This document shows positions 1 through 64,000 of a stretch of 64,000 bases of DNA, piece after piece. How positions within the stretch are numbered: position 1 is the stretch's first letter; each line of letters opens with the position of its first letter. The stretch is from Leucoraja ocellata. Taxonomy: Eukaryota. Below the pieces are notes generated by a model. It made no database searches and had not been told where the DNA came from. It saw only the letters and a program-made list of their open reading frames with translations. The stretch is taken from assembly GCA_036785375.1 (NCBI GenBank), contig JAWMAR010000053.1, positions 4,340,001 through 4,404,000 on the forward strand, given 5' to 3'. A program made the position numbers and the translations under genes.

Positions 1-1940
1 TTTCCTGCCTCTAGTGCGTCCAAGCCCTTAACAATTTTATATGTTTCAATGAGATATCCTCTCATCCTTCTAAACTCCAGGGTGTACAAGCCCAGCTGCT
101 CCATTCTCTCAGCATATGACAGTCCCGCCATCCCGGGAATTAGCCTTGTAAACCTACGCAGCACTCCCTCAATAGCAAGAATGTCCTTCCTCAAATTAGG
201 GGACCAAAACTGCACACAATACTCCAGGTGTGGTCTCACTAGGGCTCTGTACAACTGCAGAAGGACCTCTTTGCTCCCATATTCAATTCCTCTTGTTATA
301 AAGGCCAACATGCCATTCGCTTTCTTCACTGCCTGCTGTACCTGCATGCTTACTTTAATGGACTGCTGTACAAGGACCCCCAGATCCCGTTGTACTTCCC
401 CTTTTCCCAACTTGACGCCATTTAGATAGTAATCTGCCTTCTTGTTTTTGCTACCAAAGTGGATAACCTCACATTTATTCACATTAAACTTCATCTGCCA
501 TGCATCTGTCCACTCCCCCAACCTGTCCAAGTCACCCTGCATTCTCATAGCATCCTCCTCACAGTTCACACTGCCACCTAGCTTCGTGTCATCTGCAAAT
601 TTGCTAATGTTACTTTGAATCCATCCAAATCATTGATGTATATTGAAAATAGCTGCAGTCCCAGCACCGAGCCTTGCGGTACCCCACTAGTCACTACCTG
701 CCATTCTGAGAGGGACCCGTTAATCCCTACTCTTTGTTTTCTGTCTGCTAACCACTTCTCTATCCATGTCAGCACTCTACCCCCAATACCATGTGCGCTA
801 ATTTTGCCCACTAATCTCCTATGTGGGACCTTATCAAATGCTTTCTGAAAGTCCAGTAACACTACATCCACTGGCTCCCCTTGTCCATTTTCCTAGTTGC
901 ATCTTCAAAAAATTCCAGAAGATTAGTCAAGCATGATTTCCACTTCGTAAACCCATGCTGACTTGGACCGATCCTGTTACTGTTATCCACATGTGCGGAT
1001 ATCTCATCTTTTATAATTGACTCCAGCATCTTCCCCACCACCGATGTCAGGCTAACTGGTCTACAATTTCCCATTTTCTCTCTCCCGCCTTTCTTAAAAA
1101 GTGGGATAATATTAGCTACCCTCCAATCCACAGGAATTGATCATGAGTCTATAGAACATTGGAAAATTATCACCAATGCATCCACGATTTCTAGAGCCAC
1201 TTCCTTAAGTACCCTGGGATGCAGACCATCAGGCCCTGGGGATTTATCAGCCTTCAGTCCCATCAGTCTATCCAACACCATTTCCTGCCTATTGTGGATT
1301 TCCTTCAGTTCCTCTGTCACCCCAGATCCTCTGGCCACTACTATATTCCTTGTTCCCTATAATAAATTCACCTTTTATTGGTCTTCAAGCATCCAACTTT
1401 GGTCTTAACTAATTTTTTCCTCTTTGCATACCTAAAGAAGCTTTTATTATCCTGCTTTATATTCTTGGCTAGCTTACCTTCGTAATTCATCGTTTCTCCC
1501 CATATTGTCTTTTAGGTTATCTTCTGTTGTTCATTAAGCATTACCCAATCCTCTTGCTTTCCGCTCATCTTTGCTACATTGTACTTCCTCAGCCATGGTC
1601 GTCTCTTTCTCCCCATGGAATCTTTCTTCCTCCTAGGAATGAACTGATCCTGCACCTTCTGTATTATTCCTAGAAACACCTGCCATTTTTGTTCCACTGT
1701 CATCCCTGCTAGTGTATCTTTTCAGTCAACTTTGGCCAGCTCCTCTCTCATGGCTCCATAGCCCCCTTTATTCAACTGCAACACTGACACCTCCGATCTA
1801 CTCTTCTCCCTCCCCAATTGTAGATTAAACCTGACCATGTTATGGTCACTGCCTCCTAATGACCTCGAGATCCTTTATCAAATCCGGTTCTTTACATAAC
1901 ACTAAATCCAGAATTGCCTTCTCCCCGGTAGGCTCCAATA
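1..1940 (-). mobile_element. CR1-clade LINE, degraded ORF2 (reverse transcriptase), continuing off the left edge
   Basis: Minus-strand ORF pieces [42 protein letters not shown] and GVPQGSVLG are typical CR1 RT; interrupted by stops, frameshifts and a deletion. Confidence 0.93.
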
Positions 1941-4007
1941 TGCTTGGTAACGGAGTATCAAGGATATAGGATCATTCTGTCAGGTGGGCTGTTCTAGGTA
2001 ATTGAATGAGGGCTGATGAAACTTGATGAAATCGAGCTAAATCAGGTGATAGGAAAAGCCTTTTGTTCACTATACAAATAAGAAGCTCAGCATTTTGGTT
2101 CAGTGATTTTTCGCCAGAACTAGGAAAATGAATAGATACAGGTGAAGAGAGTAAGGGGAAGGGAAGGGAAAAAAACACGGGGAATGTCTGTGATAGGGCG
2201 GGTTTTGTTTTATTTTTTTTTTCTTGAGTAAAAATCGGGACCGTAGCAATGTAGATGACTGAGAGGAGACGAGATCACAGGTGCAGTTGCATGATTGGTT
2301 GAGCAAATCAATAATTGTAATCAAGAATCAAGGACTAGTCATGTTGGAGTAAAAATCAAAAATGCTGTGAATAGTTAATAGCTGTAGGACATCAATGGGG
2401 AGTAAAAAAGATTTACTTGTCACAACAATAACCTTTTATCAGAAACTCAATTATTCTGCTTCATTTAGAATATTTGTTGGCAGTCATTCTCTCACCATAG
2501 TAATGCAGATAATATGTAATAATGTATAGCATCTATGCAGTATTACCTGTGATGTTGCAAAAACATAATTGGAATTACCATCTATGCAAAAATTGAGATA
2601 TTTTCAAAAGTAAAGAGGATTATAAGAGTAAGGTCTGTGTGGACAAACTATCCACTAGTTTCAGGTATTTGACCCTATTTAACATTCAAATTCTGATCCT
2701 GGGCTATATATAGATTCTCCAGTTGCTATTTGGGAACAAATCTTGTTGGAGCACACAGAGTGAACACACCTAACCAATTTTATCTTTGAAGGAGCCCCAG
2801 AATAATAACGGAACTATTTCTTTGGATCAGCAAGAATAGGAGTGCTCAAGTGCACACTACCTTCCATAGTTGCAATTCCTCCTTGTGAACTGTTTTACTA
2901 GTGGCCAGGCGTTATATATCAGGATGTCATATAATTATATCAGGATGTCACTTTGGAATGGGCAACCTAGTTTTCTATTTTCTATGTTTTTTAAATGCTG
3001 TTATTTTCTCCAGGTTTTCTATAAAACCTTCATTTAAATACTTCTGAAAATCTGTGTATTGAATTCCTTTTTATCACATCAATACATTCAAATAGTTTCA
3101 CATTATTACTTTTTTGGGATAGGCGACTGTGTCCTTTTTAATGCAACTTGCAATTTGTCTCTACAACTAAAATACACGATTTTTTCCAATATGCATTACA
3201 GTCTATTGCGCATCTCTGTTTTTATAGCGATCACATTTTGCCCTTTCTGCTTATGTGCCTGCTCTTATAATCCTCCTACTTTTGTAAAGGTCTCTACTTT
3301 TATTCAGTTGGTAATTCAAAATCATCCATGATTATGCATCTGACTGATCTGCTTTTTAATTATATGGAAATCTGGTAGCTCAGCACTGGGTCACTAGTGC
3401 ATTGTTTTCTGCTTCACTGTAAACTCGCTGAGTTCACTGGAAACTTTATTTATGCTACTGCATAATTTTTATTTAATATCTGTATAACATATAAAGAATA
3501 TAAATTAAAGGTATGCTAGTGGTATTAATGGGAGTAATGTTCAATAGTCTAGAAAATCTACCATTCCAACAACCACCAAAGACCCGCGAATGCTGAATCA
3601 TCAGAATTTTATTGTATACATTGAGAGTAAAAATGGATGTAGTGCTCATATTTGGGAGCACCACTTTGAACACCTCGTTCCAAACTATGCTAACCTAACT
3701 TTGTCCTTTGCTTTAAATTTATGCTGCAATTTTTTTTATTTGTCTATTTTTTATGCTGTGATTTTCCAACTAATTTCTAGTAAAGCCTGCATCAAAATAC
3801 CCCAGAAAAATCTGTTTGGAAAATGCACTGCTTTTTATCACATCAATATATTCAAATGGTTTAACTTTGTTTCATTATGTTCTATGTGCATTTTAATGTC
3901 CTTAGTAAGTGTTGGTTAAATGATTTATATTTCATGTTTTGCTTATTTGTCATATTTCACCCTATGACATAAAATCCGTTGAAATTAATTCTAATCACTT
4001 TTTTCAG

Positions 4008-4238
4008 GAGTACCAGATTTCTTCATTTGAAGAACGACTTATTAAAGAAATTGAATTCCGAATCATCAGAATAACTTTAGAAGAACTTCTTGAAGAAGAT
4101 GGCGAAGAAATGATGTTAGATATTTCTACTGAAGAATCCATTGAACCAGGATTTGTTTCAACAGTGAAAAGTTACAGAATTCTTGATGGAATGGGTGTTA
4201 CCTTCCATTGTAAATTATCTGGCCATCCAATGCCTAAG
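4008..4238 (+). CDS. ttn: titin exon (human exon 23 equivalent)
   Basis: ttttcag|GAG...AAG|gtgagt; EYQISSFEERLIKEIEFRII...GVTFHCKLSGHPMPK matches the titin Z-disc region. Confidence 0.93.
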
Positions 4239-4269
4239 GTGAGTAATATTTGCACTAGAATCCAAATAT

Positions 4270-6745
4270 GAGCATTGAGTTTAAGAAGCAGGGCATTATG
4301 TTGCAGTTTAAGAAATAAATTAGAAAAGCTAAAAGAAGATATGAGGTTGCTTTGGCAAGTAAGGTGAAAGTCAATCCAAAGGGTTTCTACAGCTATATTA
4401 ATAGCAAAAGGATAACGAGGGATAAAATTGGTCCATTGGAGAGACAGAGTGGACAGCTATCTGCAGAGCCAAAAGAGATGGGGGAGATATTGAACAATTT
4501 TTTTTTCTTCGGTATTCACCAAGGAGAAGGATATTGAATTATGTGAGGTAAGGGAAACTAGTAGAGTAGCTATGGATACTATGAGGTTCAAAGTAAAAGA
4601 AGTACTGACACGTTTGAAAAATATAAAAGTGGATAAGTCTCCAGGTCCTGACAGGATATTCCCTAGGACATTGAGGGAAGTTAGTGTAGAAATAGCCGGG
4701 GCTATGACAGAAATATTTCAAATGTCATTAGAAACGGGAATAGTCCCCGAGGATTGGCGTACTGCGCATGTTGTTCCATTGTTTAAAAAGGGTTCTAAGA
4801 GTAAACCTAGCAATTATAGACCTGTTAGTTTGACTTCAGTGGTGGGCAAATTAATGGAAAAGATACTTAGAGACAATATATATAAGCATCTAGATAAACA
4901 GGGTCTGATTAGGAACAGTCAACATGGATTTGTGCCTGGAAGGTCATGTTTGACTAATCTTCTTGAATTTTTTGAAGAGGTTACTAGGGAAATTGATGAG
5001 GGTAAAGCAGTGGATGTTGTCTATATGGACTTTAGTAAGGCCTTTGACAAGGTTCCTCATGGAAGGTTGGTTAAGAAGGTTCAACTGTTGGGTATAAATG
5101 CAGGAATAGCAAGATGGATTCAACAGTGGCTGAATGGGAGAAGCCAGAGGGTAATGGTGGATGGCTGTTTATCGGGTTGGAGGCAGGTGACTAGTGGGGT
5201 GCCTCAGGGATCTGTGTTGGGTCCTTTGTTGTTTGTCATGTACATCAATGATCTGGATGAAGGTGTGGTAAATTGGATTAGTAAGTATGCAGATGATACC
5301 AAGATAGGGGGTGTTGTGGATAATGAAGAGGATTTCCAAAGTCTACAGAGTGATTGAGGCCATTTGGAAAAATGGGCTGAAAGATGGCAGATGGAGTTTA
5401 ATGCTGATAAATGTGAGGTGCTACACCTTGGCAGGACAAATCAAAATAGGACGTACATGGTAAATGGTAGGGAATTGAAGAATACAGTTGAACAGAGGGA
5501 TCTGGGTATAACCGTGCATAGTTCCTTGAAGGTGGAATCTCATATAGATAGGGTGGTAAAGAAAGCTTTTGGTATGCTAGCCTTTATAAATCAGAGCATT
5601 GAGTATAGAAGCTGGGATGTAATGTTAAAATTGTACAAGGCATTGGTGAGACCAAATCTGGAGTATGGGGTACAATTTTGGTAGCCAAATTATAGGAAGG
5701 ATGTCAACAAAATAGAGAGAGTACAGAGGAGATTTACTAGAATGTTGCCTGGGTTTCAACAACTAAGTTACAGAGATAGGTTGAATAAGTTAGGTCTTTA
5801 TTCTCTGGAGCGCAGAAGGTTAAGGGGGGACCTGATAGAGGTCTTTAAAATGATGAGAGGGATAGACAGAGTTGATGTGGACAAGCTTTTCCCTTTGAGA
5901 ATAGGGAAGATTCAAACAAGAGGACATGACTTCAGAATTAAGGGACAGAAGTTTAGGGGTAATATGAGGGGGAACTTCTTTACGCAGAGAGTGGTGGCGG
6001 TGTGGAATGAGCTCCCAGTGGAAGTGGTGGAGGCAGGTTCATTGGTATCATTTAAAAATAAATTGGATAGGCATATGGATGAGAAGGGAATGGAGGGTTA
6101 TGGTACGAGTGCAGGCAGGTGGGACTAAGGGGAAAAAAATTTGTTCGGCATGGACTTGTAGGGCCGAGATGGCCTGTTTCCGTGCTGTAATTGTTATATG
6201 GTTATATGGTTTTATAGGACTTTGGTTGGGCTGCATTTGGAGTAATGTGAGCAGTTCAAGACGCCTCATTACAGGAAGGATGTGGAAGCTTTGGAGAAGG
6301 TGTAATAGAGGTTGCCAGTATCATGAAAGTTACTGAGAGAGTAAAAGCTATAGGGAGCAGTTTGACAAACATGGATTATTTTCTCTGGAATGACAGAAGC
6401 AGAGGGGACATGTGATAGAAATTTAGGAAATTATGAGAGGCATCAACAGGGTCGACAAACAGAACCTTCACCCCAGAGTGGAAATGTGAAATAATAGAGG
6501 GCATAGCTTTAAAGTAAGATGGAGACATTTTAAAAGAGATGTGTGGGGCAAGTTATTTACACAGGGAGTTGTAGGTGCTGCCAGACGTGGTGGAAGCAGA
6601 CATGAGAAGAGCGTTTAAGAGGCTTTTAGATGGCCACATGAATGTGCAGGGATATGGAGCTCAGCATAAAGGATTTAATTTAATTTAGCAACAGGTTCGG
6701 CATTGTGGGCTGAGGGGTATCCTGTGCTGCATGTTCTATATGCTA
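4270..6745 (+). mobile_element. old CR1 3' fragment (4270-4310 and 6211-6745) interrupted by a younger CR1
   Basis: agcattgagtttaagaagcagggcattatgttgcagttta resumes as taggactttggttgggctgcatttggag after the insert; joined, it reads as degraded CR1 ORF2 C-terminus plus 3' UTR. Confidence 0.75.
4311..6210 (+). mobile_element. young 5'-truncated CR1 LINE (RT domain, 3' UTR, GTTATATG tail)
   Basis: ORFs 4572-5357, 5364-5684 and 5742-6128 give nearly continuous CR1 RT (QHGF, DFSKAFD, PQGSVLGP, YADD); ends in gttatatg repeats. Confidence 0.96.
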
Positions 6746-6851
6746 CAATGTAAGATCATATTATTTGGATAGAATGTATGTTTAATATATTTTGCATAAT
6801 GTAATTTTAATGAGTTATATCCAGATGGTATTCATTTTATGTTTTTTTTAG

Positions 6852-7096
6852 ATTGTCTGGTTCAAAGATGGTCGGCGCCTGAAACATGGGGATCACTATA
6901 TCATGGAGACTTCTCAGAATGGCGAAGTAAATCTGCGAATTTCGACAATTTTGCCAGAGGATGAGGGCATCTACACAGTGTTGGCCAGCAACATTAAGGG
7001 AAATGCCATTTGTTCCGGAAAGCTGTTCATAGAACCTGTTGGTGTTCCAGCAACGCAAACTTATTTATCAACTACAGAAATGATGAGAAGAATGCG
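6852..7096 (+). CDS. ttn: titin exon (exon 24 equivalent)
   Basis: tttag|ATT GTC TGG...ATG CG|gtac; IVWFKDG...PEDEGIYTVLASNIKGNAICSGKLFIEP. Confidence 0.93.
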
Positions 7097-7238
7097 GTAC
7101 TATTTATTAGACATTCTCTCTTTGTATAGATTGCAAGCATTGATTCATATTCTGTTGCAATTGGACATTTGCAAAGTTAATAAGTGTGTGATATCAAAAT
7201 AAAAATGTTAACATTCATTGTTTATTCCCTTTCCCTAG

Positions 7239-7435
7239 ATCCGTGTCCCCACGATCTCCAAGTCGGTCACCAGCACGTAGGCTAGAAGATACAGATGAAA
7301 CTCAACTTGAGAGATTGTATAAACCCGTTTTTGTTCTGAAACCTACATCATTCAAATGTTCTGAAGGGCAAACTGCTAGATTTGACCTAAAAGTTGTTGG
7401 CAGACCCATGCCTGAGACGTTCTGGTTTCACAATG
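7239..7435 (+). CDS. ttn: titin exon (exon 25 equivalent; SP-motif linker and Ig start)
   Basis: ccctag|A TCC GTG...AAT G|gtaag; SVSPRSPSRSPARRLEDTDETQLERLYKPVFVLKP. Confidence 0.94.
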
Positions 7436-7516
7436 GTAAGAATTGTACGCTCTCATATCGATGCATGCAAGAAATATGGGGAATTTAAGTGATTAATGGG
7501 ATTTGTTCTGATCCAG

Positions 7517-7681
7517 GACACCAGATTGTGAATGATTATACTCACAAGATTGTGGTGAAAGAAGATGGAATTCAGTCACTGATCATTGTTCCTGCACTGC
7601 CAGCTGATTCTGGTGAATGGACTGTTGTGGCACAAAACCGGGCCGGCAAAACCTCTATCTCTATGACACTATCTGTAGAAG
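7517..7681 (+). CDS. ttn: titin exon (exon 26 equivalent)
   Basis: atccag|GA CAC...GAA G|gtaac; HQIVNDYTHKIVVKEDG...AQNRAGK. Confidence 0.94.
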
Positions 7682-8621
7682 GTAACAAAAACTTAATTAT
7701 CTTATTTAATGAAAACAAATCTCATATGGATTTTAGGCCACCATTTGGTGTGAGAAATGTTTACTGTTTATTCCAACAGACAGATGCAGATTAATAATGA
7801 ACAACATATTTGTTCCTGTCCCTGTGCAGATGAGCTGAGATTACTGCACAGTGAGGGACCAGTTTATTACAATATTATTTGCCTCCTTGTGCATTATTTA
7901 GAAGGCACTGAGAAACTATTGAATTGGGATAGTAGGTTTCTGGTGCAATTCAAGAGAAAAAGTATGTTATGTGAGCATTAGAGGAGCGTAAGGCAGGTTG
8001 AAAGTTATATTTTAAGTTCAAGTGTGTATAGAATATATGGTGGAATCCTCTGGCAGAAAAACAGAAATATCCACTTTGTAAAAAATAGTTAACATTTTTC
8101 CAGACCTTGTCCTCTAGTTCTCATTACAGTATACCATGTAAACAGTGTCCTAAGCTCTGCACAGGATGGTGTAATGGGAGAATGTGAACAGATTTAATTT
8201 CAATGAAATTAATGGCCTGGTTGAACCTAATTAATTTTGTCTGAAAGCTCCATATTATAAATGACCATACTTGAAGAAAAAACAGGTCAAAAATAGACCA
8301 TTTGACTCCTCGGGTTGAGTTTTTCCATTAATGAGATAGTAGCTGCTCTCAGTCTTAACACAAAGTATCAACCTTTGTAACAAATCTCCGATTAGTAAGG
8401 CTAAATGGATAGAATGCTTAATAAGCCTTGGACCTCTCCATTAAATCTCAGATTAACATATGCCAGTAATTGCTTTATCAAGTTTATTTTGTAATACAAT
8501 ACAAGTGAAAAATTATATTTGTTTGTTGCGTTTACTAAAAAAAAACTTTAAGTTTTACGGTGCACGTGTCATGGCAGATTCAAGTTTTTAAGTTGCTTTA
8601 TTTTAAAACTTATTTTAATAG

Positions 8622-8790
8622 CTAAAGAACATTTATTGAGACCACAGTTTATGGAAAAGTTGAAAAATGTCAGTGTCAAAGAAGGTGCCCCTATTGCAAT
8701 GGGAGTAAAAGCTGTTGGAAATCCAAACCCTGATATTGTATGGCTGAAAAACAGTGATATTATTGCCCAGCATAAGTATCCTCATATCAA
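8622..8790 (+). CDS. ttn: titin exon (exon 27 equivalent; not in ORF track)
   Basis: taatag|CT AAA GAA...ATC AA|gtaagt; KEHLLRPQFMEKLKNVSVKEG...GNPNPDIVWLKNSDIIAQHKYPHI. Confidence 0.94.
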
Positions 8791-8885
8791 GTAAGTATAT
8801 TGCAATTCTGATAGTAAAATGTTAATATTCATAAATACATTTGTCACATTTATCCCCTTATAATTTTTGCTTGTTTGTATTTTAG

Positions 8886-10579
8886 GATTGAAGGTACTAA
8901 AGGAGAAGGTACACTCAAAATTGATTCTGCAGTTAGTTATGATGCTGCGTGGTATACTGCAACTGCCATTAACAAAGCGGGTCGTGACACAACAAGATGC
9001 AAAGTCAATGTTGATCTTGAATATGCTGAGCCTGTACCAGAAAGACGATTAATCATTCCAAAGGGAACATATAAGGCGAAGGAGATATCAGCCCCTGAAC
9101 TGGAACCCCTCCATCTGCGTTATGGTCAGGAACAATGGGAGGAAGGTGATCTGTATGATAAGGAAAAACAGCAGAAACCTCGCTTCAAAAAGAAGACTAA
9201 CTCTGTGAGGCTTAAGTGTTTTGGGCCTGCACATTTTGAATGCCGACTAACACCAATTGGTGACCCAACGATGATTGTTGAGTGGTTGCATGATAGTAAA
9301 CCTATTGCTGCAGCCAACAGACTTCGCATGATTAATGAATTTGGATATTGTAGTCTTGACTTTGAAGTAGCATATCCTCGAGATAGTGGTATTATCACCT
9401 GTCGAGCCACAAATAAGTATGGTGCTGATCAGACATCAGCTACTCTCATTGTGAAAGATGAAAAGAGCCTAGTTGAAGAATCACAGTTACCTGAAGGCAG
9501 AAGGGGAATGCAGCGAATTGAAGAACTTGAAAGGCTAGCCCATGAAGGAGCACTTACAGGTGTTTCAGAAGAGCTTATAAAAGAGAAAACAAAGCCTGAA
9601 ATTGTTTTGTTTCCAGACCCAGCAAGAGTACTGGAAGGAGAAACAGCCCGTTACCGCTGTCGTGTCATAGGCTATCCTCAACCAAAGGTCAATTGGTATC
9701 TGAATGGACAACTTATCCGCAAAAGCAAACGGTTTAGACTACGGTATGATGGTATCTATTATATGGAAATTGTTGATAGCAAATCCTATGATTCAGGTAA
9801 TGTCAAAGTTACAGCAGAAAATCCTGAGGGGGTTGTGGAACACACAGTGAAACTAGAAATCAATGAAAGAGAAGATTTCAGATCGGTCTTACGGCGAGCT
9901 CCTGAACAAAAAGTTGAAACCAGCATATCAGAACCAGCCAAGCCATTCTTTGAAGTTGTAAAAGTAGATAAAACAACAGATGCTGCAGCTAAAGAATTGG
10001 TAAAGCTTAAAAAGACTGAAAGAATTATTCATGAAAAATTAACAGAGGAAACGGAAGAATTGCGCAGCAAGTTTAAACGTCGAAAGGAGGAAGGTTATTA
10101 TGAAGCTATTACAGCAGTTGAACTCAAATCGCGTAGACGGGATGAAGTTTATGAAGATATGCTGAGAAAAAGAAAGGAAGAACTTCTCCATTTTACAAAA
10201 CTGATACCTGAAGAAGAGAAGAAATTACCTCTTCCTGAAGGCACAGTCACCATTCCAACTTTCAAACCTGACAAGTTTAAATTATCGCCAAGTATGGAGG
10301 CTCCCAAAATTTTAGAGCGCATTCAGAGTCTGACTCTAGCTATTGGAGATGAATGTCATTTCCGTGTCAGAGTAGTTGGCAAACCAGACCCTGAATGCCA
10401 ATGGTTTAAAAATGGTGTGAAGGTTGAAAAAACTGAACGAATCTATTGGTACTGGCCTGAAGACAATGTTTGTGAACTTGTAATTAGAGATGTCATTCCT
10501 GAAGATTCTGCCAGTATAATGGTAAAAGCAATCAACGTTGTTGGCGAAATCTCAAGCCACGCTTTTCTGCTTGTACAAG
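8886..10579 (+). CDS. ttn: titin large exon (exon 28 equivalent; terminal Z-disc Igs, linker and I1), 1694 nt
   Basis: tttag|G ATT GAA GGT...CAA G|gtactt; near-identical to titin IEGTKGE...SSHAFLLVQ. Confidence 0.97.
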
Positions 10580-10661
10580 GTACTTAAATTTGTGGATTAA
10601 ACTCTTGATTTTGTTTTTGGAAATCACTTTGCATTTACTTTATTTTAATTTTGCTCTACAG

Positions 10662-10943
10662 CCATACAAGTGATCAAGTTTTCTGAGGAGCTTCTTGATG
10701 TCCATGCAAAAGAGAAAGATACCATGGCAACCTTTGAATGTGAATTATCGGAACCATTTATTAAAGTACAGTGGTTTAAGAACGATGTGCAAATCTTTTC
10801 TGGTGACAAATACCGAATGCATTCTGATCGGAAAATTCATTTATTGTCTGTATTGACCATTAATATGAATGATGCTGTAGAATATACGTGTGCCCTTGTT
10901 GAAGATTCTTCAATAAAATCAACAGCTAAGCTTATTGTGCAAG
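10662..10943 (+). CDS. ttn: titin exon 29 equivalent (Ig I2)
   Basis: ctacag|CC ATA...CAA G|gtgag; KEKDTMATFECELSEPFIKV...GDKYRMHSDRK; symmetric phase 1, 282 nt. Confidence 0.95.
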
Positions 10944-11195
10944 GTGAGAAAAAGCTTAAGTTGCATACCAATATTGTTTTACTTTTTCAAAGTAAAACAG
11001 AATGAGATGAATGGGAGCAGGCAACAGAATCGTTTAAAAAAGAGATTCTACTGCTTTTGGGTCCAGATTGTTAATGAGTTAACTGGGATGCATGTAGCCA
11101 GAATTTGAGTTTTTGTAAGGTTACAGGTTGTCACTTGTCCAGTGTCCTTGCATCTCCTTATATAGCCTGGGATTTAACTTTGCCCTAATTCTCTT

Positions 11196-11503
11196 GTTTA
11201 GTTTAATTTAGAGATACAGTACGGAAACAGGCCCTTTGGCCCACCGGGTCCAAGCCCACCAGCGATCCCCGCTTTTTAACATTATCCAACACACACTAGG
11301 GACAATTTTACATTTATACCAAGCCAATTTACCCACGTACCTGTACGGCTTTGGAGTGTGGGAGGAAACCGAAGATATTGAAGAAAACCCCTGCAGGCCA
11401 CGGGGAGAACGTACAAACTCCTTACAGACAGCACTCGTAGTCGGGATCGAATCCAGGTCTCCGGCGCTGCATTAGTTGTAATGCAGCACTCTACCGCTGC
11501 GCC
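11196..11503 (-). mobile_element. tRNA-derived V-SINE (HE1-like) with CR1-type 3' tail
   Basis: On the minus strand: A-box-like ggcgcagcggtagag, B-box-like ggattcgatccc, core gtttcctcccacactccaaag, and tail gggcctgtttccgtactgtatctctaaattaaactaaac. Confidence 0.85.
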
Positions 11504-11799
11504 GTAGTGCCTTGGAATATCTTAGACATGGTGCTATATAAATACATGTTATTTCCCTAGATATTGCCATATTATCAACATACGATGCCTTTATGGATCA
11601 CAAATTCCTATTCAAAACAATACCATGTTAAGTTATAATGTAATGTTGTCCCATGTCTTTGATCCATAACATTGAAGCATAGCTTTCCACTGAGAGTGCC
11701 AGATTTACAAACTGCAATATGTAATTTCATTATGTGTCAAGATATTAAAAACTGCAATGATGAAATTACTTAAAAGTTATATGTTGTTATCTGCCATAG

Positions 11800-12066
11800 G
11801 AACTATCATTGAATTAATTGAAGAGCTTGCAGATATAGAAGTGCCAGAGTCATTCTGTGGTGAACTGGAATGTGCTGTTTCATCTGAAGATGCTGAAGGA
11901 AAATGGTATAAGGGGGATAAAGAGATCTCTTCTAGCAGCAAGTACTCAATTTCTTCTCGTCGTGGTCGGCACATTCTGACAGTTAAGGATGTTGCCAGGG
12001 AAGACCAGGGTCGCTACAGTTTTGTAGTACATGACAAAAAGACAAGTTGCAATCTGAAAATGAAAC
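11800..12066 (+). CDS. ttn: titin exon 30 equivalent (Ig I3)
   Basis: ccatag|GA ACT...AAA C|gtaagt; DIEVPESFCGELEC...SRRGRH; 267 nt. Confidence 0.95.
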
Positions 12067-12212
12067 GTAAGTTAATTTGCATGAAAAATTATAAAGTACA
12101 CCCTTTTGTATTTTCTGATATGCACTGATATTTGTTTTGAGGATGTAAATTTATCAGGTTTAAAAAATATTTGCCAAAACATTATTGACAAAGACATCTT
12201 TGTTATTTGCAG

Positions 12213-12485
12213 CACGTGCCGTGACTATTCTTCAAGAGCTTGGAGATCAGTCTGTTTGTGAAGGCGATATTGCTCAACTTGAAGTAAAATTCTCTCAAGA
12301 AAATGTTGCAGGTATTTGGCAGAAAGATGGCCAAGAAATCCAAGCTAATGAACGTATTCACATTGTTATAGATAAAACATCACACATGTTGCTGATTGAG
12401 GATGCAACTAAAGAAGATGCTGGCAAATATTCATTTCTTGCTACTTATTTTGACCTCTTAACATCTGGACATTTAACTGTACAGT
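12213..12485 (+). CDS. ttn: titin exon 31 equivalent (Ig I4)
   Basis: ttgcag|CA CGT...CAG T|gtaag; VCEGDIAQLEVK...HIVIDKTSHMLLIED; 273 nt. Confidence 0.95.
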
Positions 12486-12589
12486 GTAAGTATTCTATTT
12501 TTTAACATCTGTATAGTTTTTTCATGGAATAACAAGCGATCAAGAGATTTCTGGAAAAAAATGACACGCATATTTTATTTATTTTCCAG

Positions 12590-12853
12590 GTATTGATATT
12601 GTGATCCCTCTTAAAGATCACACATCTCTTGAGGGAACAAAAGCAGTTTTGGAGTGCAAAGTTTCAGTTGCACATATTACTTCTGTGAAATGGTACTTTA
12701 ATGATCATCCAATTCAGTTTGGTGATCGGATACAAACTGTTGCGAAAGGGTCTAAACAGCGCTTGGTGATCAGCAGATCATTTGCCTCAGATGAAGGATG
12801 CTATAAACTTGTCATTGGCAAAACTGAAACAAGTTGCAACCTAACAATTGAAA
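12590..12853 (+). CDS. ttn: titin exon 32 equivalent (Ig I5)
   Basis: ttccag|GT ATT...GAA A|gtatgt; EGTKAVLECKVSV...KQRLVI; 264 nt. Confidence 0.95.
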
Positions 12854-12950
12854 GTATGTGCCAAATTATTATGAAGTTGTTTAAGAACTTGCGCCTTTGT
12901 TTGTTGAAAAGACTGTTTTCTGAAACTTGGATTTGTATCTTTTTGTATAG

Positions 12951-13211
12951 GAATTCAAATTATTAGAGGACTTAACAATATGACATGCTCAGAGACACAG
13001 AATATTACATTTGAAGCAGAGTTGTCTCATACTGGGATTGATGTAGCTTGGATATTTGGAAAACAGGAGCTCAAAACGGGTCCTAAATGTAAGGTGGAAG
13101 CAAAAGGCAAAATTTACAAATTGACTGTACTGAATGTAATGAAAGATGAAGAAGGGGAGTACACATTTATAGCTGGTGAAAAGACATCAAAAGCAAACCT
13201 TACAGTTTCAG
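12951..13211 (+). CDS. ttn: titin exon 33 equivalent (Ig I6)
   Basis: gtatag|GA ATT...TCA G|gtacaa; TCSETQNITFEAELSH...GKIYKLTVLN; 261 nt. Confidence 0.95.
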
Positions 13212-15977
13212 GTACAAAACCATTCTTTGATATTATGTTAATTTAACAATGTTAAAAATCATGGCCATCTCTTCATGGAGTTAAATTGAAAGCTTATTCT
13301 AAATATTGTAAATTTCCTAATTGTTGGAACAATGTAATGAAAATAGTCAGCGTGCACATTATTTTACATTTGTTTAAGATATTTGCTAATTTGATTCGTT
13401 GAAATAAAAAATGGCGTCATCGCTAATAGTTTGCTTAATCATCAAGTACAATCAAGGTGATAACCTAATTACTAATGTTAAAAAAATGTTTTATAATCAA
13501 ATTAAGATATCTGGCATTAAATATTAAGAATTTTATTTTATGAACATATAAAATATATTTCATGAATGTATAGTAATATTTAATGTACATAACTAAATGT
13601 TTTTTTCAATATCTTCATTAATACTTGTTCAGACATCCCAGTTCTCTGTTCTCTTGAAAGCTAGGCATGGACTTTCTTTCTCTATGTATAATGAAAGAAT
13701 TTTCTTCCAACCAGTGGTCATCTCAATTGATCATGCTTTCAAATTTTTGCACGTGTATATTTCTGCACGTATATATAATCTGGCTATGCAAATTCACCCA
13801 TAAATTTTCAAAGCATTTTCAAGGCAGGAATGCAGAACAGTTACAGAAATGCAAACATATTTGTTTTGTAAAAGAGGGAGCCATTAGTTAATTCAAAAGA
13901 CAAGCAGTTTTCAAAATAAATCTGTTTACTTGTAACTTTCTTGCAGTAATCTGGGACTTTAAGAACACAGTTGCTGCTCACAGTGGGATGCCACTTAAGA
14001 GATTTGCTTTGGAAACTGACATGACAAATCTCCTCTATTGACACATGAAATATATTTTATACATTGATATATTATGCTCATCGATCTAATCATTGGATGT
14101 GGGATGCTTTAATTCTGTACAGATGTAACAACATAGGAGTGGACAATAAATAAATGTTCATGTAAATCGACTCTCATTAAATAGTTCATTTTTGACCTCT
14201 GCAAAAATCAGTTTACGGATAGTTCTCAAGAAAGGAACCCTGGCACAAACCAGGTCTGCTGCACGTTTACCCCTTTTGTGGCATACTGCAATATTCTTAT
14301 TATTTAATGTTACTTCTTCATCTGAGGTTGAGTAAATCACTTTAACATGAAGAATCTTAAAGGCTAATTGGTCTGCTTATCCTCAATCTAACTCTCCTGT
14401 GCTTCTGCAAGGAAGATTAATCTGTGAATTTTGTATATAGATTTTACAGGGCCACTCTGTTTCTTTCCTCCTGGCTTCAGATAATCGTCTTGAAATACAT
14501 TTCATCCCATATTCCTTTACCATTACCTTTCCTCAAACTCTGAAATACATTTATTTATCTAAATCTTTCTATTTCGTTGTTTCTTGGAATAGAAATAACA
14601 AGTCACTTTTTAAATTTCATTTTGATACATATTCCTAGATTTTTTACACTTCCTCCCTCTTCTGAACAATTCAATTTTAAACTTTTATTCAATGAAAGAA
14701 AAATCTGTGTACCACCCGCATACCCAAGAAAATAATTCAAATTCATCTCAAAACTACTGGAATACCATTTATTTACTAACGCAAAGTTTAAACACATATT
14801 TTAATGTAAAACCTTGTTTTTTAATTTTCTTCATGGAAATTTACTTGCTTTAATACATTTAGAGTCAAAGGGTCATATGGCCCATGCCAACCATTTCTAA
14901 AGATAAAAATAATTCGAACAGTATTATTGTTAATGAGTAGAATTTTTAGTATTGGCAGAGACAAGCATGTTTTCACATTCAAGATAAAAGATAAAGGAAG
15001 GGAAATGGGAAATATTTTCTGTTTGCTAATTATTAATTTTATGACTTTTCTGAAAATGTCCACATAAATACATTTTCATGATTGTGGAACTGTCATAAAT
15101 ATTCATCTTGCAATAGGGTAAACTGACATCATGGATTGATAGACAAAGATGAGATTTTAAAGTAAATATAGACTGAAGCCAATTTAGTGAGTGATTTGGA
15201 ACAGAGCACTCATTATGTGAAAGGACAAGAAATATTTTATTAGTTGAAGTCTCTGGAAGGTAGTGAATGAGAAGATAGTCAGAAGAAAAGCATTGAAAAG
15301 TAGTAAAGCCACAGGTTTCAGTGCGAATGCTGAGATTTAGATAGAGGCAGATACTTTTGTGGAGATCGAAGTCGTGATCTTGGTTTTGAATATGATGATG
15401 GGTTAAAGCTTATTGAATAAAGTATCAAGATGACAAATATTCTGCTTCAATTTTAGAAATAACTGGGTAGCGGTTTTGAATCAGTAACAAAATTATGCAG
15501 CTAGCTTTGCTTTCCCAATATTACGTTGCAAAAAGTTGTAGATCATCTAAGCATTGACATTAGATCAGCACTCACAACATAAACAAGCTAGAGATTGCGA
15601 AATATTGGGGAGGTAGAGTTAAACTGATGTTCTTGATAAGCAACCTACAGTTAAAGAAGAAGAGATGTTGGATCACTGATCCATTTTGTTGTGAGAATAG
15701 AGAAGCCACTGCATTAGATGATATGGAACTAATTAAGGACAGTTCTATTGGTCTTGTTTATGTTCAAAAAGCATTTGAGAAAAAATGTTATCAAAAGCAG
15801 AAAAGGAGTGACAAAGTACCATTGTCATTTCCCATGGACATGATTTCTAACAGAGTATTGTTTCAGTATCAAATATGCCATTTGTTAATTTCTGCAGTAT
15901 AAATGTGTATGTATGTTAAATTTTTTAATTTGTTCTTGGTTGTTTTGTTTCATTCCTGTATTTTTAAACATCTACAG

Positions 15978-16238
15978 GGGGTGCCATCAGCAGACCACTT
16001 AAAGATCAAACTGTAGCTGAATCACAGCAAGCTATCTTTGAATGTGCAGTTGCTAATGCATCATCTGAAGGCAAATGGTTAAAGGATGGCAAACCAATAA
16101 ATTACAGTGACATTATCCGAAGTGAAGTGGACGGAGTCACTCGACGTCTCATTTTTGAGATAACTAAATCAGAAGATACATCTGAATACACATACCAAGT
16201 CGCAAGTTCTAAGACTTCTGCAAAACTTAAAGTTGAAG
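15978..16238 (+). CDS. ttn: titin exon 34 equivalent (Ig I7; not in ORF track)
   Basis: ctacag|GG GGT GCC...GAA G|gtcagt; GAISRPLKDQTVAESQQAIFEC...SKTSAKLKVE; 261 nt. Confidence 0.95.
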
Positions 16239-16393
16239 GTCAGTGTATTACCATAATTATTCATGTCTTCTCTATATTTAGAGTGTATACATAAAACTTT
16301 TAATGTAATTGGCATATCATGTAATTATTAATGGAAAAAATGTTTACCAGAAGGACCTATTAATTAAAAAATTGCCCTGGATTATAGTTATAA

Positions 16394-16922
16394 CTAGACC
16401 AATTGGGACCCGTTCGGTTCCTGTCACATGGGAGGCCTTGTCCCCCAACGAAACCCATTCCCCAACGCAATATTCAACCACTCACCCATTCCCCCAACGC
16501 AATATTCCACCACTCACCCATAGTCCCCAACTGTGCAGGGGCGGCTCATTTGCCCTTTTTCAAACTCCCTCATTTTAAACAAAAAAAATGCAATTGCACT
16601 TGCTAGGGCTGGCAGGACTCGGTGTCCTGGTACTGCAACATTGTAGAGGACAGGCTACAATCCCATTGTGACATCATAGCTGTAACTGCTATAGCTGTAA
16701 TCTCAAAGTGGGATTTTGTAAAGTTAAAAATGCGAATAACTTGTAAAATATAACATCAATCTGAATGAAATTTGATTAAAAAAAAAACATCACAATACAA
16801 TTGTGAGTAAGGTGGTGCAAATATTGTAGCGCTATCGTGTACCGTTTTGGCATAGTTCTGGGCATCCCTGAATCACAGAACGGCAGACTCGCAAACAAAC
16901 AATGTGAGAGTTTTAGTTATAT
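16394..16922 (-). mobile_element. non-autonomous Helitron-like element 1
   Basis: Minus-strand 3' end is an imperfect hairpin (ggaacc-gaac-gggtcc) followed by caattggt-CTAG|T; the other end reads atataactaaaactctc on the minus strand. Confidence 0.6.
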
Positions 16923-16923
16923 A

Positions 16924-17280
16924 CTAGACCAAGTGCAGACCCTTTGGGTCTGCTCCCACAACGTACCCATTCCCTACCCGCAGCCCCCAATTACACTTGC
17001 CCTGTATGTTGCAATAGCAATTCGCCCTCCCCCTCCTGTGAGGTGAAAAGTTCAGAGGGTTCCTGTCGAGCCATTTTGACGTCATCAGTTGTAGCTGGTC
17101 ATTTTAAATTCAAACTATTTTGATTTTTTTTAAATTTAATCAGTAATAAGTCGAGAAATTAAGCATAACATGTTCAGTGAAGGTGCTCTCTGACTAGAGG
17201 GAAAAAATGTGAATCAAAAAGTTTAAAAATCTTGTGAAAGTTGGGATTTTAAACTTTAATCGGGAATAACATGTCAAATA
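16924..17280 (-). mobile_element. non-autonomous Helitron-like element 2 (5'-truncated)
   Basis: Minus-strand 3' end is a perfect 8-bp hairpin gcagaccc-aaa-gggtctgc, then acttggt-CTAG|T; shares internal motifs with element 1. Confidence 0.65.
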
Positions 17281-17294
17281 CCTCCCTTTCCCCT

Positions 17295-17410
17295 GTCTGG
17301 AGAAGGGTCTCGACCCGAAACATCACCTATTCCTTTCCTCCGGAGGTGCTGCCTGATTCGCTGAGTTACTCCAGCTTTTTGTCTTTGGTTTAAACCAGCA
17401 TTTGCAGTTC
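17295..17410 (+). mobile_element. Penelope pseudo-LTR-derived short repeat with degenerate hammerhead (CTGGAGA core)
   Basis: ctggaga-agggtctcgaccc-gaaacatc followed by the family arm gctgagttactccagc. Confidence 0.75.
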
Positions 17411-18108
17411 CTCCCTCCACATTTTGTCTGCTTCCAGATATAGTTGTGTTAATTGGAATTTGTTTTCAACATGATTGGGTGCATTAGCAAAGGTTCCCTA
17501 AAACAGGGCAGGCTGCTGGGAAAAGTAAAGACAAAAGCTGAGAAGAGACTTTATTCCTCATGGTTGTTGTCGTTGAAGACTTGTCCTCTGTGCACTCTGG
17601 GCAAATAGAGTTTGGTTGTATCTATATTTTGAAAGGGATGTGTTCACCAAAACTATTCCCCCATAACTACAGCTATAATCGGTGGTTGGCAAGGTGACTA
17701 TGGCCAAGGTTCCTTGCATGCTGTGTAAGGAAAGTTAGTTCTCTATTTGGGAGAATTGATTACAATTCATTTTGCTGGATCTGACGGCAACTAAACATCC
17801 AAATAAAAATGTACGTCAAGAGCTAAAGGAGTAATCAGTCAAATTAAGCACTCAATCAATTACACAATGGCTGAAAATAAAAAAAAACCTGCAAATGTTA
17901 CAACTAAAAAACAGAAACGTCTGCAGGTCAGGTAGCATTTGGAAAGTAGAAATAAAGTTAATGTTTCATGTTAATGTTTAAAGTTAATGTATAATGTGGA
18001 TCTATCGTCAGAGCTAGGAAACAAAGAAAATAAATTTAAAGTCGTAGAGAGGATGGGGAATGGATGCATAGGACAAGAATGAGGCAAAGGTTAAGTTATA
18101 GTGAAAAT

Positions 18109-18196
18109 AGACACAAAATGCTGGAGTAACTCAGCGGGCAAGACAGCATCTCTGGAGAGAAGGAATGGGTGACGTTTCTAGTCGAGACCCTTCTTC
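18109..18196 (-). mobile_element. Penelope pseudo-LTR-derived short repeat, hammerhead truncated
   Basis: Reverse complement reads gaagaagggtctcgactagaaacgtcaccc...gctgagttactccagcattttgtgtct. Confidence 0.75.
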
Positions 18197-18259
18197 CTAT
18201 GTTAAGTTATAGTGGTTCTCTGATCAAATGGGTTAATATGGGGCGATAGATCCACATCC

Positions 18260-18500
18260 ACATCCCCTCTCTCCCCCCTCCCCTCCCCCTCTACCCCCCT
18301 CCTCCTCTCCCCTACACCCCCCCTCCCTTCCCCCCCTCTCTCCCACTATTCTCTCCCCCATCTTGTCTCCCCCCTCCTGTCTCCCCTCTCTCCCCCTCCT
18401 CTCTCCCCTCTACCCTCTCTCACCCCTCCTTCCCCCACCTCTCCCCTCTTCCCCCCCTCTGCCCCCTTCCCCTCTTCTCCCCCTCTCTCCACCTCTACTT
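18260..18500. repeat. C/T-rich polypyrimidine low-complexity tract
   Basis: About 240 nt almost entirely C and T, ending about 60 nt before the exon-35 acceptor. Confidence 0.9.
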
Positions 18501-18560
18501 TCTTTAAAGATAATTGAGATTTTAATGCAAATACAAATTTACAAAATTCTGTTTATACAG

Positions 18561-18824
18561 CTGTCAAGATAAAGAAGACCTTGAAAAATCAGACCGTCAC
18601 AGAAACCAATGATGCAATCTTTATGTTGGAACTTACACATGCTGATGTTACTGGAGCACAATGGATTAAAAATGGTGAAGAAATCAAAACAAGCGACAAG
18701 TTCGAGATTACTGTAGTTGGGGTTGTACATACACTTAAAATTAAGAAGTGTGTTGTCCCAGATGAATCTGTATACACCTTCAAACTTGGCAGAGTGTCAG
18801 CAAATGCCAGACTTCACGTAGAGG
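18561..18824 (+). CDS. ttn: titin exon 35 equivalent (Ig I8)
   Basis: atacag|CT GTC AAG...GAG G|gtaagt; VKIKKTLKNQTVTET...DESVYTFKLGR...ARLHVE; 264 nt. Confidence 0.95.
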
Positions 18825-18857
18825 GTAAGTAATGACATTTTCTTTTCTTTTATGCCT

Positions 18858-19067
18858 TAAGTAAGTAAGTAAGTAAGTTTATTGGCCAAATATTCACATA
18901 CAAGGAATTTGCTTTGGTGCTCCGCGCACAAGTAACAACATGACATACCGTGACAGTTACGAATGACTCCGAAAACACTAAACATTAATAATAATAAAAC
19001 ATTAATGATAAAACACCATTGATCAAGCATGTGAACCAACAAAATACCAGATCAAAGGGAGGCTACA
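18858..19067 (-). mobile_element. non-LTR retroelement 3' end with (TAAG)n tail
   Basis: taagtaagtaagtaagtaag directly followed by ttttattgg (aataaa on the minus strand); family not assigned. Confidence 0.5.
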
Positions 19068-19545
19068 GGAGTCAGTGGTGGCTCTCAAACCAATCCCATT
19101 CTTCCAATTATCTCCTTATGACATATTCTCTCACATTTATCCATTAAGAACCCACAGATTATTTGATCACCCACCCATTCAACAGTAGCTATCTTAATAA
19201 CTATCAGGTTTTTGGGACACACTCAGCCCCCCCTCCCACTCCCCAGAGATCAGATTCAAACACAATTTGTTGGAGCTAAGAGGCAGCCACATCACCTGCA
19301 GTGCTAGAGAGCCTCCCTAAAGTGAAAATTTAATTAAAATTGAAAATAATAGGATTACAAATAATTAGTAAAATATTGCATGATTTATTTTGTTTCAATT
19401 TCATTTATTATCCATTATTTCTATATAAATTGTGTACTTGAAGTTACTAAAGTATATTTTTTCTTCATGCAAACATTATAATCGTATCTGAAATATTTAT
19501 CTGAATGAGTAGACATTGAATAATGCTATGGTTTTGTCTTAATAG

Positions 19546-19806
19546 TTATCAAGGTTATTAAGAAACCAAAGGATATTACTGCCATGGAAAATTCCACAGC
19601 TACATTTGAATTGAGTGTGTCACATGACAATGTGCCAGTAAAATGGATGTTCAACAATGTCGAACTTAAGCCAAGTAGCAAATGTAAAGTAATTTCAGAA
19701 AGGAAAGTTCACAAACTAATATTGGAGAATATCACCTCAGCACAAGTTGGCGAGTACTCAGCCATCATTGGGCAACTGGAATGTAAAGCCAAACTTTATG
19801 TGGATT
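19546..19806 (+). CDS. ttn: titin exon 36 equivalent (Ig I9)
   Basis: taatag|TT ATC...GAT T|gtgagt; KKPKDITAMENSTATFELSVSHD...SERKVHKL; 261 nt. Confidence 0.95.
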
Positions 19807-19913
19807 GTGAGTGTAAAACTATATTTTTCTGTTTCACAAAAGAGAAATTTAAATAAACTAATTAACAGATCCATGATTTTTGTACACTAATTTTCATTTA
19901 AATTTATTTCAAG

Positions 19914-20174
19914 CTGTACATATCACCAAGACAATGAAGAGCATTGAGGTTCCAGAGACAAAAACTGCAACTTTTCAGTGTGAGGTGTCACATTTCAATG
20001 TCCCAGCCACATGGTTGAAAAATGGTGTGGAAATAGAAATGACTGACAAGTTTAAAATAGTTGTGCAAGGCAAACTCCATCAGCTGATCATAATGAACAC
20101 AAGCCATGACGACTCTGCAGAGTATACCTTTATCTGTGGAAATGACAAAATATCTGCTACTTTGACAGTAAAAC
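19914..20174 (+). CDS. ttn: titin exon 37 equivalent (Ig I10)
   Basis: ttcaag|CT GTA...AAA C|gtaaga; HITKTMKSIEVPETKTATFQCEVSHFNVP; 261 nt. Confidence 0.95.
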
Positions 20175-20324
20175 GTAAGACTTTCTCATTGATATATATT
20201 GTGTATCCATGTTTAAAGTTCATTTTTCATTATTGCATTTGTAATCATTTGGGTGTGTTCTATCAAAGTCATTAACGATGTATGTCAAGTAACTAGCTAA
20301 TACATGGTTTTCTTTTTTTTTTAG

Positions 20325-20585
20325 CCATTTTAATTACATCTATGTTAAAGGACATGAATGCCCAAGAGAAAGATACAATTACCTTTGAAGTAACAGTGAA
20401 TTTTGAAGGTATTACTTACAAGTGGCTCAAGAATGGTAAAGAGATCAAATCAACTGAGAGGACACAACTAAAGACAAAGCAATCAAATCACATACTTTCA
20501 ATTCGGAATGTTCACTTTGGTGATGCAGCTGAGTACAGTTTTGTTGCTGGATCAGCATCATCTGCAGCAACTTTATATGTGACTG
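20325..20585 (+). CDS. ttn: titin exon 38 equivalent (Ig I11)
   Basis: ttttag|CC ATT...ACT G|gtaat; SMLKDMNAQEKDTITFEVTVN...IRNVHFGDAAEY; 261 nt. Confidence 0.95.
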
Positions 20586-20694
20586 GTAATAACTTGTATT
20601 ATTTATTTATGATTAGGTTTGGTAATATGCATCGCATTAATATTGTTTAACCTACTATTCACTGTATTTAATCAGCATTTTTTTTCTTTTGTAG

Positions 20695-20836
20695 CTCGGC
20701 AAATTGAATTCAGGAAACATATCAAAGACATCAAAATCACTGAAAAGAAGAAAGCCACCTTTGAGTGTGAAGTTTCAGAACCTAACATTACATTACAATG
20801 GATGAAGAATGGTGAAGAAATACAGCCTTCTGACAG
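20695..20836 (+). CDS. ttn: titin exon 39 equivalent (first half of Ig I12)
   Basis: ttgtag|CT CGG...GAC AG|gtatct; RQIEFRKHIKDIK; 142 nt. Confidence 0.94.
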
Positions 20837-21806
20837 GTATCTAATCTATGCATCTGTTAACCTCGTATCCTCAACGTGACTATTCCGATGCTTGCCTGTT
20901 GACTTCCCACTTTATGCCCTCTTTAAACTATAAAATCATAACTTTGGTAAAACTCTGCTGCTTATCCTCTCACAACATCACTGCTCTACAAATCTACACT
21001 GGCCCACCTGCAATACCCCCACTCACCCCCCACCCATCCCATCCCGAATGTACATGTTGTGGAGCAAGATAAATATTGACATAACTTCATTCTATGTTCA
21101 GACAAAATTATTTATTCAATTGATCTTTCATCTACTGGGCAGAGAGGGTGGAAGAGAGAGGCCTGCGTGCCTTACTGGTAACAGATTGCTCATTCTCTTG
21201 ACAATTGTGTAAAATGTAGCACTTTTATATACATTTAGAAATAACGTTCAGCATCACCAAATTACGGTTATGTCTCAGGCAATCCAGAGCAAGAAGCTAC
21301 ATGGAACATTGCTTCTGACGTTGCCTTCCCTACATAATCATCATAAACTTTACATATTGCATAAATTACCTTTCGGATAGGGTGTGGCGATATTATGCTA
21401 AAGCATCCCTTGTTCAGTTAAGGCGTTGGTTACCTAGGCAATGGCACCATGAAGAGGCTCATTATCATCAGTTACTACAATCCTCCAGGAAAATGTTATT
21501 TCACTGAACTCCTGCTCTGTTAATTCAATGTCCATCTCACCTGTATTTACTTGAAGCAACAAATGTACATTAGTGCCTTCCAATATTTTGTTGCACTGTA
21601 CTCATGTACAATGTACTTAAATTCCCACTCTTCCTCCAACCTGCTGCACCACCCCAAAACTTCAGGTATTCATGTAAATCATGCTTCTTCTACATCATTC
21701 ATTGGCCTCACCGCCATTTCCTATACTTTTAGTCATCTTGGCCTTGTCCAAAGCTAAATTTAAAATGCTGAACTTACAATTTCACTTTTATTGCTTTTTT
21801 TCACAG

Positions 21807-21975
21807 AATTAAGATTCACAATGAAAAATTTGTCCATCGTCTCACCATTCCTGTTACAAAAATGTCTGATGCTGGCCAGTACACAGCTGTAGCAGGTGGA
21901 AGTATTTCCACTGCTAATTTGTATATGGAAGGACGCCACATTTTGATTTCAAAACCCATTTCCACGGATATTCAG
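21807..21975 (+). CDS. ttn: titin exon 40 equivalent (not in ORF track)
   Basis: tcacag|A ATT AAG...ATT CAG|gtattt; IKIHNEKFVHRLTIPVTKMSDAGQYTAVAGG; 169 nt. Confidence 0.93.
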
Positions 21976-22444
21976 GTATTTATTTATTTATTATTTATTT
22001 AATTCTTTATTTCGAACAGAAAGAATAAAAAGCAAGTGTGAAACAGCATACAAAAAAACAAAACAAGAATATTTATAAAGTGGCATAAACAATATCTATA
22101 AATAAATGAAATCGTATGTGTCCGAAAAGGAGCAGGAAGAAGCCAAAGCTTATTAATTCCCACCCCTTATTCAACTGCTTATAAATATCATACAAATTTA
22201 GCAGCTATATGTACACCATATGTACACCAGCCACTATATGTACACCAAATTATTTACATTTATACACTAATCAAATATTTACAAAGCGTGTTTCTTAATG
22301 TGTTTCTTACTTTTTACTTAGAATCCCTAACTTTTACAGTTATCAAACACCATAAGAAGTAGAAAACTGATAATATATGTGATAGGCAGGCAGTTATTGG
22401 ATATTTTCATGCAGAATTTTAACAAAATGATTTTTCATATTTAG

Positions 22445-22676
22445 ATAATTGAGAAAAAGCGAGCTGTAATTGAATTTGAAGTCAATGAAGATGAGGTTGA
22501 GGCTCAATGGCTCAAAGATGGAATTGAAATCAATTTCCAAGTTGAAGAAAGATACAGATACATAATCCAAAGACGTGTGCATCGAATGACCATTACTGAA
22601 ACAAGAGTTTCTGATTCTGGAGAATACGTCTTTGTTGCAGGAAAGAATCGAAGTACTGTAACACTTCATATTAATG
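22445..22676 (+). CDS. ttn: titin exon 41 equivalent (Ig I13; not in ORF track)
   Basis: atttag|ATA ATT GAG...AAT G|gtatgt; IIEKKRAVIEFEVNEDEVEAQWLKDGIEINFQV; 232 nt. Confidence 0.94.
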
Positions 22677-23223
22677 GTATGTACAAGAATAACAATAGAT
22701 TTTTGCTGTTTTGCAACCCTTTCAACTCTACAAATGTAACTCTTTAATTAGACAAAACTATATGCTTGAACAAAGTTTTTTCATTCAGGTAATTTATGAA
22801 GAGATTCTAAAAGCAGCACTAGAGAATGGAGGTGCTTAGAACTTCAGGAAGAAAATAGTAGAACTTTAGGCGATGTACTTTGTGAGTGTAAGGTGTTCAG
22901 GAGACCAAAGCTGAAGAATATTTGTGGTTTTGAGGTTGATGGGACAGATTGGAAGAGGTTATGATATTTTTATGAATGAAATAAATTAAACAGTGGGAAT
23001 ATTGAATTGGGGCTTTATAAGTGAGCCAATCAATGTAGTGCGGTTCAGGAGTTATGAAGAAAGAAAAGTAAGGGTTTCATCAGAATTTTACAGTTTACAA
23101 AGCGGAAAATAGGAAGCTGACAAGAATGCATCGGCATAGTTAAATTTTGAAGATACAAGAGGGTTTCAGCAGTAAATGGACTGATGCAGGAACAGAGGCT
23201 GAAGCTGGTAATAAAAAGGAGAC

Positions 23224-23316
23224 AGACACAAAATGCTTGAGTAACTCAGCGGGACAGGCAACATATCTGGAGAGAAGGGATGGGTGATGTTTCGGGATCG
23301 AGACCCTTTGTCAGAC
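23224..23316 (-). mobile_element. Penelope pseudo-LTR-derived short repeat, degenerate hammerhead
   Basis: Reverse complement reads gtctgacaaagggtctcgatcccgaaacatcaccc...gctgagttactcaagcattttgtgtct. Confidence 0.7.
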
Positions 23317-23628
23317 GGAGTATATAATAAGGAGATAATATGTGTATAATGAGATAGGATCCTAACCTTGAAAATAATTATGATGGATGAGAGAAAAAAT
23401 AACAACAGAAAATTATAAATAGAAGAACCCTCAGCAGATGAAAAACAGTGGCTGAAAATTTTAAAGCCTTTAATTGCAAATATACCTTGATATTATTTTT
23501 ACCAGGGTCAGAAGGAAAGGAATAGGGTTTGTGAGATGTTGATTCACACATGGATATAGAAGTCATAATATGTTATGGAAATTGCACTGTCTATAGATTA
23601 GTAAATTTATGTGGAGGGAAAGGTTGAT

Positions 23629-24013
23629 AACTTACAAAATTCTTAAGGGGTTGGACAGGCTAGATGCAGGAAGATTGTTCCCGATGTTAGGGAAGTCCAG
23701 GACAAGGGGTCACAGCTTAAGGATAAAGGGGAAATCCTTTAAAACCGAGATGAGAAGAACTTTTTTCACGCAGAGAGTGGTGAATCTCTGGAACTCTCTG
23801 CCACAGAGGGTAGTTGAGGCCAGTTCATTGGCTATATTTAAGAGGGAGTTAGATGTGGCCCTTGTGGCTAAGGGGATCAGGGGGTATGGAGAGAAGGCAG
23901 GTACGGGATACTGAGTTGGATGATCAGCCATGATCATATTGAATGGCGGTGCAGGCTCGAAGGGCCGAATGGCCTACTCCTGCACCTAATTTCTATGTTT
24001 CTATGTTTCTATG
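23629..24013 (+). mobile_element. young CR1 3' end with (TTTCTATG)n tail
   Basis: TYKILKGLDRLDAGRLFP...FFTQRVVNLWNSLP; near-identical to copies at 28172, 32315 and 34952. Confidence 0.93.
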
Positions 24014-24049
24014 ATAGTAGAAAAGTAGAATAAATTGAAGTAGATAGTG

Positions 24050-24326
24050 GGCGAGGAATCAGTCAGTGTAGTTATAACTGTCGGAAGAGAGAGTGGACGC
24101 TGGTGCGCTTTAGCTGCCACTGCTCTCTCTTCACATTGTGTTTTTTTTGATTTTTTGATTTTTGTGTCTTTGGAGCGATTTCTATCTTTAATTTGGGTAT
24201 TGATGATGTCATTAATTATTTTTCTCCGACTATATGTTTTTTTTCTCTTCTGTTTAATCTTTGTAAGGTGACCTTGAGATTTGAAAGGCGCCTGAAAATA
24301 AAATGTATTATTATTATTATTATTAT
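24050..24326 (+). mobile_element. L2-type retroelement 3' end with (TAT)n tail
   Basis: gtaaggtgaccttgag...gaaaggcgcc...aataaaatgtattattattat; the family call is inferred. Confidence 0.55.
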
Positions 24327-25364
24327 AAAGAATGGAAACAAACAAGGATATTTTGGTAATAAACCAAGTTGAATTTGCTTTGGCATTAAAGAGAGGACAA
24401 TAGATTGCAACAAAGTGTGTGCGCAGAGGCATTATAGGAAACTGTAGCATTTGTGTATATATCAATGCAAAAAATATTTATATGTGTACACTTTCATCTC
24501 AACAATGGTGAAATGAACATGTTAAAATTACTATCATGCAAACAGATTTAAGTGAAAGGCAAGATGTTGCTAGCTGTTACATGAAGTCTTTGTCGAAGGC
24601 AGGATATATGATCAATTATTCAGTTGGTTACAACAAGTTTGCTTTGAGCGAGCTGTTAATCTTGAGGAAAATTTACAGAGTGGCATTCATTGTTATCGTC
24701 TAACAGACTCAATAGACAATTGTCACGAGATGTGTGGGACAGGAAAGAGGTTCATGAGATCAGGTCTAAATGCCAAGAATGTTGCTGTGGGACAATCAGA
24801 ATTGATGCTCATCCAAAGGGAAAGCATGGGGCTTTGGTGGCCTTTATTAATATATTTGTAAATACTGAGGAAGGGGTTTAAAACATTTTCATTTCCATTA
24901 TTCATCTTTAGCAGAGGGAGGAGTGGTGAAATGCGATCCACAAATTATATTAATATTTACTTAATGGTCCTTTTCATTGACATCAATAAAATGGATAAGA
25001 GTGTGGATGGTATATTAAGCCGTCCCTTGCTGAACCTGTTTTGTGCACCTGCCCACTACTTCCAAGACAAAATTTTATTCAAGTAAAACTCAATTTGTTT
25101 CGGACAACTGTTTAAGAAATGCAACAAAAATGAAGGTGGTTAATTGAAGCTGAATATTAACTCTCCATAAATAAAGGCATCATATTGTGTTTTTCTTTAA
25201 ATATCCAATTATTTAGTTCTTTAAATTGATATTTTTTAAATGGCTTTTAACATATTCCAATTAGTTCAGGCAAATTCAGGAAAGTGTAACATTGCATGTG
25301 TGAAAGACCAAAATGTTATCAATTTGTGGAAATATGCTGAAATCTTGAACCTTCTTGTTTGTAG

Positions 25365-25649
25365 CTCCTGATCCACCGTCTTTCAATGTGGAACTGGAAC
25401 CTTGTGCTGTGAAAGCAGGAGAACCCGCACGATTTTGTGGAGTAATAGTTGGTACACCAAAATTAGAAGTATCTTGGTACAAAGATGGTCAAAAGCTTTC
25501 CTCTGGATTTAAACGCAAGATTCTTCATGATGAGAACCAGTATACTTTGCTACTGATTGAAACATTCCCTGAAGATGCTGGCACCTACACTTGTGAAGCA
25601 AAAAATGAAGCTGGGGTCGCTGTTAGTGGTGCTTCACTTGATATTGAAG
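25365..25649 (+). CDS. ttn: titin exon 42 equivalent (Ig I14)
   Basis: ttgtag|CT CCT...GAA G|gtataa; [10 protein letters not shown]...[22 protein letters not shown]; 285 nt. Confidence 0.95.
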
Positions 25650-26043
25650 GTATAATTGAAATAATTGATGTATTTAGTACTATGTTATGTGAGAATTTCT
25701 TATAATTGCCCGTCCTGAGGAGGTGAAATTTGTCTTTGGCATGCAGTTGAATAGTAAACTTGTCAGTATGCTTTGAAGTCAAAACAAGAGAAAATAGGTC
25801 GCATAAAGTTTTGATTTATTTTGTTTCTGTCATTATCTATTTTTGCAGATAACTAAATGTAACTTATTTCTATTTTCTACAAATAGTAGCTTTATGTTTT
25901 GCATAATTTTATCATCGCAATAAATTTCACTGCTCTTTGGAAAGTCTTACACATTGTCCTAGATTACATTCACTCGTATGTCATTTAGGAATAACCAGAA
26001 TAATATTTAAAAGCAGTCAATTAATTTATTTAATTATTTTCAG

Positions 26044-26169
26044 TTCCAGAAGTTGTTTCACCTGAGGCAGAGGTACCTGCTGATCCACCTACCATTATAA
26101 GTCCAATTCAAGACACTACTACCACTGAAGGAAAATCTGCTCAATTTCTGTGCCGTGTTACCGGAACAG
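26044..26169 (+). CDS. ttn: titin exon 43 equivalent (start of Ig I15; not in ORF track)
   Basis: tttcag|TT CCA GAA...ACA G|gtaagt; PEVVSPEAEVPADPPTIISPIQDTTTTEGKSAQFLCRVTGT; 126 nt. Confidence 0.94.
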
Positions 26170-27460
26170 GTAAGTTCGAAATACAAACTTCAGCTTTACG
26201 TCTCTTTGTTTTTCTCTTCTTTACCACAAAGTGGTGACTTTTGCTAAAATTCGTTTCCAAAGGAATGTTTTCACTTACCTGAATTGATATGATTGATTGA
26301 ATTGAATTCCTTTATTGTCATTCAGACCTTACGGTCTGAACGAAATTTCGTGCCTGCAGTCATACATACAATAATACAATAATAAACAACAATAAACACA
26401 AATTAACATCCACCACAGTGAGTCCTCCAAACACCTCCTCACTGTGGTGGAGGCAAAAATCTTAGGGCTGCAGTCTCTTCCCTCTTCTTCTCCCTCTGCG
26501 CTGAGGCGATTCCCCACCGGGCGATGGTACAAACAGTCCCGCAGCTCACCGAACCCCGCGAACGGGCCGGTACGTGCCAGACCATTTTAGCTAACACAAC
26601 TGAGCTTCACCTGTGCTGACACATTATCTATACAAATCCAGGGACAGTTTCCTCCCAGCTCTTACCAGGCAACTGAACCATCCTATCAACAACTAGTTGC
26701 TAGTACTTTCTACCTCATTGGAGACCCTTGGCTATCTTTATTCAGACTTTACTGGACTTTATCTTGCACTAACATTAATCCTTTAACATGTATCTATACA
26801 CTGTGGATGGCTCGATTGTAATCATGTATAGTCTTTCTGCTGATTGGTAGGTACGCAACAAACGTTTTTCACTTTTCACTGTACCTCGATACATGTGACA
26901 ATAAACTAAACTGCAATGACATAGACCAACAGAGGTCACAGGTTAGTAATTAAGAGTTGAAATGCTGATTTTTTTTTTCATTCTCAAACTGGTAGATAAT
27001 TGTAGCTCCACAAATTAGTCTCCAAAATGATCATAAACTAGGTTGGCATGGCCGGGTTGGCCTGAAGTTTCCGTGCTTTATGACTGATTTTATGACTACA
27101 TTGTAATTAATGCCAGGTAATTCCAAACAAACAGTACTTTTACTCTACAAGTTTTACAAAGACTTTGGTATTCTGAAAAATGCAAGGAATCATGGGATTT
27201 GTCAAAGGTCAAAGCGCTGGCTGCATTTAATTTGAGGACCCAGGGTGCCAAGTAACGGGAGATTGAGAGAGAGGGGGCAGATGCGAGTGGGAGAGACTGG
27301 ACCGGCGGAGAGACATTCTCGACAGCTGCGCGCGCACAGGCCCGCACCTCATCCGCAGCCAGGATCGAACCCGGGTACCCGGCGCCTCAAGCGCTGCCGA
27401 AACGCCACTGGACCGTCTTCGGAGGAGGATAGGGGGAGACGGAGACGTCCGGACCGACGA

Positions 27461-27660
27461 GACACCGGCCTGGAGCAGCGGCGATCCCAGGCCCACAGCC
27501 AGCGCGGAGAAGAAGCGCCCGACCCCAGCTCAATTCCGCCTGCCCTGCCGGGCCAACTGACAACCCCGTACCGACAGGACACTGGCCCGGAGCAGCGGTG
27601 GCCCCAGTCCCAAAGCCAGCGCAGAGAAGGAGTGCCAACTCCAGCCCAAGCCCGCTCCAA
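27461..27660. repeat. two-copy direct repeat, period about 117 nt, inside a GC-rich island
   Basis: gacaccggcctggagcagcggcgatcccaggcccacagccagcgcggagaag (27461) versus gacactggcccggagcagcggtggccccagtcccaaagccagcgcagagaag (27578). Confidence 0.8.
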
Positions 27661-27792
27661 CTCTCGAGGAACACGCCCCCCGACGGGCCAGGGGCCGCCA
27701 GTCGCACCCCCCCCCCCCCCCCCCCGCCCCACCCAGCGGCCACCGACCAACCCCCCTGAGCTGGTGAAAGCCGAGCACCAGCCATCAACGGG

Positions 27793-27925
27793 GACACACA
27801 CAATATGCTACGGCAACTCAGCGGGTCAGGCAGCATCCCCAGAGAAAAGGACGTTTCGGGTCGAGACCCTTCTCCAGAGATGTTGCCTGACCCGCCGAGC
27901 CACCGCAGCACCCCGTGTGTATCCC
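27793..27925. mobile_element. inverted (fold-back) Penelope pseudo-LTR-derived repeat with many T>C changes
   Basis: Left arm actcagcgggtcaggcagcatc, central gtttcgggtcgagacccttct, right arm gatgttgcctgacccgccgag. Confidence 0.7.
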
Positions 27926-28171
27926 CGCCGATAACTGGCGCTCAGCACCCGCCGACACCGAAGGGGCCAACCGACAGCCACTGGACAAGGAGACAGGCAC
28001 AGCTGATGGTCTCCGGCCCGCCGGGGAACAGGACCCCCAGGAGTCGGAGCAGAGCCGAGTCAGAGCCAGCGTCCCCCTCCATGCCGGCTGCAAGCCCAGA
28101 GCTGCCACCGCTCTGGGCTGACGCTCAGCCAGTCCAGGGCTGACGGCTAATCCAACCGTACAGGCAGAGCC

Positions 28172-28707
28172 GAGATAGAAACATAGAAAATAGGCGCAGG
28201 AGTAGGCCATTCGGCCCTTCGAGCCTGATCATGGCTGATCATCCAACTCAGTATCCCATCCCTGCCTTCTCTCCATACCCCCTGATCCCTTTAGCCACAA
28301 GGGCCACATCTAACTCCCTCTTAAATATAGCCAATGAACTGGCCTCAACTACCTTCTGTGGCAGAGAATTCCACAGATTCACCACTCTCTGTGTAAAAAA
28401 TGATTTTTTCATCTCGGTCCTAAAAGACTTCCCTCTTATCCTTAAACTGTGACCCCTAGTTCTGGACTTCCCCAACATCAGGAATAATCTTCCTGCATCT
28501 AGCCTGTCCAACCCCTTAAGAATTTTGTAAGTTTCTATAAGATCCCCCCTCAATCTTCTAAATTCTAGCGTGTACAAGTCGAGTATATCCAGTCTTTCTT
28601 CATATGAAAGTCCTGACATCCCAGGAATTAGTCTGGTGAACCTTCTCTGTACTCCCTCTATGGCAAGAATGTCTTTCCTCAGATTAGGAGACCAAAACTG
28701 TACGCAA
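28172..28707 (-). mobile_element. young CR1 3' end
   Basis: Minus-strand CVQFWSPNLRKDILAIEGVQRRFTRLIPG...GYGEKAG, with the tail reading catagaaa on the plus strand. Confidence 0.93.
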
Positions 28708-29029
28708 TGATGGAGCCAGCGCTTCCCCCCCCCCGCACCGGCTGCAAGTCCGGGTCGCCAACCCCCCAGGCCGGCGCCATGCCAGTCCAGGGCCACCCCG
28801 GACACCTCCGGCCGCCCCTGGACAGGGACGGGAAACTCGGGTGGGGATGGGACGGCTCTGTAGCAACTCAACAGCACCCGCAGCCTGCAAACTCGCAACA
28901 GCACAGCTGCCGAGAATGTTTATCACGAGTGACCTATGACCTGGGCATGCACAGTCGAAATGCCGAACTCGCTTATTTCTCCATCTACACTGCACCTGCG
29001 CCCAGGATAAGGTTTTCATACTAGATGAT

Positions 29030-29690
29030 CGGCGATGTCCTCATTCTTTAGAAAAAGGGGGCTTCCCTTTTCCATTGTAGATGAGGCTCTCACTAGGGTC
29101 TCCTTGATATCCCACAGCTCCGCTCTTGCTCCCCCTCCCGCCATTCGCAACAAGGACAGTCCCCCTTGTCCTCACCTTCCACCCCATCAGCCGTTGCATA
29201 CAGCATATAATCCTCCAACACTTTCGCCACCTCCAACGGGATCCCACTACTGGCCATATCTTCCCATCTCCTCCCCTTTCTGGTTTCCGCAGAGACCATT
29301 CCCTCCACAACTCCCTGGTCAACTTGTCTCTTCCCACCCAAACCACCCCCTCCCCAGGTACATTCCCCTACAACCGAAGGAGATGCAACACCTCTCCCTT
29401 TACCTCCCCCCTCGACTCCATCCAAGGACCCCAACAGTCTTTTCAGATAAGGCAGAGGTTCATTTGCACCTCCTCCACCTCATCTACTGTATCCGCTGTT
29501 CCATGTGTCAACTTCTGTACATCGGCGAGACCAAGCGCAGGCTCGGCAATCGTTTCGTCGAGCACCTCCGTTCAGTCCGCCTTAACCTACCTGATCTCCC
29601 ATTTGCTCAGCACTTTAACTCCCCCTCCTATTCCCAATCTGACTTTTCTGTCCTGGTCCTCCTTCATTGCCAGAGTGAGGCCTAGCGCAA
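29030..29690 (+). mobile_element. Penelope-like element fragment (linker and GIY-YIG endonuclease), frameshifted
   Basis: PLVLTFHP...HFRHLQRDPTT...; LIYCIRCSMCQLLYIGETKRRLGNRFVEH is a GIY-YIG motif. Confidence 0.9.
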
Positions 29691-29775
29691 ATCTGTTTGT
29701 GTACAATTAGCATGTGGCCTAAGTAGTAACAGAACAATTACCGCCTATTGAGGTACTACATTTTAATTTCATGGA

Positions 29776-30332
29776 GACACAAGAGATTACTGATGCTGGA
29801 ATCTTGAACAAAAAATCAAACTGCTCAAGGAACTCAGTGGGTCAAGCAGCATCTATGAAGGGAAAAGGATCGACAACATTTTGGGTCATGCCCCTTCTTC
29901 AAACTGATGGAACTGATGGGAGATAGCTGGTGGAAAGAGGTGAGGGGAAGGGGGTGAGGCCAGAGCCGACAAGTGACAGGTGGATCTAACTGAGAAGAGT
30001 TTGATTGGCAGATGAGTCAGGTGGAGATAAAAAGTGTAGAGATAGTAACCAAACCGAGAGAGTGCAAATTGTGCAATCTGAACAGAAAGGAAAATGAGGA
30101 GTGCAAGTAAAACGGAGGAATGGATAGTAGGTATAAGGGAATGGGAGGTGGGGGGAAAATGTGGGAGGCCCAGTGTACAGAGGGATGGCAGATGAGTGGA
30201 TGATGGAGGAGAAAGGAACTGGGTGATGAAAGAGGGGCGGTGGGGGTGTTTGAATGGGGGTGGAGGTGGAGAGAAACTGGGTCAGTGAGATGGGACAGAG
30301 GTTACCCAAAATTGGAGAATTTGGTGTTCATG
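29776..30332 (-). mobile_element. degraded Penelope 3' end / pseudo-LTR, reverse orientation
   Basis: Reverse complement resembles 40260-40500: catgaac...ttctccaatttt, a pyrimidine-rich tail, and a decayed hammerhead arm. Confidence 0.65.
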
Positions 30333-30334
30333 AA

Positions 30335-31096
30335 AAAGTGGTTTAGTTTGTAGTTGTAGATGCAGCATTACCATGTCTCCTCCATCTCCCACAGTTCTGC
30401 TCTAGCAACACTTCCTTGGACAGAACAGATATAGAGTTTCTTTAACTTTGAACCCCACCAGAATCCAATACAGCATTAACTGACATTTCTGCCAGTTTCA
30501 GCGGCAAATGCCATAACCAGCCACATCTTCCTGTTTACACCTCTTTCTGCTTTCCATCAAGAACACTTTCTTCATGACTCTATTGCTCACTCATCCTTCC
30601 CCCAACCATCCTGCTCCCCTAGCAACTTACCCCAGTAACTGCAGGTGGTGCAGCACCTGTCCCTACACCTCCTCCCTCAATTCCCATTCCAAGATTTCAA
30701 CTGACCTTCCAGGTGAGACTGAAGTTTATATGCATCCTCCTCCAACTTCATTTTTGCATTTGCTGCTCTCGATTGTGACTTCCTCGGCATCAGTGAGGCT
30801 AAGTGTAAATTAGTTGACTGCTTTGCGCAATGTTTGCGCTCTGTCTACAAGGGCCTGCTGGATTTCCTTGATGTTAGCCATTTTAATTCTCCTTCTCATT
30901 CCCATATCGACCTGTCTTTCCTTGGCCTCCTCCACTGCCTACGTGCAAACTGGAAGAAGAGCCCCTCACATTTCCACTTGGGAGAACATAGATCTCAGTC
31001 TGAAGAAGGTTAACGACCCGAAACAACACCTATCTATGTTCATCTACAAAGGTGCTGCCTGACCCACTGAGTAAATCCAGCACTTTGTGTCTTTTC
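30335..31096 (+). mobile_element. degraded Penelope fragment ending in a hammerhead-type pseudo-LTR arm
   Basis: Decayed copy of the C..C/GIY-YIG region; ctgaaga-aggttaacgaccc-gaaac at 31000-31024 with the cleavage triplet mutated to AAC. Confidence 0.7.
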
Positions 31097-31319
31097 TCTA
31101 GTTCAGATGGAGCCTAAATCCTTAACCTATCGAAGTATCACAAAGCAATGCAACTTAAAACTCTTGGTAAAAGTTTATTGAAACCAAGTAACGCTACTGT
31201 TAAGTAGGCATAAGATAAGATATTAGAAGGAAAAATAAATGACGTTGGATTCTAATAAATGTAATAAAATGACTTTAATTGCTGCAGCATTTCTATGCTA
31301 ATGCTCTAACACAGGAAAT

Positions 31320-31412
31320 AGACACAAAATTCTGGAGTAACTTAGGAGGACAGGCAGCATCTGCGGGGAGAAGGTATAGGTGATGTTTTGCGTTAGGACC
31401 ATTCTTCAGACT
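31320..31412 (-). mobile_element. Penelope pseudo-LTR-derived short repeat, degenerate hammerhead
   Basis: agacacaaaattctggagtaac...ttcttcagact; the reverse complement starts agtctgaagaa. Confidence 0.65.
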
Positions 31413-32314
31413 AACATAGGAACATGACTCTTAAATTTAACTCTTGACTCCTTTCAATTTATTCAGGTTTGCCTCAAACCATCTCCCTGCCCTCAACCTT
31501 TTATAATACAAAATAAATTTGCCCCTGACTACTATTGACAAAAGCCTGTCTCTTCAAAGCCCAATCTATTCTTTATATCCTTGCACCTTAATCCAATTAA
31601 TTGTGTTAGTTCTGTGTTGTTAATTTCAATAACAAGGTTACTTTGATGTGAAATAACTTTAAGTTTACCAACACTTCAAGAATTACTTTTTTACTCCATG
31701 GAAGTTCCACATTTGATCAGACAGTAGAGTTTTTGTAGAGAAAAGAGGATAATGTTAATGGTATCCTTAAGTTGATCTTGAAAATGACGTCTGGTAGTTA
31801 CCTTAGCATACAGCTTTCTTTTTAAATCTGCCTTAAATATAATTGTTAGTCAATGTTTGGTTCATTAGGAGTTAATGCATTATTACTGAAGGCATCTGCC
31901 TAAGAAATCAACCTCGAGGTAACTGTTTAGACTTTTTATGGCATTAGCCACTTCTAACCATCTTCTCACAATCTTGCCTAGAAGAATCTTTTCATTAGGT
32001 GTTGTCACTTATTTTTCCATTGTTGTTTCATAATCATTGCTGCATATTGCAAACAAGGGTCATTTGGACAATGACAAGTGAAGTAAATCTAATCTACAGA
32101 TTTGGAGCATAGAACATTGAAAAGCACAGTACAGGAGCAGGCTCACAATGTTTGTGCTGAACATGATGCCAAGATAAGCTAATCCCATCTAGCAGCCCAT
32201 GATCATATCTCTCCCTTCAGTGCTCTTCAAGAGCACTGACAGCATCTACTTCTTGATCTCAAACTGCTCTTGCATATTAGTACTCTTCACACTAATATCA
32301 ATTAACTCCATGTC

Positions 32315-32556
32315 ATAGAAACATAGAAACATAGAAATTAGGTGCAGGAGTAGGCCATTCGGCCCTTCGAGCCTGCACCGCCATTCAATATGATCATGGC
32401 TGATCATCCAACTCAGTATCCCGTACCTGCCTTCTCTCCATACCCCCTGATCCCCTTAGCCACAAGGGCCACATCTAACTCCCTCTTAAATATAGCCAAT
32501 GAACTGGCCTCAACTACCCTCTGTGGCAGAGAGTTCCAGAGATTCACCACTCTCAC
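32315..32556 (-). mobile_element. young CR1 3' end
   Basis: (catagaaa)n tail and near-identity to the reverse complement of 23770-24013. Confidence 0.92.
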
Positions 32557-34150
32557 TCATGTCCTTCGCCTTGGCGCATACAGATGCAGAGTACTTAGTA
32601 CCTTGCCTAGATCCTCTGACACCAAGCATAAATTTCCTCCTTTATCCTTGAGTGGTCCCATTTTCTTCCTGGTTACCCACATGTTTTTAATGTACATATA
32701 AAAACCTGGGGACATTTGGCTCTTCTAATTGCCCATTTAAATTCTTTCCTGCTTACTTTATATTCAACAAGCTTAATTTCACCTTTCTAAATCATACACA
32801 TGTTCCTTTTTCTAATTGATCAATTTTGGTAGGTTTGGTTATCCAAGGGTCCCCTACATTGCATCTTATCCTTGTTCCTTATCCTTCTTCCTTACTCGAT
32901 CATGCTGTCCTGAAGTTGGCCTTTAAACTGCTCCCACATGTCAGAAGTGGACTTGCCCAATAACAACTGCTCCCAATTTACTCACTCCAACTACTGCCTA
33001 ATTATGCTGTAATTCCCTAATTTTGTATCCTCCTAAAAGATTCAGACTCATCCTTATTTATAACTATCTTAAAACTTATGGAGTTATGATCTCCGTTTCC
33101 AGAATACTCCTCCACAGAAACATCAGTAACCTGGGTCTTTCCCCAGTACAAGGTCCAGTAGGGTCTCTTCTTGAATTGGACTTTCCACATCCTGTTTCAT
33201 GAACCCATCTTCTGCAAATTCTGCCACTTCTAAGCCTTTCGATCAAGTGAGACCCAGTTAACATTGGAGAAGTTAAAGTCTCCTTCCGGGACAATCCTGT
33301 TGCTTTTGCATTTTTCTATAATCTATCTACATATATTTGTTCCTCTATCTCCTGTTGGCTATATGGAGGTCTATAGTACAGAGTGACTGCACCTTCCTTA
33401 TTTTTGAACTCTACCCATATTGCCTTAGTGGACAAAGCCTCCAGCATGTCCCCTCTAAGTGCCAGCGTGACTTCGCCCTGATTAACAGAGCAACTCCTCC
33501 ACCTCTTTTACCTCCCTATCACATTGGAACATCGATATCTGGAAATGTGGAGCTGCCTGTCCTATCCCTCTTGCAACCATGTCTCCATAAAGGCCAAAAT
33601 ATCATAGTTCCAAGCACTGATCCAGGGTCTAAATTCATCTGCTTTACTCACAATACTCCTCGCGTTGAAATAAGCACATCAGTCCATCAGTTTTACCATA
33701 TTCCTTAACCTCTCTATGCCTGTCCTTCCTTTAGTCTAACTTCTCAAACCTCTATCTTCCCACCAGTCCTTTCATTTGCTTACTCGTTCCCACACCTCTA
33801 CACTTTAGTTTAACCCCCCCCCAAAAAAAAAAAATTGGACCCCACCAGTTCAGGTGGAACTCGTCCCTCTTGCACAGGTCATCTGTGTCCCAATATCCAA
33901 AAACCTGAATCCCTGCCCTCAGCATCAACTGAACCACGCATTGATCTGTTCTGTCCCCCTATTTCTGCCATCACTAGCACATGGCAGTACTACCCTTGAG
34001 GTCCTACTTGTTAACCTTTTGCCTATCTCCCTATATTCACTCTGCAGGAACTTATCCTTTTCCTCCCAATGTCATTTGTGCCAATGTGCACAACATCTGG
34101 TTGCTCACCTTTCCCCTTGAGAATGTCCTGCAGCCACTCCAAGACATCCA
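32557..34150 (-). mobile_element. old CR1 5' region (ORF1 esterase and APE endonuclease relics)
   Basis: Minus-strand DLCKRDEFHLNW resembles the DGLHL motif of the CR1 ORF1 SGNH esterase; adjacent decayed endonuclease-like sequence. Confidence 0.6.
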
Positions 34151-34518
34151 GCAACCTTAATGTTACCTCTTGTTGTGTATTATTACTAGCATCGTCACAT
34201 CTATGATATACCCTGTGAGATCTATTTAATCATCTAAATTTAAACCTCCCCTCTGGTGAGATTTTGGTTGTATTATATTGTCAATTTTATTAAAGTTCAC
34301 TGCAGGCAGAAATGTATTCCTCCTCTGACGACTTTATGATGGCTTTGTTTTATTAACCAATTATCATTTATCATGCATGCAATATACTGAAATGCATCAG
34401 AATTAGCTTTTTGATTCTCCTTTCCAAATTGTTCTATCATACTTGCTATATCTAAAACCAAATGAATAAACCTTTTGCGAAATAGAGAGTTATTATAAGA
34501 TCTCCATGTAACTATTAA

Positions 34519-34736
34519 AGGGCCTGTCCCACTTGGCGTTTTTTTTCGGTGACATATCAGTGTCGCCAAAAGATTTCGAACATTTAAATCCAGCGGCGAC
34601 AAAAAAAATGTTGTGACACTTGAAAAAACACCGCGCCTCATACGTCATCACGCCGCATCACGCCGCAAATTTTTGGGTGACCTGATACGTCAGTCAATGA
34701 TGCCGGCAGTCGCCGAAAAAATCACCAAGTGGGACA
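34519..34736. mobile_element. MITE with terminal inverted repeats (PIF/Harbinger-like)
   Basis: agggcctgtcccacttggcgttttttttcggtgac ... gtcgccgaaaaaatcaccaagtgggaca; preceded by ttaa; right end clipped. Confidence 0.7.
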
Positions 34737-34951
34737 ATGCTACGATAAACTATTGCTTTGAATTCCACATATTTCCTGACAATTATTTGGTCACTTCTGT
34801 TGCAATTATCTATAAGACTTGTGTATCTCTTTTATATAATCCTAGTCGTTTTATTTTGCTAACCTTTAAAATAACTGAAATTGTCTGATAAAGTGCATCC
34901 TGATGTAGCATTTGATTATTAGGGTCAAATCCGAGCCATTTCTGGGTCTTA

Positions 34952-35880
34952 TATCTCCAAGTTTGCGGATGACACTAAGCTGGGGGGCAGTGTTAGCTGT
35001 GAGGATGATGCTAGGAGACTGCAAGGTGACTTGGATAGGCTGGGTGAGTGGGCAAATGCATGGCAGATGCAGTATAATGTGGATAAATGTGAGGTTATCC
35101 AATTTGGTGGCAAAAACAGGAAAGTAGACTATTATCTAAATGGTGGCCGATTAGGAAAAGGGGAGATGCAACGAGACCTGGGTGTCATGGTACACCAGTC
35201 ATTGAAAGTAGACATGCAGGTGCAGCAGTGAAGAAAGCAAATGGTATGTTAGCATTCAGAGCAAAAGGTTTTGAGTATAGAAGCAGGGAGGTTCTACTGC
35301 AGTTGTACAGGGTCTTGGTGAGACCAAACCTGGAGTACTGCGTACAGTTTTGGTCTCCAAATCTGAGGAAGGACATTCTTGCCATAGAGGGAGTACAGAG
35401 AAGGTTCACCAGACTGATTCCTGGGATGTCAGGACTTTCATATGAAGAAAGACTGGAAAGACTCGGCTTGTACTAGAATTTAGAAGATTGAGGGGGGATC
35501 TTATAGAAACTTACAAAATTCTTAAGGGGTTGGACAGGCTAGATGCAGGGAGATTGTTCCCGATGTTGGATAAGTCCAGGACAAGGGGGTCACAGTTTAA
35601 GGATAAAGGGGAAATCCTTTAGGACCGAGATGAGAAAATCTTTTTTCACACAGAGAGTGGTGGATCTCTGGAACTCACTGCCACAGAAGGTAGTTGAGGC
35701 CAGTTCATTGGCTATATTTAAGAGGGAGTTAGATGTGGCCCTTGTGGCTAAAGGGATCAGGGGGTATGGAGAGAAGGCAGGTACAGGATACTGAGTTGGA
35801 TGATCAGCCATGATCATATTGAATGGCGGTGCAGGCTCGAAGGGCCGAATGGCCTACTCCTGCACCTATTTTCTATGTTT
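34952..35880 (+). mobile_element. young CR1 3' portion (from the FADD motif to the tail)
   Basis: aagtttgcggatgacac (KFADD) through YCVQFWSP and FFTQRVV to the tttctatg tail. Confidence 0.94.
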
Positions 35881-37897
35881 GCTACTGGAATAAGAAAATA
35901 TTACTTGTGTTTGAAACATTTTCTTATCTTTATTCACAATTTATGTGTAAAAATATATTTAATCTGAGGCAGGCAGCGACTGTATCAGTGTGATGTAGGC
36001 TGATGCTTTACCTACAGGCGGTGTGAATGTACCGTTCAGGCAAAGATTATTCTTAGAGGAAAACTAAGTACAGGGTTGGCCCTGTGACAGAGCCGCCAAT
36101 CCTATATAAGACATTTAACTGCAAAATGCCTGCCCTTTAGCATTGGATAGATTGAGTGGAGGGTCTGTGCTGTTCCAAGTTTGCGGTGGTTGCGGTGCGT
36201 TTCCCCCAGCCATCTCGCCCGGTGCACGTTGACCAGCACAGTTCGCCAGCTCTTGTTAGCAGAGGCTCTTTGTGCAGGTGTTACCCAAAGAGATGTTCTG
36301 TGTTAGGTTCTGCACTCAGCGATCTCACGAGAGGGCTGTCAGATCAGATCAGCCCAGGTTGCAGGTGGCCGAAGGGTGGATTTTAATGTGCCGTTATTAA
36401 ACTGTTCCGTCTGTGTGGCATCGCCAGCTCTCCCTCTCCCAGGTCCCCCATCCCAACTGACGACAAAGTCTGACTGAGAAAATGCACACACTCTTATTAC
36501 GGGTTGGCTCTGTGTTTTCCCACTCGCTGGGGCGGGTGGCGCCTACTTCAAAGAGAGCGAGAACAGGGGAGCTGCGACCCACTCCTGAGTGAAGCCTCTA
36601 GTTTGGCTGCGGTTCAAATGGCTGCAAATTCTCATATTTATCACCGCCCGCTCACCCGGACCCAGCTCCCAACTGTGTGCCCTAATAGACTGGAACCAAC
36701 CCCAGAGGTTAAAGCGACAGCATCTCTATTTAAGACAACCTACCTTGAAACTTTAACCAGCCTGTTCGAATCCAATCTGAACTTTCCAACCTACCCCCAC
36801 ACAGCATATTCTCCTTGTTTCCTTCAATCCGGGAAAGTTGTTTAGATAGGAATGTAATGACTGTCTCAAATTGGTTGACCGCACAACTTCTAATTCATGT
36901 AAATCAATATCGAATTTGAATGGGTGTGACAGGTTAATACCAGGGATTTGATAATTGACAGGTTCGTTCCAGGCATTCGTGCGTTTTCAAGGCTGGTGCT
37001 CTCTTGAGTCAATAATTTAAATAGATACAATTGTGGATTTGTGTAACCTGCAGTACGCTGTGGCCTACTGCTGACATATTTGATGGATATATTTATTTAT
37101 AGATCTCATTGAAATGAATACGCAGGTCCGTACACACACGGTAGCTCAGCTGCTGAGAATGTTTATCCCGAATAACCCTTGACCTGGGAATGCGCAGTTG
37201 TAATACCAAACTCGCTTATTGATGGCATTTCAATTTCATAGTTCATAACACTAGTTAAATTAAAACAGGTTTTTAAAACTAAATTTGTTTTTAGAATGGT
37301 CACTAGCCCACAGCTAATTTTGTTTCTTTCGTGTTGATTCAAAATAAAAATGCCAATATCTTTCCATTTTTTTACAAGCATACAGTGTACGTAAAGTTTT
37401 GTCAGAGACGTGCAGCGTGAGAATGTTTTGTCTTCAATTTTTGATTTATTTTCACTTTTTTTGGGCTAACATTATGAAAGTTGTACATATATTATACTAA
37501 AGGTCCAAAAAAATATGTTATTCATGAGGCTTGGAAGTCCAGACTATATTTTCAGTGGGATACATTCACATTAAGCTAAACAATGTTTGGGATCACTTCA
37601 AATTGTTCCTGTTCTGGATCGCAAACTGACAATACAGAAATTATCGTTTTTAATATATTGGAATCTTTCATCAAGAATCTTATATCACGATTTTAACATA
37701 ATTTGCAGCAGTAACTAGAGTTGCTCATGATCCTCATGGAATTTGTGTCAATCTTTCCAGTATCCATTTAGATCAAAACAAGAAGTTAAACAAAAGGAAA
37801 CAAAGTAGCAATTAAAAAAACAGAAGCGCTTTTACTGAAACAGAAAAATCAAAACGTAATCCAGGCTGTTTTCTGTAGGAAACAAAATAACTGAAGA

Positions 37898-38558
37898 ATA
37901 GACAATAGACAATAAACAATAGGTGCAGGAGTAGGCCATTCGAGCCAGCACCACCATTCAATGTGATCATGGCTGATCATCCCCAATTAGTACCCCGATC
38001 TTGCCTTCTCCCCATATCTCCCGACTCCGCTATCTTTAAGAGCCTTATCTAGCTGTCTCTTGAAAGTATCCAGAGAACCGGCCTCCCACCGCCCTCTGAG
38101 GCAGAGAATTCCACAGACCCACATCTCTCTGTGAGGAAAAAGTGTTTCCTTGTCTCCGTTCTAAATGGCTTACCCCTTATTCTTAAACTGTGGCCCCTGG
38201 TTCTGGCTCCCCCAACATTGGGAACATGCTTCCTGCCTCTAGCGTTTCCAAACCTTAATAATCTTATATGTTTCAGTAAGATATCCTCTCATCCTTCTAA
38301 ACTCCAGAGTATACAAGCCCAGCTACTCCATTCTCTCAACATATGACATATCACGCCATCCCGGGAATTAACCTTATAAACCTACGATGCACTCCCTCAA
38401 TGGCAAGAATGTCCTTCCTCAAATTAGGGGACCAAAACTGTACACAATACTCCAGGTGTGGTCTGACTAGAGCCCTATACAACTGCAGAAGGACCTCTTT
38501 GCTCCTATACTCAACTCCTCTTGTTATAAAGGCCAACATGCCATTAGCTTTCTTCACT
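37898..38558 (-). mobile_element. CR1 3' end, subfamily with (ATTGTCT)n tail
   Basis: Minus-strand VKKANGMLAFITRGVEYRSKEVLLQLYRALVRPHLEYCVQFWSP; tail aatagacaatagacaata on the plus strand. Confidence 0.92.
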
Positions 38559-38774
38559 ATAAACTTAATCTCCACAATGAAATAATACTTTAATGCTCGT
38601 AGTAAAGCGTAAAGAAAAATAATAAAAGTAGTAAGAGCCTCAATCGACTTATATTCTCAATTCCACAGCAATCCAATGAAAGTCACCTCGTCTACACTTC
38701 TTTCAGCCTGTCTCTTGCAAGGACACCAATCCTTATTCCTAATATCTGTCCAAGTTGCATTCTAGAAAATCCAA

Positions 38775-39480
38775 GAAGTCCTCCTTCTTCAGTGAATGTG
38801 GTTTCCTCTTTGCTGCTGTGGATGGAGCCCTCAGCCATGTCTATCTGTGTCTTGCAGTTCTGCTATTGTTCCCCCTTCCCCATGTTGGAACAAGGATAAA
38901 GTTCCCCTTGTCCGCACCTTTCACACTACAGACTCTGCATCCAATACATAATTCTCTGAAGTTTTTGCCACCTTCATAGTGATCCCACTACCGTTCACAT
39001 CTTTCCATCCCCAACCATTTTTGCTTTCCCAACAGAACATTCCCTCTGCAACTCCTCGGTTCACTCATCCCTCCCCACCTAACCTGCTCCTTTCCCAGGT
39101 ACTTTCCTCTGCAACTGCCGGCGATGTAACACCTGTCCCTACACCTCTCTCACATCCTTCCAGGGTGCCCAGCAGCCCTTTCAGGTGACACAGAGGTTCA
39201 CGCGCACCTTTTCAAACTTTGTCTACTTCACTCTGTGCTCCCAACGTGGCCTATTCATTGGCGAGACCAATCAAATACTAGGCGACCGTTTCGCTGAATG
39301 CTTGCACTCTGTCCACCAAGGCTTGCTGGATCACCCAGTTGCTAACCATTTTAACTTCCCATTCCCATACTGAACTTTCTGTCGTTAGCATTAGGCCACT
39401 TGAGGAACAGCTCCTCGTGTTCTGTTTCGGTAGCTTACAACCCAACAGTATGAGCATTGAATCCTTCAATTTCAAGTAAT
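38775..39480 (+). mobile_element. degraded Penelope-like fragment
   Basis: QRFTRTFSNFVYFTLCSQRGLFIGETNQILGDRFAE is a decayed GIY-YIG motif. Confidence 0.75.
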
Positions 39481-39672
39481 ATCCCCTCTCTTTTCCTTGT
39501 GCGCACTTTGTAGTGCACATATTTCTCCCTCCTCATCACAAACCACCCTGCCACCTATGCTCCTTTCTCCTCCAAACGCTCATCTCTCGCCCCTGAGGTG
39601 CCCCTTTTATGTCTCTTATCAGGAAGACCTCAGCTCCCCTGTGAAACCCATCTGCCAATCAAACTCCCCTCA

Positions 39673-40498
39673 CCTAGTCCCCCTAATCCTCACCTTTCAC
39701 CCCACCAGGCGTCACATACAACAAGTAATCCTCCGTCAGTTTTGCCACCTCCAACGTGACCCCACCACTCGCCACATCTTCCCATCTCCCCCCATGTCTG
39801 CCTTCCACAAAGACCGCTCCCTCCGCAACTCCCTTGTCAATTCTTCCCTTCCCTCCCGTACCACCCCTTCCCCGGGCACTTTCCGTTGCAACCGCAAGAA
39901 ATGCAACACCTGTCCCTTTACCTCCCCCCTCGACTCCATTCAAGGACCCAAGCAGTCGTTCCAGGTACGACAGAGGTTCACCTGTATCTCCTCCAACCTC
40001 ATCTACTGCATCCGCTGCTCTAGATGTCAGCTGATCTACATCGGTGAGACTAAGCGGAGGTTGGGCGATTGTTTCGCCGAACACCTCCGCTCGGTCCGCA
40101 AGAACCTACCTGACCTCCTGGTGGCTCAGGACCTCAGCTCCCCTTCCCATTCCCCGTCCAACCTCTCTGCCCTGGGTCTCCTCCATGGCCAGAATGAGCA
40201 ACACTGGAAATTGGAGGAACAGCACCTCATATTCCGCTTGGGGAGTCTGCATCCTGCGGGCATGAACATTGAATTCTCCCAATTTTGTTAGCCTTTGCTG
40301 TCTCCTCCCCTTCCTCAGCCCTCGGGCTGTCTCCTCTCATCCCTCAGCCATCGGGCTCCTCCTCCTCCATTTTCCTTCCTTCTCCCCGCCACCCCCTATC
40401 AGTCTGAAGAAGGGTTTTGGCCTGAAACGTTGCCTATTTCCTTTGCTCCATAGATGCTGCTGCACCCGCTGAGTTTCTCCAGCATTTTTGTGTACCCT
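39673..40498 (+). mobile_element. Penelope-like element 3' part: open GIY-YIG ORF, stop at 40291, pseudo-LTR with hammerhead
   Basis: PLILTFHP...CNRKKCNTC...NLIYCIRCSRCQLIYIGETKRRLGDCFAEH...PAGMNIEF, then ctgaaga...gaaacgtt. Confidence 0.92.
40401..40435 (+). ncRNA. minimal type-I hammerhead ribozyme motif (Penelope-associated)
   Basis: CUGAAGA (40404-40410), imperfect stem II gggttttggcct, GAAAC, GUU; stem I is weak. Confidence 0.6.
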
Positions 40499-40772
40499 CA
40501 CCTATATCCACTTACCACATGCAAGACTTTGCCCCACCTTTCACCTCTCTTTTCCAATTTTCCCTCTAATCCGTCAGTCTGAGAAATAAAGTCATTATTG
40601 CTTAAGAAAATACTACCAATTCACCAAACAAGATAAAGTAAAAAGACAAATAACAGGCAAGGAGATTAGAGAACCAACAAAGAACTGAAGATAGACACAA
40701 AAAGCTGGAGTAACTCAGCGGGACAACAAAATGAGAGATGACACAAAAAGCTGGAGTAACTAAGCAGAGAGA

Positions 40773-40806
40773 GGTCTGAAGAAGGGTCTCGACCTGAAAC
40801 GTCACC
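40773..40806 (+). ncRNA. minimal type-I hammerhead ribozyme motif, core intact
   Basis: GGU-CUGAAGA-A-GGGUC-UC-GACCU-GAAAC-GUC^ACC: all core nucleotides present, stem II, 3-bp stem I (GGU/ACC), loopless ACGU stem III. Confidence 0.75.
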
Positions 40807-42605
40807 CATTCCTTCTCTCCAGAGGCTGCTTGTCCCGCTGAGTTACTCCAGCATTTTGTGTCTACCTTCGAGTAACTCAGCAAACAAACTACTCGGAGAA
40901 CAATTTTTGGAAAGCAATTGAATACATATTATATTTACCAATGGCGATTTAGTCAATTAAGGATGTTGTATTGTTAATTAAGTGTGATATATTGATGTGA
41001 TATATTGATTCAGTAATTTGGCTGAATTATACGAGGATCAAAATGTTTTTAGTTTTGATTGAATCTTCCAAAATATATTTATTTTATGCATTTCTTTTAC
41101 AATAGTAATATCATGTGCTTTCCAAAATTTAAATAGACAAATGACGTGTTTGAGTTGTGCATGACTAAGTGAAACAAACAGTGATACAATAGCCAATTAT
41201 TATTTTTCTGTGGAAGGGACATGGGCCTTTAGATATACTTGTCTTTCTGTCGGTCTTGTGGAATAGTCCTTTTCTTCAAATTGTGCTTTTATACCCAGGT
41301 CAAGTATTAAGATTTTATTAATTGGAATGGATTTTGGAGACTGCACATGTATATTTAAATGTGGAAATGCAGAATTTGCTGAGAATTATTCCTTGTCAAA
41401 TATTTCTAGCATTTTCTGCTAATCCCCTACATTCCCAGCTGATTATGGTGCAGGTTGAACATCGATTTACTGGCTGTCCCCTATAATCCAGACAAAATTA
41501 CGAGAGCTCAATTGAAATTCCCTGAGTGGCCGCAGATGGCATTGCGAGTAGAGAGTGCTTTTTCTGATTGTGTCCCTCCGTAGTGAAAGAATCAACTATG
41601 CCATCAATCTTCTCTCCTAACTGTTTCACAAAGACAATACTGTAAACCCTATTTTGAACGACTCCCTTATAACAGATGTCGTTTATAGAGGACGGACCTA
41701 CCGACCCATCTCCGCCTCGCACCATCTCCCCAGCTGTTTAGAGTCCCGGCTTCCGACCTACTCGCGACTCACAAAGTGCATCAGCAAGCCCTTCTTCACC
41801 CACCGAAGAACACAAAGTGCTAGAGTAACTGAGCGGGTCAGGATCTCAGGAGAACATGGATAAGTAACATTCCTCAGACTGATTCAGTCAGCAGTGTTAG
41901 TCCAGCCCTTCTTGCCATTTCACTTTAAAACTAGGCAACAATGCCGTTGGTATGCAACAAACAGTGAGCCCTTCTTCACCGGCTCACAGCTATTGTTGCG
42001 GCTCACATTGTGGCTCCTGGGGACAACTTTGTTCAGTGTGCCCCTACTGACAGAACTTGGTCATCGTGGGATGCCCTTCCCTCTCACCTGCTGTCCCAGG
42101 GCTCTAAACGCCCGGGGAGTTGGTGGGAGCCAGGGATGCAGGTCATCTCTTTCACAAACATTTTATATTTGTTCTATTTAAGTTTCTGGCACTTGATGGT
42201 GCTTGGGAAACACGGGAGTGGTGTCATTAGTGGGCCAGGGGTATATTGTCATTTCATTATCACGTGACCTCTGCTGGTCCAGAGAAACAGATAACCAAGG
42301 CTGCCGGAAAATAAGTGTTCAACCTGTATAACTTTTTTGAGTTCCTTCTGCTCTTAGTTTAGTACTTAACTCATGGATTCCTGTTGCCTTCTGCCCTCAC
42401 TTCTTTTATATATACAATTCCACTGCCTAACTGGTTTTTGGAATATTCAGTACTTTATTTCAATTTCAACATCATTACATCAAATACTAAGTATTTTACA
42501 GTTGTATTATTTGATGTAATTGTATCACTTCTGTTAGTAAGTTTTGGATCTATAGTCAGTTTGTGATAATGTTTCTGATTAAAATACATTTTATTCTAAA
42601 CATAG

Positions 42606-42794
42606 ATCTAAAGATCACCTGGTACAATAAACACAAGGAGATCAAGCAATCAAGATTCTTCAAGATGGTTCAGTTTGAAGACACTTACCAATTGGAAATT
42701 GCTGAAGCCTACCCGGAGGATGAAGGAACATATACATGTATCGCAACCAACTCTGCTGGAGAGGTGTCGTGCACTGCTGAATTAAAACTGGAAG
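42606..42794 (+). CDS. ttn: titin exon 44 equivalent (end of Ig I15)
   Basis: acatag|AT CTA AAG...GAA G|gtaatt; LKITWY...SRFFKMVQFEDTYQLEIAEAYPEDEGTY; 189 nt. Confidence 0.95.
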
Positions 42795-43068
42795 GTAATT
42801 AAAAATTTTGCTTATATTTGCTACTTCTTTTGTTATATTTACATTTCTGTTTTGCTGATGTGAAATTTGAAGCACTTTCCTGCTTGCAGTTGTTTTCTTA
42901 ATTTAATAATGTTTTTTATCATTGCCTGCGGCATTCATTTCTACATCAGCACAATTGGCCAGCAACAGTGTTCATTTGTGAAAGCATGTGTATTTTGTGC
43001 TTGGTTTGCTGAACACCATTCTACCTTATTTTAGTACCTACCATTTCCTGAAGCTTTTTCATCAGTTA

Positions 43069-44265
43069 CAGCGCCCTCCATAATGTTTGGGACAAAGTGC
43101 CATAATTTATATATACGCCTCTGTACACAATTTGAGATTTGTAATAGAAAGAATCACACGTGGTTAAAGTGCACATTGTCAGATGTTAATAAAGGCCATT
43201 TTTATACATTTTGGTTTCACCATGTAGAAATTACAGCAGGATTTAGTCCCCCCATTTTAGGGCACCATAATGTTTAGGATACAACAATGTTATGTAAATG
43301 AAAGTAGTCATGTTTAGTATTTTGTTGCATATCCTTTGCATGCAATAACTGCTTGAAGTCTACGATTCATGGGCATCACCAGTTGCTGGGTGTCTTCTCT
43401 GGTGAAGCTGTGCCAGGCCTGTATTGCAGCCATCTTTAGCTTATGCTTGTTTTGGGGGCTAGTCCCCTTCAGTTTTCTCCAGCATATAAAAGGCATGCTT
43501 AATTGGGTTCAGATCGGGTGATTGACTTGGCCACTCAAGAATTGACAATTTTTTAACTTTGAAAAACACCTTTGTTGCTTTAGCCGTATGTATGGGATCA
43601 TTGTCTTGACAATGGTCATTGGCAAATCCACACCTGACTGCTGAAGAGTGTTTCTGATCTGTCGGACAGGTGTTTGGGGGTTTATTTATTATAGAGAGAA
43701 TTCTTCTGTCATCAGCTGTGGAGGTCTTCCTTGGCCTGCCAGTCCCTTTGCGATTAGTAAGCTCACCAGTGCTCTCTTTCTTCATAATTATGTTCCAAAC
43801 AGTTGATTTTGGTAAGCCTAATGTTTGGCTGTTGTCTCTATAACAGTTTTATTCTTGTTTCTCAGTCTCATAATGGCTTCTTTGACTTTCATTGGCACAA
43901 CTTTGTTCCTCATGTTGATAAACAGCAATAAAAGTTTCCAAAGGTGATGGAAAGACTGGAGGAAAGACTAGGTGCTGAGAACGGTCTTACACCTGCATTA
44001 AGGAGGCAATTAAACACACCTAAGCAATTACAAACGCCTGTGAAGCCATGTGTCCCAAACATTATGGTGCCCTGAAATTGGGGGACTATGTATTGTAAGC
44101 TGTAATTTCTACATGGTGAAACCAAAAAGTATAAAAATGGCCTTTAATAAAATCTGACAATGTGCACTTTAACCACATGTGATGTTTTTCCTTTACAAAT
44201 CTCAAATTGTGGAGTACAGATAAATAAATGATGGGTCTTTGTCCCAAACATTATGGAGGGCGCTG
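43069..44265 (-). mobile_element. Tc1-family DNA transposon, IR/DR type, internally deleted transposase (ATG 43913 to stop 43314)
   Basis: Inverted repeats of about 210 nt starting cagcgccctccataatgtttgggacaaag, each containing two ccataatgttt.gga direct repeats; TA on the left, CA on the right; motifs [22 protein letters not shown] and final TKY. Confidence 0.95.
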
Positions 44266-45443
44266 CATAGACTTCATCAAGCAACTCACCCAGCCACATT
44301 GCTTCCATTTCTGTAGTACATCTCATGGCCAGTTCTTCCATCCACCTCTACGGCAAACAGAGACCAGCTGCTGTACACACTGGAATTCCACTATAACACG
44401 ACTATACCGTTTTCAAATGCAGATTTTTTTTTTTGTTAAAACAACTTAATATGTTATAACTGTAAATATATACAGCAATAAAACATTTTAAAATCATTTT
44501 GTTTGAATTTTCTTGAGTTAAAGCTAGGTCACCTCTTGCACTAGTTTAAGTTTTAAGATTATTAAAGACTGAAATATCAAAGACTGAAATTTTCATAGTC
44601 CATTTCAAATGCAGCTAAAATAACTTGAGCGTACATTTTTTCAAGTTGGTATTTTGGTTCTATCATTAACACCTGTCAAACAAGTTAAGGTAGATTTCCT
44701 CTGCAAGGTATAAAAAGGTTGAAGAAATTAGAACAAAGACTTAGTGACATATGTCCTATTTTGGTTCCCTTAAGATGCATCCTCTGCCCAGAGGTCTATC
44801 TTTACGGAGTTTATTTTGAGTAGGCAAATGCAGTATGGGGCAGCGGCAAAAGTTACTTTACTTCCCAAATCAAAGCGTAATGACATCATGATGGACATAT
44901 GATAGAGCCAAGAGAAGACCTAGTACTTTATTTTGATAATTCTCAGACCAATGTTTACATTATAATTCTTGGCTTAGCAATTTCTGTAAAGTATAGAACA
45001 TGCTGGACAATATACATACATAGTATATGAGGTCAATATTTATTCTGAAAAGATAGTATCTTCAAGAGTACATTTGATTATTTCCTTTAGCTTTCAATTT
45101 CATACCATGTCACCTCATTATTCAAAAACCTGACGACTTTAATGCACCAGTATGAAAGCCTTTCATCTTGATACATTGACGCATTAATTCATCTGCATCT
45201 TGGATATTTGCAAGAGAAGAACTAAATCATCATTTTGTTCAAATGAATGCCATTTTCTTCCAAAGAATTTGCAGATGTTTTTGAGGAAGAGAACATGGGT
45301 ATATTCCTCATCAAGTGAATTGCACTCCTTAAGCATGTGTCCAGCATGCTGGGTTGCCCGTTGGACAACATAAACTATTGCTTTCTTTAATTTGTCAGTC
45401 ATGATTTAATATCATGATTAATATTTTGTCTTTTGTTACTCAG

Positions 45444-46325
45444 ATTACAAAGTGCAAAGCATAGATAGTCAGAGCATAACTTCTGGAAAAGCTGTAGCGG
45501 AATCCATCTCTTCAAAGACTTTTGAAGTATCAGAAATGCATATGGAGTGTCCTATGACCTTAAAGCATACAAAGAACTATACAGAGGGAATCAGTTTACA
45601 ACAACAACATTCGTACAATGTTCAGATGTTTGAAAGTATCTCTATGACTTCATCCACCAAGACAGTTTCTTCTGAAAGCTGGGGAGAATCTCAAAAAGTT
45701 AGCAAGGCTGAAGCAATCAGAAGTGGCTCTCAAGTTGCACCAAAGTTCCTACAAGATATGGAAAATATCACAGTTATGTTAGGTGAAACAACATCTCTAA
45801 AATGTCAAATTCTAGCAATCCCAAAACCTGAAATAACATGGTACAAAGAAGACCAAGAAGTTGTGGAAGCTAAAAGAATAAAAATTGTAACTATAACAGA
45901 AGCTGAAGCTTTAACTTTGTCTGAGATAATTATACAAAACACGAATGAAGAGGATACAGGAGTTTATAACTGCAAAGCTGTGAATCCTCATGGTGAGGCG
46001 AAATGTAAAGCAAAAGTAACTATTGCTGCAGCCAAACCAGGTCTTGAAGTCCCTGCAATTCTACTTGAACTTAGTGATCTCAGAGTCAAAGCTGGTCAGA
46101 TGGCACAGTTCATCTGTTCTTTTAATGAAGAAACATTCTCAGAGATTATATGGAGTCACAGAAACAGAAGATTGGAAGAATCAGGAAGACTGAAGATATC
46201 TCGGAATGGAAATGTTATGTCTCTCACCATCCTCAATGTGCACATAGAAGATCAGGGACAGTATAGCTGTACTGCAAGAAATCAAGGTGGTGAAATGAAG
46301 ACTACTGCCGTACTTACAGTCGAAG
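45444..46325 (+). CDS. ttn: titin Novex-2-like alternative exon with two Ig domains (882 nt)
   Basis: actcag|AT TAC AAA GTG CAA...GAA G|gtggtt; symmetric phase 1. The N-terminus (VQSIDSQS...VQMFESIS) and last Ig (RLKISRNGN...DQGQYSC...TTAVLTVE) resemble human Novex-2 as recalled. The donor is weak. Confidence 0.82.
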
Positions 46326-46623
46326 GTGGTTGTTTATAATTTTATTTAAAGACAGCATCCTGATTCATCCACTTCATTGTTTCTTACCCAAAATTAATTT
46401 AGTATCTATTTAAGAAGATCCTGAATTTACATATTAACAGTAATATATTTTGTTTAAGATGTTAGCTAGTGATTTATACAAAATTTAACACTAGACATTT
46501 CATCACACTAGTCTGCATGAATTATTGAACACATTATTTTGGGCTGTTTTATATTTTTCAAGTATTTACTTTGCTGAAATTGCTAAATCACTTAACATTT
46601 ATCCTAATTTTATTCTTGCATAG

Positions 46624-47139
46624 CTGAAGAAACAAAACCCCAAACAGGTGCTAAAATTCCCACTGATAGCAGTTCAGATATCTCTAAAATTGAACAAAGG
46701 CCTCATATCACATCTAATAGCAAATCAGAAGTTCTAAAGAAACCATCAAGCTCACCACCTACTTCAACCAAACGACCAACTAGAACAGCAAAGCAAAGAA
46801 GCCGAGACTACTATCCTGACGTGGTGCCCAGTGATGAATTAATAGACATTGGAGCAATTGTACCAGCATTCTTAGAAAAGTTGCCACCAGAAATCATTGC
46901 AGAAGATGGAGAAGATGTTTTGCTGTTTTGCATTGTAAAGGGTCTACCATCGCCTTGTGTACTTTGGCTGTGCAACCAACGCATGGTTGAAGAATCTTCA
47001 ATGTGCTCCATAAAACATGATGGGTTGCTATGCAGTTTAAAGTTACTGAAAGTCAGCCAGAGTCACAGTGGTGCTTATACATGCAAAGCGGTTAATTCAG
47101 CAGGAGAAACAGCGTGCAACACTCTACTTAGTGTGACAG
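46624..47139 (+). CDS. ttn: additional titin alternative exon (S/K/P-rich linker and one Ig), 516 nt
   Basis: gcatag|CT GAA GAA...ACA G|gttggc; open, symmetric phase 1; PAFLEKL...C..KGLPSP.V.W...HSGAYTCKAVNSAGE. Confidence 0.8.
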
Positions 47140-47558
47140 GTTGGCAATTGCATGCTTTGATCCTTCCCCATGTGATCATGCATCTCAGCACAGTCATGGA
47201 AAGAATCTTTGCGAAGTCATCTTGTTTCGCTGTGGATTATTGCACTCCTTTTTACATTAAAATGGATTAGGCATGTGAGGCATGTTTAATGTTTTGTTAC
47301 AGAGCAAAACAGATTTTTGTTTACAAAATCCTGGGTTGTATGAATTAGCTTTGTGATTCAATCAACCAGTTGTTTGGTGATACATTTTGAAAGCTGCAAT
47401 CAACGGATATACCTCTGCTATTTTGCATGTATGATTGTATGGTTTTGCATATTTCATAGTTCATTTTTATTTTTTGCACTTTAATTACAAATTGTAAAAC
47501 CAATGTTGGTTGCACTTCTGAAATTATACTCAATTTTATTTGTTTTAATTTACTGCAG

Positions 47559-47609
47559 AAAGAAAGATTCAAGGCAAAATTGAACAACAGATTGAAATGG
47601 AAGTGAGAG
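47559..47609 (+). CDS. ttn: titin mini-exon (exon 47 equivalent), 51 nt
   Basis: ctgcag|AA AGA AAG...AGA G|gtaatg; RKIQGKIEQQIEMEVR compared with human RIEQEIEMEMK. Confidence 0.88.
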
Positions 47610-48254
47610 GTAATGTTTTTATTATTTGATAAATTTGCGAGATACCATTTAAAATCCTCTGACCGATCTGCTTTGTTCTCATCTCGATAACGTGCTACAT
47701 TATGAAACATTATGAAATTGCATGTGTTAATGTGATTTGTTGTTAAATTGTCATTCTCATTTTGATATAAAAATCCTTTACATTTATTTATTTTACAGGC
47801 AACTTTACTTCTTCCCATTGTTAATTGCTCATAATCAAACTGAATTTCAGTGCAGATTTGCTTATTATTAAAATTGATATACAACTTGTGGCATATGTGG
47901 GTATACGTGAATATGAAGAATACAATGAAAAGTGCTTGAATGGGCTGTGCTTAATGTTTAGTGCTTAAATCCCAAAATCGTACATATTAATATTTTATTT
48001 TCTTGGTTCTGTACTTTCATCAGAGTTCTGTTCTTCGGAGTTTCTGATGAGCTTAACACTAAGAATTACATCTTATACATTAAGACATTGCAAGCAATAT
48101 TTTACTAACTAATAGTTGATTAGAATATTATACATTTTCCCATGTATTTTCCTAATTTACATGACATCAATCGAATCGTACTTACATTGACTTGCAGATA
48201 GTAGTATATTTATGTATGTTGGCTTTTTTTTTGCATAACACTGTTAATCTAGCA

Positions 48255-48655
48255 CCTGTATTAGTTCGAATAAACGCCTTCTCATGCAATGTATGATAAA
48301 TTATAAAGAATTTATCTCTATCTGTATTCAAATTTAAATCTATACTCATCAAACTGGCTGAAAAAAATTATCTACTACTAAAAGGAGCAGAAAGGCGTTT
48401 ATTCTGCTGTTTGCAAGTCAGGTAAGAATTTGTAATAATCTAGATGTCCCCAACTCATTACAGAGACAGATTTTACTTAAAATAAAATTCTATTCTGTCA
48501 TGAGATCACTTTATGCTTTTTTCAAAATACACATTCTAATATGATTTTTGACAAGAAATTGCTACAGTCTGAAGAAAGAACAAAGAACGAGCGATTTTTC
48601 CTGCTCAGAAACTTTTAAACAGAAAATGGTCTTGCGTTTATTCGAACAAATATGG
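48255..48655. mobile_element. old MITE with inverted ends (Tc1/mariner superfamily-like)
   Basis: gtattagttcgaataaacgc ... gcgtttattcgaacaaatatgg; a partial internal copy ggcgtttattc near 48394. Confidence 0.6.
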
Positions 48656-48798
48656 TGAGTGAATTTTTTATAGTAATTGTAAAAAATGCTAATGCATAAA
48701 GTTTGTAATTTCATGTTTCAGATTTGTATTACATTTAATTCTTAATATTTTAACTGATTTCTGAGAAACCATTCAATTGATTCTTCTTTTTTCTACAG

Positions 48799-51700
48799 AG
48801 TTATTTTTTGATGATGGGAGAGAACGTTTGGAAAACAGAGAAAACATGCGGGATGCATTTTCTGATGCTGAAGATTATTTAGATCAAGGTCTAGTTTCTG
48901 CTAAACGTTGTGCAAGTAGAACATCTTCTGTAGGTTCTTGGCCTGAGCATTTCAGGCCATCTTTTACAGAAAAGCTGAAATTCAAATCTGTAATGGAAGG
49001 AGAGCAAACTGCTTTTAAATGCAAAATGGTTGCCAGCCCAGCACCAAACGTTGCATGGTTTCATAACAACAGACCTATTCGTAAAGATTCAAGAAAGGTT
49101 ATTAAAACAGAAAGCACAATGCACATTCATAGCTCCAGTTTGGAAATCAATAATGTAGAAGAGAAGGATTCCGGGAGCTACAAGATATTTGCAATAAACT
49201 CCGAAGGATCAGCAGAATCAACTGCATCTTTACTTGTTGCACTTAAAGAGGAGCAAAATGAAAACTATCTAAATTTTGTGAAAAGGTCAGTGATGGCTCA
49301 CCAAAGCATTGACACTTTGGTTAAAAATCGGAACGCAAGACTTAAAGTTGATCTTAGGCATGTTGGGTCTCCTTTTGAGAAGAAATTTGAGTTTCAAGGA
49401 GATTTGCAAAATAAGTCAAATTCTAGAAGTAGACTGATGCGTACAATGTATATTGAAAGTACATTCACAGCAACTAAATATGATGATCCTGCTATTAATA
49501 GGTCTGCAGTTATATATTCACCTAGATTATGTGGGACAATTCTCAACAAAGATAGCTTGATCGATGAAGATATTAAGATTAAACTGCATCTTTTACGTGA
49601 AGCTAAAAGAAAAAAGAGATTTTCTCTTGCACTCTCTGAAGCTTCATTTGACCTAGATACATCAACTGAAAACAATCAAAAATACAGTCATGTTTATTTA
49701 GACAGAGAACGCAGCAGAAGTATGGGAGATCTTAACTGCATGAACCATGCAGATAGTAAATGTCGTTTTGTGTACGAGCAGACAGAGTCTCCAGGTGATT
49801 ACTTTCGGAAACGACCTCTTGAACGACAACAAGAGACGGAACAGATATTAGGGCTTCCTTCACTGGAAACCGAATTTAAAAATGTCCTTGAAGAAAATAT
49901 AATTGAAGAATCTTCTAGAACAGAAATCATAAAGCCATTAAATGAGCAAATATTGAAAGGTGATTCATCCCAAGAGACGGAAGAGTCGCATGAGGATCAA
50001 TATTGTTTGGAACCACAGGAATCTGGTAAACGTAGTTTTCAGAAAGAATTTTCAGACCAACTATTTGGAAAAATTATTAGTGTGCAGAGAGATTTCCAAT
50101 CAGATGTTTCTGGGGAGACGTTGGATTATTTCATACCTGGAACCAGAAAAACTAAAGCAGCCGGAGAAACTGAGGTAGTTAAACAGTTTGCAGATACAGT
50201 TGAGTGTACAGACATTTTATTGAAGGAAAAAGAGTTTCTAACACCAGTAAAGCAAACTCTGGTGGAGATAACAGAACCTCAAAATAAATACAAGTTCAAT
50301 AAAAATAATGCCATATTTTCTGATCAAAGTGTGCAAAACTCGCTTGCAAGGAAAACTAGAAGCAGTCATTCAATGTCTGACCACTTCAGAGCAACAGAAA
50401 AATATGAATCTAGTTTCACTGAAAAGGAAGACATAATGGGGGAGTGCGCACAAAAGTTGATCCCTTCTTTATTACCAGAAAAAAACATCTCAGTTCCTGC
50501 CAGCCCACCTTTGGATGCTAATGCAGTAGAAATAAACAAAACCTTGGGTAAATGTGAAGCAAAAAAAGACCGTGTTATTAGTTCTGACAATTTACCTAGA
50601 ATTATCTTTCAAAAACAGATGCCTGGATCTGATTGCAGAACTGTTTATCAAACCAAATTGGCATCCAAAGAAAATGAGGCGATAAGTGTAATTAACATAG
50701 ATGAAAAAGTGGTGCAATCTGAAGGCAAAATTAAAGATGATTCCCAAACAATATTACCCTCTACATTACCAGAGAAAAAAGAAATATCAAGTTTCACTAG
50801 TTCTTTAATTAAAAACACACAAGAAGATATAAAACATATTCCAAATAAAACTACAAAGGTAAGAAATGAAACATCTATAAGACACGCTGGCAAACAAAAT
50901 GATTTGCTAACCCAAAAAACAGAAGTTGTTCATGAAATACCTGATCATTCTTCATCAGAGATGATTGATGTGCTCAAAATCAATCAGAAAGAAAGGCAAT
51001 ATGAAAAAGAGATTATAGATTCTGTCCATGTCATGAGGCATTCACCTTTGAGTGCAAAGAAAAGAGAAGCATCAGCCTTTTTTAGCCCAGTGCTAAAACA
51101 ACTTCAAGTGGGAATAAAGAAACCTCTAAAGGAATCTGAGGTTCATGAAAAAGATGAACCAGCATCTGAAAGAAGCTATGGACATTTTATTTATGTGGAA
51201 TCGGACTATCCAGTAACAAAATCTGAAGATTGTCATGAAATCCAAATGGCTGTTCAATCCAAGTTAGCAGTAAAACAAATTCATGTGATTGGTGTTTCTG
51301 AAATCAGTCAACATGAACAGTGTGAAGGCAAGGTTAAAGATCCTATTTTAAGTTTGGCGCCTTCTGTATCAGAGAACAAAGATGCTTCCCCAACTGTCAG
51401 TTCATACCTAAAGGAAACTGTGGGTGAAATGAGAGAAACCCAACATATATCAGAGGTTAATGAAGGTACTAAGATACCTCCTGCCCAATTTGCTGGTGGT
51501 ATTGTTAGTACAATGAGGAACCTTGTTGCTGAAAAATCTGACAAGGTCCTTGAAGCATCTAATCTTTGCACATCTGTTGAGGTGATTAACATTTCTAATG
51601 TCAATCAGAACCAGAAAGAACCACAATATAAAAAACAGATTAATAGCACAATCCACCCATTTTCACCTGATAGAAATGACGCGCCAACCTCTTTAAGTAC

Positions 51701-52647
51701 ATCTGAACCTACGGAAGACCACAAGGCAGATTATATAGAACGATGTGGAATGTTGTTCCAAGCACAAAAGAAGGTTTTACCAGAGAAACCTGACAACAAT
51801 AACAACATGTACTTTCAGTCCTTAAAAACAGCAAAGGATGCTGAGGAGATTTATGAAGATGAAATCAGACAAAATGAATCACAATCTGAAGCAAAGGTTC
51901 CAAATTCCACATGGATGATGAAGGCTTCGCCTTTATCAGAGGAAAAAAAGACTTCAGTTTACAAAAAAGAGACTTCAGTTTCATCGGTGTTTAGAAGAGA
52001 TTCTCCTTGGAACCTTGAATTTAAGGAAGACCATATGAAAACTCTTGAAAGATTTGCCAGTACTCACAAAGAAGATTCAACAGAGAAACTAGAAAGTGAC
52101 CAAATAATATCCGATCAATCAGCATTCAGAGAGCCAACAGTGATTAATGCAACTAAAATTGATCAGAAACAACATGAAAGGGAAGTTGAATGCCTTTCTC
52201 CAACTATGACACATACCCAAACATCGCCCTTAAAAGAAAAAACACAGACTTTGGATTTATTCAGTTCATTAATAAAAGAGACTCCAGCAGAAGACCATCA
52301 TTATAAATATAAAGCTATGAACGAATCTTCAAAAGCTGGGACTCCTTCCATTAACCTAAACAAACATTGTCCTCCAGTATTTTTTCAGCATATTACGTCT
52401 CCTAAAATTAAACAAGGAGCTACCTGTGTCCTTGAATGTCAATTTCATGGACACCCACAACCTATGGTAACTTGGTACAAGGATGAACATCCAATTCCAC
52501 AGAACAGGGGTTATGATATTTACTCCACAGAAAATAAATCCTCATTGAGTATTAGCTGCATATGCCAAGAACATGGAGGAGTTTATGCATGTGTAATATT
52601 CAACCAACATGGTACTGCAGCAACATCCTGCGTCCTTACAGTACAAG
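48799..52647 (+). CDS. ttn: titin Novex-3 (exon 48 equivalent), part 1: Ig, long unique region, Ig
   Basis: ctacag|AG TTA TTT...CAA G|gtaaaa; RDAFSD...SWPEHFRPSFTEKL...AINSEGSAESTASLLV matches the Novex-3 start; 3849 nt open. Confidence 0.92.
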
Positions 52648-52748
52648 GTAAAATTCATCATACTTTAGTTTTATAATTATCTTTTTTTTTTAATGTTGTA
52701 AGAAGATAATTGAAAATCTGAACTCTTCTTTTTATTTTCATTTTCCAG

Positions 52749-55700
52749 ACCCTGGGCTGCTTGAAGAATCTTTGAAATCATTTAATATACATGTGACAGA
52801 AACACTGGAAGACGATCAAGACCACCAGGTTGAAAAGGAAGTTGAGTCTTACTTTCCACCAGTTCCTGTAATAAAATCCACCCTGCAAATACCGAGTATT
52901 GCAGCACCCAAACCACGTCCATTAAGTTTATCTACCCTTTCTTCTCCTGTTGAAATTAAAATAACTGCTCCAACTCCAACACCAGAGCACGATGAAGAAA
53001 GGAGAGAGTTATTTCAGATGGACGAGGTTGCTTCCATGGATTCATCTGATGAATCCTCTTCCCAATCAACAAAACATAAATTTAAATTTTCTTTTGATGT
53101 AATGTGTGAACCTCCACGTATTGTAAAAGAGTTAGATAAGATTTGTTGTACCGAAGGAGAAACAGTGATGTTTGAATGTCTCATTTCTGGTGAGCCCAAA
53201 CCTTTCGTTACATGGATTCAAAATGACAGAGCTTTACCTTATGATATGAGCAAGTACCAATTTGAAGGGAGTGGGGGAACGTTTAGATTATATATTAATG
53301 GTGTTTCAGAATCTGATGCAGGGAAGTATAAATGTATTGCAAAAAATAAAGTTGGGGAAGCACAGAGTACATCTAATCTCATAATAGAACCTGTAGTGCA
53401 CAGTTTCATTTACCATCTGAAGAATAATGAGTCTTCTGATGAAGAAACACAATCACCTGTTAGCTGTTTTCTAAATAAAATGGACCAGGGTGAAGATATT
53501 GAACAGGAATGTCAGAAAGGAAATACTTTTCTTCCATGTAGTGTAGAAACCCCCCCAATTCATGTTATTTCTGAAGGTGGTACTTTTGTTCCACCCACTG
53601 CAGCTGGATTTTCAAGCAAAGATTCATCTTTAAAGGAAGAGCATAGTGAAGTTGCTTTAGATTCATTGAGTTCTTTTGATAACGAATTTTTAAGTAACAG
53701 TTCACCTACAAGACAGAAAAATAATAAAATAATCACAGAATCACTGACTTCCTATGCTGATGAATTTCCACATGAATATATTGATACAATGACCAGAGAG
53801 ACAGGTGTGACAGGGCAAAAAATGCCAGAAAAAACAATAGAGGAAATGTATTCTATTAGCCAATATTTACGGTGTCTTGATAAAAAGCAGAAGCTATCTG
53901 AAGTTCAGAAGATGGATGAAGAAGCAGAATTAAATGATAGGTGTGTATTTTTAGGAGAAATACATGATGATAGTTTATTTTCAGAAGACAATACCAAGCA
54001 AGTAGTTGAAAGTAAGAAAGGAGAAACAGAAAAAAATAAGGCAGAGGTGGAGTTAAGTCAAAAAAACAATTGTGATGTAAGTGTAGATTCGGTAGAAACA
54101 AGTTCTAAGAAGGATGAGGCAAGTGAGGACGTTTCCATTACACAATACCTCCTTACTGCAAGGCAGGAGCAGGCACCAGTTCATGATTGGGAAAATAATG
54201 AGGCATTTCAGCATGATGAGTCTGGAATAACTTCAATGGAAGTTGAAGATGTAACATTTTCTGCTGTTTATGACTACTACAATCAAAATGAAGAGTGGAC
54301 ACGGTCCCTTTCCCCTGAATCTGAAATGTCATTTGAAATTAGTAGTACAGTTAGTGATGAAGTAGCAGAAAATGAAAGATTTTATACACCACCATTGGCT
54401 TCTGAAAATTTCAGATCTGTTGTATCTGCAGAGTCATTTCATACTCCACCTCAATCACCTGGCTATGTAACTCCTGAAGAAAGATTGCCTTCTCGTACTT
54501 TACTAGAGAGATTTTATACACCACCAGAATATTTTAGATCACCAGTAGATGAGGGTATTGAAACAACACCTATTGAATGTTCAAGTCTAACAGCTGAAGA
54601 GCAAAGATCAGAAGCATTTACAACTCCACCACAGGAAGCTGAAGCAAAAGGAAATGAAATGCCTCCTGCATTTATTAAACCCCTTGCTCGAAAAAAGATT
54701 CACGAAGGGGGTTCACTTACATTTATAACTGAAGTAATAGGTTGCCCAATTCCAGATGTTAAGTGGTATAGAAGAAAATCATTATTAGAGCCAAATCACA
54801 AAATAAGACTAGAAAGGGAAGGAAATTTGTGTATATTAGTGATTCATAGCGTGCAAAGAGAAGATGAAGGAGAGTATATCTGCAATGCTGTAAACATTGT
54901 AGGTGAAGCCAAAAGTATTGCTCAAGTGGATGTTTTAGCACAAGATGCAAGGTTCGTTGCATTGCCACCACTCGTGACTCATCAACACGTCATAGAGTTT
55001 GATGTGCAGCAAGAACAAACATCAAGATCTCCTTCGCCTCAAGAAATTCTTCTGGAAGTTGAACTTGATGAACATGATGTGAAGGAATTTGAAAAACTGA
55101 TCAAAATTATTACAATTCCTGAATTTTCTGCTGACAATAAAAACATGGTCATCTCACTAGATGTTCTTCCTATGATGGTTGCTGATGAGCAAACTATAGA
55201 CTTAACATCAAAACAAAATGAAGATGTGAAAATTGATTTAGAAATCACTGAAATGCCCCCAAGATTTATTTGCCATATTTCTGATCTTGAAATTCCAGAA
55301 AACACAGATGCAGTATTTGAATGCTCTGTGACAGGTATTCCTATTCCAGAAATAATGTGGTTCAAAGATGATTTACTTATAACAGTAGATGGCATTAAAT
55401 ACATTAGAAAAGATAATTCTAATCATAGTCTTAAAATAACTAATGTCTGTCCTTTTGACAATGGCATATACAGTTGCAAATCAGTGAATAGTGTTGGAGA
55501 AGCAACATGCAGGGGTTATCTTGCAGTAACAAACTCATACATGGCAACTAGAAAAGCTGTAGCTGCTTTATCACTGGGTGGTGCTCAAGAAAGTTCCCAG
55601 GAATTAGATGTTGTTGTTGGTGATTCTTTGCTGGATGACAATCAGAGTTCAGAATTTGAGGTTGAGTTTGAATTTGAACAATGTAGAGATGATTCCCAGA

Positions 55701-56152
55701 AATCAGTGAAACTTGTTGCTGCAACAGAAAAAGGCAGTGAGGAAGGAGGTGAGGAATGTGTGAATATCAACTTTGATGTATTTGCTGAACCTGCCAAAGA
55801 TGAAATTGTTCAGTTCAAAGCAGAGGCTTCTGAAACATGTTCATTTGAATTTCAAGTGACAGAGATTCCACCCAAGTTTGTGATTTCTCTTCTTGATTGC
55901 AACACAACTGTGGGGAGCGTAGCATATTTTCAATGCTGTGTGACTGGTACTCCAAAACCTACTGTAATTTGGTATCAGAATGAGAGAATACTTGAAGGTA
56001 CCAACTATAGCATTGGGGAGAAAGATTCTGGGCAACATTACTTGAACATTGTCAATGTTATGGAAAGTGATGCTGGAATCTACAAGTGTAAAGCTGTTAG
56101 CAAAGCTGGGAATGCAGTCACAGTTGCTGTTTTAAAAGTATTTTGTGCATAA
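52749..56152 (+). CDS. ttn: titin Novex-3 part 2: terminal exon with four Ig domains and stop codon
   Basis: ttccag|AC CCT GGG, in frame with ORF 52772-56152; SSPVEIKITAPTPTPE, KHKFKFSFDV, VTHQHVIEFD, SRSPSPQEILLEVELDE; ends AVLKVFCA-TAA. Confidence 0.92.
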
Positions 56153-57102
56153 AATCTTTCAGAGTGTCCTTTATACATTTAGAATTTAAATTTGATGCTT
56201 ATAGATATTTTTGATAAATAGCATGTTTAGGGATATGCTACTTTCAAGCATGAAAATTAAATTGATCTTAATGTTATGAATTATATTTGATATGGCTGAA
56301 AAAATGTAAAACAAACTTCTTGTTGTACTCTGGAGTGATGAATCGGTAGGAAAGCTTTTATTTGAAAGTTTGAAATAATAGCTGAAAAATACCTAGTGTA
56401 AAAATAGTGAATGTTTTGGATTAAGAACATGAAAATGTATGGCTATGCTTGAGGCTAGTTTATGGAAAAATATTGATAACTTGAGGGATTTTACTCGAAC
56501 AACTAATCCATTAATGATCAAACTCTTTAAACAGTGATAATGTTACATCTGGTGACAGAAGACCAGTTCTGTTGAATCACAAAACATTTTTACATAAACT
56601 GCAGCCAAGGCTTCATCTTATATGTACGATAATTTTTTGAAACCAATAAGGTATCAATGTATAACATTTTTATTAATCCAAATTCCTTATCATTTGGCCC
56701 ATGACATTGTTTCTCCTTGAAGTGTGTTGAGGAACTTAATATTGAGTTCCATTATTCCCATCTTAAAGAGGAGTAGATATTAATTTCAAGATATGTTTGC
56801 ATTCAACAGAACATCCCACAGCATCAGCAAGGGCTTTCCTAAAATATTTAATTTACGGGCTGTTTTCAATGGAAAGTTTAGTTAAAATATTGACATTATC
56901 ACTATTTCCATTATTTTCCACTATGTGAATATTTTTGTTAAAATTTAGAGTAACCGAAGGTGTGCATTAATGTATGAGAGTGTATTCTTACTTGAGGACT
57001 ATTATACCTTTTTGTGGAAAATGACTAACTTATGGACACTTAGCAGGAAAGTTTAAGAAAAAAAACATCGGGTGTTTTCTTAAGTTTTTAATTTAACAGT
57101 AC

Positions 57103-57108
57103 AATAAA
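57103..57108 (+). terminator. candidate Novex-3 polyadenylation signal
   Basis: First canonical AATAAA I find after the Novex-3 stop; a variant ATTAAA lies at 56256-56261. Confidence 0.35.
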
Positions 57109-57270
57109 TTGAAGTGTCCTATTTGATAAAATATTCACAAAAAAAGATGAAACAGTATAGCTTTATTGTTGTGAGTAAAATATGAAGCCATTCACCCAAA
57201 TTACTGAAAGTCAGTTCCATCTAGTTCATGGTTCTCTATTTCTTGTTTAAGACGTGGCGTATTTAAAAAT

Positions 57271-57680
57271 GTTTAGAAGAACGAGGGGGGACATCATTGA
57301 AATATACATAATAGTGAAAGGCTTGGATAGAGTGGATGTGGAGAGGATGTTTCCATTAGTTGGAGAGTCTAGGACTAGAGGCCATAGCCTCAGAATTAAA
57401 GGATGTTCTTTTAGGAAGGAGATGAGGAGACATTTCTTTAGTCAGAAGGTGGTGAATCGGTGGAATTCTTTGCCACAAAAGGCTGTGGAGGCCAAGTCAG
57501 TGGATACTTTAAAGACAGAGATAGATAGATTCTTGATTAATACAGGTGTCAGAGGTTGTGGGAAGAAGACAGGAGAATGCGGTTAAGAGGGGAGGAAAGA
57601 TCAGCCATGATTGAATGGCGGAGTTGACTTGATGGGCCGAATGGCCTAATTCTACTCCTATCACATGACTTTATGATCTT
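57271..57680 (+). mobile_element. CR1 3' end (followed by an older CR1 relic to about 57965)
   Basis: RGDIIEIY..VKGLDRVDVERMFPLVGESRTRGHSL...WNSLP plus the 3' UTR gggccgaatggcctaattct. Confidence 0.9.
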
Positions 57681-60392
57681 AAAATAGCAAGGCCAACTGA
57701 TGAGGTTGATGGCCACTATAGCTAGTCTAGGATGAGGGGCATAATCTTAAAATTGGAACCAGGTCTTTCAATAGTGAATATTGAAAGACATGCAGACATT
57801 AATAGAAGTTTGAAATCATTATCTAGAGTTGACAATTGCGCTTTGTCAGTTGTTGATTTTTCATGTAATATTGATTGTTTCTGTTATCAGAAGGTTTTAG
57901 TATCGCTGGAAGTTTGATCTCGTTGAATGGCTGATCAAACTGATTAATTCCACTTCCTAATTTCTATTTTGATTGATTTGAACATAGGTATGACGTGGAA
58001 AGTATTTCAATTTAAAAACTTAAAATTCAGATTATTTATGGATTGGACAATTATATATGACATTTTCTGCCACACATATTATGTTGGAAAATTGTCCTCA
58101 TAACTTTGTGGTATGTGAGCATGTTCTCTTTAAATACCATGTGATGGAGTAGAGAGGATAAACAAAAAAAATGGCGTAGAACAATCTAAAAAAGGTTACA
58201 GTTTTTGCAGGGAATCCTTGACTTAAAAATAAATATTTTAGTTGCCTATCAAGCGTATTTCCTGCGGCTTTTAAATTACATCTCTATAAGCCTGAATTCA
58301 CATTATAAATAATCTACTTTTAGCTATTATTTTCTCATCTCTTTTTAACCTTTCATCGTATTCATTATCAAAAATAGAAAGTAATCTATTTCCAGATCTG
58401 TACAGTTAGAAAGTACACAGTGCATTTCGCTATCCTTCACTTTCCTAGCCTACTCAGGAGAAAATGACTGCTATTTTAACTTGTCTTTCTGATATCTTTT
58501 GCTGTTAAGGAATCCTGGAAAAAAACACATTGTGTCATTCTGTGGTGCAGTTAATTTGAACACATTATGTCATACATTACGTTTAAAATTTGGTTAATTC
58601 AATGGTTTTGTTACTTTATTGTATTTGTTAGCTTCAGGCTAGTTTTTGGAGGTTAGCAACGCTTTGGGTTGTTCAGCATCAGAAATGTAAGGATGTAAAG
58701 TTTAAGAGTACTTTTGCTGCTGTATTTATGTGTTTTACAATATATGGTGTTGGAAAGAGTCCACTTGATGACATGATGGAGTTTACGGGGTCCTAGAGGG
58801 TTTAGTCAGGCAGTCAAATTTTACATTGGATTGGTCCAGAGATTGCAGCAATGGCATACTACAGATGATTTTAGGGTAATTTATGAGTAAAAACAGAAAT
58901 GCACTCTTTCATGAATTTGCAAACAATCAAATGGCATCTGTATATTTGTGAATCATATCTTTGCTTATCATTTTAATATTTATTTCCTAAATTGTTGATT
59001 TTAAAATGAAGCCAACTCGTCAAAACTGCTTAAATTGTTTGATATTTAAAAAGAACAAGTTTTAATGGTTTGAATTCTGTAGGTTTAATTTATTGAAATT
59101 ACAAAATAGAAAAAGATACTTTTCATGATATAAGCATGAATATATTAATACATACGTTTCTTTTGATCTCAGTATGACAACCTAGTTGTATGAAAGCATG
59201 CATTGTTTCCCTGTTTTGTCTGCCACACTTGACATGGTATAAAGCATGATGAGTATAAAAATTAAGGTTTGTATTTTAGTGAAAATAAACATTTAATGCT
59301 GCAATTATTCATTCCTTCTACGGGTTTCTGTTAAATATGTTTTTTATTTGCTGGTTATAGTAATGTGTACACAAACTTCTGGTCTGCTGTCATGTAAATA
59401 TACAGCTGGTTTGGTATATGAGATATATTTTCTTTTGATTATCCCATCTCTCCTAAGACAGCAAATTGTACTGGGTTGTGGTTCCAGGGTGGTAGCAGCT
59501 GCCTCTCATATTACTCAGCTATGTGTTCTGATGTTTATGTATTGGTACGCAATTTGAGGCCAACACGGTTGATGTAATCGCACTCTAAGCTAATACCCAC
59601 ATACTTCCTGTTTGGAGAGCAACCTAGAACATAGCTTGGAGCCACTGAATTTTTAACATTTCATTGCTGCTTCGTTAAGAGATGTTAAATCAGAGATTCA
59701 TCAATAGCATTTGGCTGTTTTGATGATAGTGAAAAGTATTGTATTAATCTTGCTGTTACCAAGGTAAAAGTAGGAATATATGATCTCTTGATTTCTCTTA
59801 ATGTGACCTAACAATCAAATTTGTATTTCAGTGATGGAATAAAGCTTATATTAGAAATTACTTCTATGTCGTTTGAAAATTTGTAGCATGCAGTACATTT
59901 TTGCATAATAATAACACGTTTTGGAGTGTGAGTGGATTTGCAGGTTGTCAGCCACTACGATCATATCTCAACCTACAGTTCCTCTTTCATTAACTTTGAT
60001 TAAGATATGGAAATATAGATTATGTATTAAATATTTTAATTCACAAATAAACTCAGAGGACACACATTTTGAATATGAATTTTAATAAATGGTATATTAA
60101 AGCAAATTTCACTTAAAACCTCTAGTGTGCTATTAAGATTGGCTTCAGGCAAAATAAACTTCCTAAATTGTCTGAGCAAATTCTTTTATACAATCACACA
60201 CTTATACACCTAGATTAATGATAAATATTTAAAGGAGACAAAATGTTATAGAAATGTAACATTTTGAAGGAGAAGGGGTTTGGCACAAAAATGACAAATT
60301 AATAATTCTGGTACTTTTTGTTTCATTCCAGTATTGAGCAATACATGCAGTCGACTTGCTTTCTAAATTTAACCATCTTATTTCTTATACAG

Positions 60393-63300
60393 AATTTTCT
60401 AGCGCTGTAATCATCGCTGCTGAAGATAAAAGGGAAGATTTCTACACAAGTGAACTTCATGTGTCTGACAAAACATTTGAACTCAGGCCTGAAACTCCAG
60501 TTTCATCAAACATTTTGGACATAAAAACTGATGCTGAGCCTTTAAAATCTGTGCCAGTATTCATGAAGCATATTTCTAGTATGGAGGTATTTGTGGAAGA
60601 TGTAGCTAAATTCTCTGTCACTATCAGTGGATTCCCAGAACCCACTATTCAGTGGTTTTATAATGGTAAAAAATTGATACCTTCATCAAATCATAAGTTT
60701 GTTTATGATAAGGCGGAATATAGTCTAATTATGGCTTACACCAAATTTACAGATGAGGGAGAATATACCTGTACAGCTAGTAATGTACTTGGAAAAACTT
60801 CATGTAGTGCATATCTGAAAATCAAACCAAAGGAAGGTATGGGAGGGTTTAGGAAATCAGCTGCAAAACCTCCAGTTGCAAAACTGCCAGAAAAAAAGAT
60901 AAACAAAGAGCCCCTATCGAAAGAAGCTGTGTTAGTACAACAAGCAGAATACAAATACGTATCCAAGGGTGAGGCACCACAGTTTTTCAAAGAATTTAAA
61001 TCTTTGCAGTGTCTAAAAGGGATGCTTGGTAAATTTGAGTATGTAGTGACAGGAGAACCAATGCCAGAGGTATTATGGTATAAGGGAAATAACCAGATTT
61101 TTCCAGGTGTGCAATATAACCTGAGTTACAACTCCAATGGTTCTGGTTCATTAACTATTCATAATATACAAAAGAAGGATAGTGGCTTGTATTCCTGCAA
61201 AGCATTTAACACATTTGGAGAAGCAACTTGCACTGCAGAATTAATTGTGGTGAGCGATACTTTTGTTGATGAGCATTCAACGCAAGAAATGGTTCAGAAG
61301 CTTTACGATAGGACCATTCGTGATCAAGCCGTTGAGTTGTGTTGTTTATTCACTGTAAAATCACCTGGTGATACTCAGGCTGAATTACAGGAGAGGGATC
61401 AATTGGCATATACAATAGCCTCTGAAGAAAAACAGTCTGTCCGCAGTGAACAGATGGCCATTTTGAACAAGGAAAAAATCGCTGCAACAGAAACGGCTAT
61501 TTCAGGAATGAAACAGACGATAATGCATTCTCAAGTGACACAGGAGAGTCTGGGCTTTATTGAGCAACACCATGAACCGATCAAAGGCCTGCCAGAATTC
61601 AAAGTACCAAGCACAGAAGTACAATCAAAAAACTGTATACCCACAGTTGAGGAAAAGACTGAAATTCCAAAGGAAGCTATCTTTAATATTAAAGGATTGT
61701 CTATTGCAACTTTTAAACCAGTGACAGCGGAAATAGGTATGCCAGAGAAAGAAGATGTAATTTTTAGCCCAAAATCTACAACTCTTCATGTAGAAATGCC
61801 AAAAACAGAGCCAAGGTACACTGTACACAGTTACAAAGTTGAAGAACTTCAAGAACCCCTTAAAGAATCTTTGTTTGTATTTGAGGTTCCCACATTGCAT
61901 CAAGGCAAAATCCAAAAAGAAAACAAAATGGCGGTTTGTACAACTGTATCAACGGAAAAGAAAAAAATAAGGGATGAAATTGCAGAAGAAATACGACCAT
62001 TAGATGCTGGAAAGGAATCAAAGTCATTAAAAGAATTACCAAAGCCATTCTTGGCATCTGTTACTGAAAGCCACAAGTCAACCCTAAAGGAGTCTATCTT
62101 GAAAGTACAAAAAGCTGGATCACAACAAGCTTTATTAATGAAAGATAAACTTGTGAAAACTGCTTTAAATACAGAAGAGAAACAACCACTTCAAAGTGAA
62201 TACACCAAAATACTAATTGGATTAGATTGTGCAATCTCAATGACATCAAACACGGAAGAAAAGGAATCTTTGCATTTACAGATTGTCAAGGAACAAGATA
62301 CTCTACCCAAAGAATTGTCTTTTACTTTTGAAGTACCCATAGAAGATAAAGCTGATCTGAGAAAGAGTCCAACTTCTCTACATTCATTAGTAGCAGAAGA
62401 GCAGCACCTGGTACCTTATGAATACACAACTCAGTTATCTGATGTAAAGAACAGCATAGAAATTAAACCAACAAAAGAACATGTATCCACTTTACATTCT
62501 CATCACATAAAAAGTATGTGTATTTTTCATAAAGAAGGTATGCTACCCCAAGTGAAACCAGCTGCTCATATCGCAGCAGGTAAATTTGAGACGGCATACA
62601 GCAATGCTGTGGTTGTGGAAGAAACCACAGAATTGTTGGACGAACAATCTAAATCCCTTGAAATGAAAATTGAAAGTTTACATTCTGAAGCCAAAACTCA
62701 TCCTCTTCCTCAAAAGTATCTCCCATCTGCGACTCAACCTGTACAAAAAATCAAAGAGACCATTTTTACAATTGAAGAGAAAGAACAGCATGCATTGATA
62801 ACTAAGTCTGATGACAGTATCAAACAGTTCAGCACAACAACAGACAGCATGTTAGTGGAAGATGGTTCTGTTGCTATTTTCAAAGGCATTAGTGTAGAAA
62901 CCTGTGGGGATAAGTATGAACCAAAATTACCTTCAGCTTCTGTGCAGGTTCAAGAAAAGACTGTGTCTATGAAAAGTACCAATATGCTCGAGGCTGCAGA
63001 AGAAGGTTTTGCAGTAAGAATCCAAGAAGAACAGGCAGTAAGATTTCCACTTCAAGAAAAACAGATTATTGAAAAGGAACATTCATCGGATATTAAAAGA
63101 TCAGAACAAGCAATGCTGAAGTTGAAGAAGCAGCCGGATCAAACACTACAATCCCATGTAATACAAGAAGGAGCACTCCATAAGGAATTGGCATTTAAGA
63201 TTACAATTCCCCAAACCATCACTTTAGGTATAGGTACACAGTTTATGGAAGCATTTAAAACTGCTTTAGCAAGTAAGCATCATGCAATTTCCTCCATTAC

Positions 63301-63989
63301 TTTTAGCTCCATAGAAGAAATAAAAATTAAGGAATTAAAAGTTCAAATGGAACCTAAATACACTGTACATACATATCAAATTACCAATGCAAATCCTCCA
63401 ATAGATATAACTCTGAATTGTGACGCAGAATACCTCAAGAAAGCTGACCTACAAAAGGAACTGACAGCAGCTTTTCGTTCCATCTTTCGTGAGCAGCAGC
63501 AGGCTTTCATAGCTGAGCAGCTAGGTGCAATTCCAAAGTCATTTGATAGGTTAGAAACAGTGTGCATTGGTATTACTCCTTCCATGTCTGTGCTTAGAGA
63601 ACCCCCAACAAAGATTCTTAAAATAGAGGAGAAAACGGAGGACAATTTAGCTACTCATGTTTCTAAAATGAAAATGCAGAGTGAAATACTAATAAAGGCC
63701 ACTAAAGACAATCCAATAATTATTAAGGGGTTTACTGATGCCACTGCATATGAAGATAGCCAAGTGATATTTAGCACAGTCATACAGAAAGTTAAAGCTG
63801 TAAATTGGTATATCAATGGAGAGAAAATCTCCTCAAAAAATGAGTTCAAATGTTTTCAAGATTTTGACACATACTCACTTATAATCAACAAAGTACAAAA
63901 AGAGGAACATCAAGGAGAGTATATCTGCGAGGCATTGAATGAAACAGGAAAATCAACAACTTCTGCACACCTCACAGTTGTAATAAGAG
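60393..63989 (+). CDS. ttn: titin cardiac N2B exon (exon 49 equivalent): I24, I25, N2B unique sequence, I26; 3597 nt
   Basis: atacag|AA TTT TCT AGC...ATA AGA G|gttgga. I translated it by hand: 1199 codons with no stop; EFSS... start, DEGEYTC, DSGLYSCKA, and end FKCFQD...EHQGEYICEALN...AHLTVVIR. Probably absent from the ORF track because the frame stays open to the window end. Confidence 0.95.
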
Positions 63990-64000
63990 GTTGGATTATG

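Follow-up and report, generated by a model that had tools for sequence, protein, structure and literature searches.

Minimal type I hammerhead motifs in the pseudo-LTRs (pLTRs) of Penelope-like elements (PLEs) are the closest described relatives of the repeats analysed here. As set out in the sections of Cervera and De la Pena (2014, PMC4209133) considered here, these hammerheads have CUGANGA and GAAA cores, an extra base after A9, a G10.1-C11.1 pair, a short helix I and a palindromic helix III without a loop; most are single dispersed motifs that are "probably related to truncated PLEs", and some form opposite-strand pairs 100-700 bp apart. The repeats in the window, i.e. the 64,000-nt stretch of Leucoraja ocellata DNA that was analysed, resemble them in all of these respects. 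However, helix II has 7-8 bp in Schistosoma and 4 bp with a 4-nt loop in the window, and those sections do not describe the fixed 5' edge reported below. Shark or skate terms were not found in two supplement files of that paper.

Neptune and Nematis EN+ PLEs, in the parts of Craig et al. (2021, PMC8557442) drawn on here, have a C-terminal GIY-YIG domain with a Cx2-5CxxC linker, 5' truncation, inverted partial copies and a 30-40 bp tail. The PLE pieces in the window likewise have target site duplications (TSDs), 5' truncation, an optional 30-40 bp tail and inverted partial copies but, unlike the full elements, only broken ORF ends. In vitro work on the Poseidon element of Anolis (PAc; Frangieh et al. 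2024, PMC11167929) places the start of reverse transcription within the element RNA, 3' of a hammerhead that is left uncleaved; insertion proceeds mainly from such uncleaved RNA and depends on RNA past the start site. As in the window, 3' ends fall at two points beyond the uncleaved hammerhead, and the ends do not coincide with the cleavage site. By contrast, Poseidon belongs to another clade than the element in the window, so that its rules are borrowed across clades, and that paper concerns 3' ends while the window adds a fixed 5' end.

Metazoan non-LTR retrozymes (PMC7229834; bioRxiv 10.64898/2026.07.22.740005) are also non-coding, hammerhead-bearing, PLE-related and found as dispersed monomers. 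They differ in having tandem units (150-450 bp, PMC7229834) with a hammerhead each and circular RNAs, while the window has no tandem units, and in their canonical type I hammerhead with helix III, loop 3 and a 6-bp helix I, while the module in the window has no loop 3 and a 2-bp helix I. Finally, ADAR hyper-edited RNA (Porath et al. 2014, PMC4365171) has dense one-strand A-to-G changes in long duplexes with depletion of a 5' G. A similar pattern occurs in the window, although in genomic DNA rather than RNA reads and without 3'-G enrichment.

Results

An nhmmer profile built from seven of the copies recovered all ten module sites listed in a preliminary description of the window, with the strands given there, and a search of the reversed window returned nothing better than E 8.6; thus, the listed copies are real. 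The seven seed copies necessarily score well (E 1.8e-27 to 4.5e-23), and the non-seed sites at 29776, 27793 and 41810 (minus strand) score E 1.4e-15, 1.9e-15 and 1.1e-8, respectively. The profile also picks up the second arm of a fold-back at 27793 (27869-27913, plus strand) and two previously unlisted antisense stubs derived from the 3' portion of the module (40694-40725 and 40740-40767, together spanning 40694-40767 on the minus strand). Pairwise identity among nine aligned copies is 65-90%. The location in titin introns was likewise upheld: PDB titin Ig chains match the host gene at E 4e-56, no module copy overlaps a titin Ig ORF, and the copies are distributed over three introns, the bounds of which are set by Ig-like segments so that small non-Ig exons could be missed.

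The ~90-nt copies are the terminal module of a Neptune-type PLE and consist of a minimal hammerhead and ~60 nt, and the Penelope origin proposed earlier is borne out by GIY-YIG ORF ends upstream and by homologs. From such an ORF end the module is reached via a UTR at two sites. At 39677-40494 (plus strand), a 5'-truncated PLE has a Cx4CxxC linker, a GIY-YIG ORF end with a stop ending at 40291, a 112-nt UTR and a module with an intact core (40402-40494), and is bounded by a TSD matching at 10/10 bp (39667-39676, 40495-40504). At 29776-30330 (minus strand), an older PLE end comprises the last ORF codons, a ~400-nt pyrimidine-rich UTR, the module (29817-29904; C3->U, G12->A) and a tail. Thus, the copy at 29776 is no solo. 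Similarly, attachment to GIY-YIG ORF ends, previously claimed for 40401 and 30997, holds at the former and is uncertain at the latter: in 30463-31092 (plus strand), a degenerate PLE ORF piece (to ~30982) and the module (30998-31092; U16.1->A) are separated by 10 nt, the last codons and the entire UTR are missing, no TSD is present and the link is ambiguous. Two further pieces lie on the plus strand: a broken ORF fragment with thumb, linker and GIY-YIG and no hammerhead behind it (28976-29690), and an older broken ORF piece with a long UTR (38704-39666), the remainder of which probably continues at 40495-40585 and ends in a core relic. The UTR of the latter does not align to 29890-30340 better than shuffles.

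The Pfam GIY-YIG match (E 0.002-0.04) is below the curated cut-off. Ray and shark proteins, at 55-65% identity, are among the top BLASTP hits of the ORF piece; homologs at 57-65% identity have a YIDD motif upstream. Of 110 homologs that have the GIY-YIG motif, 104 also have the Cx2-5CxxC linker, as do the two ORF pieces of the window that were examined. A Stegostoma protein read-through ends in a weak match to the translated module (E 0.014). The window holds broken ORF ends lacking the RT core, and Neptune rather than Nematis is a tentative assignment.

TSDs of 12-14 bp flank four of the seven short copies tested, against 0-2 of 400 random pairs, in support of the view that the short copies were retrotransposed independently. 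The 97-nt solo at 18104-18200 (minus strand) has perfect 14-bp TSDs (18090-18103, 18201-18214); its homology begins at G5, with 4 unmatched nt replacing -2..+1. The solo at 23224-23316 (minus strand; G8->A, 1-nt insertion in stem II) has a 12-bp TSD with one mismatch (about 23211-23222 and 23324-23335) and a 7-nt filler at the 5' junction. At 31320-31411 (minus strand; G12->A, stem II damaged), a 12-bp TSD with one mismatch overlaps the 5' edge by AG. The solo with an intact core at 40774-40863 (plus strand; C3 at 40776, 7-nt filler) has a 13-bp flanking direct repeat with one mismatch that is itself antisense module sequence. No TSD was found at 17295-17384 (plus strand; core A6->G), where the 5' edge is at -2 from C3 (17297). 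The relic at 41808-41883 (minus strand), in which stem II is deleted and the 5' edge is at about -5, has a 10-bp flanking repeat set back by 14-23 nt that was not scored as a TSD.

The 5' ends lie ~30 nt upstream of the cleavage site and the 3' ends ~60 nt downstream. The 3' ends converge on one point except for an optional extension of ~35 nt, the tail, which is seen behind the copy at 17295 (17385-17420, plus strand) and in protein records P0013 and P0016, and several sequence subtypes with different downstream sequence have one common 5' edge. Six of ten measured inserts, all short copies, begin within -5..+2 (8 nt) of the first core base, a test in which the two stubs are not independent insertions. 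In simulations of exponential truncation, such clustering has P 0.008 for a mean of 50 nt and at most 3e-4 for means of at least 100 nt; confined to the four TSD-bounded copies, the test is weak (P 0.27, 0.06 and 0.01 for means of 50, 100 and 200 nt). The short copies could nonetheless be random 5' truncations or products of recombination between terminal repeats, with the length peak an ascertainment effect of a low-complexity UTR that is hard to align. The sample is small, PLE insertions are typically strongly 5'-truncated in the parts of PMC8557442 used here, and rotifer solo pLTRs are ascribed to recombination or deletion in the corresponding parts of PMC3846280. However, the TSDs fix four junctions without alignment, each in the range -3..+2 with no more than 7 nt of filler added, and no inserts of ~100 to ~550 nt were seen in the window. 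We consider this explanation most improbable and retain the view that the short copies are more than random truncations.

The subtypes sharing one edge, the ends that ignore the cleavage site and the lack of tandem units in the window speak against the "retrozyme-like", self-propagating family put forward in the preliminary description. On that account, tandem ~90-nt units would self-cleave as dimers, circularise and be reverse-transcribed once around the circle, giving monomers. It would explain the constant unit length, and vertebrate retrozymes derive from pLTRs, are present in one chondrichthyan and include dispersed monomers (bioRxiv 10.64898/2026.07.22.740005). Among the five protein records containing antisense translations of the module, one, P0014, has two head-to-tail modules with a spacer. 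Against it, none of 21 TRF rows in the window is a tandem module array and none of the ten copies is tandem; no insert exceeds one unit or is permuted; the 5' fillers vary from copy to copy and differ from the 3' continuation; and the motif is the minimal PLE type rather than the canonical type I of PMC7229834. Monomers of this kind are, therefore, very unlikely.

What sets the 5' edge? Its TCAGTC resembles the Initiator consensus. It is just as similar to a splice acceptor, and three of the four best-defined junctions lack the A that an Initiator should have. In the antisense-translated protein records, five of six junctions lack the stop expected from an upstream TCA. The core strand pairs with an internal inverted repeat downstream (-12.1 kcal/mol, a value reached by 7 of 1000 shuffles), and the predicted cDNA fold closes at this repeat.

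Based on its sequence, the module carries a predicted PLE-type minimal hammerhead motif, in agreement with the anatomy described earlier. The majority sequence has CUGANGA, GAAA and U16.1-H17, i.e. all invariant parts, and all nine aligned copies have an extra A between A9 and 10.1. Pair 10.1-11.1 is GC in five of these, GU in two and broken in two. Helix I has 2 bp, and, as to covariation, helices I and II pair in 89% of cells compared with 33-44% when slid, not more than expected from shuffles (192 of 500). The palindromic 15.2-16.2 segment, which lacks loop 3 and would form helix III in dimers only, is ACGU in four of ten copies and shows CA or TG in six, consistent with CpG decay. The window has no Rfam hammerhead match, including among 11 weak matches; the hammerhead call thus rests on motif and position rather than a covariance model. 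For seven copies, folding the whole module gave no greater stability than that of shuffled sequences (z -0.2 to +1.5). The predicted 40401/40773 dimer fold lies 14.6 kcal/mol above the minimum, and putative self-cleavage, if any, would require a dimer.

As stated previously, most copies have core mutations: eight of ten lack at least one of the 11 invariant bases. Both intact cores have G10.1-U11.1, a product of CpG decay, and the notion that the family spreads self-cleaving motifs is thus overstated. Core decay is fastest at CpG. In five solos, 2/48 core sites are mutated compared with 33/364 other sites (p=0.41) and 10/40 CpG sites; over eight copies, the core is better preserved than other non-CpG sites (4/78 vs 81/581, p=0.03), which we attribute to selection in source elements. 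The suggested depletion of intact cores on the sense strand is not seen among the window copies, where two of four sense and none of six antisense cores are intact (p=0.13).

The fold-back at 27793 is real, but its true size and a one-strand hypermutation had been missed: it is the apex of a ~1.07-kb inverted repeat. At 27796-27922, a minus-strand module (27796-27878, C3 at 27877) turns into a plus-strand half-copy (27867-27922), and the strand switch falls at the module's internal inverted repeat. The left arm (27307-27849; T fraction 0.08 on the plus strand) is T>C(+)/A>G(-) hypermutated; its part 27529-27849 pairs with the inner right arm (27867-28174) and 27307-27528 with the outer right arm (28709-28924). 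Between the right arms lies a LINE 3' fragment on the minus strand (28175-28708), presumably CR1-like, which is not hypermutated. Differences between the arms are mostly minus-strand A-to-G (139 vs 35 opposite transitions; inner arms 94 vs 21, p 1.6e-12; outer arms 45 vs 14, p 3e-5), and the module sets the direction of change (12 T>C vs 1 A>G on the plus strand). The T fraction is 0.08-0.12 in the arms, 0.29 in the LINE insert and 0.22-0.32 in the flanks. Changed A sites by 5' neighbour are U 26/31, A 23/28, C 30/45 and G 22/41 (Fisher p=0.015 for G depletion), and 3'-G enrichment is absent (G 39/60, under C 29/36 and A 23/30; chi2 p=0.11). A weak edge test on a shared repeat gave 4/11 vs 1/14 (p=0.13).

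These changes look like an ADAR-type signature fixed in DNA, and the chances are about even that edited hairpin RNA was copied back into the genome. It is possible, if somewhat doubtful, that the T>C(+) skew instead developed at the site itself and not by way of RNA, by deamination of the template DNA strand in an R-loop covering the palindrome, by selection for a minus-strand hairpin tolerant of G-U pairs or by assembly error. In line with this, the minus strand is the template strand of titin, minus-strand RNA folds far better than plus-strand RNA (-430 vs -286 kcal/mol), and around the hairpin neither an outer TSD (best direct repeat 9 nt with one mismatch) nor a poly(A) or other tail was found. 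On the other hand, ~70% of scorable A sites are changed while other substitutions are few, the 5'-neighbour order is U,A > C > G, and four control inverted pairs have symmetric substitutions; assembly error is also at odds with the unpaired LINE insert in mid-hairpin, which is untouched (5 T>C in 524 columns).

Discussion

Based on these data, we suggest that the ~90-nt copies are probably terminal-repeat pieces of a Neptune-type PLE, written by the parent's enzyme as fixed-length products and likely immobile. In this model, the GIY-YIG domain would nick the target, and the RT would start on the element RNA at a point ~60 nt past the hammerhead, which stays uncleaved; starts in the 3' repeat would give long, variably truncated inserts such as 39677-40494 and the one at 29776. 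Synthesis would very often terminate at the 5' edge of the hammerhead. The cause that we favour, tentatively, is run-off at the RNA 5' end, as in LTR strong-stop DNA; folding of the cDNA back on its internal inverted repeat (snap-back) is a conceivable second cause, and other stalls are an unlikely third. Occasional continued snap-back would copy flanking sequence and generate fold-backs such as that at 27793, the junction of which sits on this repeat. A minus-strand transcript of the long hairpin would then likely have undergone hyper-editing by ADAR and been copied back into DNA by reverse transcription, with the last and least certain step an even call. Because solos stop at the presumed priming site, while the PLE tested in vitro needs RNA beyond it, solos likely cannot move again.

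A different origin of the short copies is that ORF-less short masters, comprising the module, tail and a protein-binding stretch, were mobilised in trans by the Neptune enzyme as a SINE-like non-autonomous derivative. The short copies have a fixed length and TSDs, and the solos at 18109, 23224 and 40773 are 84-90% identical to one another and only 70-79% to the ORF-linked copy at 40401. The window has no ORF-linked copy of the solos' own subtype, and templates could, therefore, be non-autonomous masters. Putatively non-autonomous PLEs in Chlamydomonas and rotifer pLTRs that acted in trans appear in the portions of PMC8557442 and PMC3846280, respectively, considered here. However, one edge across downstream subtypes fits a recurring mechanism better than a single master deletion, the window contains no master, and inserted solos extend no farther than the presumed priming site. 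We regard such a derivative as rather unlikely and prefer fixed-length products of the parent's enzyme.

Taken together, it is conceivable, though we put it just short of even, that PLE snap-back at the hammerhead created a 1-kb palindrome, the RNA of which was hyper-edited by ADAR and rewritten into the germline, and that the ~92-nt solos are the PLE counterpart of strong-stop DNA and mark the 5' end of the element's RNA. Re-integration after editing of a retrotransposon is expected to be rare according to the part of PMC2873906 consulted, a statement made about DNA editing. Among the titles and abstract openings covered, we found no earlier case of an edited RNA signature fixed in chromosomal DNA, although this does not prove that none exists.

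The repeat family as such belongs to an expected kind. If our model is correct, the fixed 5' edge would provide a genome-scale readout of a still unvalidated step in the PLE cycle, either RNA start or RT stop, and would also inform how the inverted structures typical of PLEs form. Similarly, the ADAR-type signature in chromosomal DNA would, if true, be direct evidence of edited RNA entering the germline, and the titin intron a genomic fossil of A-to-I editing. The hairpin also suggests a simple genome-wide screen for inverted-repeat arms that differ by C/T and A/G in one direction.

Module copies and their titin setting

The window contains a segment of a titin gene, encoded on the + strand; the ORF at 8818-10587 matches titin Ig chains in the PDB (E 4e-56) and Ig-like segments are found throughout. 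Within it, a profile built from seven copies of the ~90-nt module, the terminal piece of a probably Neptune-type Penelope-like element (PLE), recovered all ten sites of the preliminary description (17295, 18109, 23224, 27793, 29776, 30997, 31320, 40401, 40773 and 41810) together with the second arm of the fold-back at 27793 and two further antisense stubs; the best match in the reversed window, which served as control, had an E-value of 8.6. The copies are 65-90% identical and are spread over three introns, with two in 16292-18517, one in 22745-25348 and seven in 26175-42514. The earlier sorting into solo and ORF-attached copies needs two corrections: 29776 is not solo, as ~400 nt of UTR link it to a preceding ORF end, and 30997 does adjoin an ORF piece, but this piece is much older, the UTR is missing and there is no target-site duplication (TSD). 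At 28976-31412, PLE pieces are clustered in alternating orientation (+ ORF, - UTR/module, + ORF/module, - solo), and 17920-17972 (-) is a possible but weak module relic (E 0.045).

Two scans for stray copies in bacterial and archaeal genome contigs gave 0 matches, and the translated-module protein search found none among 6 candidates. A search of representative proteins with the module gave only five matches, which are too few for statistics and may be biased by ORF calling. Literature searches on elasmobranchs and on solo pseudo-LTRs (pLTRs) brought up no description of the module family, which may well be catalogued in Repbase or Dfam. Neither pLTRs nor hammerheads are treated in the passages of PMC12602865.

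Several other features share the window. Fragments of one LINE family, presumably CR1-like, lie at 2-1140, 4494-6128, 23597-24014, 32313-32554, 34923-35880, 37898-38558 and 57271-57661, with an RVT_1 domain at 4494-5357; the identity of 23773-24014 and 32313-32554 (100% over 242 nt) suggests recent activity or an assembly duplication. At 43069-44265 (-) is an internally deleted Tc1/mariner-type transposon with ~215-bp terminal inverted repeats that are 85% alike and a DDE_3/Sleeping Beauty HTH remnant. Two very large titin coding stretches with sparse Ig domains, 48765-52676 and 52694-56152 (+; 1303 and 1152 aa), are possibly cardiac or novex-type exons.

A minimal hammerhead motif in decay

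By its predicted anatomy, the module matches a PLE minimal hammerhead. Both cores are present in the majority sequence, with an additional A following A9; helix II is 4 bp and helix I 2 bp long, and palindromic ACGU stands where helix III would be, in agreement with the PLE motif as presented in excerpts of PMC4209133. The same excerpts describe minimal hammerheads as mostly single motifs, probably truncated PLEs, and report that a Schistosoma hammerhead monomer showed no cleavage. Rfam scans of the window matched no hammerhead family, and helix covariation is no greater than in shuffles.

As proposed earlier, most copies carry core mutations: all 11 invariant bases are kept only by 40401 and 40773 (40392-40815), which are separated by 372 nt on the sense strand of titin and both have G10.1-U11.1. 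These two cores could in principle form a dimer, but the predicted dimer fold lies 14.6 kcal/mol above the minimum. For the 3' part of 40401, pairing with the antisense stub at 40694-40725 is also predicted. Decay is fastest at CpG positions (18/64 vs 81/581, p=0.005). Across eight copies the core is protected (4/78 changed, p=0.03); among five solos protection is not detectable (2/48 vs 33/364, p=0.41).

The parent element

In the ORF pieces, a Cx4CxxC linker precedes the GIY-YIG motif, and this linker is common to 104 of the 110 homologs with that motif; a Cx2-5CxxC-type linker in this position is described as characteristic of the clades Neptune and Nematis (PMC8557442, in part). The closest named relatives of the ORF, at 55-65% identity, come from Mobula, Rhincodon, Hypanus, Stegostoma and Chiloscyllium, which points to a shark or ray as the probable host. 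One PLE insert of 818 nt (39677-40494) has a perfect 10-bp TSD; at 39667-40585 this younger PLE sits inside the UTR of an older one, of which a core relic probably survives at ~40575-40585. At 17385, the ~35-nt extension fits the tail described for PLEs, and the antisense stubs fit the described inverted partial copies. Two ray proteins (P0021, P0067), one annotated as a kinase-domain and the other as a chitinase-domain isoform, are largely RT-EN sequence of the module's PLE and are probably mis-annotated or exonised.

Clustered ends of the short copies

The 3' ends of the short copies share one point ~60 nt downstream of the cleavage site, and the 5' ends of six of them fall at -5 to +2 from C3, the first core base, ~30 nt upstream of that site. 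In a truncation simulation with ten draws (six short copies, two stubs and two long copies; the fold-back and 30997 were excluded), six ends fell within 8 nt with P 0.008 at a mean of 50 nt and at most 3e-4 at means of at least 100 nt; for four ends, P went from 0.27 to 0.01 across means of 50 to 200 nt. Five unnamed protein records hold translated modules, three of them two or more and one a spaced head-to-tail pair, and at their antisense junctions the stop expected from an upstream TCA is absent in 5/6. Therefore, from end positions, simulation and record junctions, the ends of the solos are not set by cleavage; nor, on this small sample, are they random, and the view that solos are only random truncations of full elements is not borne out. 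Direct repeats of 12-14 bp flank four of the seven short copies tested, that of 40773 being the least secure because it consists of antisense module sequence.

Tandem units and circular RNAs are the defining features of retrozymes (excerpts of PMC7229834 and bioRxiv 10.64898/2026.07.22.740005). Because none of the 21 tandem rows in the window is module, the proposal of a retrozyme-like family is not supported here.

What might fix the 5' edge

In PMC11167929, reverse transcription by the Poseidon enzyme begins at two internal sites, uses uncleaved RNA and requires RNA beyond these sites. By analogy, the solos would stop at the start site, without the sequence required of a template. The fixed 5' end of the solos could mark an RNA 5' end, and it resembles an Initiator; a rotifer pLTR contains an Inr-like TCACT (PMC3846280, in part). 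A sigma-70 promoter scan, a model irrelevant to a vertebrate, found nothing. The edge also resembles a splice acceptor, and a Drosophila intron is reported to terminate at helix I (excerpts of PMC4209133 and PMC2377424). We set a splice-defined edge aside because the unmatched fillers at the 5' junctions are at most 7 nt, unlike each other and share no exon sequence.

Alternatively, the cDNA could snap back onto an internal complementary stretch. The core strand has its complement in a stretch ~35 nt farther downstream, a match equalled by 7 of 1000 shuffles; the predicted cDNA fold closes there, and the 27793 fold-back junction is located on it. Folding of the whole module is no more stable than shuffles, which counts against a structural stop.

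A hypermutated fold-back

The 27793 copy forms the apex of a ~1.07-kb inverted repeat (27307-28924) in which 27307-27849 pairs with 27867-28174 and 28709-28924, the latter two being separated by a 534-nt LINE piece. The arm alignments score 326 and 114, whereas shuffles reach at most 55 and 48; for ~100 nt past the duplex end the alignment is no better than shuffles, and this part was hence excluded from the counts. Arm mismatches run one way (94 vs 21 in 307 inner columns, 45 vs 14 in 210 outer columns), whereas in four control inverted pairs they are symmetric. The module polarises the change as T>C on the + strand, equivalent to A>G on the minus strand: T>C(+) makes up 12/22 substitutions in the fold-back module vs 7/96 in eight other copies (p=2e-6). 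GC-biased conversion is rejected because the change is confined to one strand. Since each arm carries changes absent from the other, they are later than the duplication; the LINE insert in the right arm was spared.

Among 145 scorable sites 101 are changed, by 5' neighbour 26/31 after U, 23/28 after A, 30/45 after C and, least often, 22/41 after G (p=0.015), so that a 5' G is avoided. The arms lack the enrichment of G on the 3' side that PMC4365171 describes for ADAR hyper-edited RNA. The minus strand folds as one long hairpin (z -15.5), the plus strand more weakly (z -8.8). An ADAR-edited hairpin RNA copied back into DNA fits these data best. Deamination in place may instead have made the changes, and that no TSD or tail was found around the hairpin speaks for it. 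Re-integration of edited retrotransposons is called rare (PMC2873906, in part), and a literature search judged at title level found no clear precedent for an edited RNA signature fixed in a genome.

As to the source of the arms, PLE coding sequence was rejected (no tblastn match), and a weak SINE-like match at 27350-27417 is left out of consideration. Copies of a dispersed repeat lie at 28882-28977 and 37125-37220; the former crosses the outer end of the right arm, and the left arm stops inside it.

The module family is of a kind already known, and the window gives no support to the retrozyme reading. The fixed 5' edge of the short copies and the hypermutated fold-back extend beyond what was found described in the literature.

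Follow-up and report, generated by a model that had tools for sequence, protein, structure and literature searches.

Two hammerhead motifs in a titin intron of the skate Leucoraja ocellata as probable decayed ends of an abundant Penelope-like element family

The window analyzed here, a 64,000-nt stretch of contig JAWMAR010000053.1 of Leucoraja ocellata, lies within the titin gene. Ig-profile matches in 664 kb of the contig are located exclusively on the forward strand (197/197), extending in window coordinates from about -55 kb to about +318 kb. A GT..AG intron of 16,436 nt (26170-42605, forward strand) splits one Ig domain between exons 26044-26169 and 42606-42794, the latter matching Pfam I-set with an E value of 1e-17. 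If the large exon at 8.8-10.6 kb, which we take to be the homolog of human exon 28, is used as the starting point for a count of Ig exons, this is intron 43 and exon 44 follows it. Large ORFs after the intron fit exons 45, 46, and 48 as Novex 1-3, the identity given to these exons in PMC5852582.

Two minimal hammerhead cores of the form CUGAAGA…GAAACGU-H are found on the titin sense strand of the intron, at 40404-40431 and 40776-40803, hence 372 nt apart. In the window letters, CTGAAGA starts at 40404 and 40776, and GAAACGT is followed by T40431 and C40803, respectively. The positions, spacing, and predicted cut sites (GUU at 40431, GUC at 40803) are those given by an earlier sequence-only reading, and its placement of a cut about 1.8 kb before exon 44 likewise agrees with the 1,803 nt measured between 40803 and the start of the next titin exon, the number of that exon being tied to the human numbering assumed above. 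The upstream motif (40398-40437, forward strand, subfamily B) consists of a core at 40404-40410, an extra A at 40411, helix II at 40412-40423 with a G10.1-U11.1 pair and a UUUG loop, and GAAACGU at 40424-40430, with cleavage predicted after U40431. Its own helix I comprises 2 bp, in keeping with the weak stems ascribed to this copy before. The downstream motif is contained in a solo terminal repeat (40772-40871, forward strand, subfamily A), delimited by family profile and genome comparison; its core at 40776-40782, extra A at 40783, helix II at 40784-40795, and GAAACGU at 40796-40802 precede a predicted cut after C40803. Helix II again carries G10.1-U11.1, and a shifted A-U register could form at equal energy cost. 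The copies are 81% identical and belong to separate subfamilies.

Both copies possess the catalytic boxes CUGANGA and GAAA with a UH cleavage site, an extra A between A9 and 10.1 (as in 84/88 core-intact motifs sampled), and a palindromic 15.2-16.2 (ACGU) without loop 3, so that the loopless GAAACGU stem III had been described correctly. The account of Cervera and de la Pena (2014, PMC4209133) names an extra nucleotide after A9, the palindromic 15.2-16.2, and a G10.1-C11.1 pair as hallmarks of minimal hammerheads of Penelope-like elements (PLEs). The latter pair is absent in both window copies, which have G-U instead. The motifs are of the class of the known PLE minimal hammerheads, the two copies failing one defining feature through decay. 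A loose motif pattern yielded 5 matches in the window versus 1.16 expected, a number reached in 2/100 shuffles, and 400 kb of sampled genome contain the strict motif 29 times, versus 0-1 per Markov simulation (n=10). Given this excess, which itself stems from a repeat family, the motifs are not chance occurrences. Rfam hammerhead families gave no match at gathering threshold in the 64-kb window.

The upstream motif terminates a 5'-truncated PLE (39673-40497, forward strand) that includes the C-terminal end of a reverse transcriptase (RT), a CX2CxxC-type linker, a GIY-YIG endonuclease, a 3' UTR, and the terminal repeat. This copy starts at 39673 and is devoid of RT apart from that C-terminal end. 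The open frame extends from 39461 to 40291, its PLE-homologous part beginning at 39677, and stops ~110 nt before the upstream core; this ORF directly upstream of 40404 is absent from the sequence-only reading. A Pfam search with the endonuclease fragment itself (last 204 aa, E 0.01) produced no match, and its assignment to PLEs was therefore made through relatives. The same 204 residues led to 22 longer relatives among 455 candidates, the best of which derive from rays and sharks with 55-65% identity, several carrying both reverse transcriptase and GIY-YIG; the Pfam cut-off is passed by P0010 for GIY-YIG and by P0018 for RVT_1. Within the skate genome, a relative of the PLE protein returned 204,643 first-look candidates, 99 of which were scored, and 12 loci were examined, six of them chosen for long frames. 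All 12 match 39673-40497 with 86-90% DNA identity, and 13/13 endonuclease ORFs therein stop 118-145 nt before the same hammerhead. In this genome, the frames at loci L217 and L219 stay open for 1,264 and 1,202 aa and match RVT_1 at E 7e-6 and 1e-5 and GIY-YIG at E 0.025 and 0.0095, all below the Pfam cut-offs. These family members unite RT with C-terminal GIY-YIG in a single ORF, as expected for EN+ PLEs, and the characteristic layout is found as well, with 5' truncation, partial tandems such as L219, and an inverted 5' copy. At the protein level the window fragment is 86% identical to the L219 ORF, differing at a conserved Arg and a conserved His of the endonuclease. On the basis of the ORF upstream, the 12 matching loci, and the L219 identity, we assign the upstream motif as the terminal repeat of a 5'-truncated PLE.

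By genome comparison, the downstream motif is identified as the solo end of a sister PLE subfamily; of 40 genome places scored, the 39 ranking next match its terminal repeat at 91-97% identity. An AGAGGT 5' flank was considered as subfamily boundary and rejected: it is common in the best genome matches and mostly missing from arbitrarily chosen stretches, its frequency thus reflecting selection by the query. On the reverse strand, two inverted truncated family tails precede the downstream repeat, arm 1 at 40685-40725 (family profile positions 68-108, E 1e-7) and arm 2 at 40739-40767 (positions 72-100, E 0.005), with a z of -9.25 for 40680-40875. The two inverted arms proposed earlier to enclose the downstream copy thus exist, but once the upstream copy is included in the fold, 40685-40727 has 27.5 expected pairs with the upstream tail versus 0.0 with the downstream tail, leaving 40739-40767 as the only partner of the latter. 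Inverted copies were found just 5' of 131/423 near-full copies sampled and just 3' of 19/423, and in PMC8557442 this layout, a truncated copy inverted at the 5' end, is given as a typical PLE trait. The arms are the usual by-product of PLE insertion, and folding predicts that they hinder the downstream core, holding it in an inactive hairpin, instead of assisting it.

The first half of the spacer between the motifs (40498-40590, forward strand) weakly resembles, and is likely a remnant of, an older PLE subfamily's 3' UTR; a broken core start closes it. It has 39 other genome matches of 74-86% among 40 scored, and at one sampled locus (L058, E 0.018) this sequence is flanked by an EN fragment on one side and a hammerhead-like end on the other. 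For the second half, the non-repeated stretch 40591-40684, neither the 40 genome places scored nor the 1.864 Mb of sampled genome gave another match. An older, more diverged PLE endonuclease fragment at 38898-39473 (forward strand, 69% identity to the younger one), together with the other PLE pieces, lets the region be read as a nest of PLE insertions. Eight further family copies, located with the family profile, cover all or part of the core region elsewhere in the window, at 18198, 23320, 27878, 29909, 31415, and, partially, 41874 on the reverse strand and at 17293 and 30994 on the forward strand. These copies and the change from C to U at 11.1 in both motifs had escaped the sequence-only reading.

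The family is highly abundant. In 400 kb of genome, made up of forty 10-kb stretches taken from large contigs at round coordinates, two single queries detected 160 family matches (82 +, 78 -) and the profile 188, and the 29 strict motifs combine a complete core with GAAACGTH. The full 1.864 Mb sampled contain 738 family matches and 88 core-intact motifs, a family density of ~400 matches per Mb. Scaled to 3.44 Gb, this extrapolates to >1 million family fragments and 160,000-250,000 core-intact motifs, estimates that may be too high as the assembly seems to contain duplicated stretches. In two DNA-like sequencing runs, hammerhead bins reach depths of millions versus ~30-50 on unique bins, a contrast that is not a copy number. 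Apparently intact elements are still present in the genome. Same-strand pairs within 1 kb occur six times in 1.864 Mb, the window pair included, versus 2.05 expected at random, and two of the five others are sense in a CUB/Sushi (CSMD-like) gene; extrapolated from these five, ~9,000 such pairs are expected genome-wide. The view that the pair is special to titin is not supported, its motifs being abundant PLE ends and such same-strand pairs recurring.

Decay was assessed in 193 near-full copies, of which 128 are closer to the downstream and 62 to the upstream copy; the remaining three, namely both window copies and one without assignment by the score rule, were left out. Mismatches amount to 28-29% at CpG sites, 7.3% at other core sites, and ~13% at tail sites, with column medians of ~7.5% in the core versus 9.6% in the tail. 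Core, ACGU, and G10.1-C11.1 are all retained in 17/128 downstream-like and 13/62 upstream-like copies. Both window copies carry U at 11.1, a CpG-type change and the commonest decay change in the family, and the upstream copy has additionally lost the UUCG loop. By comparison, ends attached to an open endonuclease ORF have C11.1 and UUCG in 13/13 cases, and G10.1-C11.1 is found in 55/78 motifs with a 12-nt helix II. Differences between subfamilies are one-sided, with U-A or U-G at helix II pair 4 (50 and 24 of 78) and at helix I pair 1 (43 and 30 of 88), and compensatory double changes are almost absent (one A-U each at helix II pairs 1 and 2). Own helix I is restricted to 2 bp or fewer in 82/88 core-intact motifs. 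G10.1 is termed quasi-conserved in PMC1636495 and PMC544870, whose treatment of this position gives no rate for a G-U pair or a GUU triplet.

With family membership, abundance, inverted partners, and the C11.1 to U change observed, we consider it probable (roughly 87%) that both motifs are terminal repeats of one abundant PLE family, likely left by separate insertions into a nest of older copies and mutated since; they are predicted to cut titin pre-mRNA rarely or never and are likely neutral. In an active element, by analogy to other PLEs described in the literature, minimal hammerheads of tandem repeats would dimerize, probably assisted by protein, and would thereby process the element's own RNA. 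After insertion, copies would have decayed, chiefly at CpG sites. Once transcribed as part of titin, the upstream tail would be paired with arm 1, while the 3' flank of the downstream core and arm 2 would keep that core locked, so that the intron should be spliced out uncut. Contrary to this reading, core columns are somewhat better kept than the tail (7.3% versus ~13%), and the cross-copy helix I available to the 40431 site (4 + 4 pairs) is better than most.

Whether the pair could cut titin RNA was addressed by secondary-structure scoring, in which a cis dimer of the two copies is nested and topologically possible: helix III joins both ACGU stretches, and each core borrows the cleavage strand of the other copy. 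The earlier suggestion is supported in so far as minimal type I hammerheads with a loopless helix III can work only as dimers (PMC4209133) and neighbors may form one in cis. The complete cis dimer, however, lies 19.8-40.1 kcal/mol above the ensemble. For cutting at 40803, the junction relies on the weak upstream core, has a helix I of 2 bp, and lies 15.5-35.8 kcal/mol above the ensemble; together with the lost G10.1-C11.1 this speaks against the proposed release of a 372-nt RNA; double cutting and release of a 372-nt circle are disfavored by the modeled energies. The junction cutting at 40431 employs the downstream core with a helix I formed, by chance, from 4 pairs, a mismatch, and 4 pairs. 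Its penalty is 24.5-25.5 kcal/mol in the full transcript, 4.4-5.5 kcal/mol for 3' ends at 40803-40810, 7-9 by 40815-40845, and 20-32 by 40855-40870, the late rise being due to the tail then pairing with arm 2. This low-penalty state lasts ~10 nt of elongation. Of five other natural pairs, the necessary base pairing is impossible in three, and the two others lie at 5.7-20 kcal/mol; the transient 4.5 kcal/mol modeled for the window pair is good, not unique. Tertiary contacts in the core and kinetic traps do not enter the ViennaRNA energies, so trace cutting at 40431 may occur.

The best surviving alternative builds on this transient state. The downstream core would act on the upstream GUU site just after its own transcription, the duplex of 40455-40495 with arm 1 drawing the cores together, and such a chance-made cis dimer would cut a small fraction of nascent titin RNA at 40431 without any selected function. 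It gains from the 4 + 4 pairs of the cross-copy helix I and the low penalty at 40803-40810, but at usual Pol II speeds this interval passes in <1 second before the penalty climbs, and the acting core carries G10.1-U11.1. In the data of PMC7229834, dimerization greatly improves cleavage by axolotl hammerheads whose helix III is weak; the minimal PLE hammerheads of PMC4209133 are inactive as monomers and slow, with low activity, even as dimers. We regard this alternative as unlikely, at about the level of an outside chance. Its extension is more doubtful still: two independent ends forming by chance a working cis dimer could cut 40431 before the Novex/N2B cassette and shift isoforms, and thousands of chance pairs among the 160,000-250,000 core-intact motifs could constitute hidden co-transcriptional intron cutting in cartilaginous fish, a model-based proposition that we hold to be improbable.

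No RNA record is listed for 40500-46400. RNA runs X19 and X22, from other organisms and with 5-6% of each surveyed over 38600-43400, have zero depth on the titin exon and therefore carry no information about this gene; what they place on hammerhead bins derives from other copies of the family. Read ends show no listed accumulation at those bins in X19 and X22, which is a weak test for fragmented poly(A) libraries, and "goes back" joints also appear in DNA-like runs and hence do not indicate circles. Contigs of a related organism (run X16) overlap the junctions by 26-30 letters on one side and span neither core. Strand bias was examined in titin (373 kb) and 800 kb from three CUB/Sushi (CSMD-like) genes, oriented by domain matches (the C77 gene has no listed Sushi match on its contig, and the second C32 stretch is taken as one gene across a long intron). 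All family matches in these four genes divide into 216 sense and 222 antisense, intact cores with G10.1-C11.1 into 17 sense and 11 antisense (p 0.35), and broken copies into 118 and 135 (intact versus broken, Fisher p 0.17). Sense-strand depletion of intact copies was thus not seen in the four long genes, at low power given 28 intact copies and three genes that are not muscle genes. Titin has a family density of 134 per Mb versus ~400-600 in other samples and harbors 0 sense and 1 antisense copy with full core and C11.1; these features leave room for selection in titin, though the copies are too few to test.

Co-option of the pair by titin, with both sites being cut to regulate Novex/N2B exon use or to release a 372-nt circular RNA, appears highly improbable. 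Both cores are sense with complete catalytic boxes, a distance of 1.8 kb separates the site from the following exon, which precedes the Novex-like cassette, and intronic ribozymes with proposed mRNA-processing roles exist (PMC6765202; PMC10919898, Cpeb3). Yet the 40803 junction has a 2-bp helix I, a decayed helix II, and the high penalty given above, both copies bear the commonest decay change of their family instead of improvements, and such pairs are expected thousands of times genome-wide. The amniote intronic hammerheads and the CPEB3 ribozyme are conserved single loci with complete, monomer-active folds. The window motifs share with the ultraconserved intronic hammerheads of amniotes (PMC6765202) and with the CPEB3 ribozyme (PMC10919898) the sense-strand intronic setting of a self-cleaving motif, but they are repeat copies with decay changes.

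Least probable is a dimeric non-LTR retrozyme, in which the 372-nt unit would be a tandem repeat of the non-autonomous kind that is expressed as a circle. Pairs of type I hammerheads on one strand, separated by a few hundred bases, are also described for newt, axolotl, and coral retrozymes (PMC7229834; bioRxiv 10.64898/2026.07.22.740005), and the spacing fits their size range of 150-450 bp (PMC7229834) and the 363 bp average the preprint reports for one chondrichthyan, but no tandem repeat covers the unit, let alone at least two consecutive units each with a complete hammerhead, the copies come from different subfamilies, and the cores are minimal, not canonical. Dimer-type activation is common to non-LTR retrozymes, as portrayed in PMC7229834, and to motifs of the kind in the window. 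A retrozyme repeats one unit in tandem, and its hammerheads are canonical; the window holds two unrelated insertions and a non-repeated spacer, whose second half is without other match.

The reading as decayed PLE ends thus places the motifs among known systems. Like the metazoan PLE minimal type I hammerheads in PMC4209133, they have CUGANGA/GAAA boxes and the extra nucleotide between A9 and G10.1, lack loop 3, show the palindromic 15.2-16.2, and are seated in a terminal repeat; most copies are dispersed truncated solos, some near each other on opposite strands. Unlike those hammerheads, helices are shorter here (4 bp in helix II, in most cases 2 bp and an internal loop in own helix I), both window copies are without G10.1-C11.1, and copy number is far above the 4,000-9,000 given for coelacanth and Xenopus, where the descriptor was stricter. 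The element resembles the Neptune/Nematis-type EN+ PLEs of Craig et al. (2021, PMC8557442) in its RT, Cys-rich linker, and C-terminal GIY-YIG, in 5' truncation, in partial tandems (L219), and in inverted truncated 5' copies, although the window copy is without RT and has the changed Arg and His, and the Cys-rich linker motif is the single pointer to that putative clade. It is also akin to Poseidon of the green anole (Frangieh et al. 2024, PMC11167929), a vertebrate PLE with a hammerhead in its pseudo-LTR. The Poseidon ribozyme was assayed, unlike the motifs considered here from sequence: it cleaves only with its PLE protein, is dispensable for insertion in vitro, and has no RNA-seq ends reported at its site (PMC11167929). 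A literature search by title and abstract returned nothing on a skate or chondrichthyan PLE-hammerhead family or on a titin ribozyme; the family may be contained in bioRxiv 10.64898/2026.07.22.740005, as one chondrichthyan genome is included there.

The finding as such matters little, as the motifs are two of very many decayed PLE ends. Its useful by-product is the scale of the family, with >1 million fragments and 160,000-250,000 core-intact minimal hammerheads by extrapolation. This scale and the apparently intact elements make the skate a good system in which to ask if PLE hammerheads cut host transcripts in vivo. If the cut at 40431 were real, it would represent a ribozyme built from two separate insertions and acting on a major muscle gene.

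Besides the main hammerhead pair, eight additional copies of the terminal repeat of the same Penelope-like element (PLE) family lie within the window, and under the strict pattern their cores are broken or absent in all eight. These PLE ends occupy positions 17293-17391 and 30994-31096 on the plus strand, and 18198-18103, 23320-23220, 27878-27794, 29909-29811, 31415-31316 and 41874-41808 on the minus strand; one of these copies has its inverted partner at 27870-27922. Two additional PLE endonuclease fragments were located on the plus strand at 29157-29692 and 30445-30984, the latter followed by the family end at 30994.

Other transposable elements share the window. LINE-type reverse transcriptase fragments and near-identical 3' ends, CR1/L2-like by eye, were found at 4494-5357 (plus), 28248-28919 and 38351-38656 (both minus), 23629-24014 and 35473-35880. 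An element of ~1 kb at 43148-44188 carries inverted ends of 90 nt (93% complementary) and broken frames that, judged by eye, resemble a Tc1/mariner transposase. Downstream, the Novex/N2B region of titin contains five large Ig-bearing frames (45422-46339, 46608-47270, 48765-52676, 52694-56152 and 60338-64021), with just 18 nt separating two titin frames of >1,100 aa each. The skate Novex/N2B cassette may be unlike the mammalian one.

Across the titin span (contig C53, from -55 kb to +318 kb relative to the window), family density is 134 per Mb compared with about 400-600 in other samples, approximately one third, and this holds for both strands. Two poly(A) RNA runs from related organisms (X19 and X22), compared with window 40371-40853, contain family sequence in abundance, with the two read directions about equal; most likely, this sequence represents passenger copies inside host transcripts.

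Many domain matches on contigs C32, C127, C65/C82 and others of the L. ocellata assembly were found twice, with equal score at distant places, which suggests that the assembly contains duplicated haplotypes. At another genomic locus (L011:1817-2163), five head-to-tail units of ~66 bp, each comprising the hammerhead 3' half plus tail, form a small tandem array originating from the PLE end. Among the 13 hammerhead ends attached to open GIY-YIG endonuclease frames, the predicted cleavage site is GUU rather than GUC in 12. At three loci (L217, L218 and L219), PLE copies have frames that stay open for 1,202-1,264 aa, measured from stop to stop, and their hammerhead ends are nearly identical, which suggests a recently active PLE family.
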